Below, one piece after another: positions 1 to 64,000 of a DNA stretch of 64,000 nt; positions within the stretch are counted from its first letter, which is position 1; each line of letters begins with the position of its first letter. Position numbers and translations under genes: made by a program. The DNA lies in NCBI RefSeq assembly GCF_004010195.1, contig NC_057728.1, positions 5,968,175 to 6,032,174 on the forward strand, written 5' to 3'. The stretch comes from Chiloscyllium plagiosum. Its lineage: Eukaryota. Under the pieces are notes generated by a model. That model did not search any database. It had not been told where the DNA came from and saw only the letters and a program-made list of their open reading frames with translations.

Positions 1-150
1 CCAATGTCACATTGAGATGGACGGTCGTCCCAATACCCGGGACTGAGATTCTCAACTACCAAGTGAACACAAACTGCACAAACCACACCAACGGGATCAT
101 CCAGCTACAAACTCACCAACCTGGAAACACCACCAGTTTAGTTCTTACCG
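1..150 (+). CDS. Exon A1 (5'-truncated by window): N-half of FN3 domain 1
   Basis: [49 protein letters not shown]; donor G|gtgggt at 151; paralogous to 39328-39522. Confidence 0.9.
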
Positions 151-3100
151 GTGGGTATCTCAGATCTTACTGAGACTTCTCTGTCCTCAGAGACTGCTTA
201 GCACATTGTCATCTGCTTTCAAGAAAGGAAAAGTAATGATCTGGCCTGTGAAACCTGCTTTAACCATTGTGAGGCATCTGCCTCTTCTCCCACCCCTCCG
301 CCCCTCACTTTCTTTTGATTTAAAGATATTGACTTTTACTAGATCGTAAAAGCAAAGGATGAATTAGGCAAATTAACCGCATGAACCTGCTCTGCCATTT
401 AATACTTTCAAGGGTAGTCTCAGACATTTGTCCTGCTCCTGTTGACTGCACAAAGAAACCCCTTGTATCCAGCAGTAAATTTGCAGCATTTGCTGGTGTT
501 CAACCAAAGTTGGTCATCACTGCCGAGCCCGATCCCTGTTCAGCATCTCCATACAGAGAATCAGAAGGGATGAGTTAGATGGACACGGGATAGCCTCAAA
601 GTTGGGAGGAAGGGCACGGCTTGTGCTGAGTTTTGGGATTCGAGTTTAAAAGGGAGATGAGAGAGTAACGCATCCTGGGCATTGAAGATCTACTTCAGAG
701 ACATTCACCGAACAAGTGTCTTCAGGGACTGAGTTCTGGTTTTCTTTATTGTTAGAGACGCCTGTCTACCAGGTTGTTTTGCTGGCTGCGATCATTTAAC
801 ATTCCAATAGGCTGAAGCACACACCCTTTGAGATTAGATTAGATTAGATTAGATTACTTACAGCGTGGAGACAGGCCCTTCGGCCCAACAAGTCCACACC
901 GACCCGCCGAAGCGCAACCCATCCAGACCCATTCCCCTACATTTACCCCTTCACCCAACACTAGGGGCAATTTAGCATGGCCAATTCACCTAACCTGCAC
1001 ATCTTTGGACTGTGGGAGGAAACCGGAGCACCCGGAGGAAACCCACGCAGACACGGGGAGAATGTGCAGACACGGGGAGAATGTGCAAACTCCACACAGT
1101 CAGTCGCCTGAGGCGGGAATCGAACCCAGGTCTCTGGCGCTGTGAGGCAGCAGTGCTAACCACTGTGCCACCGTGACAATCTTCTCAATGAAATAGCAAT
1201 TAAATTAACAGAAACACACACTGAGAATAACTTAGTAATAAGAACTAATTATATTTATGTAGTCCAGTACCATTGTAAAATATATCAAGATGTTTCATAT
1301 GAATATCATATCATAGAATCACTGCAGTGTGGAAGCAGGCCATTTGGCCCATCAAGTCCACACCGACCCTCTGAAGAGCATCCAGCAACGCCCTCCCCCC
1401 AACCCTATCCCTATAACCCTGCATTTCCCATGGCCCATCCACCTAACCAGCACATCTTTGGACCTGCACACATGGGAGGAAACCGGAGCACGCAGAGGAA
1501 ACCCACACAGACAAGGGGGGAATGCGCAAACTCCACACGTTCACCCAAAGGTAGAATCAAACCTAGGTCCGTGGCACTGTGAGGCTGCAGTGCTAATCAC
1601 TGAGCCACCATGCTGCTCCATACGGACAGTTTAGGGAGGGAATTCCATGGCTAATGCCAAGGTAGCTTAAGGTGGTGACAAAATGAAAATTGGAGATGCT
1701 GAAGAGTCTGATTTGAAGGAATCCATGACGATTAGAATATTTTGGACCAGAGAAAACGATAGTGGTAGAGCAGATCAATGCCAAGAGAAAATTAAAAATA
1801 AGGCCGTAAATTTTAAAAATTGAATTATTACTGGATGTGTTTTGCTGGGATAGGTCCACAAATGTGGGGGATGATGGGTGAAAAAGACTGAGCACAGTGA
1901 GTAGAGTTTTGAATGGGCTCCAGTTTAAGAGGATATAATCTGGTCAAAGGAGCAGGGAGCAGGAATAGAGCTTTGGTCATTCCAAATTTGTGTCAATTCT
2001 CCATTGCAACCAATTCAATCACTTAGATACATAAGAAACTCACAGGGGTATTAATGGAAGTTATTTTTTGCAATTTTAGTATGTAGTCTCATTGACTAAT
2101 GTGACTGAAATTCCAGGTCTGGGCTCCCTATCACTGTGTACCACTGTGATCCAGGTAAACACCTCCTCTGATGGCCTGGTGACCACTCAGCCTTTTACCT
2201 TCAGGACCTACTCTGGTGAGCATTTTCAATTCTCTTCTTTTGTTCCTTGTTCCACAATGACCAGTCATGTGTTCGCGAACAAGTCGCCATAATTCAAGCC
2301 AGTATTTGGAAACAACTTGATGCAAAGTAACTTATTGACAGTTCTCTTCAGGGCTAATTGGACCAAGAGCAAAGCTGTCCTCTGGTTGTTTTATAAAAGT
2401 AATACCAGAAACATTGCAGGATAGCCTCCTTTCAATGGTGCACTATTAATGAGCTGACACTTGGTCAAGAACTGAAGAAAACGTCCCTCAAGATGAGGAA
2501 CTTAAATGATCCTGCAAGTGATATTGGAAATACTGAGAGAAAAAGCAGACTATTAGTTGAACTGGATGAGAGAACTGTAAAACTAATGACTTTAGCGATG
2601 CATTGAGTCAGTCCCATTCTCACCATGTGGTATCATATCAATGTACTATCAGCTCATTGACCAAGTATCATTCTTTGTTCTAGTTCTAATGTTCAGAACA
2701 GGATTGTTGAAAATTCGGTTAGAAACAGGAATGTTTCAGGATTATTAATAATAAGAACAGATTAAAAAATATGGAAAACGTGAGGACTGCAGATGCTGGA
2801 GAATCAGAGTCGAAGAGTGTGGTGCTGGAAAAGCACAGCCAGTCAGGCAGCATCCGAGGAGCAGGAGAGTCGATGTTTCAGGCATAAGCCCTTGCCCGAA
2901 ATGTCGATTCTCCTGCTGCTCACATGTGCTTTTCCAGCACCACACTCTTCGAGATTAAAAAATGTGCAGAATGCAATGGTTCATGAGCTAAGGAAGGCTT
3001 CCCATCTGAGATGAGTAGTCATCAAACTCTTACAACCTGTTTAACAGAGTCAGTCAGCTGTTCAACTGCAAACTAAGGGAAGAAACCAGAACACCTGAGG

Positions 3101-6100
3101 CTCAATGATCATTCCCTCCTTTTCTCCACAGCTTGAGTATACTAATCTCAGCTAAAGATGTGAAATTGTCAGCAGAGTTAAGGAAAGACAATTATATCAG
3201 CCTGAGTTTTCTACCATCACCTCTTCCCACTCCTTGCTTTATCGACTGAGAGTAGATTGTTAAGAGCTGATAGGTTCATGCCTGCCCCTGCTACCTCCCT
3301 ATTGGTGAACAGTGGAGTGGATCTTGAGATCATGCCTGCGTAATACTGGGGTGAAGTGGATCATCTGCTCTTGAATCCTGTAGAACATATTAACATAGGA
3401 AAAACAAGAAAATGAATTTGAGACAAGCTATCATTTCTACTTGGTTTTAAAAGCCATCTAGCAAATTGCAATTTACATTTTATCCATGAGCATTTTCTGC
3501 TGATATTTCATAATACTCTTAAGGTTAATGTATCTTTAATGTTTTTTCTCTTTTGGATAATGATTCCAGAATCTCTGAGTTTGACCTCCATCTCCACCAC
3601 CAGTGCTGTGATCTCCTGGGTCCCTCTTGGGAGTGAGAGTGCTCGGAGGGGCTGCAGTCTGAGCTACTACAGCATTGGGAGCCCCGACACTGTCCACACT
3701 GTCAGCCTCGTCCCAGTCAGTACAGAGGCAGTGATCACAGGTAAGATGGGAAGTCAACTGGCCTTCGTCTCTGTGGACAAGCATTGACGTTCTGTAAAAA
3801 TTCACAGAACATTGAAAAAAATCTTGTACTTTTCAAGATTTTGGACTATCCCGAGGTGTTCAGCTCTTGATTAAAAATGGGGTGTATGTATGTGTGTATG
3901 AGAGAGGGTCTGTGTGAGTGAATGAGTATGTAACAGTGTGTGTTTGTATAGTGTAGTTGGGTCACCTGTAGTGTGACATGAACCCTGGTTGAGGCCAACT
4001 CCATGGGTACCATATTAATGAACCAAAACCTGCAACCCATTCTGAAAGATGAAAGACTGAACAGCAATCTAGGCTTGTTCAATATATCATTTTAATTGCA
4101 TGACACCGCTATGAATTCTGTGTCTTATGATCCTGCCCCACTAGTCACCTGATGAAGGAACAGCGCTCCAAAAGCTAGTGCTTCCAAATACACCTGTAGG
4201 ACTATAACCTTGTGTGATTTTTAACTTGGTCCACCCCAGTCCAACACTGGCACCTCTACATCATAACACTTAATTAGTTTGCTGTAAAATGCACTCCCTA
4301 TTGTAAATCAGGAAATGTATCCAATCATTGTTGCACACCAAGCTGCTGTGGTTCTGTTCGCCGAGCTGGAAGTTTTTGTTGCAAACGTTTTGTCCCCTGT
4401 CTAGGTGACATCCTCAGTGCTTGGGAGCCTCCTGCGAAGGGCTTCTGTGGTGTTTCCTCCGGCATTTATAGTGGCCTGTCCCTGCCGCTTCCAGTTGTCA
4501 GTTTCAGCTGTCCGCTGTAGTGGCCGGTATATTGGGTCCAGGTCTATGTGTTTGTTGATGGAGTTTGTGGATGAGTGCCATGCTTCTAGGAATTCCCTGG
4601 CTGTTCTTTGTTTCGCTTGCCCTATAATGGTAGTGTTGTCCCAGTCAAATTCATGTTGCTTGTCGTCTACGTGTGTGGCTATTAGGGATAGCTGGTCGTG
4701 TCGTTTCGTGGCTAGTTGATGTTTGTGGATGCGGATCGTTAGCTGTTTTCCTGTTTGTCCTATATAGTGTTTTGTGCAGTCCTTGCATGGGATTTTGTAC
4801 ACTACATTAGTTTTGCTCATGCTGGGTATCGGGTCCTTCGTTCTGGTGAGTTGTTGTCTGAGTGTGGCTGTTGGTTTGTGTGCTGTTATAAGTCCTAGTG
4901 GTCGCAGTAGTCTGGCTGTCATTTCAGAGATGTTCTTGATGTATTGCAAATAACCTCCGTCTCCATTTCCCGACTCCCTTCCCAGCCCCTCCCCCTCTCT
5001 TCCACTCCACTTTGCCACCAACCGGATTCATTCCTCCCATTGACCAACCAGGTTGTACACTCTGCTTGTCTTCACCTATCCCCATTTCATCACTTTGTCC
5101 CCCCTTTATCTGCAGCTCCCCTTACACCCACTCCCACTCCTGAAGAAGGGTTGCACCCGAAATGTGGACTTCTCCTCCTGATGCTGCCTGGCTTGCTATG
5201 TTCTTCCAGCCTCCTGTTTGTCTACTTTGGATTCCAGCATCTGTATTTTGTTAGTCTCTAACTTGTATGTTAAAGCAGACAGCTCAGTAACATACCTGTG
5301 TCACCTCAGCTCAGAGGTTAGCCCGAGGCTTGTCACTGTCTGGCAATGTGGGTGGAATGCTCTGAAATTACTCTGGGACATCTCACTGGAGGACAGCATT
5401 AACATAAGACCAGTGAGACCATCCACAAACATGGTCATGGCTGATCTGTCTGGGACTGTCTCTATTAAATGGAAGGAGTATTGAGAGTAAAATTAGATAA
5501 CTACGTATCCAACATGGTGAATATTAACTACAGAATTCAGGAACTTGTATGTAACCATGAGTATTTCTTTTCAGGGTTGGAACCAGACGTGACTTACATC
5601 ATGTCCATTGTATGTGACTCTCTGTCTCCCTGGACACTTCGCTCCCAATCGCTAAATGTCACTACTCTCCCAAGTATGTATTTAGACAATGTATTATTGT
5701 TGTGAAATTGGCATTCGTTCACAGCTACAGAACTAAAATGTTTTCCTCAATCTGACTGCGGCTCTGTTTTATTGGCAGCTTCAAGATTCCTCAGCAACAT
5801 ACAGGCTTCCCATATAACCTCATCGACTGCTATGATTGCCTGGGACGTACACACTTCAGCCGCTGCCCTGGTTGAGTCCTACTCCATTAGCTATGGTCCT
5901 TATGGCACTGCCAGACCCAAGAAGAACATAATTGCTTTCCCTCCGAATACCAAAGTGATCCTCAATGGTAAAGACAGGGTGACCAATCCTGAGGGCATCA
6001 AGGAAGGGGCACTTTGACCAATGTTGGATGGTGTGGGAGTTGGTTGGCCAGTGCTGCACAAGCTAGTGTTGGGGTTGGAGCTGGGGCTGAGGGATTGGGA

Positions 6101-9100
6101 AAGAGACATAAATGTTCCTCACGGGTAAAGCCAGTCAAAGTGAACTGGTATGTCACAGTGTGATTCTGCAATCTTTTTCCTCAATGATGTCAAATTTGCT
6201 TGCAATTTCCCCTGAGTTGAGGAGAGAAAATCAATATCCTTGATGTTGGATTCAGCTGCAGAGCTCACTTCCATTAGGGTCTAATAGAGTCATTAGATAG
6301 TTCCTACCTTTACAGCTTCTCACTAGGCTATATATATGATTTATTAATTATTATTACAGATTGTTAAAATAACAATCAGTGAAGAAGTAGAGCATTAAGA
6401 GTGATGATGACCTGTGAGTATAGGAGTTAGGAGGTTATGTTGCGGCTATATAGGACATTGGTTCAGCCATTTTTGGTCTCCATGCAATAGGAAAGATGTT
6501 GCGAAACTTGAAAGGGTTCAGAAAAGATTTACAATGATATTGCTGGGATTTGAGGGTTTGATCTATAGGGAGAGGCTGAATAGAATGGGGCTATTTTCCC
6601 TGGAGCGTCGGAAGCTAAGGACCTCGTGGAGGTTTGTGAAATCATGAGGGGCATGGATAGGGTGAATAGTCAAGGTCTTTACCCAAGTGTAAGGGAGTCC
6701 AAAACTAGAGGGCATAGGTTAAAGGTAAAAGGGAAAAGATTTAAAAGGGACCCAAGGGACCATTTTTTTCATGCAGAGACTATTGCATGTGTGAAATGAG
6801 CTGCCAGAGGAAGTGGTGGAGGCTAGTACAATTACACCATTTAAAAGGCATCTGGATGTGTACATGAATAGGAAGGGTTTAAAGAGATATGGAGAAAGTG
6901 AGGTCTGCAGATGCTGGAGATCAGAGCTGAAAATGTGTTGCTGGAAAAGTTCAGCAGGTCAGGCAGCATCCAGGGAACAGGAGAATCGACGTTTCGGGCA
7001 TAAGCCTGAAGAATTCCTGAAGAAGGGCTTATGCCCGAAACATCGATTCTCCTGTTCCCTGGATGCTGCCTGACCTGCTGCGCTGTTCCAGCAACACATT
7101 TTCAGCTCAGTTAAAGAGATATGGGCCAAATACTGACAAATGGGGCATTTCTGTGGATAGGTGTGAACGTGATGGCCGCATTACAATTTTAAACACCATC
7201 CTCATTTCAGACAATGTCTTTGATTACTTGTAAGGCACTGTCCTGGTTTTCAGGGTAGGAGATGGCCCAGTGGTATTATCATTAGACTATCAATCCAGAG
7301 ATCCAGGTAATGTCCTTGGGACCTGGTTCAAATACCACCATGGCAGCTGGTGGAATTTTTCAATTGCAATTGAATTCAATAACAAAATCTGGAATTAAGA
7401 GTTGAGTTATGACTATGAAACCATTGCTGATTGTTAGGAAAATAACCCATCTGGTTCACTAATGTCCTTTAGGGAAGGAAAACTGCCATCCTTGCCTGAC
7501 CTGGCCGACATGTGACTCCAGATCCACAGCAGCAGTGACTCTTAACTGCCCTCTGGGCAATTAACATTGGTCCAACCAGTGACACCCACATCCCATCAAA
7601 GTCAGAAAATAGATCCGATACAGAAGGAGTGGATATTCTTTCAGTGATTGCTCACTGTGACATTAACTCAGTTGAGCCCAAATTCCAGCCACTTAACCTG
7701 ACCTTCCACATTAATAAACTCATTCCCCATCAAAACCCACAATTGAATTTGCTTCTACCACATTTTCAGGCAGTGCATTTCAAATCCTAAACAGACACTG
7801 TGTATAAAAAATGCTTTTATTGATTCTTTTGCTTTAAACCTTCTATCGATGTCTACTTTAAAATTAGATGCAAGTTACCAGGTATCCCATTATTTGCCTT
7901 GAATAGGTCTGAGTGAGTCAACTCCATACGTTGTCATTGTTTCTGTGAAAACTTCCTTTGGAGAAGAGAAGACCAGTTCAACATTATATTTTAAAACCAA
8001 AATGTGTAAGTTTTCCAAAAAATATCACATTGTTAATCATTTTGGGTTGGAAGGAGTTGTGCAATTATGAATGTTTCCTTTGAAGTTCCATTCCTTTGTT
8101 TCCATCGTGAAGATACTGTCCAATATGATTGTCTCAGAACATCTACACACTGGCTCAGCCAGCAGAGCTATAATAAGAAGCTGAATTGAAGCATGTGAGA
8201 GGTATTCAAGCCCTGAAAGGTGTCACACCTTCAAATTCCAATACTAGGTAGAACATGGAACTTTACTAATCTAGTAAAACATGGTCAACAAACATTTTTT
8301 GGTGGGGGGGGGGTATTTTAGGGTTTTCTGTGTGACAACTGAGAAGGTCGTCATGTTCATGTCATGTACAGACTTGCAAAAGACATTTGTTAATGTGGCA
8401 CAGCCTTGCCAGTGTTGTTCAAATCCATGGAATAAAAGGGACAGTAGTGGCTGAGGGACCAAGAGTAGAGAGTAGAGGTGACTTAAGGATTTGATGTGGA
8501 AGAAAATTAATCTGGACTTGACTGACTAAAAATGATGATGTTGGGTAACTATTAGATTGTGTTTACTGTGTATTTTAAGATCTTGCAAACTGCACCATAT
8601 ATTTAGTTAGAAATGTAGAAGCATAGAAAATATGACCAGAAATTGGCCATTCAGCTCTTTAACAGTGTTCCCCTATACATTATGACCATGGCTGGTCATC
8701 CAACTCAGTCCCCTGTTCCCACTTTCTCCCCTTTAGCTCTTAGAACTATATCTAACTCCTTTTAGAAAAGGTTTTGGCCTCTGCTGCTTTTTGTAATGGA
8801 GATAGTTTGTGACTCCTGGATCTGGAGTTCCCAGTCATCAGGAACAGACTTTCTGCATTTGCCCTCTCTAATCCTGTTAGAATGATATAGGTTCCTGAGA
8901 TTTTTCTCAGTCTTTGAAGCTCCAGTGAATATAGTCCTAATTGATTGAGTCTCTCCTCAGTCCTCCATCTCAGGAATAATGTTCTGTCAGATGTTCTTAC
9001 CAGCTGAACGTGCCTCTGAGAGCCACGCATGGCAGCAACGTCTCTCCTGATCGGCATACCGATGCCAATTGCTGTGCACGGCACATCAGAAAGGCTGCAT

Positions 9101-12100
9101 ATATGCGCAGCCTCGGTAGAATGTTGTCGATGAATCAGTCTGGTAAACCCATGTTGCACTGCCTCCAGATAAAGAGATCAAGCCTGCACGTGGTACTCCA
9201 GGTGTGGTCTCACCAAGGCCCTGTACAATTGCAGCAAAATATCCCTACTCCTGTAATCAAATCCTCTCGCAACGAAGGCCAACGTGCCATTTGCTTTCTT
9301 CACCATCTGCTGCACCGTGTGCTTTGATTGTTCTGTTCTTATTTTTGCCTGTATTTTTGCCTTCTGCTTTATTGTCAAAGAAATTCTGTAGCCTTGTGTG
9401 CCTATATTTCAGTGAATGACCGTCATATTAAATAAATGAAGCATGTGGTTTATCGATTCATTCTGAAATCTGACTTGTCCGGCAGTACCATCAGCTGGGG
9501 TCGTAATACTTGACCGTGGCACGGTAGGTTGTGAAGGTGGAGGAATCAGCATACGACATCCTGGGCGTTACATGTAAAGGCATGGAGTACAGAAGGAAGA
9601 GAGATATAAACATTGCTGCTGTTTGCAATTCCAAACACTGCACAATTTTAGGACAGACGTGAAACCTTTAGATCAGATAGAGAAAAGATTTGCAAGGATG
9701 ATTCCAGTGATCAGAGACTTCCGTTAACAGGATGGACTGGAGAAGCTGGTTGTTCTCTTTAGATGAAAAGGTCAGAGGAGATTTGATATAGATGTTTACA
9801 ACCGCGAGCGATGTAGTTGGCCGACATCGGAAAAAAAACATTCCTTTTAGGACACAGATCAAGAACCAGAGACCACAGATGTGAGGTGAATGGAAAAGTC
9901 ATAAAAGGCGACAAGAAGATGGATGCAGTTTGGATCAGGAACACACTGGTCAAGAGTGTGGAGGAGGCAGATTCAATCATGCCCTTAAAAAGGAACTGGA
10001 TAAACACCTGAAATGACAAATATTGGAGGGAAATGGAGAAGAGCAGCCATGAGACTAGCTAAATTGCTCTTAAAGAAAACTCGACAAAAGGAATGGCCAC
10101 CTCTGGGCTGTAACCATTTTAAAATTCTAAACTAGCACAAAGAGAACTGTGTATGCTCCATAGATCACGTGCATGAGAACTGCTTAATATGTTTAAACGA
10201 TACTAGATTTGAGTTTTCCTCCTATAGTTACCTACATTTCCCAGTTGATATTTGATTTTTACAAAGTATAATTTTGCCAGCCTGTACCACAATTGAGAGA
10301 TTCCATTCGGCCTTGTTGTGATTTGTCTAAACCATCTCTTTTGTTTTATTTGCACAGTTATTGACATGTGCCTGAGCAATCCGTGTGGAGCCAATGCCTC
10401 CTGTATCCAGCAGGACGGAAGCTTCAGATGCTCCTGTGGGACTGGCTACACCTGGAATGGATCTGTCTGTACAGGTGTGTGATGGGGATCAGTGAACCCA
10501 GTGGGGAGTGAACTGAACACACTGCTTCCACAGCAGACTGGAGACTGTGTCACGTTCCAAACCAGACTAGGAATCAGTGAGATCTCTGGTTTAGTTTACT
10601 TATGATGAAATCCACCCCATGAAAAGTGACTGTCCTCATGTTTGAACATTCAGATATGAGTAATTGTTGGTGCAGGAACGAAGGTTTCAGGTAAATGGAT
10701 AATTGGGGGTCATTCTGGGAAAGGTGGGACATCTACAAACAGGATTGTCTTCACTTGAACCAGAGGGGTACTAATATCTTGGGTGGGAAATTAGCTGGTG
10801 CTGTTCGGTGGGTTTAAATGAGCTCACAGGGGGATGGGAACCTATGCTATAGTTCCAGTTCACAGGTGGATGACAGTAGGGAGGATATGGACAGGATTTC
10901 AGTCACAGGAGTGTGCTGGCAGACACCAAGCTGGTTTGAAGTGTGTCTACTTCAATGCCAGGATTATCCAGAATAAGGTAGGTGAGCTTGCAGCATGGAT
11001 CGGTACCTGAGACTTCGATGTTGTGGCCATTTCGGAGACACGGATAGAGCAGGGTGAGGAATGGATGTTGCAGGTTCCAGGGTTTAGATCTTTCATTAAG
11101 ATCAGGGAAGGTGGTAAAAGAGGGGGAGGTGTGGCCTTGTTAGTCAAGGACAGTATAACGGTGGCTGAAAGAACTTTTGACAAGGACTCGTCTACTGAGG
11201 TGGTGTGGGCTGAGGTTAGAAACAGGAGAGGAGGGGTCACACTGCTGGGAGTTTTTTATAGGCCTCCGCAGAATTCCAGGGATGCAGAGGAGAGGATTGG
11301 CAAAACGATTCTGGGTAGGAGTGAAAGGCACAGGATGGTCATTATGGGGGACTTTAACTTCCCCAACATTGACTGGAAATGCTATAACCCTAGTACATCA
11401 GATGGATCAGTTTTTTGTCCAATGTGTGCGGGAGGGTTTCCTGACACAGTATGTAGACAGGCCAACGAGACAAAGCCACACTAGATTTGGTACTGGGTAA
11501 TGAACCAGGCCAGGTGTTAGATTTAGTTGTAGGTGAGCACTTTGGAGAGAGTGACTATAATTCAGTTACACAGGTCAAGAGTTATAACTGGGGGAAGGGC
11601 AATTATAATGCGATAAGGCAAGACTTAGGAGCATAGAATGGGGTAGCAAAATGCAGGGAATGAGGACAATCGAAATGTGGAGCTGGTTTAAGGAACAGAT
11701 ATTGCGTGTCCTTGATAGATATGTCCCTGTCAGGCAGAGATGAGGTAAGGGAACCGTGGTTTACTAAAGAAATTGTACCACTTGTTGAGCGGAAGAGGAA
11801 GCCTTATGTGACGTTGAGATGAGATGGTTCAGATGAGATGGTGGAGAGTTACAGATTAGCTCGGAAGGATTTAAAAGGAGAGTTAAGAAGAGCAAGGTGT
11901 GGACATGAGCAGTCTTTAGCAGGTAGAATAAAGGAGAACCCTAAAGCTTTCTATAGGTATGTGAATAAAAGGATGACTAGGGTAGGAATAGGGCCAAACA
12001 AAGACAGAAGTGGGAAGTTGTGTGTGGACTCTATGGAGATCGGAGAGGTGCTAAACGAATATTTCTCATCGGTTTTCACTCAGGAAAAGGAGAATATTGT

Positions 12101-15100
12101 AGAGGAGAAGACTGAGATACAGGCTATTAGACTAGAAAGGATTGAGGTTAGTAAGGAGGAGGTGTTAGCAATTCTAGAAGGTGTAAAAGTAGATAAGTCC
12201 CTGGGCTGGGTGGGATTTATCCGAGGATTCTCTGGGAAGCTAGGGACGAGATGGCAGAGCCTTTGGCCTTGATCTTTGAGTAGTCATTGTCTACAAGTTT
12301 AGTACCAGAGGACTGGAGGATTGAAAATGTTGTGTCCTTCTTGAATAAGGGCAGTAGAGATGACCCAGGTAATTATAGACCAGTGAGCCTTACTTCTGTT
12401 GTAGGAAAGGTTTTGGAAAGGATTATAAGAGATAGGATTTATAGTCAACCTGCAAGCAATAATTTGATTGGAGATAGTCAACATGGTTTTGTCAAGGGCA
12501 GGTCGTGTCTCACAAACCTCATTGAGTTTTTTTTAAGAAGGTGACCGACCAAGCATGTGGATGAGGGTAGGGCAGTTGACGTGGTGTACATGGACTTCAG
12601 TAAAGCCTTTGATAGGGTTCCACATGGTAAGCTTTTGGAGAAAATGCAGAGGCTTGGGGATTAAGGGTGATCTAGCATTTTGGGCTAGAAACTGGCTTTC
12701 TGTAAGAAGGCAGCGAGTGGTTGATGGAAATTATTCAGTCTGGGGTCCGGTTACTACTGGTGTGCCACAAGGATCTGTTTAGGGACCACTGCTGTCTGTG
12801 ATTTTTATAAATGACTTGGACGCAGGTATAGGTGGATGAGTTAGTAAGTTTGCAGATGACACTAATGTCGAAGGAGTGGTGGACAGTGTGGAAGAATGTT
12901 GCATGAGGACTTGGATAAATTGAAGAATTGGGCTGAGAGGTAGCAAATGGAGTTCAATGCAAAGTGTATAAGCCCTGCTAAGATTTGCTTTCCCAAAATG
13001 CAGCTCCTTGCATTTATCTAAATTAAATTCCATCTGCTACTTCTCAGCCCATTGGCCCATCTAGTCAAGATCCCATTGTAATCAGCAAACTTACTAACTA
13101 TAACTCTTATGCTCACATCCAAATTTCCCAGTCTTATGCCTCAAAGCATCAGATCATTTCATTGGTTTTAGTATTGTCAAAGTATCAAATTCAAACATGA
13201 TTGGAGTTTAGTATCTTGGGGCATAATTTAAACTGATTGGCCAAATTTGAATTTGTTTTTTGCCTCATAGCAACCCAGGTACTGCTAGTTGCTGGACCAA
13301 ATTTGACATTGTAAATTCTCCAGCACTCTGTGTGCTTGCTAAGTCCTTCAACTCTCTTGAAGGTACAGTACCCCTTACACCTTCATAACTCATGGCTTCT
13401 GCTTCTGGAAGCTGCTGCTGTCAATGCAGCAGCAAGCTTAGTTCAAGGAAACCTTGCTGAGGAGTGCCATACATACCACCCACTATGATCATGTCACATG
13501 GGCCTGGGGGAAGAAGCTAGGAATTCAGAGTGAGACCTAACATCCAGACCTCCTCATTGCCTTTGTAACAATGTTGATCTTATAAACATAACCTCTAATT
13601 AGTTGCTAACATACAATTAACTAAACCTTGTTAATTATAAGAGTCACTTCTAAGTAGACCAGGGAATGACTTTCCTCTATCACATTTGACTAAGCAGACC
13701 GTTTAGTTTCCTGCATGTTGAGAATTATAGCAGGAGCCTTCGCGTTGAGTAGCAGCCCAGACAGTGTCATGTGCTAGCATGCTTACCAGTCAGGCGCAGG
13801 AACGATTGGTGATTTTCCCTCGCAAGGTTATCAGGTGCAGGCAAAATGTGGACTTGATGCCGCTATCAGATCAGTCATGATCGTACTGAATGGTGAAGCA
13901 GGCTTGAGGGGCTGAATGGCCTCTCTCTGATTTCTATGTTTTCATGTTCACAACCAAGGAGAGCTGAGATAGTTCTATCACTCAACGACTGCCTGAACTG
14001 AGTTCAGTCACTTAATGCAGAACTGGAATGAAAACTAGGAGCATTCTGAGCTGAACATTCAGTGCTACACCATATGGTGCCTTCACAAAAAGGGGGAATC
14101 TGCTTATATAACAGCCATATGGTCCAAGCCAAAATTATGGTTATGTAGAAAGTTTCAGTTTCAAAAGCTGGGGATCCTTCAGCAAACTTTTCCTTTCTTC
14201 CTGATCCCCAGATGTGAATGAATGTGAAAGTGGAAGCCATGACTGTCACAGCTCGGCCTCCTGTTTCAACAGCCCCGGCTCTTTCCAATGTGTGTGTGAG
14301 GCTGGTTACACTGGAGATGGGAGGAACTGTGCAGGTAAGTGATAATGAATCTTCAGATGTTGTCAGTTAGCAACATGGGATTATTTCTTAGAATTTGTTG
14401 ATTTTTTTTTGCCATTTGTAGTCAAACCCCAATCCTGAAGGTTTGGCTATAAGGACTGACTTGTGAAGCTGGTATTCTCCTTTGATCAGAAAAGCTAAGA
14501 ATAGATCTGATTGAGGCATTCAAAACCCTGAGGGATATTGTTTGAGTCAGTAGGCACAAACTATTATCATCACCGAGTAGGGTCTGACAGGGTTAACTGG
14601 GACAAACTGGATCTAGGGAATATATTTTGGTTGTAAGTTAGTTAAGAGATAATTGGGTGAGAACTTCAAATCATCATTTGTGTGGGAGTTTTGTGAAGTG
14701 TAAGTGAAAATGAAACTCTGACCAAAACACTATGTTCCTCAACTTTGTCGAGCTAACCTTTCAACTTCTGGCATTTAACAGTGGTAGCAGAGGATGACTA
14801 GCTATTTACAAGTAAAAGAATGAAAGCTAAGTATTATTCGAACCAAAGAATGATTATGGAGAAAAAAATCACAGACACTAGACAAAATCTAAAGCATTAG
14901 GGAATGATTACCCAGCCCTATTTTCTGAATACAAACCTCATGACTAATAAAAGAATGAAGTAACAGTGTAGACCTGCGTTATTCCTTTAACAAAGAGGAA
15001 ACAAGGTATGGCCCAAGTTTTTCTCACTACCCTACAGATGCAGACGAAGAAACAAAATGTTTTCAGAGTTTGATGTGGATGATACTGCATAAATATGGAT

Positions 15101-18100
15101 GAAAGTTTGAACTCTCAGATACAATTTATTGAAAAGATAATTAACTAGCTATTTATGAGGTGCCATGAGATTTTGACAAATTCAAAAACCTTGTGCGTTA
15201 CCAGTTTCTTTGCCCCACCTCGTTGCCAGGTAACCGCACAGTAAGGTTTTGACTTGGATGTTGGAAACAGGTTGTTGGCTGTATGTGCCACAAACAGAGA
15301 CAAGTTGGTTCCAAAATCAGCTGAGCCAGGTCGCAGCAATTGGTGGTGGTTAGTGGGCCCAGCGTGGACCCGTGGCATCGGAGAGAGTTTGGGTTCCCCA
15401 CAGCCTCTGCATTGTCGAGGCGGTCCTGGTGCGAGTTTGGGTACTTGGCGGCATCTGCATCCAGCGCAGATTCATGGAGGTGGCAGCAGAGGAGAATTTG
15501 GGCCCTGTAGGAGACCCAGCAGCAGCTGTTTGGTGAAATGGACCTGAAGCAGACTCATGATGGTGGCAATCACGTTTGGGCTGGTGCAGTAGCTGGCAGT
15601 ATTTGTGGTATCTGCATTGGTGAGGTCCACTCAGTGGCGAGGGCATCAGTGGAGGTGAGATGGCACCGAAGAGCGGTGATGCCAGGGGAACCCGTGCCTG
15701 ACCACTAGGCCCATGGCAAAGCACTCAACAAGAAGGACTGCACATTTGTTTGCTTTTTCTCTTTCTTTATTCTTCTCCCTTTACATTCCATGTTTGGTTT
15801 ATTTTTCTGTGTTTGAAGGTGGCACGAGAGAGTGGCGACACTATGCAACACTTTTCACTGTGGTTTGTGACAAAATATGTGTGACAACAAATAAATCAAA
15901 TCAAATCAAATCATGATTGAAATAGCCTAGGGTGGAGGTGATTGACATCTAAAAACGCAGTCAACTTCAAAGCATGGCATTAACGAACAAAGAGTTTCCT
16001 TTTCGATTTTCATTGACCCCAGTTTTTCTCGGGCTCCCTGATTCAATTCTCAGTCAAATGCTATCTTGATGTCAGAGTACATCACCCTCACCTCAGCTCT
16101 CCAGCCCTAAGCTGCTCCACCTCATACTCTTCTGAGCTGCTTGTTCAAGTTTATCAGTTTGAAACTTTAGACCACCTGTCCTAACATCACATTTTATGGC
16201 TTGAAGTCAAATTTTGTCTGATGCATTTTGATGCACTTTTCGTTAAAATGTAAGTTTAAAGTGACGTATAAATAAAGGTGTTGAACAGTTACCACAGCCA
16301 CAGATCAACCACTTGTTTCTTTCCTTTCCATCATTATCCCAGGGAGTTATCCCGGGAACCTTCTGTAAGATCAGTTCTTTCACAAGGCTGCATCCAAACT
16401 GGTACACGTAACAGTCCAATTGCTGTGATCCCGCACAGACCTTTTTTTTTTCTAACCCTCAGATGTGAATGAATGTGAAAGTGGAAGTCACGACTGTCTC
16501 AGCTCGGCCTCCTGTTTCAACAGCCCCGGCTCTTTTCAATGTGTGTGTAAGGCTGGTTACATTGGAGATGGGAGGATTTGTGCAGGTAAATAATATTGAA
16601 GCTACAGCTGTGGAAATCTCTCTCAAGTTGCTCATTTATTGATTGATCACCTTTCGTGTTGAATCCCAGTATCTCCAAATTTGATTCAACTAAAAATTCT
16701 CAAACAACCTAGGGCAGCCCTGGTCTGATTGACTGAACTGCGCACTGCCTGAACCAAATGGGTCATGGGAAAAATCTCATTTTATAATTTTGGAGGAGCA
16801 GCACTGTGGTGCAGTGGTTAGCGCTGCTGACTCACAGCACCAGGGTCCTAGGTTCAGTTCCAGCCTCAGGCGACTGACTGGAGTTTGCACATTCTCCCCG
16901 TGTCTGTGTGGGTTTCCTCCGGGTGCTCCGGTTTCCTCCCACAGTACAAAGATGTGTGGGTCAGGTGAATTGGCCATGCTAAATTGCCCATAGTGTTAGG
17001 TACATTAGTCAGAGGGAAATGGGTCTGGGTGTGTTACTCTTTGAAGGGTCGGTGTGGACTTGTTGGGCTGAAGGGCCTGTTTCCACACTGTAGGGAATCT
17101 AATCTAATCCCTGTGACCTGTGCAGCTATATTGCCCACTTTAGTCATGCTTGAACACAGAGCCACTGGAGCTTCCATACTGAAGATGCTGCCAAAGGGCT
17201 ATCTAGCAGCGTCTTGCAATATTTTGGCCCATTAATGATAAAGGAGCAGCTTTTGGGTGTTTATGGTTTGGAGGTGCTGGGGACCCCATGTAACCTGATG
17301 TCATTCTTCCAGGCAGTGGAGATTGTGTTCGGGAGGTGCTATTGAAAAAGTTCAAGGTGAACTGTTGTTGTAGATATTGGAGGGTGCAGCATTGTAAGAT
17401 TGTGACTGGCATTTCAAGCAGACTGCTTTTCTGAGACAATGTTGAGCCTTTGGAGTGATGTTGCAACTAGACTCAGGAAAGCGAGTGGACAGTGTACCAC
17501 TGTACAACTGACTTACTCTTCATTGTGGAGGAAAGGCTTTGGGAAGTTGGAAGATGAGCCACTCACTGCTGGATATCCAAACATTGACTGGCTCAAGTTA
17601 TCTTCTCCATGGTAAGGGAGTCTAACACTAGAGGATGTGGGTTTCAGGTGAGAGGGGAAAGATGCAAAAGGATTCAGAGGGGCAATTCTTTCACACAGAG
17701 GTTGAGTGTCTGGAGTGGACTGCAAGAGGTAGTGATGGAAGTGAGTACAATTTCATCATTTAAAGAACATTTGGTCAGGTAGGTGCATGGGATAGGTATG
17801 GAGAGATTTAGATAAAATGCAGGCAATTGGGACTAGTTTAATGGGCAAGCTGAGCTGAAGGCCTGTTTGCAGGCTGTGGACCGTTATGACTCTAACCATG
17901 GCATTTATGGGGCTGATCCCGTTGGGTCATGAGGGGAAGTAGCAATGGTGATGTGAGTGAATATGATGGCAAGATCTTTACTCTCCCTCTCTCATCTTAT
18001 CCAGCAGTGATGGAGCATCAACATTTTATCAGCTGTTGCTTGAATATTGCCCAGATCTTTTTGTCTGTCAATATGGACTTCCTCAATATCTGGAGATTTG

Positions 18101-21100
18101 TACTTTTGAAAAATTGTTGATGTTAGCGTGTCTGGGAGAATGTCCAAACGCTATCGCTGTGTTGGTCTGCATTATTCTGTTTCTTCAAAGGGAATGCTTT
18201 GATGACTTCAAAAAAGAAATTCAGCCACCACAGTACTGTAGGAAACTGAGAAGCTCCCACGCTGGAGCAGATTTTGTTGAGAACTCTATTTGTGAACTAT
18301 GCTGGGAAATTATCTCTGACTATTCTAGACTAATAGATAGACAGCTGCCACAGTCATAAGTGAGCATATGTTTGTTTTTGTTTTGTTGGAACTGTCTCCT
18401 TTATTCCTAGTAACGATCCATCCAGTGAATCTTGGGAACTATAATCTTAGTAACTATCTGTGAATCTGTTTCTTTACAAAGCATGAGGCTAAATCTAGGC
18501 AATAGCAGTAAATTATTTAAGATTCACAAAGTTGGGCGTCCTTCAATGAACTCTTTCATCCTAACCCCCAGATGTGAATGAATGTGAAAGTGGAAGCCAC
18601 GACTGTCACAGCTCGGCCTCCTGTTTCAACAGCCCCGGCTCTTTCCAATGTGTGTGTGAGGCTGGTTTCACTGGAAATGGGAGGAGTTGTACAGGTAAGT
18701 GATACTAAAACTTCCCAAAGGAAAATGTTCCTATTTTCATCTTGTGTGTCACTTGACATGAGCCTTAATTGGGATTGTCAGCAGATCTTTATTACAGGTG
18801 CACTGTATCTGACTAACCTGTTTGGGTTCCTCATTGTAGTAACAGAGAGGGTTAATAAAAATAAATCTTGCATAAATGGATTTTCAAGAAAAAAATGATG
18901 AATTACTTTGTAACAGACAGTCAGAAATGGAAACATAATATAGGAGGGCAATCGCAAATTAGCTGTGCAAATGGTTGAGGAGGGAGAGAGGAAGTAGAGA
19001 ACGGTGGGTGAATTGATGTCTTTACTGGGGAAAAGTATGCAATGGGATCCATTAGGGGTCAGTGTTAGAACCATTGCTTCCCAGTTAGTGGGTACAGAGA
19101 TTATCATGTCAATGATTGAGGATAACGCAGAACTTGGCAACAGAGTAGAGTCACGGAGTCCTAGAGATGAGCAGCATGGAAACAGGCTAGGTGGGTTAGC
19201 CATGGGAGATGCAGGCTTACAGGGATAGGGTGGGGATGAGAGTCTGGGTTGGATTCTCTTCAGACTTGATGGACACACTGTAGGGATTCTATGATCCAGG
19301 TCCAGACAGTGATGGGCCTGGGTGGATTTAACCTGCTTTTTGTGGACAGGACATGTCTAATTTTCCACTTTCGCCAGATGCCAATGCTGTAACTGTACAG
19401 GGGCAGTTGGGCTAGAAACATGACTGGTTCTGGAACACAGGTCTTCAGTACTATGGTCAGATTATCAGAGCCCATAGCTTTATGGCGTGGTGGTGTGTGG
19501 TTGTAGGGTCCTGAGAAAGGAGTGATGATGTCAGGTCGCAGCAGGTATCAGGTCAGAGTCTGCCGATGGAGGGGTGGGTATAATGTGAGGAAAGTTGGAT
19601 ATTAGTTGAATAGTTACTCAGCAGTTAGACTAGATTTTTAATAGCTCTAACATTTCTTGACTGCAGTGGAATCCTGCTAATTCTCTGATTTAAATGGAGA
19701 CTATCAGAGGGTTCCAGGTACATGGGAATTGCCCAGCGGAATCTTCAATTTCTCAGACAATTCCCGCATAGCCTGCTACAGTGCAGATTCTGCAGGGTCC
19801 CAGTGCACAACTCTCAGAAACCAACATCCTGCAGAAACAGTTATCTGGCCTTCAGAAAATCCAGGCTATCCTTTTTCAGTGGCAGCTACCCATGTGCTCA
19901 CCACTCACAATGTGTGAAACTGCCCGCAGCATTTTGAGAAAGCTGCATTGCTCCACTTCTGCCCTGTAGTGTTTCACTGCTTTCCATTGCCCCAGTGGCT
20001 GTCATGCTTTCACCTCTCCAGGTCACAGGTCTCCTCTCAATGACTTATTAAAGCTCATCTCAGGGAAACCTTTAACCATCTGCTCTAAACACCTTACATT
20101 GCTCAATGTCAAGTTTCCTTTGAAGTTTTCCCTGACAAAATACCTTGAGATGATTTACTATGTTAATAGAACACTATAAACACAAAATGTTTGAATCGTG
20201 GCCGAGGTCATAAATCAATCACACTTTACTTACTGTCATGAATTTTCCTCCTGCCCTAAGGCCAATCAATCTCGAGGAGTGTTCTGTGAAGAACCATCCA
20301 TTAATCTGTTTCTTTCCAAAGGGCTGAGTTCAAATTGGCTTGTGGAATATCAGAAAGTTTCAGATTCTCAAAGTTGGAGGTCCTCCAATGAACTCTTCCT
20401 TTTCTCTAACCCCCAGATGTGAATGAATGTGAAAGTGGAAGCCACGACTGTCACAGCTCGGCCTCCTGTTTCAACAGCCCCGGCTCTTTCCAATGTGTGT
20501 GTGAGGCTGGTTACACTGGAGATGGGAGGTATTGTACAGGTAACTGGTATTGACACATTTACATTGACGCCACTTTCCTCTCATGCTCCTATTTCTCACA
20601 ATCTTGTGTTTACTGCGAGTATTATTTGGACCTATCTCTAATCTATATTCATGAGTTCGCTGATAGACTTTACTGGGGAATAAATGTTGAAGAAGAAATA
20701 AAGATACAGCAGAGGGGTATAGACAGGTGGGTGAAGGAGCAAGAGCATGGCAAATGGAATACAATGTGATAACTGTAGAGTTATCCACTTTGGTAGGAAG
20801 TAGAAAAATAGATTTTTTTAATGCAGGGCCTGAGTATGCTTTGATTTTAATCACAGCAATATAGGAAGGCAAATGGTATGTTAGCTTTTGCCACACTTGG
20901 AGTACTGTGTGCAGTTTTGATCTCCTTCTCTAAGAAAGAAGAGAACTCAAGAAGTTGATGGTGAAGGCCTTTTCAGAATGAAAATGATGGAGCGAATCCA
21001 GCACTCCAGGTTACAGTATGTCAACAGGACATCCTACCCTGTGTTCTCCAGGAGTTATTGGTTAAGTCTGTTCAGTAACATGAAGATCCACAGTAAAAAC

Positions 21101-24100
21101 TGAGTGATCCTGGTTAGACAACATCCTGACATCAAAGGGCCAGGCAATGACAGACTCCTGTCTAGTTCTCTCTGTCTGCCTGTAACGTGCTGTCTTCAAT
21201 GCATTGTTGCTCTTTGCCTATTGCATAGCATCTAATTATTTCTCTTCTCCCACCCCACGACCTCCTTTCTACTTTTAATTTTATTGTTCTACCTCTCTCT
21301 CTCTCATTTCTTCTCTTTTCCATACACTCGCTCTCTTTATTTTTCTCACTCTTTCCCTCCTGTGCAATGAACTGAAAAGCACACGTGTAATCAATAATCA
21401 GAATGTCAGATCAGATTCCGTGCTGAAAGGAGACATTTGAGACCATGGGGTGATGGGGTGGTACCTTTGGTCTACAGCTAGCAAATTAAGTTTATATGAT
21501 GGGGTCAGCCATTCAGTGGAAGTCACTGGAATGTTAAAAGTGCTGAGCGATCTCATTCTGTTGATTACAAACTTGGCCGTGTTGGGTTGCAAATACTCCC
21601 ATTCTGCTTCAGTTGAATATCATCAAGATTTTTTGAAAGCCAATTTGAACACGAGGGCCCTCTCCCTTTCAGATGTGAATGAATGTTTACAGAACAATGG
21701 CGGCTGCTCCCAGCGTTGTGTGAACACAATGGGCAGTTCCCAGTGTCACTGTTACCCAGGATTCACCTTGGCAGTTCCCAGTGTCACTGTTACCCAGGAT
21801 TCACCTTGGCACCCGGGAGCCAATCAACCTGCACAGGTTTGACCTTTCACATTCCATTTTGTAAACACTCCGACAGCTTGTGTTTGATTAAAGTAAGTAC
21901 AATAAAGCTTGCATTCTACAGTGCTGATCATGTACCTCAACTACTGCTCAGTAGTAGTACCCTTGCAACAAAGTCAGACAGCCATTCAGTGGAAGTCACT
22001 GGAATGTTAAAAGTGCTGAGCGATCTCATTCTGTTGATTACAAACTTGGCCGTGTTGGGTTGCAAATACTCCCATTCTGCTTCAGTTGAATATCATCAAG
22101 ATTTTTTGAAAGCCAATTTGAACACGAGGGCCCTCTCCCTTTCAGATGTGAATGAATGTTTACAGAACAATGGCGGCTGCTCCCAGCGTTGTGTGAACAC
22201 AATGGGCAGTTCCCAGTGTCACTGTTACCCAGGATTCACCTTGGCACCCGGGAGCCAATCAACCTGCACAGGTTTGACCTTTCACATTCCATTTTGTAAA
22301 CACTCCGACAGCATGTGTTTGATACTTTTAAAAAAGGCAATGAGTTGTGATCTACAGTGTGTATCTCAGCGCTAACATCCTCACCTCTGACTCAGCACGT
22401 TATAGGTTTGAGTCTTCCATAGAGTTCTGACACTGCAGTGCAATGCCAACAGAACTGCACAGTCAGAGGAGCAGATTAGCCTAGGGTATGTTCAGGCAAG
22501 GAACCATCTACTCTTTTATATGGAGTTAGAATGTTCCACACTATTCAAGGAATTACCTGGTGTCCTGACCAGTACTGTATGCTTCAACATCATGTCTTGA
22601 ACTTTATCCCGTTGCTGATTGAAGAACCTTCATGTGCAGGAAACTGGCTTCTACACTTACCACGTCTGTAATTGGACACCTCTGACAGTAGTGTAATCTC
22701 TCACTGCTGCACTGAGGTGTGAGCTTGCTTTATGTGTGACTGGAACCCATAACTCTCTAACTTGGAGGTGTGAGTGTAACTTAAAGATTAAAAGTATGGT
22801 ATCTTGTATTCTAGGTAACATTCTTCCTCAATAAACACCAGCAAACTCAGTTTAATTATTTAATTTCATTTGTCTTTGGAACGAGCAGGAATTACTTTTC
22901 CTTCTAGCCTGTTCCTTCAGCCATTTACATTCTGATAGATGTATCCCTCAATTTTGTTCTCCAGTTCCCCAACATTGTTATCAATCTAAAATGTATGTAG
23001 CTCATCTTGAAAGCTCCAATGTGGTCTGTTCACACAGTATCTCAGGGAAGACTGTCCCAGAGTTTCCTATGGATAGTGTGGACAATGTGCTTCTTGATTC
23101 CCCTCCCCACCCCTATCCGCCTTCTGCAAAGACCATTCCCTCCGTGACAACCTGGTCAGGTCCACACCCCCCCACCTTCCCCTGCCACCGCAGGAATTGC
23201 AAAACCTGCGCCCACACCTCCCCCGTCACCTCCATCCAAGACCCCAAAGGAGCCTTCCACATCCATCAAAGTTCCACCTGCACTTCCACAAATGTCATTT
23301 ATTGTATCCGTTGCTCCCGATGCGGTCTCCTTTACATTGGGGAGACTGGCCATCTTCTCGCAGAGTGCTTCAGGGAACATCTCCGGGACACCCGCACCAA
23401 TCAACCCCACTGCCCCATGTCCCAACGTTTCAACTCCCCCTCCCACTCTGCCAAGGACGCGCCGGTCCTGGGCCTCCTCCACCGCCGCTCCCTCACCACC
23501 CAATGCCTGGAGGAAGAACACCTCATCTTCCACCTCAGGACCCTTCAACCCCAGGGCATCAATATGGACTTCACCAGTTTCCTCATTTCCCATCCCCCTC
23601 ATCTTACCCCAGTTCCAAACTTCCAGCTCAGCACCGTCCTCATGACCTGTCCCACCTGTCAATCTTCCTTCCCACCTATCCACTCCACCCTCCTCTCTGA
23701 TCTATCACCTTTGCCCCTTCCTCCATCCTCCTATTACACTTTCAGCTACCCAGCCCTACCACCTCCCATTTATCTCTCCACCCCGAGGCTTCCAGCCTCA
23801 TCCCTAATGAAGGGCTCTTGCCCGAAACGTCAATTTTCCTGCTCCTCGGATGCTGCCTGACCTGCAGCACCACTCTAATTTCCCAGCACCACTCTAATTT
23901 TGACTCCAGCATCTGCAGTCTTCACTTTTGCCTTCTTGATTTTGTTGCTGACCAGCCTGGATCAAGGCGAAAGTGAGAACTGCAGATGCTGGAGATCGGA
24001 GTCGAGAGTGTGATCTAGTGCTGCTCCTTTATATCTACCTTATGTCTACCCTACCACACCCCTTACCCATTTCCAACTGCACATGACACATATCCTGAGT

Positions 24101-27100
24101 AGCACAGGAAGGTGCTGCATGAGTACAGTTTGTTGTTTCTTAAGAAGCTAAGTCTTCAGGAACTATGCAGAAAAACATGGATGTAAGTCAGTGTTCATTA
24201 AGTAAAACCTGGCACATAAGTTAAAATCAGTGACATCCCTGCAAGTTCTGAGAGGTATAAAACGTGCAACAGGTATTCTGCTAGATGAATTGCCATAGTG
24301 TGCACAGATCTGATCTCCATGCTGCAGAAAGGATTTAAAAGTAAAGAAAGAAAAAAATACAGAAACAAAGAAAAAGATGAGAGCAGGATGGACAGAATAT
24401 GGCTACTAGGGAAGACTGAGCATGCAAGTCTCTTAAGGTAAAGAAAATAAAGACAGAGAGATGACCTGAGGCAGATCTTTAATAGTTATGACAAATTCAC
24501 TGTGCTAGATGTCAGCAGGACATTTCCTGTTCCCAGAGAGCCCAGAATTGCATGATATAGTAGTTACCAAACCTGCGAAATCAGGAAGACCATCCCTTTG
24601 CCGAGAATGGCAAAAATATGCAACACTATTCCAGAAGGAATATCTGAAGCAGTGAGTATACATGCAATAAAAGGAAGCTATATAATGAGAGGGAAGAGAT
24701 TGGGAACTTGGTTATTAAGGTTAGATTTAGTAAATAGAACATGTAGAAATTGCAGGTGTGCAGACACCCTGCTAGATCAGATTGGCTGAATGGTCTGTTT
24801 CTTTGTTGCAGCTTCTATGTAAAGCTTTGACTCACGAACGAGGATGAATATTTTGTGTTGCTTGGGATGACTGACCAGTTAAAGCCTTTGTAGAGTCATG
24901 GTTAAATATGGCCAGACAGCCAGGGATTATTCCAGATTCTCACTCATCCACTCCCTCTCTGATTCACTGGTGTTTATTTTTTAATGTTGCTTGCAGATAT
25001 TAATGAGTGTGCAGATCCAGCAATGAATCGGTGTGACCCAAACGCAGAGTGCCTGAACTCGGAAGGCTCCTACAGCTGTGAGTGCAACCCCTATTACAGA
25101 GGGAATGGGACACATTGTGAAGGTAAGCAGCAGGATACAGGTCCCAGCCTCCTCTCTCACTGATGGACTGACCACACAACATGAGGGTTCACTGGGCTAG
25201 AGATCCACCTTTACTGCCTGGCAGGAAAGGGAATCCTGTCGATTCTGTGTGATCATTCACTCCATTAGATCTCCTTTACTGCTGTCCAGTCAGGTGATGC
25301 TGAAAGCTCTGGGGGTACTATTCCAATTGCACTGAAGGCTGTTGGGGATTACTGTGTTGGCTACAGCACTCATTAGGAGTAGTGGATGTTGTGTTAATAA
25401 TGATAATGCATAATTAAATCAGAGAATTATATTTTCTATTCACTTGTGAGATATGGGCATCACTGGCTAGATCAGCATTTATTGCTGGTCCCTAGTTGCC
25501 CTTGAGAAGGTGGGAGTGAGCTCCTTCTTGAATCGCTGTCGTTCATCTGCTGTGGGTTGACTCACAATGCCATTGGATAGGGAGTTCTAGGACTTTGACC
25601 CAGCCACAGTGAAGGAATGGCAATATATTTCCAAGTCAAGATGGTAAGTGGCTTGGAGGGGAAATTACAGGTGGTGGTGTTCCCATGTATCTGCTGCCCG
25701 TGCCCTTCTAGATGAAAGTGGTTGTGGGTTTGGAAAGTGCTGTTGATGTATCTTTGGCGAGTTACTACAGTGCATCTTGTGGATAGGACAAGCTGTTGCT
25801 CCTGAGTGTCGTGGTGGAGGGAGTGGATGCAGTGCCAATTTAGGCTGCTTTTTCCTGGATGGTGTCGAGCTTCTTGGGACTGCGCTCATCTAGGTGAGGA
25901 GGAAGTATTCCATCATATTCCTGAGCCTCAGCTATGCCTGCCTCTTCGTCGGATATGTGGAACAGTCCATCTTCCGCAGCTACACTGGCACCAACCCCCA
26001 CCTTTTCCTCCGCTACATCGATGATTGTATTGGCGCTACCTCGTGCTCCCACGAGGAGGTTGAACAGTTTATCCACTTTACTAACACCTTCCACCCCGAC
26101 CTCAAATTTACCTGGACCGTCTCAGACTCCTCCCTCCCCTTCCTAGACCTCTCCATTTCTATCTCGGGNNNNNNNNNNNNNNNNNNNNNNNNNNNNNNNN
26201 NNNNNNNNNNNNNNNNNNNNNNNNNNNNNNNNNNNNNNNNNNNNNNNNNNNNNNNNNNNNNNNNNNNNNNNNNNNNNNNNNNNNNNNNNNNNNNNNNNNN
26301 NNNNNNNNNNNNNNNNNNNNNNNNNNNNNNNNNNNNNNNNNNNNNNNNNNNNNNNNNNNNNNNNNNNNNNNNNNNNNNNNNNNNNNNNNNNNNNNNNNNN
26401 NNNNNNNNNNNNNNNNNNNNNNNNNNNNNNNNNNNNNNNNNNNNNNNNNNNNNNNNNNNNNNNNNNNNNNNNNNNNNNNNNNNNNNNNNNNNNNNNNNNN
26501 NNNNNNNNNNNNNNNNNNNNNNNNNNNNNNNNNNNNNNNNNNNNNNNNNNNNNNNNNNNNNNNNNNNNNNNNNNNNNNNNNNNNNNNNNNNNNNNNNNNN
26601 NNNNNNNNNNNNNNNNNNNNNNNNNNNNNNNNNNNNNNNNNNNNNNNNNNNGCCTGGCACACCAGCCTCATTCCTGAAGAAGGCCTTATGCCCGAAACAT
26701 CGATTCTCCTGCTCCTCAGATGCTGCCTGGCCTGCTGTGTTTTTCCAGTACCATATTTTTCAACTCTATTCCTGACTTATGCCTTGTTAGATGGTGGACA
26801 GGCTGTGGCGAGTCAGGAGATGAGTTACTTGCTGCAGGATTCCTAGCCTCTGACCTGTTCTTGTCGCCATTGTGCTTACATGGCGAGTCCAGTTCAGGTT
26901 CCAGTCAAGATGTTGATAATGGGGAATTCAGTGATGGTAACTCCATTGAATGTCAAGGCGCAGTGATTCAATTGTCTCTTTATTGGTGATGGTCATTGCC
27001 TAGCATTTGTGTAGCACAAATGTTATTTGTCACTTGTCAGCTTAAGGTGGGATATTATCCAGGTCTTGTTGCATTTGATCTGAGGAGTCGCGAATGGTGC

Positions 27101-30100
27101 TCGATATTGTACAATCATCAGAAAACATCCCGTCTTCTGACCTTTATGAGAGAGGGCAGGTCATTGCGAAGCAGCTATACATAGTTGGGCCTTGGAGACA
27201 AACCTACCAGGGCAGCTTGAGCATTGGGAGAAACAAAAATTGGAAATTAAAAAAAAATCAGTTAAAGTGACCATAAAAGTTGCTGGATAATTGTGAAATC
27301 TGAACCAGTTCTCACATGTCGAGAAAGAACCTGTAATCCTTGCTACAGGGACCCCAGTCCTATGTTAATGTAGTTGTCTCCTCACTGTCCCTCTGAAAAT
27401 GGCCGAACAAACCAATCTGTTGTATTGGAGTGGTAATGACCAATTCATGAAGATGATCTACCCCATCTCTAGGGATGGGCAATAAACTTCAGCCTTGCCG
27501 AGTGAGTGCCAACATTCCAAGAAAGCACGAAAGAAAGAAAGACTGTGCCCCTTCTGTGTTTGATTTTCTCACCTCTATAAAGAACATTCTAGATATTGAG
27601 ATGGCCAAATATATCATCCAACAGTAAAATGGAACTCACTCAGAAGATGTCACACACACGCAGGCCAATATTTTCTCCTTTTAGTTTCTAGGTGTGGGGG
27701 AGGGCACCGCTAACAACAAGACACATTTCATCCCCATCAAGAAGAAAGCTGTGAAATCGAGTGCCAATTAGCTATATGATCCGGTGGGACTCCAGCTAAT
27801 CATTTCTTGGGACATTAACATCCTGTCTGCCAGGCAAACAGAAGTCAGGAGCCCACTGTGAGCAGCAGGCTCTGCCCTGAAGGCCAAGGCTGCTGGTTGC
27901 TTAGCGACAATGAAGACCAGGAGCAGCAGGAAGTTGTGATTTTTTTTCTTTGGAGGGGGTGTGGAGTGGAATCACCAGATAGGGGGTCGTGAGGAAATGG
28001 ATGTCCAAGGCAAAGGTGGGATTGCAGCTTTACAGCGGTCAGCCCCACCTCACCCATGTGCCCGAATGCCCCAAGTCTCAGCCCCAACCCCACTCCCTGG
28101 CAGGCAGGATGCCATGCTCTAGCAGTCAGGACAGTTACCCCATTTTCCAACTTAGCAGGAACAAAGTTAACCAGACCGGTGGCAAACTAAACACCCTTAT
28201 AAGTGGTTGTCATGTCACCACTTAAGGACCTCAGTGGTGGTTTGCTGGGAAGGTGAATCATGAGTCTTTCCATTCATGACAAAAAATGGGATTGAGTATT
28301 TTACTGGTGCCAACTTGCCACGATCATTTGCCCTACCCATCACTTTCCCTGCCCCTTCTGAGGGAAGTTCTGCTTCACTGATCAATTTGAAGCAAATGAA
28401 AAGTTGCACAAACAGTTTTGAGGCTGTGGCACTGGAAATGGTTTATTTTGATCTCTACGTCCTTCTCTCTGCGCATTCGTTTCAAGGTGGTCCCAGCAAG
28501 CTCTCTACATTTGGAACTCCCATCAAGTAGCCCTTTAAGGGACACCTGCATGGACAGAGGCTTCCATGTGAAAACAGTGGATGGAGTCATTTCCTGAGTG
28601 TAATGCTAAATGTCATCAAGCAAAGTAGCACAGTATCAGATTGAAAGGGAAACACAGCAAGCTTGGGCTGCTCTTTGAGCTCTTTTAAAATGTGTCTATT
28701 AAAAACTAAAGTTGCCATAGTCCCATAAGGCTCTCCTTATAGAGAGATGACTGATAGTGTCTTTAACCTGATGGGTTACCCTGTCTCAGGCAAGGGGTGA
28801 GGCTGAGAAGTGAGGGCCTCAGGCAGTGTGGGAATTGAACCCATGCTGTTGGCATCACTCAGCATCACAAACCAGCTGTCCGGCCAACTGAACTAATTGA
28901 TCCCCTGGGTTAGAAATATATGCCAAAGAAGGATTTATTACAACCCGGCCAAATGTACATGCAAGACAGCTCCCAGACAGCTCCCATCCAGACCAGAATT
29001 CTCAGCAGGGCCCCAGCAATTATCCTATGATAGACTGAGCAGAAGAAAAGATTGACAATGAGATGGGCGGCACAGTGGCACAGTGGTTAGCACTGCTGCC
29101 TCACAGCGTCAGAGACCTGGGTTCAATTCCCGCCTCAGGTGGCAGGCTGTGTGGAGTTTGCACATTCTCCACTTGTCCGCGTGGGTTTCCCCCGGGTGCT
29201 CCGGTTTCCTCCCACAGTCCAAAAATATGCAGGTCAGGTGAATTGGCTGTGCTAAATTGCCCTTAGTGTTAGGTGAAGGGGTAAATATAGGGACTGGGAC
29301 TGAGTGGGTGGCGGGTCGGTGTGGACTTGTTGGGCCGAAGGACCTGTTTCCACATGTAGGTAATCTAATCTAATCCTAAATCACCAAAAGCAGCTGTAAA
29401 ATTACTGAGCAAAATGCCAAGTGGGATTCTACGACACCTGCATAAGTTTGAGAACTAAAGCTTCAAGGAGTCTAACTCTGTGGACAGAACCAGGTGAACT
29501 GCAGTGTACTTTCCTATTCCATCGGCATATTTGTTGAATTGCTCTTGTAGAATCATTCGATTGATGCATTATAAAACACTGCAGGACTGTTACAAAGAGG
29601 AAACCAAGACTAAACCACTTCATGTTTTCCTTCTCTGTTTCTAGGATGTTTTTGCCCACCAGAAATTATCCCGGGAACAGCGAACCAGCCAGCTGTATCA
29701 GGGCATCCCTGCCCCTGTGTATCAGGCTTTATCACGTCCAATAACTTCCCGAGTCTGTACCAGAACAGCGCAGACATGTACTGGTTCTTCAACATGTCTC
29801 AGTTGTCTAACGCCACTCGACAGTACACAGGTAAATGTCAACTCCATTCTTGAAGGTAAGAGGAGATACATTCAACTGCAACACTATTCACTGATCAGAA
29901 AGTATTGCAGCATGGAACCTGCACCTACCACTTCTTCTGGCACCTTGTTTCAGACATGTGCTACCCCCTGTGTGAAAAGGTTGCCCCTCAGGCCCCTTTT
30001 AAATCATTCCCCTCTCATCTTAAACCTATGCCTTTTAGCTTTGGACTCCCTTACCCTGGGAAAAGAAGACCTTGGCTACTCTCCTTATCCATTTCATCAT

Positions 30101-33100
30101 GATTTTATAAACCTCCATAAGGTCACGCCTCAATCTCCCACCCTCCACAGAAAAACGTCCCAGCTTATTCCAACTCTCTTTCCAGTCTTGGTAACGTTCT
30201 TGTAAATCCTTTTTGTACCCTTTCCCGTATAGCAGGGTGTTCAGGATTGTACGCAGTTGTCCAAATGTGACCTTAACAATGTCTCACTTCCTATATTCAA
30301 TGCTCTGACTGACAAAGGCAAGCATGCCAAACATCATCTTCAACACCCAGTCTACATTTTAAGGAGCTTTGTACCTCCACCCCAATGTTTGTCTATTCGA
30401 AAAAGCTCTCAGGGCCTTAACCTTAACTGTACAAGTCCTGCTCAGGTTTGTCTTACCAAAATGCAACACCTCACATTTATCTGCATTAAATTCCACCTGA
30501 CACTCCTTAGCAGATCAAGATCCTGTTGCGCTCTTAGATAACCTTCAAGTAAACTCTTGGGTGCCAATGTGTGAGTTGCTTGTCTGCCTACTCCAGAGTT
30601 GTCAATCCTGCTTGGATGCTAATCGCTAATCTGGGATCATGTGACATTGTGCTCTAAGCCCTCCCCACCATGGGTCCACTTAAAACTTCAGTCTCCATTG
30701 TAGTCAGTGATTAATGGCAATAGAATCCCACAGAAGGTTCCACAATCCAGAGGCTGGTCTACACTATGTGAGCTTTTCACCTGTCCCAGCAGACTGGCAA
30801 CATGGTTACATACTCGAAGCACTACTGCCCTCCTGTTTGACAACAGTCAACCTGCAGGTCAATGAAAGAAGGAAGTTCCTCTCATAATTCATCTTGATTT
30901 ACACTCAGGAGTATCCAGGGAAGTAACCTTTGAACCCAAGACTGTCTGGAAGTCTTGTCCACCCAGATAAAGCCCCAACTGGAATGAAAGTTGAGCGGGT
31001 AGTAGGAGGAACTTAGCCTGGCACAGCCTGTTCTCCACGCCTGGGATTGTTACCATGATATTGAGGCTCATTGTGGTATTTTTGCCCAACTCATGGGGAA
31101 ACAAGCTGGAACTCCATTTATTGCAGCTGGGCAGTTAACTTCAGACCATGAGGAAAATGTTTCACCTTGGTTAAATCTCTGTGAATGGTTATATGAGATA
31201 TGGTGGTTTTGTAAAATTTAAAACATCTTCTGACACCATGTGACCGACACTGCACAAAGCACAGACTTGCAAACACCTCATTTTTTAAATTTATATACAT
31301 ATATATATTAATATATAGCACATCATAAGCTGGGGACCTCCCAAACTGTTTTGTTGGCAGTTGTGCAGTTTGTAGTACAATTACTGTTGTAAGGTAGGAA
31401 ATGCAAAATTCTAATATGTCCTCAACAATTAACTTAGAATAGACAGTAACGAAGAAAAGATTGAGAAAGTAGGAAGTCACAAGTTGGTAAAACAGCAAAA
31501 ATCTGAATACAGCAAAATCCAGCAACGGCACTGAGAGAAATTTCAAGATGATCTGATTTTAGTAATGTTTATTAAAGGATAAATGTTGTCCAGAATGCCA
31601 CAAGGCACCTCCCTGTATCTTTCCATTCACCCAAGGGCAGATAGACGCCCAGTTTAATTTCCTTCATAATTTCAACATACCCCTTCTTGCCTATACATGA
31701 CTCCAGTTCCAAAGTAAGCAGTTGCTTCTAATGCCCTCATTATGAGCTGTCCAACATTGCCCAGGGACATCACGGGCAAAACAGGATGCTATGGCCACTA
31801 CTCCTATCAGTGGATGCAGGACATCTTATGCACAAATTGACCTTCACCTTTGCCAAATTACAGTTCTTCAAATATACCTTTAATGAAGTTCTCTGGACAG
31901 CCTGAGAATACGAAAGGTGTTCCTTACAAAATAACACACAAAAAGACAGAGAACGATGTGTAGTTTCCTCAGGCCATCCCTGTCAGCCACATTACAACTA
32001 AACATCATGGCTCCCACAGATATCACTCACCAGTTACCAGGGAATCATTGGGAAGAGACAAAACACAGCTTCAAATAAATCAGGAGTGCAAAGAATTTTA
32101 TGGAGTTCCTTACCAATCTCTGAAGGTGATCACCAAATGTTGTAATGTTGGAAATACAGCAGATAATGGACACATAACAAGGTCTCACATAAAGCAACAA
32201 GAATATGGCCAGATAATCTATTTATTATTGATGCTATAGAATCATTAAATCTTACAGTACAGAAGGGGGCCATCACGTTTGTACCAGCTCCCACTCTTCA
32301 GCCCAATATCCATAGCCCCTAAATCTCACTTGCAAATATATATATCCTGCTGTCTTTTGAAACTTCCTACGGAATCCACCTCCACCCCGAGACAGCAGAT
32401 TCCAAATCCTGACCAAGCTCTGAGTAAAGGGTTTTCTCCTCATCTCACTTCTATCTGCTCCATCATTCAATATGTTTTTTTTTAGATTACTTACAGTGTG
32501 GAAACAGGCCCTTCGGCCCAACAAGTCCACACCGACCCGCCCAAGCGCAACCCACCCAGACCCATTCCCCTTCACCTAACACTACGGGCAATTTAGTATG
32601 GCCAATTCACCTAACCTGCACATTTTTGGACTGTGGGAGGAAACCGGAGCACCCGGAGGAAACCCACGCAGACATGGGGAGAATGTGCAACATCCACACA
32701 GTCAGTCGCCTGAGGCAGGAATTGAACCCGGGTCTCTAGCGATGTGAGGCAGCAGTGCTAACCACTGTGCCACCATGCCGCCCATGGCTGATCATTCAAC
32801 TCAGTACCCTGTTCCCACTTTCACATTAGACCCTTGGATTCCTTTGGCCCTAACTACATGTAATTCTTTCTTGAAAACATTAATTCTTTCAGCTTTGACT
32901 GCCTTCTGTAACAGAGAATCCCACAGGCTCACAACTCTGGGTGAAGAAAGTCACCAAGAGTCCCTTCAGTAGCATAAGGAGACCAGGACTGTGCGCAGCA
33001 CCATTACCTATGTTTGAAGTAATGGCTAACATAAACACTGTATAGAACTCATTTGTTGTTCCACACAGGAATCCGATTCTGGGTGGAGTCACTCTCTGTG

Positions 33101-36100
33101 GAGTCCCAGGAGGATTACATCTCCTTTGGATGTGGAATAGATCCCGATCAACAGAAACAGTTCACACTGACCGAGAAAAACTTGAACATCACGACCTTTC
33201 ACCTCTCCGATTGCACGGACTCCTGGGTCCATTTCCACTCTGGCCCCAACGTGCCGAGCACCAGGTTCAAAATTTATTACGAAATGGGTGAGTTTTGTTT
33301 AATTCTTTTGATCTGATTTGATTTATTATTGTCAATGTCAATTATTGTCAAACAATTCTTTGCTTACAACCCCAACCTCTAGATCTATAAGACCATGGGA
33401 TATAGGAGCACAAATTAGGCCATTGGCCCATCATGTCTGCTCTGCCATTTGGTCATGGCTGATAGGTTTTTCAATCCCATTTTCCCACTTTCTCCCCGTG
33501 ACCTTTGATCCCCCTGCCAATCAATGACCTGGCCTCCACAGCCTTCCTTGGCAATGAATTCCTCAGATTCACCACTCTCTGGCTGAGGAAGTTTCTCCTT
33601 ATCTCCATTCTGAAGGTCTTCCCATTACTCTAAGGCAGTGTCTTTGGGTTTTTGTCTCTCCTACTTATGGCAACATCTTCCAAACATCCACTCTGTCCAG
33701 CTGTTCAGTATCCTGAAAGTTTCAATGAGATACCCCCTCATCCTTCTAAACTCCGAGAGTCCTCAAGCATTTCATCCCTGGGATTATTCTCATGAACCTC
33801 CTCTGCACCCACTCCAGGGTTCATACATTCTACCTGAGATATGGGGCCCAAAATTACTCACAATACGTTAAATGTGGTCTGACCAGAGCCTTGTAGAGCC
33901 TCAGAAATACATCCCTGCTTTTATATTCTAGCCTTTATCAAGCTGAATGACAACGTTATATTTGCCTTCCGAACTACCAACTCAACCTGCAAGTTTATCT
34001 TAAGAGAAACCTGGACTCGGACTTCCAAGTCTCTTTGCACTTCAGACTTCTGAATTTTACCCTTATTTAGAAAATAGTCCATGCCTCTACTTTTCTTACC
34101 AAAGTGCATGACCTCACACTTTCCCAAGTTATATTTCATCTGCCACTTCTTTGCCCACTCTCCTAACCTGTTTAAATCTTTCTGCAGCCTCCTCAAAACT
34201 ACCTGCCCCTCCATCTATCTTTGCATCATCTGCAAACTTCGCCAGAATATCCTCAGTTCCTTCGTCCAGCTCATTAATGTATAAGGTGAAAGGTTGTGGT
34301 CCCAACACTTACCCTTGTGGAACACGACTAGTCACTGGCTTCCATCCTGAGAAGGATCCTTTTATCCCCACTCTCTGCTTTCTGCCAGGCAGCCAATCCT
34401 CTATCCATGCTAGTACATGGCCTCCAATACTATAAGCCCTTATCTTACTCAGCAGCCTCCTGTACAGCACCTTATCAAAGGCCTTCTGGAAGTCCAGATA
34501 GATAAATTCCATTGGCTCTCTTTGGTTTAACCAGCTTATTACTTCCTCGAAGAATTCTAACAGATTTGTCAGTCATGACCTCCCCTTGATGAAACCAGGA
34601 TCTCTCCAACTTTCTCTCATCAAAGATGAACTGCGAATTAGGGCTTCGCATTGGAACAACATTATTAAAGAAGCAATTTCAAATTGATTAGCTTGTGTTG
34701 ACATGATATAAAGATTACTTAGGTAAATATTTTCAACCAGAATGTTGAATGAACAGAAGTGGGGGGGGCAAACGCAGAATGCTTAAAGATCAGCTGAATA
34801 CATGGCTGGCGAACAGCGAATGGAGAGTTGGTGTAAATGGGTCTTTGTCAGGTTAGCAAGGCATAGTGAGTGCTATGCAACAGGAATCGATCCTAGGACC
34901 CAAACTGTTCACAATCTTTAAACGGGCCATAAGGTATACTTACCAAATTTGCTGATGACACAAAGTTGTGAATAGGACATGAGGAATTTACAAAAATATA
35001 TTGATGGGTGACTGGGTAAAGATGCGGCAATACAACTTAATATGAGAAAATGTGAAATTGTCCATTTTGGCAGGAAGAATTAAAAAGAAGCATATTGTCT
35101 ACATGGTAAGAGATTGCAGAGCGTGAATCACAAAAACTCATGTGCAGGTCTGGCAAGTAAATAGGAAAGCTAATAGAATGTCATCATTTATCATAGCATC
35201 CCTACAGTGTGGAAGCAGGCTTTTCAGCCCACTGTGTCTACACTGACTCCCTGAAGAGCATCCCATCCATACACACCCCACTTACCCTATCCCTGTAATC
35301 CTGCCTTTTCCATGGCTAATCCACCTAGTCTGCAAATCCATGGGCAATTTAGCATGGCTTTTGGTTTGTGGGAGGAAACTATTACATCCAGAGGAAACCC
35401 ACGCAAAGACGGAGAGAATGTGCAAACTTCACACAGATGTCACTCAAGGGTGGAATCAAGCCTGGGTCCTTGGTGCTGTGGGGCTAACCACTGAGCCACC
35501 ATGCCATGAGGGCAGTTGAATAGAGGAAGCATAGGGAGGTGGTGGTTCAATTGTATAAGGCACTGGTGAGACTGTAGCTGGAGTACTTTGTTCAGCATAA
35601 GATCTGCTTATTTAAAGAAGGATCTAAATGCATTGGTAGCAGTATAGGGAAAGATCACTAGACTAATATCTGAATTGGGGACAAAGAAACTGCAGATGCT
35701 GGAATCCAAAGTAGACAGGCAGGAGGCTGGAAGAATATTGACAAGAACATTGGGTTGGTCAGGTTGCCTTATGAGGAAAGCTTGGTCAGACTAGACTTGT
35801 ATTTGCTGAAATTTAGAGTGGAAAAGGTGACTTGATTGAAATTTATAAAATCCTGATAGGCCTTGACTCAGTTGACTTGGATAAGATGTTTCCTCTTATG
35901 GGAGAATTTTAGAAGTAGGAGTCTCTTTAAAAATAATGAGTCACTCATTCAAAACCGATAAGGCGATTTCTTTTTCCCTGAGCGTTATGACCTGAAAAGG
36001 TGGTGGAAGCTGAATCCATAAATTTTTAAGGCAGAGGTGAATAGATTCTCATTAAGCAAGGAGTTGAAAGCTTATGGGAGGTAGGTGAGAATGCAAATTT

Positions 36101-39100
36101 GAGGCTACAGTCTGATCTGCTATAATCTTATTGAGGGGCTGAATGGCCTACTCCTGATGAGTATGTTCAGATGTACCAGGAATAAAAGAACAGGAGGCAG
36201 AGATAGATATTTCATAACACTCAGCAAAACTTTGTACTGGTCACAAAGAATGAACCACTAGCGGTCTACAAAGGTGGACAGGGAGAGTATCCAATCTAAA
36301 TCTAAAGCATACATAGAACATAGAACAAAACAGCGCAGAACAGGCTCTTCGGCCCTCGATGTTGCGCCGGCCTGTGAACAAATCTAAGCTCATCCCCCTA
36401 CACTATCATCATCATCCATGTGCTTATCCAAGGATTGTTTAAATCTCCCTAATGTGGCTGAGTTAACTACATTGGTAGGCGGGGCATTCCACGTCCTTAC
36501 CACTCTCTGAGTAAAGAACCTGCCTCTGGCATCTGTCTTAAATCTATCACCCCTCAATTTGTAGTTATGCCCCCTCATACAAATTGGCATCATCATCCCA
36601 GGAAAAAGACTTTCACTGTCTACCCTATCTAATCCTCTTGTATGTCTCTATCAAATCCCCTCCTAGCCTCCTTCTTTCCAACGAGAACAGACCTAAGTCT
36701 CTCAGCCTTTCCTCATAAAACCTTCACTCCACACCAGGCAGCATCCTGGTAAATTTCCTAAATCTCCTCTGCACCTTTTTCAATTCTTCCATATCTTTCC
36801 TGTTATGGGGCAACCAGAACTGCATACAATACTCCAAGTGCGGCTGCACCAGCGTTTTGTACAGTTTAGATTAGATTAGATTAGATTAGATTTCTTTGTG
36901 ACTGTGGGAGGAAACCGGAGCACCCGGAGGAAACCCACGCAGACACGGGGAGAACGTGCAAACTCCACACAGTCAGTCGCCTGAGGCGGGAATTGAACCC
37001 GGGTCTCTGGCGCTGTGAGGCAGCAGTGCTAACCACAGTTGCAGCATGACATTATGGCTCCAGAACTCAATCCCTCTCCCAATAAAACCTAACTCACCGT
37101 AAGCCTGCTTAACAGGACTATCAACCTGGGTAGTAACTTTCAGGGGAAATATATACATGGACACCAAGTTCCCTCTGCACATCTACATTGCCAAGAATCT
37201 TTCCATTGACCCAGTATTCTGCCTTCCTGTTATTCTTCCCAAAGTAAATCACTTAATGTTTATTTGCATTGAACTCCATTTGCCACCTCTCAGTCCAATT
37301 CTGCAGTTTATCCAAATCCCCCTGCAACCTGTAAAATTCTTCCACACTGTCCACTATTCCACCGACTTTAGTGTCGTCTGCAAACTTACGAACCCACCCA
37401 CCAATTCAAAGTGGCGAAAAGCAGTAGTAGGGCAGTGAATTGGTTTTTTTTTTGGAGCCAACAGTAGATAATTAAAAAGCTCATAAAAAGGACGAACCTT
37501 GATTATTAAAATAACTTGGCAAAAAATATAAAAACAAGCAGCAAGACATTATGCAGATATATTAAAAAAAAACAGTACCTAAAGTAAGAGTGAGACCCTT
37601 GGAGGTTACAACTGGGGAATTAATAATTGGGAACAGGGCAATGACAGATTATTTAAACTAATATTTTGTTTAGGTCTTCACAGTACAAGTTGCAATAAAT
37701 ATCTCAATGATAATACATAAGCAAGATGCTAGTAGTCTGATTCAGTGCCTGACCATTCCCTGAGTCAGGAGAAAGTGAGGACTGCAGATGCTGGAGATCA
37801 GAGCTGAAAATGTGTTGCTGGAAAAGCGCAGCAGGTCAGGCAGCATCCAAGGAGCAGGAGAAGGACTCATGCCCGAAACATCGATTCTCTAGCTCCTTAG
37901 ATATTGCCTGACCTGCTGCACTGTTCCAGCAATACATTTTCAGCTCATTCCCTGAGTCACCCTTGCACTGTGTGAACACATTAATATTCCAGTGTGTTCT
38001 TGGTTTTGCAGTGCCCCGTCTGTGCTTGAACCTGAGTTGTGACGTCAATGCAGTTTGTCACAGAGACAGCGCCGGGTCCCTGGTATGTAGCTGCAAACCA
38101 GGCTGGAGGAGATCAGGTCCCAGGTGTTACGGTAAGGCAGTCCCACCACATGCATTTCTCTCCACTGAAGCCAGTTTTTATACTGTCCCGGTTTGTGTTT
38201 GGAGCCTGATGGAGCTGCAGCTGAACCCTGGAGTTTGCATGGAGTTTGGTACTTGTGGTGGGAGTTTATTAAGCTCTGTGTCCGTAGGTCAAGGGGTTTA
38301 AGCCCACTTGAAGAATTAAACACTAAATATTAGTGAGCTCCTTCCCTTGAGAGCAGCCGTGTGGTCCAGTAGGACTATGACAATTTCAATTTTCCCCTTT
38401 ACTTTTGTCAATACGCTCCGAGTACACAGGTGATGCCTGAGTGTATGCAACAGAGTTCAGGAGACACAAAGCTCTATAAAGTACAAGGACGCAGAGTCTG
38501 ATCCATTTTACTCCAATTACCCAATGCAGCCCTGCAATCTCATGTCCCTTTATTTGCCCTAATTGTTCAATATTAAAGGAAAATGTTCTATTTCATGAAT
38601 CAACAAACCTTCAGATCATTAATGTCTGTATGGTTCCTCCTAATTTCATTGTTAATGTCTGAGAACTTCATCAAGGAGATGTTGTTAATTCTAAAACCAC
38701 CCTGTTCTCTTATGTTGCTATAAATAATTGTCGAGTCCTGTAGTTCTACATTAATTGCTCATGGTCAAAAAGTGTGGCTTTAGGAAACCTCAGCAGGTCA
38801 GGCAGCATCAGAGGAGCAGGAGGGTCAACGTTTCATCAGGAATGGTTGTAGGTGGGGACAAGGGGGCTGACAGATAAATAGGAGGGAGTAGGACCGGGGC
38901 AAGGTAGCTAGGAAGGCAATAGGTGGATGCAGGTAGGGGGGGTGATGGTGATAGGCTGGAGCAGATAAGTGGGAAGGAAAATGGACAGGTGAGAGAAGTT
39001 CAAGAGGGCAGTGCTGAGTTAGAGGGTTGGATCTGGGGAGAGGTTGGGGGAGGGAAGATGAGGAATCTGGCGAAATCGACATTGATGCCGTGTGGTTGGA

Positions 39101-42100
39101 GGATCCCAAGGAGGAAGATGAAGTGTTCATCCTCCAGGCATCAGGTGGCTAGGATTTGACGGTGGAGGAGCTCCAGTACTTGCATGTCCTTGGCGGAGTG
39201 GGAGGGGGAGTTGAAGTGGTCAGCCCATGGTCACGCATGGTCAATATCTGTTCTAGCTCTGCACACTACTGCTTTACAGCAAGGTCTGAATATTAACAAG
39301 CTGTCTGCCTCTCCACTTCTTCCCTAGAGCTCAGGAACATGGTACAAGCTGTAACAGCCAGTGTCACAGGACCCAATGTCACATTGAGATGGACAGTCGT
39401 CCCAATACCCAGAACTGAGATACTCAACTACCAAGTTAACACAAACTGCACAAACCACACCAACGGGATCATCCAGCTACAAACTCACCAACCTGGAAAC
39501 ACCACCAGTTTGGTTTTTACCGGTAGGTATTGCAGACCTTGCTTAGACTTCTCTGTCCTCAGACACTGCTTAACACATTGAAGACCATAATAACCTGACC
39601 TATAAAACCTGAAACTTTATGATCCTGTTCTCTAAGATTGAATTTCCCTGGCTTTGCTCGCATTTTGCCTCTTTTCTTCTTAGAAGAGAACAGCAAGTGG
39701 TCAGTTAAATGCAATCGGGATGACTTGGGAAGATGTGGGGACCTGAGGCGTGGGACTTGAGCTTGAGCGGGGAGTTAAAGCAGGGAAGTCCAAGGGATTG
39801 ACTGTTTATGGCCTTCATTGAACTGATGTCCTCAGAAACCTACTCATTAGTGACGCTGCTCAGCAGGATTGCTCAGCTGACGGCAGTCACTTAACGTTGC
39901 AATGAGCTCAGGTAAATCCTGGTCTTCAATCCCCTCAATCAAACAAGAATGAAATTAACAGGCACTCGCGCTGAGATGGGTTAACTCAACAATGACAAAT
40001 ATATACATTTCAATCACATCTTTAAGAATCACCAAGGCGATTCAGAGGAACATCAAACAAAGTGACAGCAAGACACAAAAATCAATATGAGGACGGGAGA
40101 CCGACAATTTGTCAAAGAGTTAAGTTTTAAAGAAAGGGAGCGAGCTGGACAGATTTAGGCAGTTAATTCTAGTACCAAAGCCTAAGTAACTGGATGCATA
40201 GCGACCATTAATGAAAAAGCTTGTTAAGGTATCACACATTAAGCTGCTTCCTAAGATAAGAGCCCATGGTGTTGTAGGTAGTATACTAGCATGTATAGAG
40301 GATTGGCTAACTAATAGAGCACAGGGAGTTGGGATAAGGGGGCATCTTCAGACTGGTACTGGGCCACAGTTATTAATGGCTTGGATGTGGGAATGTATAA
40401 TCATCAGGTTTATGGATGACTCAGAAAAAGGTGGGAAGGTAAGTGGTGAGGATGGCATAAGGAGTCTGCAGAGGGACACAGGCAGCTAAGTGAATGGCAA
40501 ATGGAAAATAATGTGGGAAGCTGTGAAATTATGCACTTTGGAAGAATAGGAGCTGAATTTATTTAAATAGAGCAGACAGATTTGGGGCTCTTCATCAAAG
40601 AATCCCAAAAAGCTAGCAGGTAAAATGGAAGGTGAATGGAACATTGGCACTTGCTGCAAAAGGAGTGGAGTGTAAAAGTAGAAAGATCTTCCTAAAACTA
40701 TATAAGCACTAGTCAGTGCACACCTGGAATTCTGTGAAGAATTCTGATCTACTTACCTGAACAAAACTATACTGACATGGGAGGCAAACCAGAGAATGTT
40801 CACTGGGCTGATCCTGGGTATGGAGAGATTTTCTTATGAGGACAGATTGTGTAGGTTAGGTCTGTACTCCATTAAAGTTTGGAAGAATGACAGCACACCT
40901 TATTGAAACGTGTAAGATTCTCCGTGAGCTTGACAGGGTAGATGCTTGAGAGGATGTTTCAGCTTTTGGGAAAGTCCAACACCAGAGTGTGTAATCTCAG
41001 AGTAAGGGGTGGCCCATGTAAGGATGACAAGGATTTTCTTCTTAACATTGTGAATCTGTAAAACTCTTCATTGCAAAGCGACTGAGTCATTAAGTATATT
41101 CAAAGCTGAGATGAACAGGTTTTTAATCAGGACAGCATTCACAGGTATGGGGGTATGGCAGGGAAGTGGATTTGAGGATTATCAGATCAATCATGATCTC
41201 ATTGAATGACAGAGCAGACCCATAAGAAAATAATGACCTATTTCTGTTCTTACATCTACACCATTAGGAACAATTCAAATTGAAGATATTTAAGAGGCCA
41301 GAATTTGAGCAGCACAGCCGACTAGAACATTGAGTGCCAGAGCAAAACACAGAAACATGTGAGATAAAGGCCAAAGAGAGATTAAAAACTAAGGACGAGA
41401 ATTTTAAACTAATGCTGTACTGTCCAGCAGGCTGCTATAGGCCATTGTGCACAGATATGACCAGGGAACAGGATTTGGTTGTGTGTTTGGATATTGGAGT
41501 GGACTCGTATTCAAGCTGGCCAGAGGAGCAAAGAGCAGAAATAGAGTATTTGCCATTCCAAGTCTATGCGGCTCAATCCCACACTGCAGCAGATTTACTT
41601 ACGTCAATACGAGAGAAACTCAGAGGTTTGTTTGCGAAAATGATTTTTATATGTTTTGTGTATAATCTTGGTGACTAATGTGACTGAAATTACAGGTCTG
41701 GGCTCCCTTTTACTGTGTACCACTGTGATCCAAGTAAACACCACCTCTGATGGCCTGGTGACCACTCAGCCTTTTACCTTCAAGACCTACTCTGGTGAGT
41801 TCTCTTGTTAGTTGTTCCACAAAATTCCATTGTCAGACAACTTTCTGTCATTCACACCAGTATTAAAATCACTAAAAGGTCATGAACAGATGTAAAAAGG
41901 ATCAAAAGCAATGAAATGAATGCTGCCTTTTATCACAACGGGACTTGGAATTCAATCAAGAGCCAGGTATTTCAAGTTTCTGCTGCTGTACTTAGACCAC
42001 ATCTGAGTACTGGGAGCTGTGTTTAGTTTTAGGGCATCACATCTTCGGAACACTACATTAGCCTTGGACGAGGCAGACTCACCTGCATGAAATCAGACTT

Positions 42101-45100
42101 TACAGGGTTAAAGTATGATGCTAGATTGCATAAACATGGCCTGTGTAATGGAGATTGAGGCAAGTCAGTAAGAGTCCTAGTGTTCAGGGCAATTGTTGTT
42201 GCCACACTCCTGTACAGCAGTGAGACCTGGATTCTGTATCAGCAACTTGTAGAAACAAATTTCAGCAATTCCTCCATCACGTTCTCCAGCTTAATTAGGA
42301 GGGCCATAGAACAAATGCTAATGTCCTTCTTGAGACCAGTTCCACAGGCATTAGAATAAACTCCTGTAAAACCCAATTATGATAGAGTTGGCTTTTTGTC
42401 CAGAAGACTACAAAACATCTCCCCCAGCAGATCCTCTTTCCTCAACAATCACATTCCAAGCAGAAACCTTGAAGTGTCGCTGCATTGACATCAAGGAAAG
42501 GGAGGAGCTTGCTGTCAATTGTTCAAAATGGTGACAAGTCATCCATCGAGCTGCATCATGAGTCCAAACATCATACTAAAGAGGCTGAGGGGAAAGAGTA
42601 ATCTGCTGTCCAAATCCTTTATGGGACGTTCTGTCCATATTCTCGTGAGTTGAGAACCACCCTGTACTGTCACAAGAAGAGTCACGGCACTACCTCGAGG
42701 AGGCATCATGTTTGAATCAAGTTGAAGCTGATGACAATGGCGACCTGAGTTGGCTGATCTCTGCTTGAGGTGCTAAAATGGCCACCTGCTCCCCTCTTCG
42801 TCTTTCTTTATGCAAACGCCCCTACCTGTTGGGTGAGGAGAGGTGCAAGTTTGTTGCTATACCTGTCATAGGATTAAACAGGCTGTCATCACTCACTGGG
42901 GTAAATTCTTCATATCACTGCATGGGTGGTACTGCGGTGGAATGGATGACCCACTCATTAGGGAACCAGTTCCATGTCTATTCCACCAGCTTACTTTGTT
43001 TTGAGAGGTCAGGAAGGATCTGTAATTGTGGATAATCCGATCCCACCGGATTACCACCCAGGTACTGAAGACATAAACTGACTCCACAAGAAGAGTAACT
43101 GCTTGGGTTAGGCTTTGAAAAGAGATCAGCAGTATGTTAGAGCTCTGTACAAAGTGTTGGCTGGAGAGGAATTTCAGGCAAACTTTCATTCTCTCCTGGA
43201 TTTTAAACATTGATCCAGAAAATAACAACCTATTTTTCAGCCATAAACACAAATTGTTTTCTTAAAGTCAAAAACTGCTGAAGAAACTCAGCAGGTCAGG
43301 CAGTATCTGTGTAGAGAAAGCAGGGTTAACTTTTTAGGTCCAGTGACCTTCCCTTAGAACTGACCTGAGTTTTTCCAAAAATTTCTGATTTTGTTTCTGA
43401 TTTCCAGCATTCCACATTTCTTTTTTGTTATATTTTCTTATGATCTTTTGATACCAATGTAATGTTTTTACAAGTTATTTACCTTTTACAATGCCTCCTT
43501 TTACCTTGAGGTGAAACAGAATCCACTGGCTGGTGGAGAACAGTGATCATACTAAACTTCCGCTGGGAAACAGACCAGTGTGATCTGGTTGTCATGGGGA
43601 AAGAAATCTACACTGAAATCTATTGGACATCCAAGTGGCAGTTTTTATGTCTTGATGGAGATAAGGATGCTGTTGGAGATAGAGACACTGAGAGGGAGGA
43701 ACAAAGGAGCCGTTACTGTCAAGTACAGAGGGAATAAAGCACCAAATAGGATGTTAGTTTATCTATTCAAAAAGAAGAGGACAGAACATGGGACTTTTTG
43801 AGACTTAAGGGATACGAATAATGCGATTTTGGAGAAGATTTGTAGCTGAGGTTGTGGATCGGGTTGTAAGTTTGCTCTTTGAGCTGGTAGATTTCTTCTC
43901 AGATGTTTCATCACCACACCAGGGGTAACATCACCAGTGAGCCTCCGGCGAAGCACTGGTGTTCTATTTGTGTGTCTTGATCTGTTGTGGTGGGTGATAT
44001 CACTTCCCGGTTCTATTTCTGAGAGATTGGTAAATGGGATTCAAGTCGATATGTTTGTTAATGGAGTTCCCATGTGTATCTTTGTTTGGCCTGTCCCAGG
44101 ATGGACATATTGTCCCAATCAAACTGGTGTCTCTCTTTGCCTGTGTGTGTGTGCATATTAATGATTGTTGGTCATGTCAATTGGTGGCTAGTTGGTGCTC
44201 ATATAATCTGGTGGCGAGTTTCCTGCCCGTCTGTCCAATGTAATGTTTGTTGCAGTCCTTGCAGGGTATTTTGAATTGTGACGTTCGTTCTGCTGGTTGT
44301 TAGTACGGGGTCCTTTAGATTCATCAGGAGCTGTTTCAGTGCATTGGGAGGTTTATGGGCTACCATGATGCCTAGGGGCCAGAGTGGTCTGGTCGTCATC
44401 TCTGAGATGTCTTTGATGTATGGCAGGGTGGCTAGAGTCTCTGGGCGTGTTGTGTCTTCCAGTTTAGGTCTGTTGTGCAGGAGTCAGCAGACTGCGCTTT
44501 TTGGTTACCCGTTGTTCCTGAATACCGTGTACAGGTATTTTTCCTTGGCTTCTCGTAGTTCCTGGGTGCTGCGGTGTATTGTGGTTCATTTAAATAATGT
44601 CCTGATGCAGCTCCATTTGTGGATGTTGGGATGATTGCTCCTGTAGTTGGCCAGTGTGCGTGGCTTTCCTATAAACGCTTGTTTGTAGCTCTCCATTAGC
44701 TTTTTGTTCAACTGTGACGTCCAGGAAGGGGGGTCTATTGTTCGTCTCTTACTCTTTGATGAACTTTATACTGGTGAGGATGTTGTTTATGTGTTTGTGA
44801 CAAAACATCTGAGAACAAATCTACCAGCTCAGTGAGCAAACTCACAACTGGGTAAGAATAATCATGGTAGCGTTGTTGGTGGAAATCAGCTCTGGAAGAG
44901 ACAGGGTGAATGGAGTCATTTTCCAAAGATAGCAGAAGAGGGCAAAGAGAACAGAGTATTTCTGGAAGTGAATTGACCCTTAGATTTATGTTGCTCCACA
45001 TCTTCCAGAAGTGCTTCCAAAAGGTGATGTGAAATGTTTTTCAATTTTGGTAAATAGAATTGCGAAAGCACCTTTTTGTCAGTTTGGTGTATTGTTTGCC

Positions 45101-48100
45101 TATTGAGGAATGTTTGATTAAAGTTGATTTTAATTTGTTTATTATAGTAAACCTCTTGAAAGTGTGAAATCATGAGCTTTGGTCATTTCTATCAGTTCCT
45201 GGGAATTTTCCTTTGAAGATGGTAGGAAATATTGCCCTCTTGATTCGAACCCAGAGCTATAAAATGGGTACTCATTGTGTTTGATTTTTTTTTAATATTA
45301 CTTTTACCTTCAGAAACGATTCCAGAATCTCTGAGTTTGACCTCCATCACCACCACCAGTGCTGTGATCTCCTGGGCCCCTATTGGGAGTGTGAGTGCTC
45401 TGAGGGCCTGCAGTCTGCACTACTACAGCGTTGGGAGCCCCGACACTGTCCACACTGTCAGCTTTACCTTAACCAGTACAGAGGCAGTGATCACAGGTAA
45501 GACGTGAAATTAACCAGCCCTCATGTATGTGGACGGACCTTGGAATTTGGCTGCCTGGCCCCAGTGATACCCTGGCCTTATCTTAAGTAGGGCTCCTCAT
45601 TTTTTTTAGGGCTCCCTGTCATCCCAGATGTGACCACCTCTCGTGCCAGGCACTCTCTCACTATTTTGGGATTTTCTCCCGAGGTAGGAGGTGAACGTGT
45701 CTCAATTTAAAGCAACTGACCCTGCTCCTAGCGTTAAATTGCTAAGTGCCAGCCATCTCCATGATGAGCAGGCTGACTGAATTTTATGACGGGGTGGCCT
45801 GTGATCACAGGAACTGTGTAAAACTCAGCCCCAGGAAGTACAGCAGCCAATTTGCACGCAGCAAGTTCTCACAAGCAGCAGATTGAAGGATTAAAATTGG
45901 CCAGGATACTGGCAACAAGTACTCTGCTCCTCTTCATAGGAGTTTTGTGGCGTTTTCACATACGGTAATGTGTCATTGATTCACTGGAGCAGTCTTTCAG
46001 ATGGAACACTGACAGGGCTGCTCTCTCTTCAGTGTTCACTGGACTATTGTTCCAAATCTAGAAGAAAGTGAGAACTGCAGATTCTGGAGATCAGAGTCAA
46101 AATGTGTGATGCTGGAAAAGCACAGCCAATCAGGCAGCATCCGAGGAGCAGGAAAGTCGATGTTTTGAGTATAAGCTCTTCATCAGGATGCCCACCTTGA
46201 AGAAGTTCTCCTCCTCTTCCTGATGACGAGTTTATGCTCAAAACATCGATTCTTCTGCTCCTGGGATGATGCCTGACCAGCTGTGTTTTTCCAGCGCCAC
46301 ACTTTTTGACTATCCTTCCAAATCTCCTGAGTTGGATTTGAACTCACAATCTCCTTATTCAGAATCAGCAGTGCTACCACTGAGCTGCAGCTGACCCTGA
46401 AGTCACTCCTTCACCTCTGATAGTGATTGCTGCGAGTAAGACGATGTTGATCTTGAGTCTGGAGGTTACTGTGTAAAATGTTTACGCAAAAGGAGGGATG
46501 CGTCTTCAGTGTGAAATGATCTTCAGATCGCATTGCAAGTGACTGAGAATCCGAGAATGCATAACTTTCAGACTTCCCAAATGGTTAGATAAAATGCTAC
46601 TGCCAAAGTCGCTAGGTTGTTTAATTTTTAAATGAAGCCAAATTATTTGTCCAAAGAAGGAATGGGCTCATTCACAAATGGATGACAATGACGGGCAAAG
46701 ATATATTTCTAGCTTGTTCCCCAATGTGAGATAGACCCAGGTCACATGAGTCTGACAGTCTTACTAATTTGTAAAGATTAGATTTCAATGTTTCATCTAA
46801 TATCCAAGTAGATTTTGCAGGATGAGGTTTGCTGCCAAGGCTGTCTGCATGTGGTGGTCATGTGTCATTTGTGTCATTATATTCCCTGGTTATTATCTTG
46901 CTTCCCCACAGGAAGAGTGCTTTCCATCTATTTAATGTCCAGCAGGACACCGGTTAAACTCAGGTCTGACCCTGAGAAGGTTCAACATCCCTCAATTCTG
47001 TTTCTATCATTCAACTCGCGTCAGTCTCTTTCTTTGTTTATTGCAAGATTCGTATCGACTCGCCCCTGGATCGCTGATCAGTGATCAGAAGGGGTGCCTG
47101 ATTTTAATCCCTCCTCTGCACCGGCAGGAAAATAGATCAACTCAACACAACACATCCTGGAGTTGAACTTAGGACCTACTTGGTCCAGGCGCCTGTATCC
47201 CACTGAGTCACCAACTAAGTTCATAGACAACCCTTTGATACTTTGCATTTGACTCATTTTAAAATAAAGAATCAGGAGATTGTTTTGTCTGAACAAAGAA
47301 GTTGCCACATTTCCAATAACTAAAGTTGGTAAACGTTTTCCTTTTCATTGTTATCCGGATATGTTCCATCCTCCACTCATTATGCAACAGGAAGCCTCCC
47401 AGTTTTCCCATTGTAAATTCCAATGTTCCACCCATCCTGGTTTCCTCAATTTATCTTTTTAGCCTCCTGAGAGTGATAAGCAAGGGATTTGATTAAAACA
47501 TACTGCTAAAGTAATGTCTGACCTAGTAAGATGTTTTAAAATTGCAGCTGGTTTAGCAAAACATGAATAGCATGTGAAGGGCTGAAGTTGTAAAATCATT
47601 TCCTCCCCACCACCACTCCGTTGATATCAATGGATGGAGCAAAGGGAATGTGATATAAGTGGGAATGGTGGTAACTCAATGGTTAGTACTGCAGCCTCAC
47701 AGCACCAGGGACCCCCGTTCAATTCCACGCTCAGACTACTGTCTGGGTGGAGTTTGCACATGATCCCCCTGTCTGCATGGGTTTCCTCTGGTTTCCTCCC
47801 ATCATCCAAAGATGTGCAGGTTAGGTGGATTGGCTATGCTAAAGTGCCCCATAGTGCCCAGGGATGTGTAGGCTGGGTGGAATAGCCATGGTAAATACAG
47901 GGAGAGAGTAAGGCGATGGGTCTGGGTGGGATGCTTTTCAGAGAGGTGATTTGGACTTTTTGGGAAGTATGGCCTGTCTCCACATTGGAGAGATTCTATG
48001 ATTCTAGTTAAATGGTTTCCACCTAGAAATAGGCAGCAGGCTGAGAATCTGCCTAAATGTAAAACAAGCCATTGACCAACACTGATTTGCTATTTAACTT

Positions 48101-51100
48101 AGTTAATTTTTAATTGAAGGGTCATAGACTACATGCCAGCACGGTGGCTCAGTGATTAGTACTGCAGCCTCATAGCGCCAGGGACCCGAGTTCAATTCCT
48201 GCCTCGGGTGACTGTCTGTGTGGAGTTTGCACATTCTCCCCATGTCTGTGTGGGTTTCCTCCGGGTGCTCCGGTTTCCTCCCACAGTCCAAAAATGTGCA
48301 GGCCAGGTAAACTGTCCATGCCAAATTGCCCATAGTGTTAGGTGCATTAGTCTGGGGTAAATATAAGGTGGGGGGATGGATCTGGGTGGGTTAGTCTACG
48401 GAGGGTCAGTGTGGACTTTTTGGGGCCTGTTTCCATACTGTAGGGTATCTAATCTAATCTAATCTAATCATAAATCATCATGAGTTTGAAGTAAAGGGAA
48501 ATTTACAATACATCATCAGCCCCAGAGATAGCAACTGAATCACAGCGAGTCTGAAGTCAACATGAAATTGTGAATTTCTCAAAGGAAGATTTACACATTA
48601 GTTCAAGTTTCTTTCACATCTTCTTCATTCATGTAAACTCCCAAGTCACATGTTAGAGAATCAGACAATATTTTTCGGTTTTATGGCATTTTTTTAAACC
48701 AATCAACCAAGTGGTTTCCAATGGTAATCTAAGACGCCCTCCCTGCAACTCTACCTCCTGCTGATAAGGCAATGTCTCTCCTCACACAGGATCACAGATT
48801 AGTTTGCAAACTCAGTTGCCCTAAAGATTCATATAGTAAGGTTCCACCTTTGTTCCTTAGTTTATGTCAGATCTCAACCAGGGTCATGTGTGTCAGGTGT
48901 GGCTCAGTGGTTGCACTCTCAGGTAGTGTCCCTTCCTATGGACCAAGTTCCACTTGCTCCAAAGGTGTGAAATAACCTCTCTAAACAGGTTGATTAAAAT
49001 ATCTAGAAGGTTGTAGATTCATTGAACTCCAAAGCTTCCTGGTAGATTTCTCATTTGCCTCTCTGAATCCTCTCATCACAGTGGAGTCCATTGCAAGTTT
49101 GGTGTGGACCTTCCCAAAACTGCCAGTTCTGTTCCTGCTTATGCTTGGAGGAATCTCTGCAACTATGACACTTTAAGCTTTCCTCCATGCAGGTTGAATA
49201 TTGTATGTTTGTCTCAGATAGCCTTCACAGCTAATGCTTCCCTCCACGTGAGCCATTAATAGTAATATTTTCCCAAAAGAAGTGACCTTTAATGCGAAAT
49301 CATACTGGCCACCTTCATGTGGTTTACCCTGAGATAGTTCTCCTTAGTAGATCTGCTTGCCTGACCTGCTGTGCTGTTCCAGCAATAAAGTTTCAACTTT
49401 GATCTCCAGCATCTGCAGACCTCACTTTCTCCCATTCTATACTCATTGCTGACCCTGGATTCTGCACTTTAAAACAGGGGAAGTGATGACCCCAGTGGTA
49501 TTAATTCTAGGCTGTTAATCCAGAAACTCAGCTTTTGTTCTGAGGATGTGGGTTCAAAGCCCGCCAAGTCAGATAGTGGAACTTGAATTCAATTTTTAAA
49601 AACCTATCTGGCAAACTAATGTCCTTCAGGAAAAGAAATCTGCCATTCTCACCTGGTCCGGCCTGCATGTAACTCCAGGGACACAGGGATGTGATTAGCT
49701 CTTGACCGCCCTCTGAAATAGGGCTTATGCCCGGAACGTGGATTCTCCTGTTCCCTGGATGCTGCCTGACCTGCTGCGCTTTTCCAGCAACACATTTTCC
49801 ACCCTCTGAAATAGCCCAGCAAGTCACTCAGTTCAAGGGCAGCTATGGGTGGGCAATAAATGCTGACCAGCCAGTGACACCCACATCACACAAATAAATT
49901 AAAACAGTGTGCTGGAGACTGGAATCCATTGCAACTAAATGACAGCTGCAGATGAGACCAAGGTAGATAAAGGTAACAGATCCCATGATGCTGTTTCAAA
50001 GGTGGTCACCTTCTCTATGTCTTGGCAGTGCTTATACCACAAGCAACATCAGCAAAACAGATTCTGGTCATCATTTAGCTCCTGCCTGTAGAACCTTGCT
50101 GTGTGGAACTTGGCTGCTCCATTTCTTACATAGCCACAGTGACTCTACTTGAGAAGTACATTGTTGGCTGATTTTGGAAAGTCGTGCAGAAAAGCAAGTC
50201 TTGCTTCTATCAGGGCAGTCCCTGGGGTTGGGGAGGTGGGTGTCGTTATTTCTCGCACTTGTCCTAAATTAAAAGAGAGGAAATCATCCATGGATCCTGT
50301 TCTTGATCTGATGGATGAAATGTTGTTGTGTACACTGGTTACCCGGTCACATTATTGGAGTGTGAACACTGGAGAGATTGGCATTACAGCTTTGCTGGGA
50401 TGTCAATAGAAATCCCTTAACAGTAGTTTAGACCAATGTTTATATCAGTTGCCTTGAGTCTCACCTGCCCAGCAGAGAAATTGGAGAACTAACATGGAAA
50501 TTCACACACTCAATAAAGAAGTGGTCTGTTGTCCACACTGGGGGAGGTCCAACACACTTTGCTGCAGGCATACAACTTGATGCACCTGTGAAGGTGAACA
50601 GCTTGAAAAGATAAAATTGGCACCACTCATCCTCCCAGCTTTTTGATATGAGGGAAGGGAGGTCAAGAAGTAAGAATAAATAACAAAGTATTCTGACACA
50701 ATGAATTTAGTGAACCTTGGTATTCTGCTAGTTATATTAACCATGAGTATTTTTTTTCAGGATTGAAACCAGACACTACCTATACAGTGTCCATTGTGTG
50801 TCACTCCCTTTTTAACCGGACACTCAGCTCCCAGCATCTGAATGTTACTACTCTCCCATGTATGTATTTACAAATTTTATCATCAGTCTAAAGTTGTCTC
50901 TCTCTCTCTCTCTCTCTGCAAGGGAACAGAGATGTTTTTCTTAAATTGACTGAGGCTCTATTTTGTTGGCAGCTTTGAGATTCATCATCAATGTGTACGC
51001 CTCCCATATTACCTCATCTACTGCTGTGATTGGCTGGGATCTACACCCTTCAAAGGCTGCCCTCATTTGGTCCTACTCCATTAGCTATGGTCCTTATGCT

Positions 51101-54100
51101 CGTGGTGGACCCACCAGGAATATAATTGCTTTCCCTCCGATAACCACTGTGATCCTCACAGGTAAAGACATGGAAAATGTGGAGTGAGAATGGTCTTTTG
51201 CTTCTGTAATCTGCTGAGTTAGGGACAGTGACGCTGGGATCCAGTAACTTTGGAGATGGGTCCTGCAGTAGATCCCCCTTCCACCAGACTCCTGTCCCAC
51301 ATGGGCAGCCTTGAACGTTACACTGGGTTATGGGAGACTTTATCAGAGTGCAGATGTGATGTGGCATTCAAATATATCAAATTAAAGATCAATATTAAAA
51401 TTAAATTAAGATAATGATCAATCAGGAGGAAGCGCACAAAAGTGCCAATGACCTATGACCATTGTATGAGGGTAATGAAGGGGTAAAAGATGAAATTATT
51501 GCCAGAAACTACTGAGGCAGGTGAAAATGTTTTGCATTGGATCCTGCAGCCTGGAAAAAAATGATTGTTAGAGCTCAAAGAACCAGTTATGGGATTTCTA
51601 AAGACATTTCAGGTGGCTCAGCGGTTAGCACTGCTGCCTCACAGCACCAAGGATCCAGGTTCAGTTGTACCCCCTGACAACTTCCTGTGTGGAGTCTGCG
51701 TGGGTTTCCTCCCACAGTCCTAGGATGTGCAGGTTGGGTGGATAGGCCTGTCGTGTCCAGGGCTGTGAAGGCTAGGTGGATTAACCCTGGGAAATGCAGG
51801 GTTACAAGGATGGGGTAGGGGATGGGTCTGGGAAAGATGCTCTTTGAAGGGTCAGTGTGGACTTGACAGCCTGCCTCCACACTGTAGGGATTCAAATTAA
51901 TTGAACACTGGGAATTATATGATAAATGTTCAAATTGGATTTAGTTTGCACAAAAGCAATTGATCTTAATTTAGAGTTAATTAATTTTAATAAATAAAGT
52001 TTTCCCAGTGCATTCGCCCCATGTAATCACTTGATGTCACTGTGATTTTTCGTTCCTCCCATTCAGTTCACAGTCAGTCAGAAAGACAGCTTTTTCAAGG
52101 TCTCTCTTTCTGCATTATATGTAGTTAAGGACCCAGCAATGACTGTGGCGCTCCACAGTTGCCAACCTAAGAAAGACCTATTATCACTAGTCTCTGCTTC
52201 CTGTTCACTAACCCATCCTTTATCCATGATAATATGTTCCACCCTGCACCATGTGCTCTTGTCTGGTGTAGTAACCTTTCGATGTGGCATCTTTTCAAAT
52301 TAATTTTGCAAAATCTAAATATATAACATCTGCTGCTATGGAAAATAAAGAGCATGAAAGCATGGAAAGGGTTAAGACATGAAGACCACTGGCAATCTGT
52401 GTTCTGTGGCAGGCAGGATGGGTTAACTATAGTGGAACATTCTTACACCAATTAGCAAAGTAAGGTTAAGGATGAAAGGTCACTGTGGCGTGATGAGGTA
52501 ACACAAGTAATAAAGCAAGTTTCTCTGTTAAATGTTATTATGACAGGATTGGGACCATAAATATTTGGGACATGACATTAAAATATCTAATTAATAGTTA
52601 GTCGAGTCAGCTTAAGACAGGAGACTATTATAATAGATGGAATAGCTAAATATCTATCATAACAGGTTAGTCTGCAATTGAAGATCACGGTAGCATAGTG
52701 AGCAATAAATATTTAACCGTGACATTAGAATAACATTAAGTAGAATGTACAACTAAAGAGATAATGGGAACTAACATCACTGGTTTATTGCGTAGCTAGA
52801 GTGAGGTACTTTGGTTAATATAGTTGGACATGCTGATAAGCTAACAGAATCATGATACAAAAAATATAAATATCCACAGACCCTGAGGTTCGGGGGCATT
52901 CGAGAATCTGTTTTCTCAGTGTCACGGTTTCTTGTTTGCAAATAAAAGACCTATTTCTTGAAGAACTCTCTGCGTCTCCTGGTGATTCTCTACATTTTCT
53001 CCACTACACTGCTTCCCCTCTTCTTCTTTCACAAAGATCAAGTTTTGATTTTCGAAATGAATTTTTTCAGGGAGTACAGTCAATCAGAGACTGTTCATGA
53101 CTAATAAAACTTTCCCATTTCTGCTCCGGATAAGTGCCCCTTAAGGAATACTAGCACAGCAAATGAGAAGGACTATAAGAGGGAAGGTGTCTTCACTGAA
53201 ATTGTCATAAGGATTCCTAAAGGTGCAGTTTTATTGCCAAGATAGAACAATCAGTGTCCCACGTGTTTGCAACGTTTTATACCTTGCACAGATATTCCAT
53301 TGTTTTAAAAAAATTGTTGGGACTTAGGTCCAGCTGCTTTGCCTCTGAGATTTGATTGTAGTTGTGTTGGTTGTCATCCAAAAACAGCACAGTCACCTCT
53401 TTAAAATGGAACCCAGTCAGTCACCATCTTATTATTTTCCTTTAACAGATCTGAATCAGTCAACTGTCTACATTGTAACTGTTTCTGCAAAAACATTATT
53501 TGGAAAAGAAGACACTGGTTCAACATTGAAGTTTATGACACAAAGCTGTAAGTATTTCTCTTATGTCACTTTGTTAACCATTTATTCTTGTTCCATCTTA
53601 ACCAATGGATGACTAATGTTAAACTAAAGTGGAGTAATACATCCCAGAGAATTCCCCATTGCTCCACACGGATGTAACCTCTCCATACCTTCCGCACGTA
53701 TTGCTGTATTGACCCTCATTATTTCCTGATCTCACCTGGAACTCCCAAATTGTCAGCAGAATCTGTTCCCATGAAATTTGGGATACTGTTGTTCCAAAAT
53801 GCATTTACTATCAATTGTTTGAAGCTTTTTGGAAATCCAAGGTGGCTCTGTATAAAAGCTTTCTCTGTATAAAAGCTTCCAACAGCTGTCTCACTTATTT
53901 CCACTCAGGATGTAGACATTTTGAAAAAAAAGCTTAAAGCGAGGTCTGTTTTTTTTTTCCTTATCCTCCAGCCCCTGCTGGTTTAGTGCTACCTGTTCCT
54001 TGCCTCTCCTGAGTGTTTTCAAGAGATCATCGTCAGTGCTTCTCTGAAGATTTAAACGTTTTGTTGGGGTTTTACCTCAGTAAAATCACACCTTCCTTTG

Positions 54101-57100
54101 CGCGTTCCTTCCTCTTCACTGTGTTCAGACAAAGACTTGGTGTACTGCCCCCTCTCCACTTCACGCTCTCTCGGCAGCTCAAAATATCTAACTCCTTTGT
54201 CCTCCTCCCTTCCTCCTACAAGGATTGTCAACTCTTTCCTGGCCTCCTGGAATTGTCGCTAATCTCCAAGACCCTCTGAAGAGCTAAAATAGTCATTTTC
54301 TTTTGACTATTTCTGGTTTGTTTGCTATGAGACAAAAGTTTCTTCACAGGCAGTTATGAATCATGCAATTGGGTCTGCTTGCTTTCTATCTGATACAAGG
54401 TAGTATGCCTAGAGAATGACAAATCAGGCATCTAATTTTTGGAGTTTGTTGGAGGCTGTTCGAGGCCGTGTTGGGGACTGCCAGGAACATGGGTAACTAG
54501 AGTTGGCAACCCATCTCTTAGATATTTCAAGCCATTAAAAGCAATGCTTGCACCACCTTGCTGATTTATCCCTGAATCCTGTCCCTTTATCTTGGATGAA
54601 TGTTTTTGAAAAGGAAAAGTGCAATTAATTTGTTTCCTGCTTCTGCAGTTACAGTCCCATCCAACAAGACCCCAGCAGCCCCTCAGCAAGTGAGGGTGGG
54701 AGAATTCGAATCATACTGTGTGCTTGTCAGCTGGAAACCACCTTCTGCATCCCCGAATGAGACAATACAATACAATGTGAGTACTGTTATGGACTAGGCC
54801 AGACCACTCAAAGCATTGTGGGCGGCACGGTGGCACAGTGGTTAGCACTGCTGCCTCACAGCGCCAGAGACCCGGGTTCAATTCCCGCCTCAGGCGACTG
54901 ACTATGTGGAGTTTGCACGTTCTCCCCATGTCTGCGTGGGTTTCCTCCGGGTGCTCCGGTTTCCTCCCACAGTCCAAAGATGTGCAGCTTAGGTGAATTG
55001 GCCATACTAAATTGCCCGTAGTGTTAGGTAAGGGGTAAATGTAAATGTAGGGGTAGGGGTATGGGTGGGTTGCGCTTCGGCGGGTCGGTGTGGACTTGTT
55101 GGGCCGAAGGGCCTGTTTCCACACTGTAATGTAATCTAATCTAATCTCATTCTTAAACAGGCAGCCCAGACCATAACAATTTGTTATGGTTATAGCAATT
55201 TGTTTTGGTAAGTGTACAGTAAAAATTATTCAGATTAAATTAGCAGGGTTGACTACCAGATTTAAAACAGACAAAAACTTTATTCATAAAGTTACAAATG
55301 AAACATGAAGAACAGAATAAAGAACCCCTACAGACCTCAGTCTATCCAAACTAGACTTAAGTATGTTGTTCTGAATATACACAACAGTCCCAATAAACAA
55401 GCCCCCTTTAAGACACAGTGCAAAAAAGGGTCAGATGCTTACAGGTTGAAGTTAGAAGGGTAGAAGAGAGAGTTACCACACAGCTCACTGTTGAACTCCC
55501 AACCAATTCTGGACTGAACTAACTTGCTCAGCTGGAGAGCTGACCACTCCCCTTTCATTCTACAGGTCACTTCTAAAACATGGCGACTTTAGCCTGAACA
55601 TATAAACAAAAAGGCCTCTCAATACTCTTTAATCTCAGTACCAAACCAGACTGATCAGAGCCCGGCCTGGTTTACTACCCCTCAGGAAAAAAATCAAGGA
55701 CAGTGTCTCCTTGAGCCAAGGAACAGCTTTTAGGAAAAAAGGGACAAGCTTTGTGACAGTAAAAAGCAGGGAGAGAAGGAGTGGGCGGCACGGTGGCACA
55801 GTGGTTAGCACTGCTGCCTCACAGCGCTAGAGACCCGGGTTCAATTCCCGCCTCAGGCGACTGACTGTGTGGAGTTTGCACGTTCTCCCCGTGTCTGCGT
55901 GGGTTTCCTCCGGGTGCTCCGGTTTCCTCCCACAGTCCAAAGATGTGCAGGTCAGGTGAATTGGCCATGCTAAATTGCCCGTAGTGTTAGGTAAGGGATA
56001 AATGTAAGGGTATGGGTGGGTTGTGCTTCGGCGGGTCGGTGTGGACTTGTTGGGCCGAGGGCCTGTTTCCACACTGTAAGTAATCTAATCTAATTCTTGT
56101 AAGTAATCTAATCTAATTCTTAAAACTATTCATAATCTGCTCGGGGTGGTTGCAAAATGGAAAATTCCTTTCTTTTGCTAAAACATCTGTTAAAATATGG
56201 ATGAATTCAGGACCATGGCCTCATTTGAATTTGGCCAATGAATCGTAGGTTCTGAGGCTGTTGTGTTTTGTCAGCAATAAGTCAGTGTGCCCCATTGAGA
56301 GGCGTGCTTGTGATATCATCACTGCATCATAGCATCGGAGGGTGTAAAGACATCATATTCCTCATACTTTGAATCATTTGAAACATGACATGATGCTGGA
56401 AGCAGCTTCTTCAGTTGTTAACTAATGGCATAATATTAGCACAGACATTGAAGAAAGTAATATGTGCATAGAATAGTTAGTTGCAATAAATATCTGTTGG
56501 ATTCTTCAATGTTCCAAAGTCCACACCTAGTTTCTTAATTTATGTGGGAGATCAATTTGAACAGCCTGTTGGAGCCAAAGACTGCTTTAGGGTCTCAGGA
56601 ATATAGACCAGCTAGATAGACGTCATTATAGCTGTTTCACAGAGGTTGTGTTGGAGGTGATAATGTGCCAGGGGTAAGGGGTTGTGGAGGATAGGGTTTA
56701 AGGTCAGTCTATTAAAGATCCAAGGTACTTGCAGGTAATCTGGAAGATTAGCCACCAGCGCTCCAGAAAGAGAACTGATTTTTTTTCCCTCAGTTTTCAT
56801 GGGAACGCTGTTGTACACTAGCCACGCCACATCTCCCTCTTTGGTACAACAGGATATTGGGCTCTCCATGGCTGCAAGATAAAAGAGTGGGGCGACTATG
56901 TTTGGCTAGAAGAGTTCTCACTTCTCAACATCATTCAGGAACCCTGGACTGGAAAGTAGGAACTAATTAAAGTGATAGCTGGACAGAGTTTAAATGTGAT
57001 CTGGGAGTGGGAGTGTGGGGTTTTTTTTAATGACAATCAATGGTAATTCTATCGTCACCATTACTTTACAGTCTGGATTTTTATTAATCTAATTTGAATT

Positions 57101-60100
57101 CTGCCATCATCTATAGAGGGATTTGACCCCATGTACCTACAGCATTAGCCTGATCATCTAGATTAATAGTCCAGTGATATTTCCACTTGATCACCTTTTC
57201 CCCATAAGTAAAAGATTTGTAGAAAGGCGTACTAGAATGATAGCTCAGCATTTTTTCTAATTAAATTACATTTTAACATGAGTCAGCAATCTGTCCAGAA
57301 GAAAGGAAAAGGCTCTCTTTCCCCGTTTGTATGTTATTCCACTTTCATAGTGTCTTAGAGTCCCTACAGTGCAGAAAGAGGCCATTCAGCCCATTGAGTC
57401 CACATCAACCTGCCAAAGAGCATCCCATCCAGACCCATCTCCCCTACCCTATCCTGCATTGCAATCCTGTACATCCCATGGCTAATTCATCTAATCTACA
57501 TATCTCTGGACACTATGGGCAATTTAGCATGGCCAATCCATCTAACCAGCATATCATTGGTCTATGGGAGGAAACCGGAACACCCGAAGGAAACCCATTC
57601 AGACACTGAGAATGTGCAAACTCCACACAGTCAGCCAGCCAGCCAAGACTGGAATCAAATCCAAATTTCAGGCACTGTGGAGTAGCAGTGCTAACCACTG
57701 AGCCAACGTACCACCCTTCAGTGAAAGGGATCTTAATAAAACTGTATGAGACCAGTGCTCACTGTGGTAATAGCACCATCCTCCATATTATTAAGTGTTC
57801 AAACACTCCTCAGCTTCATTTCAGTGTAGTGCTAAAGAAATGAAATGTGCTTGATGGTCTGCCCAACATGTATTCCTCAATCAACATGTCAACCAGATCA
57901 TTAGGCTTTTATTGTCTTTTGCTGTTTGTGGGATCTGGCAGCATCTGAATTAGAAACCTATCAAGGTAATCTAATGCAGCTATAACACTGGCATTTACCC
58001 AGCAAGGTGGAAAAGTCCTGCACACAAAAAGCAAGAGAAACACAACCCAGCCAATTACCGCCTCATCAGTCTATTCTCAATCGTCAGCAAAGTGATGGGA
58101 GGTGTCATTAATAGTTCAATCAAGTGGTTTCTCCACAGAAACCCACTCCTGAATGCTCAGTTCGGAACCCACCAGGACCACTCAGCTCCGGTCACCATTA
58201 CAGCCTAGATCCAAAATGTGGATGAAAGAGCTGATCTCCAGGTGTGAGGTGGGACTGACTATGTGGATGAAAGAGCTGATTTCCAGGTGTGAGGTGGGAC
58301 TGACTATATGGATGAAAGAGCTGATCTCCAGGTGTGAGGTGGGAGTGACTATGTCTGACGTCGTGACAACATTTGTCCGAGTGTGGCATCCAGGATTTCT
58401 AGCAAAAGGTACGTTATTGAGAATTGGGAAACATGCCATTGGATGAAGGCTCAGCGAGAGAAAGTAAGAGGATTCCTGATGAAGGGCTTATGCCCGAAAC
58501 ATCGATTCTCCTGCTCCTCAGTTGTTGCCTGACCTGCTGTGCTTTTTCTGCACCACACTTTTCGACTCTGACTCTCCAGCATCTGCAGTTCTCACTTTCT
58601 CAAAGTAAGATGATTGTTAACTGATTCACTTACTTCCTCTATTATAGTTGGGCAATCAGTGCCGGCCTCGCCCACTTCCAATAAGTAAATATTTCTTGTG
58701 AAAAAACACATTTGCTACAAGATAATGTGTGGATAACATTTTGTTTCTTAAATTAGGAATTCCAAGGCCTTTGACAAGGTCCCTCATGGCAGGCTGATAC
58801 AAAATGTGAAGTCACATGGGATCTGCAGTGATCCTGGTAATATGGATACAGAACTGGATTAGTCATAGAAGACAGAGTAGCAGTGGAAGGGTGTTTTTTT
58901 GATTGGAGATCTGTGACTGGTAGTGTTTCGTAGGGATCAGTGCTGGGACCCCTGTTGTTTCTAATATATATAAGTGGTTTGGAGAAGAATGTAGGTGGCC
59001 TGATTAGTAAGTTTGCAGATGCCACAAAGATTGGCAGACAGTGAGGAGGATATTGCAGGACATAGATAAGCTGAAGACTTGGGCAGAGAAATGGCAGATG
59101 AAGTTTAATCTGGACAAATGCAAGGTGATACATTTTGGAAGATTTAATGCAGGAGGGAAGTATACAGTAAATGGTAGAATCCTTAAAGTATTAACATACA
59201 GAAGCATCTATGCATGCAGGTCCACTGTTCCCTGAAAGTAGCAACATAGTAGATAAGGTGGTCAAGAAGGTATATGACATGCTTGCCTTTGTCGGTCAGA
59301 TTATTAAAATTGGCAAGTCATGTTGCAGCTGTACAGAACTTTAGTTAGGCCACACTTGGAGTATTGTGTACAATCCTGGTCACCACACTACTGTAAGGAT
59401 GTGGAGGCAGTGGAGAAGGTACGGAAATGGTTTACCACAATTTGCCTGGTTTGGAGTGTATTAGCTAGGAGTAGCGATTGAACAAACTTAGTTTGCTTTC
59501 ACTTGAACTTTGAACAATGGGGGAACAACCTGATAGAAGTTACAAAATTACAAGAGGAATGGATACTCTGAGTCTTTCTCCAAGGGTAGAAATGTCAGTT
59601 ACTTGGGGACATAGGTTAAGGTAAAAGGGGAGAAAGTTTAAAGGAAACGTAAGGGGCAGGTTTTGACACAGAGGGTGGTAAGTGTCTGCAATGTGCTGCC
59701 AGAAGAAATAGTGGAGGCAGATACAATAGCAATGTTTAAGAGGCACTTTGACAGATCATGAATAGGCAGGGAATACAAAGATATGCACCATGTCAAGGTA
59801 AAAGATTTTTTATTTCAAAAGGCATTATGTGTTGGTGGGCTGCAAGACCTGTGCTGTATTGTTTCTTCTTCTTTATTCTTTGAGTGAATGGGATTGTCCA
59901 TAATTCTACTTTTGATCATTGGAATGTGGGAACAGAGAAAATTGAGAATTTAGATGAAGTCTTGCCCCTTTGTTTCTAAGCAACAATTTAATGGTGAGGG
60001 TCACTTTAAGATGTTGGCTGATTGGTAAGATAAATATTCCTTTGTTTCAACAGGTTAATGTCCAGGTACCGGATTCCTCACCTGTACGATATACGACAAA

Positions 60101-60240
60101 TGCTAACTATATCTATTTACGAGATTTGCCTCAGAAGCCCACCTATAACATCACTGTTTCTGCGGTGAACCGCCAAGGTGAAGGATCGCCCAGTAAGAAG
60201 GTCTCCCTCAGGATGCTGCAAAAGCAGCAACCTACACCAG
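1..60240 (+). CDS. Partial multi-exon gene for a large extracellular FN3/EGF/cbEGF/CUB mosaic protein (24 exons traced; 5' and 3' ends not identified)
   Basis: 24 exons with AG/GT boundaries and matching phases (1-1, except the last FN3, split 1-0 and 0-1) splice into one open frame of about 1,120 aa with recognisable FN3, EGF and CUB motifs. Confidence 0.88.
831..1174 (-). mobile_element. HE1/V-SINE-type tRNA-derived SINE (young)
   Basis: Reverse complement of the copies at 54819 and 55783; A/B boxes, V-domain core, (AATCT)n tail at 831-856; small internal tandem duplication near 1048-1085. Confidence 0.88.
1312..1617 (-). mobile_element. Older V-SINE-type SINE
   Basis: Diverged core gggaggaaaccggagcac...ggaaacccacac and tRNA-like head. 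Confidence 0.8.
2117..2215 (+). CDS. Exon B1: C-half of FN3 domain 1
   Basis: ttccag|GT CTG...TCT G|gtgag; 99 nt; [33 protein letters not shown]; paralog at 41696-41794. Confidence 0.88.
2774..2951. mobile_element. Fold-back mini-element derived from a Penelope-like terminus
   Basis: Inverted arms gtgtggtgctggaaaagcaca / tgtgcttttccagcaccacac; flanked by agattaaaaaat(a/g)tg direct repeat. Confidence 0.75.
3570..3740 (+). CDS. Exon C1: N-half of FN3 domain 2 (acceptor probably shifted 12 nt relative to paralog)
   Basis: [57 protein letters not shown]; donor gtaaga at 3741; nearest in-phase AG is 3568-3569. Confidence 0.82.
3880..4265 (+). mobile_element. Penelope-like element 3' end / pseudo-LTR fragment (second family)
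   Basis: Decayed hammerhead motif cacCTGATGAaggaacagcgctccaAAAgctagtg at 4146-4180; family assignment is inference. Confidence 0.6.
4340..4945 (-). mobile_element. Penelope-like retroelement fragment with GIY-YIG endonuclease
   Basis: ORF 4401-5021(-): [20 protein letters not shown]...REFLEAWHS; hammerhead-like motif at 4381-4420 (-). Confidence 0.9.
4946..5258 (+). mobile_element. Penelope-like 3' UTR / pseudo-LTR fragment
   Basis: C-rich tract followed by CTGAAGAagggttgcacccGAAA (5140-5162) and the gatgctgcctg...ttccagcatctg terminus shared with the 23095-23935 element. Confidence 0.7.
5575..5673 (+). CDS. Exon D1: C-half of FN3 domain 2
   Basis: tttcag|; [33 protein letters not shown] (L-x-P-x-x-x-Y FN3 motif); donor gtatgt; 99 nt. 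Confidence 0.92.
5779..5967 (+). CDS. Exon E1: N-half of FN3 domain 3
   Basis: ggcag|; [62 protein letters not shown]; donor gtaaag; 189 nt. Confidence 0.92.
6405..7145 (+). mobile_element. CR1-type LINE 3' fragment interrupted by a fold-back element
   Basis: [15 protein letters not shown]...[14 protein letters not shown]...[10 protein letters not shown], typical of the CR1 ORF2 C-terminus. Confidence 0.85.
6893..7110. mobile_element. Fold-back Penelope-terminus mini-element with 14-bp TSD
   Basis: About 85-bp near-perfect inverted arms around 7007-7025; ttaaagagatatgg at 6879-6892 and 7111-7124. Confidence 0.85.
7252..7600 (+). mobile_element. Second tRNA-derived SINE family (related copies near 27240-27525, 49476-49900 and 57015-57200 on -)
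   Basis: tggcccagtggta...ggttcaaatacc head; shared core aatgtcctt(t/c)agg(g)aa..aaa.ctgccat seen in repeated copies. Confidence 0.7.
7907..8005 (+). CDS. Exon F1: C-half of FN3 domain 3
   Basis: gaatag|; [33 protein letters not shown]; donor gtaagt; 99 nt. Confidence 0.9.
8620..9325 (-). mobile_element. CR1-type LINE 3' fragment
   Basis: [37 protein letters not shown] and [12 protein letters not shown] on the - strand. Confidence 0.85.
8977..9126. mobile_element. About 150-bp MITE-like insertion (possibly hAT-type) inside the CR1 fragment
   Basis: Interrupts CR1 sequence caggaa|tcagtctggtaaac; decayed TIRs taatgttc / gaatgttg; degenerate 8-bp flanks ctcaggaa / tcgatgaa. Confidence 0.45.
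9530..10120 (+). mobile_element. Old CR1-type LINE 3' remnant
   Basis: AYDILG...[26 protein letters not shown]-like decayed motifs. Confidence 0.6.
10358..10474 (+). CDS. Exon G: EGF-like domain
   Basis: tgcacag|; [38 protein letters not shown] (6 Cys); donor gtgtgt; 117 nt. Confidence 0.92.
10660..12960 (+). mobile_element. Long CR1-type LINE fragment: ORF1 esterase-like tail, APE endonuclease and RT (disrupted)
   Basis: [12 protein letters not shown]; [27 protein letters not shown]; [45 protein letters not shown]; multiple stops and frameshifts. Confidence 0.93.
12961..13100 (-). mobile_element. Inverted CR1 RT fragment abutting the + strand LINE
   Basis: [17 protein letters not shown] on the - strand. 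Confidence 0.75.
14212..14334 (+). CDS. Exon H1: calcium-binding EGF domain
   Basis: [41 protein letters not shown]; D-x-N-E-C and C-x-N-x-x-G-S-F-x-C motifs; AG/GT; 123 nt. Confidence 0.95.
15260..15913 (+). mobile_element. Unclassified GC-rich retroposon-like insert with (AAATC)n tail
   Basis: GC-rich body ending aataaatcaaatcaaatcaaatc at about 15890-15912. Confidence 0.5.
16463..16585 (+). CDS. Exon H2: calcium-binding EGF domain
   Basis: [41 protein letters not shown]; ctcag|...|gtaaat; 123 nt. Confidence 0.95.
16797..17109 (+). mobile_element. HE1/V-SINE-type SINE
   Basis: gtggtgcagtggttagc...gggtttcctccgggtgctccggtttcctcccac...aatctaatctaatc. Confidence 0.88.
17600..17895 (+). mobile_element. 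CR1-type LINE 3' end (related to 60760-61095)
   Basis: gggagtctaa.actagagg...aggtgagagggg..agatgcaaaag...ttcacacagagg. Confidence 0.65.
18572..18694 (+). CDS. Exon H3: calcium-binding EGF domain
   Basis: [41 protein letters not shown]; cccag|...|gtaagt; 123 nt. Confidence 0.95.
20417..20539 (+). CDS. Exon H4: calcium-binding EGF domain
   Basis: [41 protein letters not shown]; cccag|...|gtaact; 123 nt. Confidence 0.95.
21673..21836 (+). pseudogene. Frameshifted duplicate (pseudo-exon I1) of the cbEGF exon at 22146-22271
   Basis: Same splice sites as I2 but with a 38-bp internal tandem duplication (21732-21769, 21770-21807), giving 164 nt, not a multiple of 3. Confidence 0.85.
22146..22271 (+). 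CDS. Exon I2: calcium-binding EGF domain
   Basis: [42 protein letters not shown]; ttcag|...|gtttga; 126 nt. Confidence 0.92.
23095..23935 (+). mobile_element. Penelope-like retroelement 3' part (GIY-YIG plus pseudo-LTR)
   Basis: CHRRNCKTC...[20 protein letters not shown]...FREHL...TLQPQGIN; hammerhead-like motif at 23804-23834; short inverted terminus follows near 23965-24015. Confidence 0.9.
24310..24820 (+). mobile_element. Old CR1-type LINE 3' remnant
   Basis: Decayed tgtgcacag.tctgatctccatg...agagatgacctga...ggctgaatggtctgtttct. Confidence 0.5.
24997..25122 (+). CDS. Exon J: calcium-binding EGF domain
   Basis: [42 protein letters not shown]; ttgcag|...|gtaagc; 126 nt. Confidence 0.95.
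25926..26765 (+). mobile_element. Penelope-like element: RT fragment, gap, pseudo-LTR end
   Basis: [11 protein letters not shown]...[10 protein letters not shown]...FHPDLKFT...LPFLDLSI (YIDD catalytic motif); hammerhead-like motif at 26674-26701. Confidence 0.88.
26169..26651. other. Assembly gap (483 N)
   Basis: Run of n characters. Confidence 1.
29065..29375 (+). mobile_element. HE1/V-SINE-type SINE
   Basis: Head, core and taatctaatctaatc tail. Confidence 0.88.
29645..29830 (+). CDS. Exon K: Cys/Pro linker plus N-half of a divergent CUB domain
   Basis: [62 protein letters not shown] resembles CUB G-x-I-x-S-P-N-Y-P-x-x-Y...W; ttctag|...|gtaaat; 186 nt, no stops. Confidence 0.85.
29905..30545 (-). 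mobile_element. CR1-type LINE 3' fragment
   Basis: Reverse complement of [15 protein letters not shown] and 3' ORF2 motifs. Confidence 0.75.
32483..32784 (-). mobile_element. HE1/V-SINE-type SINE
   Basis: Near-identical to 831-1174. Confidence 0.9.
33069..33287 (+). CDS. Exon L: C-half of divergent CUB domain
   Basis: [23 protein letters not shown]...[22 protein letters not shown] matches CUB E...DY and V-x-F-x-S...F-x-x-x-Y; acacag|...|gtgagt; 219 nt. Confidence 0.85.
33385..34600 (-). mobile_element. CR1-type LINE RT / 3' fragment
   Basis: [50 protein letters not shown]. Confidence 0.9.
34800..36160 (+). mobile_element. Decayed CR1-type LINE with a nested older SINE (35191-35506, -)
   Basis: [29 protein letters not shown] motifs; SINE core on - strand. 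Confidence 0.75.
36310..37400 (-). mobile_element. CR1-type LINE 3' fragment with a nested, internally deleted HE1-type SINE (36868-37038)
   Basis: [30 protein letters not shown]; [16 protein letters not shown]; (agatt)n plus SINE head. Confidence 0.85.
37768..37945. mobile_element. Fold-back Penelope-terminus mini-element with 14-bp TSD
   Basis: cattccctgagtca at 37754-37767 and 37946-37959; inverted arms. Confidence 0.85.
38012..38131 (+). CDS. Exon M: EGF-like domain
   Basis: [40 protein letters not shown] (6 Cys); ttgcag|...|gtaagg; 120 nt. Confidence 0.92.
38765..39225 (-). mobile_element. Penelope-like 3' fragment
   Basis: Reverse-complement similarity to 23430-23860. Confidence 0.8.
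39328..39522 (+). CDS. Exon A2: N-half of FN3 domain 4 (paralog of A1)
   Basis: ccctag|; [47 protein letters not shown]...SLVFT; donor gtaggt; 195 nt. Confidence 0.92.
40220..41260 (+). mobile_element. Decayed CR1-type LINE
   Basis: [41 protein letters not shown] motifs. Confidence 0.8.
41696..41794 (+). CDS. Exon B2: C-half of FN3 domain 4
   Basis: ttacag|; [33 protein letters not shown]; donor gtgagt; 99 nt. Confidence 0.9.
42170..42560 (+). mobile_element. RTE-clade LINE remnant
   Basis: [21 protein letters not shown] resembles the RTE/BovB C-terminal LLYGSETW motif. Confidence 0.55.
43840..44850 (-). mobile_element. Penelope-like element 3' part with an inverted pseudo-LTR copy at its truncated end
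   Basis: [22 protein letters not shown]; hammerhead-like motif at 43899-43940 (-); 44797-44848 (+) repeats 43865-43914 in inverted orientation. Confidence 0.85.
45314..45496 (+). CDS. Exon C2: N-half of FN3 domain 5
   Basis: cttcag|; [61 protein letters not shown]; donor gtaaga; 183 nt. Confidence 0.92.
46060..46307. mobile_element. Fold-back Penelope-terminus mini-element with TSD
   Basis: Two opposed decayed CTGATGA motifs (about 46180 on -, about 46220 on +); ttccaaatct direct repeat on both sides. Confidence 0.8.
47667..48005 (+). mobile_element. Older V-SINE-type SINE
   Basis: Diverged head and core. Confidence 0.75.
48138..48468 (+). mobile_element. HE1/V-SINE-type SINE
   Basis: Head, core and (aatct)n tail. 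Confidence 0.88.
49722..49801 (+). mobile_element. 80-bp Penelope-terminus fragment with 13-bp TSD, inserted in a SINE
   Basis: ccctctgaaatag at 49709-49721 and 49802-49814. Confidence 0.75.
50761..50859 (+). CDS. Exon D2: C-half of FN3 domain 5
   Basis: tttcag|; [33 protein letters not shown]; donor gtatgt; 99 nt. Confidence 0.93.
50973..51161 (+). CDS. Exon E2: N-half of FN3 domain 6
   Basis: ggcag|; [62 protein letters not shown]; donor gtaaag; 189 nt. Confidence 0.92.
51612..51892 (+). mobile_element. Older V-SINE-type SINE
   Basis: ggtggctcagcggttagcactgctgcctcacagc head and deleted core. Confidence 0.75.
52337..53008 (+). mobile_element. Probable solo LTR (672 bp) inserted in a - strand CR1 remnant
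   Basis: CTGC direct repeat on both sides; ends in CA (start TA rather than TG); TATA-like tataaa near 52865 and AATAAA near 52941. Confidence 0.6.
53449..53547 (+). CDS. Exon F2: C-half of FN3 domain 6
   Basis: taacag|; [33 protein letters not shown]; donor gtaagt; 99 nt. Confidence 0.92.
54649..54776 (+). CDS. Exon N: N-part of FN3 domain 7 (phase 1-0)
   Basis: ctgcag|; [42 protein letters not shown]; donor gtgagt. Confidence 0.9.
54819..55146 (+). mobile_element. HE1/V-SINE-type SINE (young)
   Basis: Full head ggcggcacggtggcacagtggttagc, B box gggttcaattccc, core and tail. Confidence 0.92.
55182..55758 (-). mobile_element. Possible solo LTR
   Basis: Termini TGTTAT...GTGACA; AATAAA on - strand near 55278; no TSD found. 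Confidence 0.45.
55783..56120 (+). mobile_element. HE1/V-SINE-type SINE (young) with duplicated tail
   Basis: Near-identical to the 54819 copy; gtaagtaatctaatctaattctt occurs twice in tandem. Confidence 0.92.
57346..57716 (-). mobile_element. Older V-SINE-type SINE
   Basis: Diverged core and head on - strand. Confidence 0.75.
57960..58420 (+). mobile_element. LINE RT fragment (L2/CR1-clade) containing a 45-bp tandem repeat
   Basis: [23 protein letters not shown]...FVRVWH. Confidence 0.7.
58216..58350 (+). repeat. Tandem repeat, 3 x 45 bp
   Basis: atgtggatgaaagagctgatctccaggtgtgaggtgggactgact at 58216, 58261 and 58306. Confidence 0.95.
58470..58601 (+). ncRNA. Penelope-like terminus with the best-preserved minimal hammerhead-ribozyme motif (58476-58503)
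   Basis: CUGAUGA-A-GGGC-uuau-GCCC-GAAA-CA-UC; other copies read GAAACGUC. Confidence 0.6.
58757..59860 (+). mobile_element. CR1-type LINE RT / 3' fragment
   Basis: [62 protein letters not shown]. Confidence 0.9.
60054..60240 (+). CDS. Exon O: C-part of FN3 domain 7 (phase 0-1)
   Basis: caacag|; [62 protein letters not shown] (Y-x-x-x-V-x-A-x-N-x-x-G-x-G); donor gtaagg. Confidence 0.92.
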
Positions 60241-60246
60241 GTAAGG

Positions 60247-60427
60247 TTCAAAGGCATCACCTCGCATTTGACGAGATTAAACTTCATCTGCCATTTCTCT
60301 GCCCAAGTCTTCAGCTTGTCTATATCCTGCAATATCCTCCTCACTGTCCGCCAACCTTTGTGGCATCTACAAACTTGCTAATCAGGCCACCTGCATTTCT
60401 TCTCCAAACCACTTATACATGTTAGAA
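60247..60427 (-). repeat. Inverted copy of CR1 segment 58958-59139, starting just after the exon O donor
   Basis: About 90% identical by eye, with shared private deletions. Confidence 0.85.
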
Positions 60428-60759
60428 CACTCACAGGGGTCAGCAAGATGACAAATTGAGAAACTATTGGAAATATGAGTGGTTTTCTCCTGACTGAATC
60501 CTCTATTTCAAGTACCCACTGAAAGAAACTTCATCTTTGTTATGATCATTTTCCAATGCAAGCAGTTCAAACTCATTTAATTCTCTGATTCCCTACTTCT
60601 CTTTGCTCTTTAAGGTCCTCCTTAACATCTATCTTTTTGACCAAACATTTGAATACCATTTCATTCCCTGCTTTAATTTTTTTTGTTGTCCAACAAGCAC
60701 ACCATGGAATGTTTTGTGTTGTCAAAGGCACTACATAAATGTGAATTATATATTATCTA

Positions 60760-61095
60760 CAAAATCATGAGAGGTATATATAGGGTAGATAGCCAACAGC
60801 TTTTCCCTGTGGTAGGGGAGTCTAAAACTAGAGGTTTAAGGTGAGGGGGGAGAGATGCAAAAGGGTCCAGAGGAGCAGTATTTTCACACAGAGGGTGGTG
60901 AGTGTCTGGGACGGGCTGCCAGAGGTAATGGTGGAAACAAGTACAATTTTGTCATTTAACAGGTCCATGGAGGGATAGGCATGGAGGGATATGGATCAAA
61001 TGCAGGCAAATGGGACAAGTTTAATTGTGAGAACTGGCCGGTAGGGGCAAGTTGGGTCAAAGAGCCTGTTTCCGTACTGTAGACCTCTATGACTT
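60760..61095 (+). mobile_element. CR1-type LINE 3' end
   Basis: YKIMRGI.RVD...FFTQRVVSVW.GLP motifs. Confidence 0.75.
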
Positions 61096-62044
61096 GATGA
61101 GTCTGAATGGTTTTCTTGTAACTCTGGGGTAAGAGTGATGAAAATTCAAGTCAAGTTACAGTCTCTTCAGTCGATGTCTCAAGGTCTTCATGATCCACCC
61201 TGGAATGTATCACACAGTCTGATGAACCATTGCAGCACCAATGTAACATGTTGAACACGGCACCTTTTGCATCAGACTTAAAAACTCTCTTATCTTCACG
61301 AGCTATTCCAGAGAGAGGTGGCTTTTTTCAGCGGTACTGGAAGGTATTGCTCTTGCCACCCCAATATTTATATGTTGGCCCAGTTAATGGTGGAGGATTC
61401 AGCAATAGTTGGATATCATTGGAGTGGCTAAACTCTCCTTTTGGAGATGGTTATTGGAAGGCATTTATGTGGTGCAAATGTTACTTGCCCCTTGTCAGCC
61501 GGGCCGGCTGTTGTCCAGGTCATGCTCCAGAAGGCAAACATTGCTTCAGGAGTCACAGATTGTGTAGTCATCAGAGAGGTTTCTCACCACTGTCTTCATC
61601 ATGGAGTGAAGGTCATTGATGAAGCACCTAATGGTGACTGAGGCTTGGATACTCCCCTGAAATAATCAACCTCCAATCGCCATGATAACAATGCAATCAT
61701 AGAATCCCACCAGTGTGGAAAAACTGAATCCAAAGAGCCAGATTTTCCAAGGACTGGCAATTTGCATTCAGCCTTGTCTTATACCCGAAAAGTAGAGAGC
61801 TTCCACGGGAGATCCCACTCGGTGCTCCCTCACAAATGTTCTATGTTAACATTAACATGGTAATGTTTCTTTATGCCTATAAAAACATGAACACAGTGCC
61901 TACTCCTGACGCCAGGAGGAGTTTGTACTCTGCAACTTCCTCATGACCTTCTGAAGGTGACGTTCCTAGAATCGGCCACAGTGCAGCCGAGACCTTACCA
62001 GTGATTTGTAAAGGTTTGGCATGTCTTGCTTCTGTGTGTCACAT

Positions 62045-63210
62045 CTCTAAATGATTTGGAGGAGAATGTAGGTGGCCCACCATGTTTGCGGATGACACAA
62101 AGATTGGGGGAGCTGTGGATGTGAGGAGGATTGTCAGAGGATACTGCAGGATATAAATAGGATGGAGACTTGGACAGAGAAATGGCAGATGGAGTTTAAT
62201 CCAGACAAATGCAAGATGATGCTTTTGGAAAGTTTACTGCAGGAGGGCAATATAAGTAAATGGCAGAACCCTTAGAAGCATTAACATACAGAGGGATCTA
62301 GATGCACAGGTCTACAGTTCCCTGAAAGGGGCAGTGCAAGTAGATAAGGTGGTCAAGAAGGCATAATGACATGCTTGCCTTCATTGGTCAGGGCATACAG
62401 TATAGAAATTAGCAAGTCATGTTGCAGCTGTATAGAACTTTAGTTTGGCCACTTTTGGAATATTGCATACAGTTCTGGTCGCCACAGTACCAGAAGGATG
62501 TGGAAACTTTGGAGAAGGTAAAGAAACAGTTTACCAGAATGTTACCTGGTTTCGAGGCTATTAGTTATGAGGAGAGATTGGATTAACTTGGTTTGTTTTC
62601 ACTTGAACATGAAAAAGTGAGGGGTAGCTTGATAGAAGTTTAAAAAATGATGAGATCATGGATAGAGTAGATGGTTGGAGTCGTTTTCCGAGGATAGAAA
62701 TGTCTGTTACAAGGGGAAATAGGTTTACGGTAATAAGATCGAGAGTGTGCTGCTGGAAAATCACAGCAGGTCAGGCAGCATCCGAGGAGCAGGAGAATCG
62801 CTGTTTCGGGCAACAGCCCTTCTTCAGAAATTCCTCATGAAGGACTGTTACCCAAAACGTCCATTCTCCTCCTTCTCAGATGCTGCCTGACCTGCTGTGT
62901 TTTTCCAGCACCACATTCTCAATTCTGATCTCCAGCATCTGCAGTCCTTACTTTCTCCTTACAGCAAGGCTAAAGGAGATGTGAGAGGTGAGTTTTTGTT
63001 TACAGAGAAGGTGTTAAGTGCCAGAGGAGGTGGTGGAGGCAGATACAATAGCAATGTTTAAGAGGCATCTTGATACATATATGAACAGGGAGGGAATAGA
63101 GGGATACAGACTGCGTAGAGGCAAAAGGGTTTAAGTTTTAGAAAGGGTCATATGTCAGCATGGATCTTGGTGGGCCAAAGGGCCTACTCTGCATTGTACT
63201 GTTCTTTGTG
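62045..63210 (+). mobile_element. CR1-type LINE fragment with a nested fold-back element (62737-62958)
   Basis: FADDTK, WTEKWQMEFN, LYRTLV..LLEYC; palindromic gctggaaaa...ttttccagca insert. Confidence 0.85.
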
Positions 63211-63799
63211 TTCTTTGGAATACTATATATTTAATACGTATTTTAGCAACATATTTAACTTGCCCTGCATCGGTTAAACATTAATACATATTTATTTTTT
63301 CTACTCTGTTCTCTGCTCTTCCCAATTCTTTTCTGAAGCTATTAATTTCTTTGTCAAATTCTGGTGTCATTAGGCAACCCACTCAACTGGCTATTCCTCC
63401 TGTGAAATAGGCAGTGGGGAGTATCTAAAGCCTGGAACATCACAGCCAAGTCCCAATCAGTGTCTCTTGCACACCTACCACCGCTGGCGACATTGGCTGA
63501 GCTTCCTCGCCCTCACGCTGCTCAGCTTCCCTTCGGTTTTAGCCCACTCTCGCTGTGTTTAATTAGTCCAGCATAAATAGTTGGACAGTGATCCTGCAGC
63601 CTGCCTAGTTCAGCTGCTGCCTGTCTAATCCTGAACCATTGAGACTCGAAAACAAATTTCAGATTTTAGCTTGGATTTCTGAACAGGAATGATATGCCCT
63701 AGATTTCAACATTCCTTCCATTTGCCTCACCGAATATTGGTAAGAATGTGGCAACCATGGCACAGTTAGTAATGCTCCCGCCATTGAGTCATGGGGTCT

Positions 63800-64000
63800 A
63801 GGTTCCTTCCACATCCAACAGAAATTTACCAGTACCTCTACCAATCTCATCTCCTGCAAAAGATGCACTCGGTCTGGTCTCCTCTACATCGGGGAGACAG
63901 GATGCCAACTTGCGGATTGTTTCAGACAACATCTCTGGGACACCCGTACCAACCAACCCCACCGACCCGTGGCTGAACACTTCAACTCCCCCTCTCACTC
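63800..64000 (+). mobile_element. Penelope-like GIY-YIG fragment running off the window
   Basis: [20 protein letters not shown]...CFRQHL; similar to 23250-23445. Confidence 0.8.

Follow-up and report, generated by a model that had tools for sequence, protein, structure and literature searches.

The stretch of DNA analysed here (the window) comprises 64,000 nt of the forward strand of Chiloscyllium plagiosum NC_057728.1 (GCF_004010195.1, 5,968,175-6,032,174), and raises the question of what kind of protein is encoded by the long exon series that it carries. The original prediction had read it as part of an unassigned mosaic protein, a receptor or matrix protein of about 1,120 residues with neither terminus in the window. 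The exons were placed via six-frame translation, and every boundary was then read. Positions 1-60,240 contain 24 plus-strand exons bounded by GT donors and AG acceptors, with exon 1 being cut by the window start (Table 1). Splicing them yields 3,372 nt, which correspond to 1,123 codons with zero stops and the domain order FN3x3-EGF-cbEGFx6-CUB-EGF-FN3x4, as had been predicted. The donors are phase 1 in 23 of the 24 exons, as expected for the proposed phase-1 exon modules, and the intron between exons 23 and 24, inside the last FN3, is phase 0. The C. plagiosum RefSeq protein XP_043564920.1 (LOC122559483, "uncharacterized") corresponds to residues 523-1123 of the spliced product, with no mismatch over 601 residues, and XP_072407533.1 of C. 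punctatum is colinear with all 1,123 residues (91% identity, one cbEGF fewer). The exact match and the colinearity hence confirm the splicing independently, and part of the window gene already figures in RefSeq under an uncharacterized gene. The RefSeq model begins at an internal Met within exon 13, and the C. plagiosum locus is split. As the downstream part of this model gave no tblastn match to the window, neither protein terminus lies inside the window. The long minus-strand open reading frames revealed no second host gene by eye, and an EGF/FN3 motif scan of the window gave no minus-strand match.

Table 1. Exons and other features of the window (positions in the window; nt, nucleotide).
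Feature	Position	Strand	Content	Remark
Exon 1 (5' truncated)	1..150	+	First half of FN3a, internal module	95% nt identical to exon 17
Exon 2	2117..2215	+	Second half of FN3a	95% identical to exon 18
Exon 3	3570..3740	+	First half of FN3b	90% identical to exon 19
Exon 4	5575..5673	+	Second half of FN3b	73% identical to exon 20
Exon 5	5779..5967	+	First half of FN3c	fn3 E 0.028; 78% identical to exon 21
Exon 6	7907..8005	+	Second half of FN3c	71% identical to exon 22
Exon 7	10358..10474	+	EGF	EGF_3 E 3.8e-8; candidate Notch-type O-glucose and O-fucose consensus sites
Exon 8	14212..14334	+	cbEGF	One of four near-identical tandem exons (8-11)
Exon 9	16463..16585	+	cbEGF	Near-identical tandem exon
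Exon 10	18572..18694	+	cbEGF	Near-identical tandem exon
Exon 11	20417..20539	+	cbEGF	Near-identical tandem exon
Extra exon 12 copy	21674..21837	+	Frameshifted, 38-nt tandem duplication	Left out of spliced model
Exon 12	22146..22271	+	cbEGF-like	Aromatic consensus residue replaced; weak GTTTGA donor
Exon 13	24997..25122	+	cbEGF	Internal Met is RefSeq model start
Exon 14	29645..29830	+	Cys/Pro-rich lead-in, then first half of divergent CUB	
Exon 15	33069..33287	+	Second half of CUB	
Exon 16	38012..38131	+	Non-Ca EGF	Pfam
Exon 17	39328..39522	+	First half of FN3a, last module	
Exon 18	41696..41794	+	Second half of FN3a, last module	
Exon 19	45314..45496	+	First half of FN3b, last module	
Exon 20	50761..50859	+	Second half of FN3b, last module	
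Exon 21	50973..51161	+	First half of FN3c, last module	
Exon 22	53449..53547	+	Second half of FN3c, last module	
Exon 23	54649..54776	+	First half of single, non-repeated FN3d	Phase-0 donor
Exon 24	60054..60240	+	Second half of FN3d	Phase-1 donor; next intron precedes uroplakin-type domain, beyond window
Local duplication	21506-21888, 21979-22323		Surroundings of exon 12	345 aligned bases, 1 mismatch, one 38-nt gap
Assembly gap	26169-26651		483 bases, intron 13/14	Adjoins retroelement-like sequence
Fragmented LINE	11011-12541	+	Endonuclease PF03372, reverse transcriptase PF00078	E 1e-12 and E 1e-8, respectively
LINE-like fragments	near 58900-62700			Similar to the above
GIY-YIG-like open reading frames	22856-23857 (+), 63744-63998 (+), 4404-5027 (-)		Resemble endonuclease remnants	Presumably of Penelope-type elements
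SINE-like copies (examples)	838-1175, 16798-17114, 29054-29377, 32482-32784, 48139-48468, 54818-55145, 55781-56094	both		
MITE-like short elements	6924-7108, 37801-37946, 46095-46311, 62738-62923		Long terminal inverted repeats	Many partial copies across window

The surroundings of exon 12 form a near-perfect local duplication. The frameshifted copy of this exon is either a recent duplicate or an assembly artefact, and an artefact here possibly explains why the RefSeq model starts at exon 13. The assembly gap in intron 13/14 could hide an extra EGF exon, yet the orthologues pass directly from the exon 13 cbEGF to the CUB. Aside from the exons, the window is strewn with mobile elements, including a SINE-like interspersed family of ~330 bp whose copies are 77-93% identical. 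Two of the GIY-YIG-like open reading frames were scanned and had no Pfam match, and ARAGORN found no intact tRNA gene in the window.

We then inspected the individual domains. EGF-family Pfam matches were obtained for eight exons (7-13 and 16), with best E values from 1e-12 to 5e-7. The strict Ca-binding consensus is present in five of the six cbEGFs; in exon 12, a Ser replaces the aromatic residue, and the score of 26.7 bits falls below the cut-off of 27. The consensus that we take to be that of Notch-type glycosylation predicts O-fucose sites in exons 7-11 and an O-glucose site in exon 7. The fn3 matches of the FN3 half-exons are weak (four of 14 reach E<=0.03, and none reaches the curated cut-off), as against E 1e-19 to 1e-48 in full-length orthologues. 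Exons 14-15 alone have no Pfam match, and a paralogous copy matches CUB at E 0.015, below the cut-off. Per-exon Pfam scanning is hence insufficient as proof of FN3a or CUB, and fold comparison was required. For this we used the paralogous copy P0006, which shares 93% identity over exon 15; its AlphaFold model was made from an alignment of 9 and has a mean pLDDT of 59.5. Its residues 32-147 superpose on the Kremen1 CUB with Z 11.6 and a root mean square deviation (rmsd) of 2.0 over 98 aligned residues, and also on the CUB domains of MASP-1/3 and TSG-6 (Z 10.8). Its first FN3 (residues 184-279) superposes on an integrin beta4 FN3 (Z 12.6, rmsd 2.2, 93 aligned). The best Atlas clusters for the CUB-containing region are CUB (0.90), and the CUB-containing fragment has no significant sequence match in the PDB. 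As judged from the predicted model, exons 14-15 thus adopt the CUB beta-sandwich fold type. The predicted domain order therefore stands, with the EGFs identified via Pfam and the CUB and FN3 via fold.

The view of the window as a unique alternating mosaic had to be given up. Self-BLAST identified exons 1-6 as copies of exons 17-22, with nucleotide identity dropping along the unit from 95 to 71% (Table 1), and exons 8-11 are themselves tandem duplicates. The window contains the end of one super-module and the next one entire, namely ~1.5 copies of a tandem [EGF array-CUB-EGF-FN3x3] unit. Some intron flanks are also 0.50-0.75 identical between units, versus a random median of 0.47 and a 95th percentile of 0.57. 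Comparison of these units gives pS 0.214 and pN 0.137. Exon 3 versus exon 19 is the sole pair with dN > dS (dN 0.135, dS 0.036); its differences are nearly all replacements, and the excess is not significant (Fisher p 0.165). Positive selection between the two units of the window is unsupported. The FN3b junction differs between these two exons, as the upstream acceptor that serves the last module is gone from the internal copy (exon 3), whose start therefore lies 12 nt further on; the shorter junction also occurs in the C. punctatum internal copies.

Module maps of the orthologous gene models show [EGF array-CUB-EGF-FN3a-b-c] units in sharks. One Mobula model of 3,481 residues has six CUB modules, and its internal modules contain FN3a only. 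The paired models of Cetorhinus and of C. punctatum, on contigs of equal length, abut in the EGF array and together make four modules. C. plagiosum has an additional copy, 97% identical to unit 1 over 140 residues, and would therefore contain at least three modules. Four RefSeq isoforms of Mobula birostris (P0021, P0012, P0020, and P0022) differ by a skipped 42-residue cbEGF or by 12-36 residues of the tail, which suggests alternative splicing in rod and tail. We then built a tree of 25 CUB copies taken from gene models, from which the window copy was omitted because of its identity to P0004. Like the other repeat trees, it has gene models as rows, with possible assembly errors among them. The CUB copies cluster by genus (Mobula, six rows, 99/98; Cetorhinus, four rows, 96/87; Chiloscyllium, eight rows, 99/97), as do the two S. 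canicula rows (100/99), and the two Stegostoma copies form no clade. Between genera, the copies are 65-91% identical. Among the FN3b copies, grouping those of the last module into one clade is rejected (8 versus 10 rows, p-AU 0.002), and for FN3c, the last-module copies separate from the internal ones (78/94, unstarred). The repeats have been homogenised within lineages through exon and module duplication. This homogenisation, or repeated lineage-specific re-expansion, thus fades toward the membrane-proximal end, in agreement with the identity gradient in the window.

A search with exon 15 retained 11 proteins from 17 candidates, all from sharks. Unfiltered HMMER with exon 15 only against 1.84 billion representatives gave 12 matches, and the six at E<=1e-30 are all elasmobranch; the weaker ones are a sea-urchin CUB protease, a hemichordate tolloid-like protein, and four unnamed records. 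All close relatives found are elasmobranch and represent ten species (two Chiloscyllium, Stegostoma, Rhincodon, Cetorhinus, Heterodontus, two Scyliorhinus, Mobula, and Leucoraja). Their automatic names are "fibrillin-1-like", "Notch-like", "pro-EGF-like", and "uncharacterized", which bears out the expected fibrillin-like labels, with no tenascin label among the relatives. Word-indexed searches with the juxtamembrane region retained none of 853 candidates among proteins of 30-640 residues and six of 623 among those of 30-1913 residues, the six being elasmobranch orthologues. Both searches missed the ordinary uroplakins, which score 45-51 bits by HMMER. Diverged long forms in bony vertebrates or chimaeras are therefore compatible with these results. 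Restriction of the CUB module to elasmobranchs is likely on the matches obtained, and that of the anchor is unproven. The presumed chondrichthyan restriction accordingly holds as far as searched, for elasmobranchs, with searches too insensitive for diverged forms. No colinear orthologue with a functional name was found, as had been anticipated. In the literature searched, mostly non-subscription, six loci or accessions of the relatives are unnamed, and the architecture is undescribed in uroplakin papers retrieved by elasmobranch, cartilaginous fish, PTPRQ, or domain terms. In the accessible part of PMC5336234, "shark", "cartilaginous", and "CUB" do not occur.

What follows exon 24 was read from the orthologues, in which a domain of 170 residues is followed by one hydrophobic helix and by a Ser/Thr/Gln-rich low-complexity tail of 355-452 residues. 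Exactly one hydrophobic helix is present in all five models tested among those with a transmembrane (TM) segment. The PTP signature HCxxGxxR is absent from all five tails, which also have no Pfam domain, and no phosphatase family was reported by Pfam for the full-length models scanned. Of the features that had been suggested for the flanks, the orthologue models thus have the TM helix, but no ZP, PTP, or 7TM domain, and none of 17 model N-termini inspected has a convincing signal peptide. For two single proteins, the top PDB match is uroplakin 3A, with E 2.5e-11 for the complete RefSeq protein. A profile of five orthologous juxtamembrane domains has one match among 177,635 PDB sequences, again uroplakin 3A (E 1.1e-12). 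Pfam reports weak Uroplakin_II matches in three of these five domains. Foldseek ranks a uroplakin 3A chain first (E 1.1e-4) and another chain of the same uroplakin complex second (E 0.064), at a TM score of 0.28 and rmsd 20, with a query model of pLDDT 54. The juxtamembrane fold match leans on sequence because this model is of low confidence, and VIA-align of the model gave TM-helix matches only (best Z 5.8).

The UPK2/3 family has been defined by its juxtamembrane domain, cysteines C1-C4, intron phases 1,1,2,1,2, and a C3-Xn-C4-NGPL motif (PMC5242461). Four Cys are invariant in all five rows and align with C1-C4 of UPK3A. The residues after C4 are [DN]-[KR]-[PQL]-L, i.e. a degenerate NGPL, from which the UPK2b and UPK3a rows also deviate in the accessible part of the published alignment. 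The TM-entry motif R-S-A-G-M-I-[IV]-I-T matches, by eye, the UPK2/3 sequences in the accessible part of the PMC3922775 supplement, whose consensus, R-[ST]-[AG]-G-M-[IV]-V-[IL]-T, is our own reading rather than a published criterion. Intron 1 of the uroplakin-type domain is phase 1 in the window DNA, and Gly read-through in three truncated models points to phase 1 for introns 2 and 4. Models of seven species contain the junction of FN3d with this domain. On visual comparison and motif search, the domain matches none of the shark or skate UPK2a, 2b, 3a, or 3b sequences in the portion of PMC3922775 at hand. A furin-type R-x-K-R lies directly before the TM in Cetorhinus and S. torazame (P0002 and P0028), not in Chiloscyllium or Mobula, and could permit shedding in some lineages. 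As judged from sequence similarity, the membrane-proximal unit is homologous to uroplakin 3A. The protein is hence assignable, rather than unassigned, and its uroplakin-type domain and single TM therefore make it a protein of the membrane, not of the matrix.

Like UPK2/3 (UPK3A/3B/3C/3D and UPK2A/2B), the protein has a long FN3-like juxtamembrane domain with four Cys, the TM-entry motif, a single pass, a phase-1 intron before the domain, and no catalytic domain. Unlike them, it has an ectodomain of up to about 3,100 residues and a tail of 355-452 residues, whereas in known members the extracellular part stays under 200 residues and the tail is short or missing (PMC5242461). Because these sizes break the family description, we filed it as a variant: it is UPK2/3-related, not a canonical member. 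An R3 phosphatase is ruled out. In the R3 PTPs PTPRQ and PTPRB and in Ciona "Nocat", FN3 repeats likewise precede the same juxtamembrane domain and one TM, and CionaNocat is also without a phosphatase. The R3 PTPs differ in having a PTP domain and ectodomains of FN3 only, without cbEGF arrays or CUBs, and in lacking the uroplakin-type TM motif. SUSD1 (Atlas rank 12) likewise lacks a phosphatase and combines EGF and FN3 with a PTP-related juxtamembrane domain and a single TM. Its clusters carry Sushi and Fn3_PTPRU (PF23144). In our protein, Pfam reports Sushi in none of the full-length models, and CUB repeats are found instead. Fn3_PTPRU was reported for none of the five juxtamembrane members, and two Atlas clusters bearing it score 0.88 and 0.83. 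SUSD1 is a look-alike, and was rejected as the identity because of its Sushi domains. UMODL1, tenascins, SCUBE, cubilin, fibrillins, and adhesion GPCRs share EGF/cbEGF, FN3, or CUB modules with the protein. The defining domains are GAIN and 7TM for adhesion GPCRs, ZP for UMODL1, the fibrinogen globe for tenascins, and TB for fibrillins. In contrast to these mosaics, Pfam scans of the full-length models detected no ZP, SEA, fibrinogen, TB, GAIN, or 7TM domain.

Taken from the gene models, the architecture is very probably that of one giant elasmobranch type I membrane glycoprotein gene, of which the window exons form the middle. Its product would consist of a repeat unit [EGF/cbEGF array-CUB-EGF-FN3x1-3] in about one to six copies, one FN3, a juxtamembrane domain of uroplakin-2/3 type, a single TM helix, and a long, disordered tail devoid of catalytic domains. 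A single model in C. punctatum covers the two units of the window, and the six CUBs of Mobula likewise come from one model. On the whole, we favor as the probable reading a giant single-pass, apical, tetraspanin-partnered, multivalent adhesion or scaffold receptor, whose partner, tissue, and ligand we infer. By analogy with UPK2/3, the uroplakin-type unit would pair with the tetraspanin UPK1a or 1b and thereby reach the apical epithelial membrane. In the accessible text of PMC3404999, ER exit of UP3a requires UP1b, and zebrafish Upk3l is apical and gets there without UP1b; the cryo-EM study of uroplakins describes, in the part available, Ib/IIIa heterodimers and IIIa-IIIa contacts (PMC10560298). 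Tetraspanin pairing, which we hold to be somewhat probable, is not guaranteed, as the huge ectodomain fits the packed 16-nm uroplakin particle badly and Upk3l traffics without UP1b.

Arrays of cbEGF stiffen with Ca and would here space the CUB domains as repeated binding sites, and domain sizes would give a rod of the order of 100 nm. The Ca-stiffened cbEGF arrays and FN3 spacers would thus hold evenly spaced CUBs on such a rod, which could act as a multivalent adhesion, a tether, or a glycocalyx scaffold with its reach set by the repeat number. The chances of an apical adhesion or scaffold role are about even. The tail may couple to the cortex or to signalling via a conserved tyrosine motif and many Gln-Thr motifs. 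Its first 70 residues are conserved and the remainder is divergent; the tyrosine motif is invariant 14-16 residues past the TM in all four aligned tails. Each tail has 9-15 QT motifs versus 2.7-3.9 expected from shuffles, a count inflated by internal repeats, and 0-2 TQT triads. In the accessible parts of two studies, LC8 binds motifs of 8-10 residues anchored on Gln with flanking Thr (PMC12057147), and many weak LC8 sites can stiffen a disordered linker (PMC12803091). The QT motifs resemble multivalent LC8 sites, and coupling to LC8 is a tentative, rather doubtful proposal.

A different reading sees the protein as a relic of a phosphatase-less R3 receptor like Ciona "Nocat", either sister to all uroplakins or nearer to PTPRQ, acting as a PTPRQ-like surface link independently of tetraspanins, with EGF and CUB as later additions. 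The FN3 repeats directly upstream of a long juxtamembrane domain, as in PTPRQ and PTPRB, would agree with it, as would the PTP-less FN3 intermediate described in tunicates (PMC5242461), a weak match of the Cetorhinus row to PF18861 PTP_tm (E 0.008, one of five members), and, as a lead only, PTP_tm in 17% of the members of the top Atlas cluster (score 0.88). However, the TM-entry motif is of uroplakin type, and by eye it is missing from the fish PTPRQ and CionaNocat rows compared in the accessible part of the PMC5242461 supplement. Moreover, lamprey, shark, and skate UPK2/3 genes are listed in the portion of PMC3922775 available, which makes a secondary gain of the ectodomain at phase-1 intron 1 equally simple. 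We therefore regard the relic as unlikely. Just as unlikely is a reading in which the protein would be a living long-ectodomain form at the base of UPK2/3, the vertebrate counterpart of the proposed phosphatase-less intermediate between PTPRQ and uroplakins, now serving as a tetraspanin-anchored, length-tunable, multivalent tether with CUBs on a Ca-stiffened outer rod, an LC8-stiffened inner tail, and lineage-homogenised repeats.

The lineage-wise homogenisation also recalls gamete recognition, as the repeats of abalone VERL and sea-urchin EBR1 are homogenised within a lineage. The protein would then mediate recognition at the gamete surface and, like UPIIIa in eggs, signal via a tyrosine in its tail. 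In frogs and mice, uroplakin IIIa functions in fertilisation via Tyr phosphorylation of its tail (PMC6340209, in the part available), with which the invariant tyrosine motif would fit. This role is nevertheless improbable: the juxtamembrane GRR protease site of UPK3a is not conserved, being dibasic in Mobula only (one of five), pN stays below pS between units with the excess in exon 3 versus 19 not significant, and the CUB copies are still well conserved across genera. Highly improbable is a tandem gene cluster or prediction fusion, in which the upstream modules would encode matrix proteins of EGF, CUB, and FN3 that are secreted, and membrane binding would be limited to the last unit or to an independent short uroplakin: separate RefSeq models on contigs of equal length (C. 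plagiosum, C. punctatum, Cetorhinus, and S. canicula) and several models without TM speak for it, but the split models have no signal peptides and begin or end inside domains or run into introns, the Cetorhinus and C. punctatum pieces meet in the EGF array, two models connect two or six modules to the TM, the junction of FN3d with the uroplakin-type domain recurs in seven species, and neither a terminal nor a leader exon was found between the window units.

The giant uroplakin-related receptor is real, partly annotated, and apparently undescribed. UPK2/3 have been derived from a PTPRQ-like receptor gene by loss of the phosphatase and of all but one FN3, with a tunicate gene as the only intermediate (PMC5242461). 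A vertebrate gene with both FN3 repeats and a uroplakin-type membrane unit makes this history directly testable, the alternatives being a retained intermediate and a uroplakin that regained a huge ectodomain through exon shuffling. It further offers a clear example, in a vertebrate, of concerted evolution acting on a super-module of several exons, one that is fragmented and misnamed by annotation pipelines. Sharks and rays are urea-retaining animals. The gene adds to their set an apparently unrecorded uroplakin relative, and uroplakin function in these animals is unstudied in the literature searched. Their combination of adhesion modules with an anchor otherwise known from the small uroplakins of the bladder lining may help explain how uroplakins evolved.

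What the first reader, a model, noticed from the sequence alone, without database searches (positions are those of the whole stretch)
1..53547. Duplicated 6-exon FN3 block with a monotonic identity gradient
Seen: exons A1-F1 (1-8005) recur as A2-F2 (39328-53547) with conserved phases and matching sizes where comparable (B, D, F 99 nt; E 189 nt). Hand-counted amino-acid identity falls in order: A 47/49, B 30/33, C 45/57, D 23/33, E 41/63, F 18/33. Introns hold different TE insertions and align only near exons. Inference: an old internal duplication whose 5' part has been repeatedly re-homogenised by gene conversion or unequal crossover. This predicts another EGF/CUB-like block upstream of position 1.
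Basis: partly seen in the sequence, partly recalled or inferred. Interest (0 to 1): 0.7.

Follow-up and report, generated by a model that had tools for sequence, protein, structure and literature searches.

The report
Shark receptor with partly homogenised repeats
The window holds the last two repeat units of a very long, unnamed shark cell-surface protein related to uroplakin-3, and the front exons of each unit are kept alike within each lineage by gene conversion while the back exons and the introns have been diverging for roughly 200 million years, a known process seen here in an undescribed gene.

Summary
The six-exon duplication is real. It is the last two units of a multi-unit array, [EGF-EGFca(n)-CUB-EGF-FN3x3], in an elasmobranch single-pass protein ending in a uroplakin-3-like domain, a membrane helix and a tail without phosphatase. 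Amino-acid identity falls monotonically (96 to 56%), but synonymous divergence is a step: 0.08 in A-C, 0.34 in D-F (p 2e-6). Intron flanks are about 60-72% alike around both groups, so homogenisation is almost confined to exons. In protein trees A-B group by genus (terminal-unit clade rejected, p-AU 1e-4) and D-F by position (genus clade rejected, p-AU 1e-51). Orthologous divergence is flat along the block, so constraint alone fails. The predicted upstream EGF/CUB block exists in the sister species' model. Best reading: a duplication about 230 My old, with slow short-tract gene conversion persisting in CUB-EGF-A-B (C mosaic) after D-F and the introns escaped. Manta ray repeats a shorter unit ending after B, the part sharks keep homogeneous. 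The process is known (KRTAP1, HMA4, shark scpp/sparc-L), and this scan noted exon-limited conversion on another piece of this genome. Cross-species evidence is from predicted proteins only; expression is untested.

The parts
1..150 (+). Exon A1 (5' end cut by the window), first half of FN3a, penultimate unit
   Evidence: 143/150 nt identical to A2
2117..2215 (+). Exon B1, second half of FN3a
   Evidence: 94/99 nt; A+B fold as FN3 in a sister unit's model
3570..3740 (+). Exon C1, first half of FN3b; uses the downstream acceptor (4 codons shorter than C2); mosaic exon
   Evidence: 154/171 nt, 8 of 17 differences within exon positions 138-148
5575..5673 (+). Exon D1, second half of FN3b
   Evidence: 72/99 nt
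5779..5967 (+). Exon E1, first half of FN3c
   Evidence: 148/189 nt; Pfam fn3 E 0.028, below cut-off
7907..8005 (+). Exon F1, second half of FN3c; end of the penultimate unit
   Evidence: 70/99 nt
10358..10474 (+). EGF exon that opens the last unit
   Evidence: EGF_3 E 3.8e-8
14212..14334 (+). Calcium-binding EGF exon 1 of 4 near-identical copies
16463..16585 (+). Calcium-binding EGF exon 2
18572..18694 (+). Calcium-binding EGF exon 3
20417..20539 (+). Calcium-binding EGF exon 4
22146..22271 (+). EGF exon of a second type (intact copy; a garbled copy lies at about 21506-21888)
24997..25122 (+). Calcium-binding EGF exon preceding CUB; database model P0004 starts inside it
29645..29830 (+). CUB domain, first exon
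   Evidence: Pfam CUB E 0.059, below cut-off; Z 11.9, rmsd 2.5, 105 aligned to Kremen; Z 11.0 to TSG-6 CUB
33069..33287 (+). CUB domain, second exon
38012..38131 (+). EGF exon between CUB and FN3a
39328..39522 (+). Exon A2, last unit
41696..41794 (+). Exon B2
45314..45496 (+). Exon C2 (183 nt with the upstream acceptor, as in P0004; part comparable to C1 starts at 45326)
50761..50859 (+). Exon D2
50973..51161 (+). Exon E2
53449..53547 (+). Exon F2; end of the repeated array
54649..54776 (+). First half of the unique fourth FN3 (phase 1-0)
60054..60240 (+). Second half of the unique fourth FN3 (phase 0-1); the uroplakin-3-like domain, membrane helix and tail follow beyond the window
   Evidence: (fn3 E 4.6e-5)

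Best explanation
The window is the 3' part of the ectodomain of one large single-pass membrane protein gene of sharks and rays. An ancestral gene had one CUB-EGF-FN3x4 block in front of a uroplakin-3-like juxtamembrane domain (inferred from the sawfish model). In the ancestor of at least three shark orders a roughly 40-kb unit [EGF-EGFca(n)-CUB-EGF-A-F] was duplicated in tandem (old duplication shown by trees; about 230 My from dS, inferred). Introns then diverged and took up different transposons, which ended recombination over long stretches. Short DNA-level gene conversion tracts could still act between paralogous exons wherever purifying selection kept them alike, so CUB, EGF, A and B stay similar within a lineage, with a mean time since last exchange of tens of millions of years (pattern shown; mechanism inferred). 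D-F passed the divergence threshold early and have since evolved by position; C is the mosaic boundary. The likely trigger is that F packs against an EGF in internal units but against the fourth FN3 in the last unit, so conversion there was selected against (inferred, untested). The protein most likely works as a long, heavily glycosylated, calcium-stiffened multivalent adhesion or surface-coat protein held in the membrane by a uroplakin-type tetraspanin-binding stalk (inference from domains only, about 35% likely).
For: pS step 0.08 vs 0.34; dS 0.084+-0.029 vs 0.46+-0.09. Flank identity similar around A-C and D-F (7-25 nt from the exon: 58/82 vs 64/90; 51-100 nt: 136/223 vs 140/237; unrelated flanks 0.50-0.55). 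A-B tree groups by genus, D-F tree by position; AU tests 1.35e-4 and 1.4e-51. Four-sequence informative sites, species pattern/position pattern: C. punctatum-Stegostoma 18/1 in CUB..B vs 1/18 in D-F, Cetorhinus-S. torazame 12/0 vs 2/9; 8 of 10 non-independent species pairs at p<0.05. The same drop appears in last-vs-penultimate comparisons in 5 of 5 shark species. Orthologous identity is flat: A-C vs D-F 0.825 vs 0.841, 0.796 vs 0.786, 0.723 vs 0.675. All 12 internal shark F exons form one clade (99/96) across three orders. The 24 exons join into 1123 codons without a stop, 601/601 identical to P0004 over the shared part and 91% identical to the single two-unit model P0009. Uroplakin 3A match E 8.6e-10.
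Against: Cross-species data are gene predictions at protein level; no DNA of other units or species was available, so conversion tracts were never seen directly and introns of internal units are untested. No site supports conversion after the split of the two Chiloscyllium species (0 species-pattern, 2 position-pattern sites in A-B). C. plagiosum vs S. torazame gives p 0.09, with 4 species-pattern against 2 position-pattern sites in D-F, so D-E were not frozen in all lineages. In Cetorhinus internal D-F are homogenised (0.84-1.00), which looks like a plain edge effect. Exon C is unresolved by tree tests (p-AU 0.14). Exons are short (23-49 synonymous sites each) and per-exon intervals are wide. 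The C. plagiosum annotation splits the array into several models. No expression or function data.
Confidence: 0.78

Rival explanations
1. Unequal crossing-over between misaligned units rebuilt the 5' part of the last unit from an internal unit, giving a polar gradient.
For: Unit number differs among species, so crossover or slippage has acted on the array; in Cetorhinus internal units are alike through F and only the last unit decays.
Against: A crossover carries introns with it, but the A-B intron aligns only in four short pieces at 70-86% and the B-C intron not at all; the position-specific acceptor of exon C and an 11-nt island inside C persist between identical stretches.
Confidence: 0.1
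2. Conversion is templated by spliced mRNA or cDNA, which would explain why it stops at exon edges.
For: Identity drops within a few bases of most splice sites of B, C and the four EGF exons.
Against: The 58 nt after exon A are 50/58 identical (45/52 beyond the splice site, binomial p 0.005 against 0.70, picked after the fact among 11 flanks), about equal to A's synonymous identity, so at least one tract ran into an intron. D-F lie in the same message and are not homogenised.
Confidence: 0.05
3. Selection alone: A-C are more constrained than D-F and no exchange occurs.
For: Amino-acid identity falls in order in the window.
Against: Synonymous sites show the same step; orthologous divergence is no lower in A-C than in D-F, and between the two Chiloscyllium last units it is higher (124/137 vs 125/126); A-B group by genus.
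Confidence: 0.03
4. Assembly or polishing artefact: reads of paralogous exons overwrote each other.
For: The assembly is locally imperfect: a garbled copy of one EGF exon at about 21506-21888 and an N gap at 26169-26651.
Against: The pattern recurs in five species' assemblies; A1 and A2 differ at 7 sites, and two amino-acid differences are shared by position with C. punctatum.
Confidence: 0.04

Closest known systems
Mammalian KRTAP1 cluster (bioRxiv 10.1101/282418; abstract and first part of Results read)
   Same: Coding regions group by species, flanks by position, with an abrupt boundary; short-tract conversion plus selection proposed.
   Different: Separate small genes; here the units lie inside one gene, 40 kb apart, and only some exons of each unit take part.
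Arabidopsis halleri HMA4 paralogues (bioRxiv 10.1101/2025.10.29.685298; abstract and section 7 read)
   Same: Mosaic divergence: long introns escape interlocus conversion while coding sequence stays alike; some exons hold fixed differences.
   Different: A few million years old and whole-gene copies; here about 200 My and intragenic.
Shark scpp / sparc-L (PMC9122587; passages and section 7 read)
   Same: Old elasmobranch duplicate with conversion limited to discrete exon-covering zones, trees by species in those zones and by paralogue outside.
   Different: Two genes; no repeat array.
Abalone VERL (PMC2704960; seven passages read)
   Same: Large cell-surface protein with an array of domain repeats in which some repeats (3-22) evolve in concert and others (1, 2) independently.
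   Different: Whole repeats are homogenised or not; here the split runs inside each unit.
UPK2/3 uroplakins, R3 receptor phosphatases and the Ciona phosphatase-less form (PMC5242461; parts 1-3 of 5 read)
   Same: FN3 domains, then a long juxtamembrane FN3-like domain with four cysteines, a membrane helix and, as in CionaNocat and UPK3, no phosphatase.
   Different: Ectodomain of thousands of residues with EGF and CUB arrays, CNGPL motif degenerate, tail of 360-457 low-complexity residues.

Membership tests
Concerted evolution by non-allelic gene conversion | Paralogous copies closer within than between species | tested here: met
   A-B and CUB trees, AU test; met at genus level and above, not between the two Chiloscyllium species
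Concerted evolution by non-allelic gene conversion | Synonymous sites show the same similarity | tested here: met
   pS 0.08 in A-C vs 0.34 in D-F, window pair only
Concerted evolution by non-allelic gene conversion | Discrete tracts; neighbouring DNA not homogenised | tested here: met
   Intron flanks and exons D-F diverged; island in C
Concerted evolution by non-allelic gene conversion | Non-reciprocal transfer, or polymorphisms shared between copies in a population | not testable with these tools
   Needs phased population or pedigree data; no reads could be laid
Whole-unit homogenisation by unequal crossover | Introns homogenised together with exons | tested here: not met
   Last two units only; other units not available
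UPK2/3 uroplakin family | Juxtamembrane long FN3-like domain plus membrane helix homologous to UPK3 | tested here: met
   P0013 vs uroplakin 3A (8jj5_C) E 8.6e-10, profile E 7e-10, Pfam Uroplakin_II E 0.0075 below cut-off
UPK2/3 uroplakin family | Cysteines C1-C4 and C3-Xn-C4NGPL motif | tested here: inconclusive
   Four cysteines in the domain; three align with UPK3A cysteines, the first lies outside the query; motif reads CDKPL
UPK2/3 uroplakin family | Intron phases 1,1,2,1,2 around the domain | tested here: inconclusive
   Only the first intron is in the window (phase 1); the others lie beyond it
UPK2/3 uroplakin family | Ectodomain under 200 residues | tested here: not met
   Membrane helix at residue 1552 of P0009 and 3101 of P0014
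UPK2/3 uroplakin family | Pairs with tetraspanin UPK1a/1b | not tested
   No shark UPK1 sequence was in hand
R3 receptor tyrosine phosphatases | Single cytoplasmic PTP domain | tested here: not met
   No Pfam phosphatase hit; no catalytic motif (pattern recalled) in 5 of 5 models with tails
R3 receptor tyrosine phosphatases | Ectodomain of FN3 domains only | tested here: not met
   EGF and CUB domains present

The most novel reading that the evidence does not exclude
Sharks and myliobatiform rays independently multiplied the same EGFca-CUB-EGF-FN3a module of an undescribed giant uroplakin-3/PTPRQ-derived receptor, and selection for identical, multivalent copies of that module, not mere leftover similarity, keeps gene conversion alive in exons 40 kb apart for about 200 million years while the spacer FN3 domains of each unit are held to their position. 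The boundary of conversion would then map the functional module, and the gene would be a living vertebrate counterpart of the phosphatase-less intermediate proposed between PTPRQ and uroplakins.
Probability: 0.3. Interest if true: 0.7.

Novelty: new variant of a known kind. Interest (0 to 1): 0.45.

Why it matters
It is a clean, replicated natural case (five shark species, three orders) of where gene conversion persists and where it stops inside one gene, with an internal clock from the escaped exons; with genomic DNA of the array it would test threshold models of escape from conversion over very long times. It also exposes an elasmobranch membrane protein family that databases split into fragments and name after fibrillin, Notch or fibronectin, and that carries the uroplakin-3/PTPRQ juxtamembrane domain without a phosphatase. 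The evolutionary process itself is not new.

Tried and rejected
No whole genome was held, so the DNA upstream of position 1 and other units could not be read. Sequencing runs: 24 listed, 20 holding part of the stretch, no RNA holder listed; no reads were laid, so splicing, expression and copy depth are open. The structure model of the uroplakin-like domain failed (pLDDT 35) and was not searched; that assignment rests on sequence. Foldseek on the CUB-EGF-FN3 model (pLDDT 60) gave only low TM multi-domain matches; the domain calls rest on VIA-align. Pfam found nothing for single exons A1, C1, A2 and the two CUB exons (5 of 14 queries). Positive selection on exon C (pN 0.125 vs pS 0.034) is borderline (Fisher p 0.05-0.24 by rounding) and not claimed; the excess fits an ancestral island kept by position. 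Exon length does not explain the step (B 99 nt homogenised, E 189 nt not). GC3 is higher in A-C (0.55-0.68) than D-F (0.28-0.53); this fits GC-biased conversion but was not tested further. Five weak representative hits without elasmobranch names (P0018, P0020-P0023) and a sea-urchin CUB protein (P0019) were set aside, as were two ermine low-complexity hits. Literature: six locus ids gave 0 papers; shark/uroplakin/EGF/CUB listed 15 of 1,107 papers and uroplakin/UPK3d/shark 10 of 31, none describing this gene by title or abstract start; the library lacks most subscription papers and no supplements were read, so prior description is not excluded. Earlier scan notes near this place or like P0009: none.
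Full report
Observation. A self-comparison of the window finds the paired exons among many transposon matches. All twelve exons have AG/GT ends and phase 1-1, with matching sizes. At DNA level the order breaks: 143/150, 94/99, 154/171, 72/99, 148/189, 70/99. Synonymous differences per site are 0.14, 0.07, 0.03, 0.45, 0.27, 0.39; they are heterogeneous (p 5e-5) and best described as a step, 8.5/106.9 in A-C against 33.6/97.4 in D-F (Fisher p 1.6e-6). Corrected dS is 0.084+-0.029 and 0.46+-0.09. With the shark rate quoted in PMC9122587 (Ks about 0.2 per 100 My; section 7 read) these are roughly 40 and 230 My, with wide error.

Introns. Paired introns differ in size by up to 3.4 kb and align only in short pieces: four in A-B (47-184 nt, 70-86%), none in B-C, three in C-D, one in D-E, none in E-F. 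Anchored flank identity is similar around both groups: 7-25 nt from the exon 58/82 (A-C) and 64/90 (D-F); 26-50 nt 86/120 and 67/116; 51-100 nt 136/223 and 140/237; unrelated flanks give 0.50-0.55. The 5' flank of E was left out because the D-E intron was counted from D; the whole D-E intron is 74/105. So the introns around A-C are about as old as D-F, and only the exons look young. One exception is the 58 nt after A (50/58), which suggests a tract running into the intron. The four calcium-binding EGF exons show the same picture: 114-119/123 nt identical with much weaker flanks.

What the gene is. Twenty-four exons join into 1123 codons without a stop, all 23 introns GT-AG; the last 601 residues are identical to the start of a Chiloscyllium plagiosum database model (P0004, XP_043564920) and the whole is 91% identical to one C. 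punctatum model (P0009) that holds both units. The order is FN3 x3, EGF, EGFca x4, EGF, EGFca, CUB, EGF, FN3 x3, a fourth FN3. A model of a sister unit (pLDDT 60) aligns its CUB part to Kremen (Z 11.9, rmsd 2.5, 105 residues) and TSG-6 CUB (Z 11.0) and its A+B part to FN3 domains (Z 12.1, rmsd 2.2, 94 residues). Beyond the window the homologues continue into a domain matching uroplakin 3A (E 8.6e-10), a membrane helix and a 360-457-residue tail with no phosphatase motif in 5 of 5 models. PMC5242461 (parts 1-3 of 5 read) derives this domain from R3 receptor phosphatases and describes phosphatase-less forms in Ciona. The shark protein works like those in its membrane-proximal part but fails membership of both families (ectodomain size, EGF/CUB content, no PTP). 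Strong homologues were found only in sharks and rays; these searches are word-limited or capped, so wider distribution is not excluded.

The array. The repeated unit is [EGF-EGFca(n)-CUB-EGF-A-F]. Units seen in models: C. punctatum 2+2, Stegostoma 2+1 plus part of another, Cetorhinus 2+2, S. torazame 2, and in C. plagiosum further partial units (P0005, P0010, P0015) that differ from both window copies. The manta ray model (P0014, 3481 residues) has six CUB units, but internal units end after B and only the last has C-F; a Hemitrygon fragment also runs from B into EGF; the sawfish model (P0031, with a hydrophobic N-terminus) has a single unit. The sawfish entry is one isoform of several, so the single-unit ancestor is an inference.

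Phylogenetic test. Per-exon protein trees used every unit that had the exons; a second assembly's copy of the C. punctatum last unit (P0006) and P0028 were left out as duplicates, and manta rows were left out of the AU tests. A-B group by genus; a clade of the four carpet-shark last units is rejected (p-AU 1.35e-4). D-F group by position: the same four units form a clade (100/99) and a Chiloscyllium clade is rejected (p-AU 1.4e-51). C is unresolved (p-AU 0.14). With rays as outgroup all 12 internal shark F exons form one clade (99/96, only 32 columns), which places the duplication before three shark orders split; for D-F together the support is 66/92. Informative sites switch from species pattern in CUB..B to position pattern in D-F in 8 of 10 non-independent species pairs at p<0.05 (18/1 vs 1/18 for C. 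punctatum-Stegostoma; 12/0 vs 2/9 for Cetorhinus-S. torazame); the exceptions are the two Chiloscyllium species (0/2 vs 0/40) and C. plagiosum-S. torazame (13/0 vs 4/2). The Stegostoma penultimate unit is assigned across two adjacent models, supported by an unstarred branch (87-91). Last-vs-penultimate identity falls from 0.81-1.00 in CUB..B to 0.56-0.78 in D-F in 5 of 5 shark species, not always monotonically. Orthologous identity is flat along the block (0.825 vs 0.841; 0.796 vs 0.786; 0.723 vs 0.675), which removes selection alone. Among internal units D-F are 0.56-0.82 alike in carpet sharks but 0.84-1.00 in Cetorhinus, so an edge effect explains the basking shark but not the bamboo shark.

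Mechanism. Shown: old duplication, exon-limited and lineage-specific similarity of CUB..B, positional descent of D-F, mosaic C (8 of 17 differences in an 11-nt island between 32 and 23 identical bases, whose residues follow position in Stegostoma). Inferred: short DNA-level conversion tracts that survive only where selection keeps exons above the similarity needed for recombination (general theory, recalled), with D-F having escaped, perhaps because F meets different neighbour domains in internal and last units. Unequal crossover must have set unit number but cannot explain young exons between old introns. A cDNA template is disfavoured by the overhang after A. Artefact is unlikely given five assemblies. 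Function is inferred from domains only: a long glycosylated (40 sequons in 1938 residues) adhesion or surface-coat protein on a uroplakin-type stalk.

Comparison with what is known. Coding-only concerted evolution is described for KRTAP1 (10.1101/282418; abstract and first part of Results), escape of long introns for HMA4 (10.1101/2025.10.29.685298; abstract, section 7), islands of divergence for copepod GOT1 (PMC3728101; abstract), exon-zone conversion in sharks for scpp/sparc-L (PMC9122587; passages, section 7), and partly concerted repeat arrays for VERL (PMC2704960; passages). Argiope silk genes (PMC9779670; 12 of 26 passages) are the contrast, with homogenised introns. PMC3922775 (five passages) names no EGF- or fibronectin-bearing uroplakin. 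Earlier scan notes report exon-limited conversion in shark ICAM-like genes on another piece of this genome (e1-7788876) and an ordinary intragenic case in another genome (e1-636885); neither was checked here. I found no paper on this gene, within the limits of the library.

Verdict. The process is known; the within-unit split, its replication across shark orders, its match to the unit that rays expanded separately, and the undescribed uroplakin-3-related gene make it a new variant. Interest 0.45.

Noticed in passing
window 21506-21888 vs 21979-22323: Near-exact local duplicate (403 matches, 4 mismatches) of one EGF exon with its flanks; the first copy carries an internal 38-nt repeat that shifts the frame. 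Probably a misassembly; it may be why the database model starts downstream.
   Followed up: partly
window 14212-20539: Four calcium-binding EGF exons 93-97% identical with flanks far less alike; non-synonymous codon differences outnumber synonymous ones (25 vs 9 over six non-independent pairs).
   Followed up: partly
window 3558-3570 vs 45314-45326: Exon C of the penultimate unit lacks the upstream acceptor used by the last unit (4 codons shorter). Most internal units of Chiloscyllium and Stegostoma models are short, those of Cetorhinus and Scyliorhinus long: a position-specific splice difference at the edge of a converted exon.
   Followed up: partly
window about 10700-13050 and 58750-59800, 62040-62730: Degraded LINE-like reverse-transcriptase fragments in introns (family not tested); many tRNA-SINE-like copies throughout.
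   Followed up: no
window 26169-26651: Assembly gap of 483 N inside the intron before the CUB exons, within a retroelement-like stretch.
   Followed up: no
P0003, P0004, P0030 cytoplasmic tails (beyond the window): Low-complexity Gln/Thr/Gly/Ser tail ending in two to three copies of a roughly 50-residue repeat, conserved from sharks to rays (one copy in sawfish).
   Followed up: no
P0014 (Mobula), P0038 (Hemitrygon), P0031 (Pristis): Rays: six shorter units ending after exon B in manta, B-to-EGF junction in a stingray fragment, a single unit in the sawfish isoform; suggests an expansion independent of the shark one.
   Followed up: partly
window exons A-F: GC3 falls from 0.55-0.68 in A-C to 0.28-0.34 in F, as GC-biased conversion would predict.
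   Followed up: no
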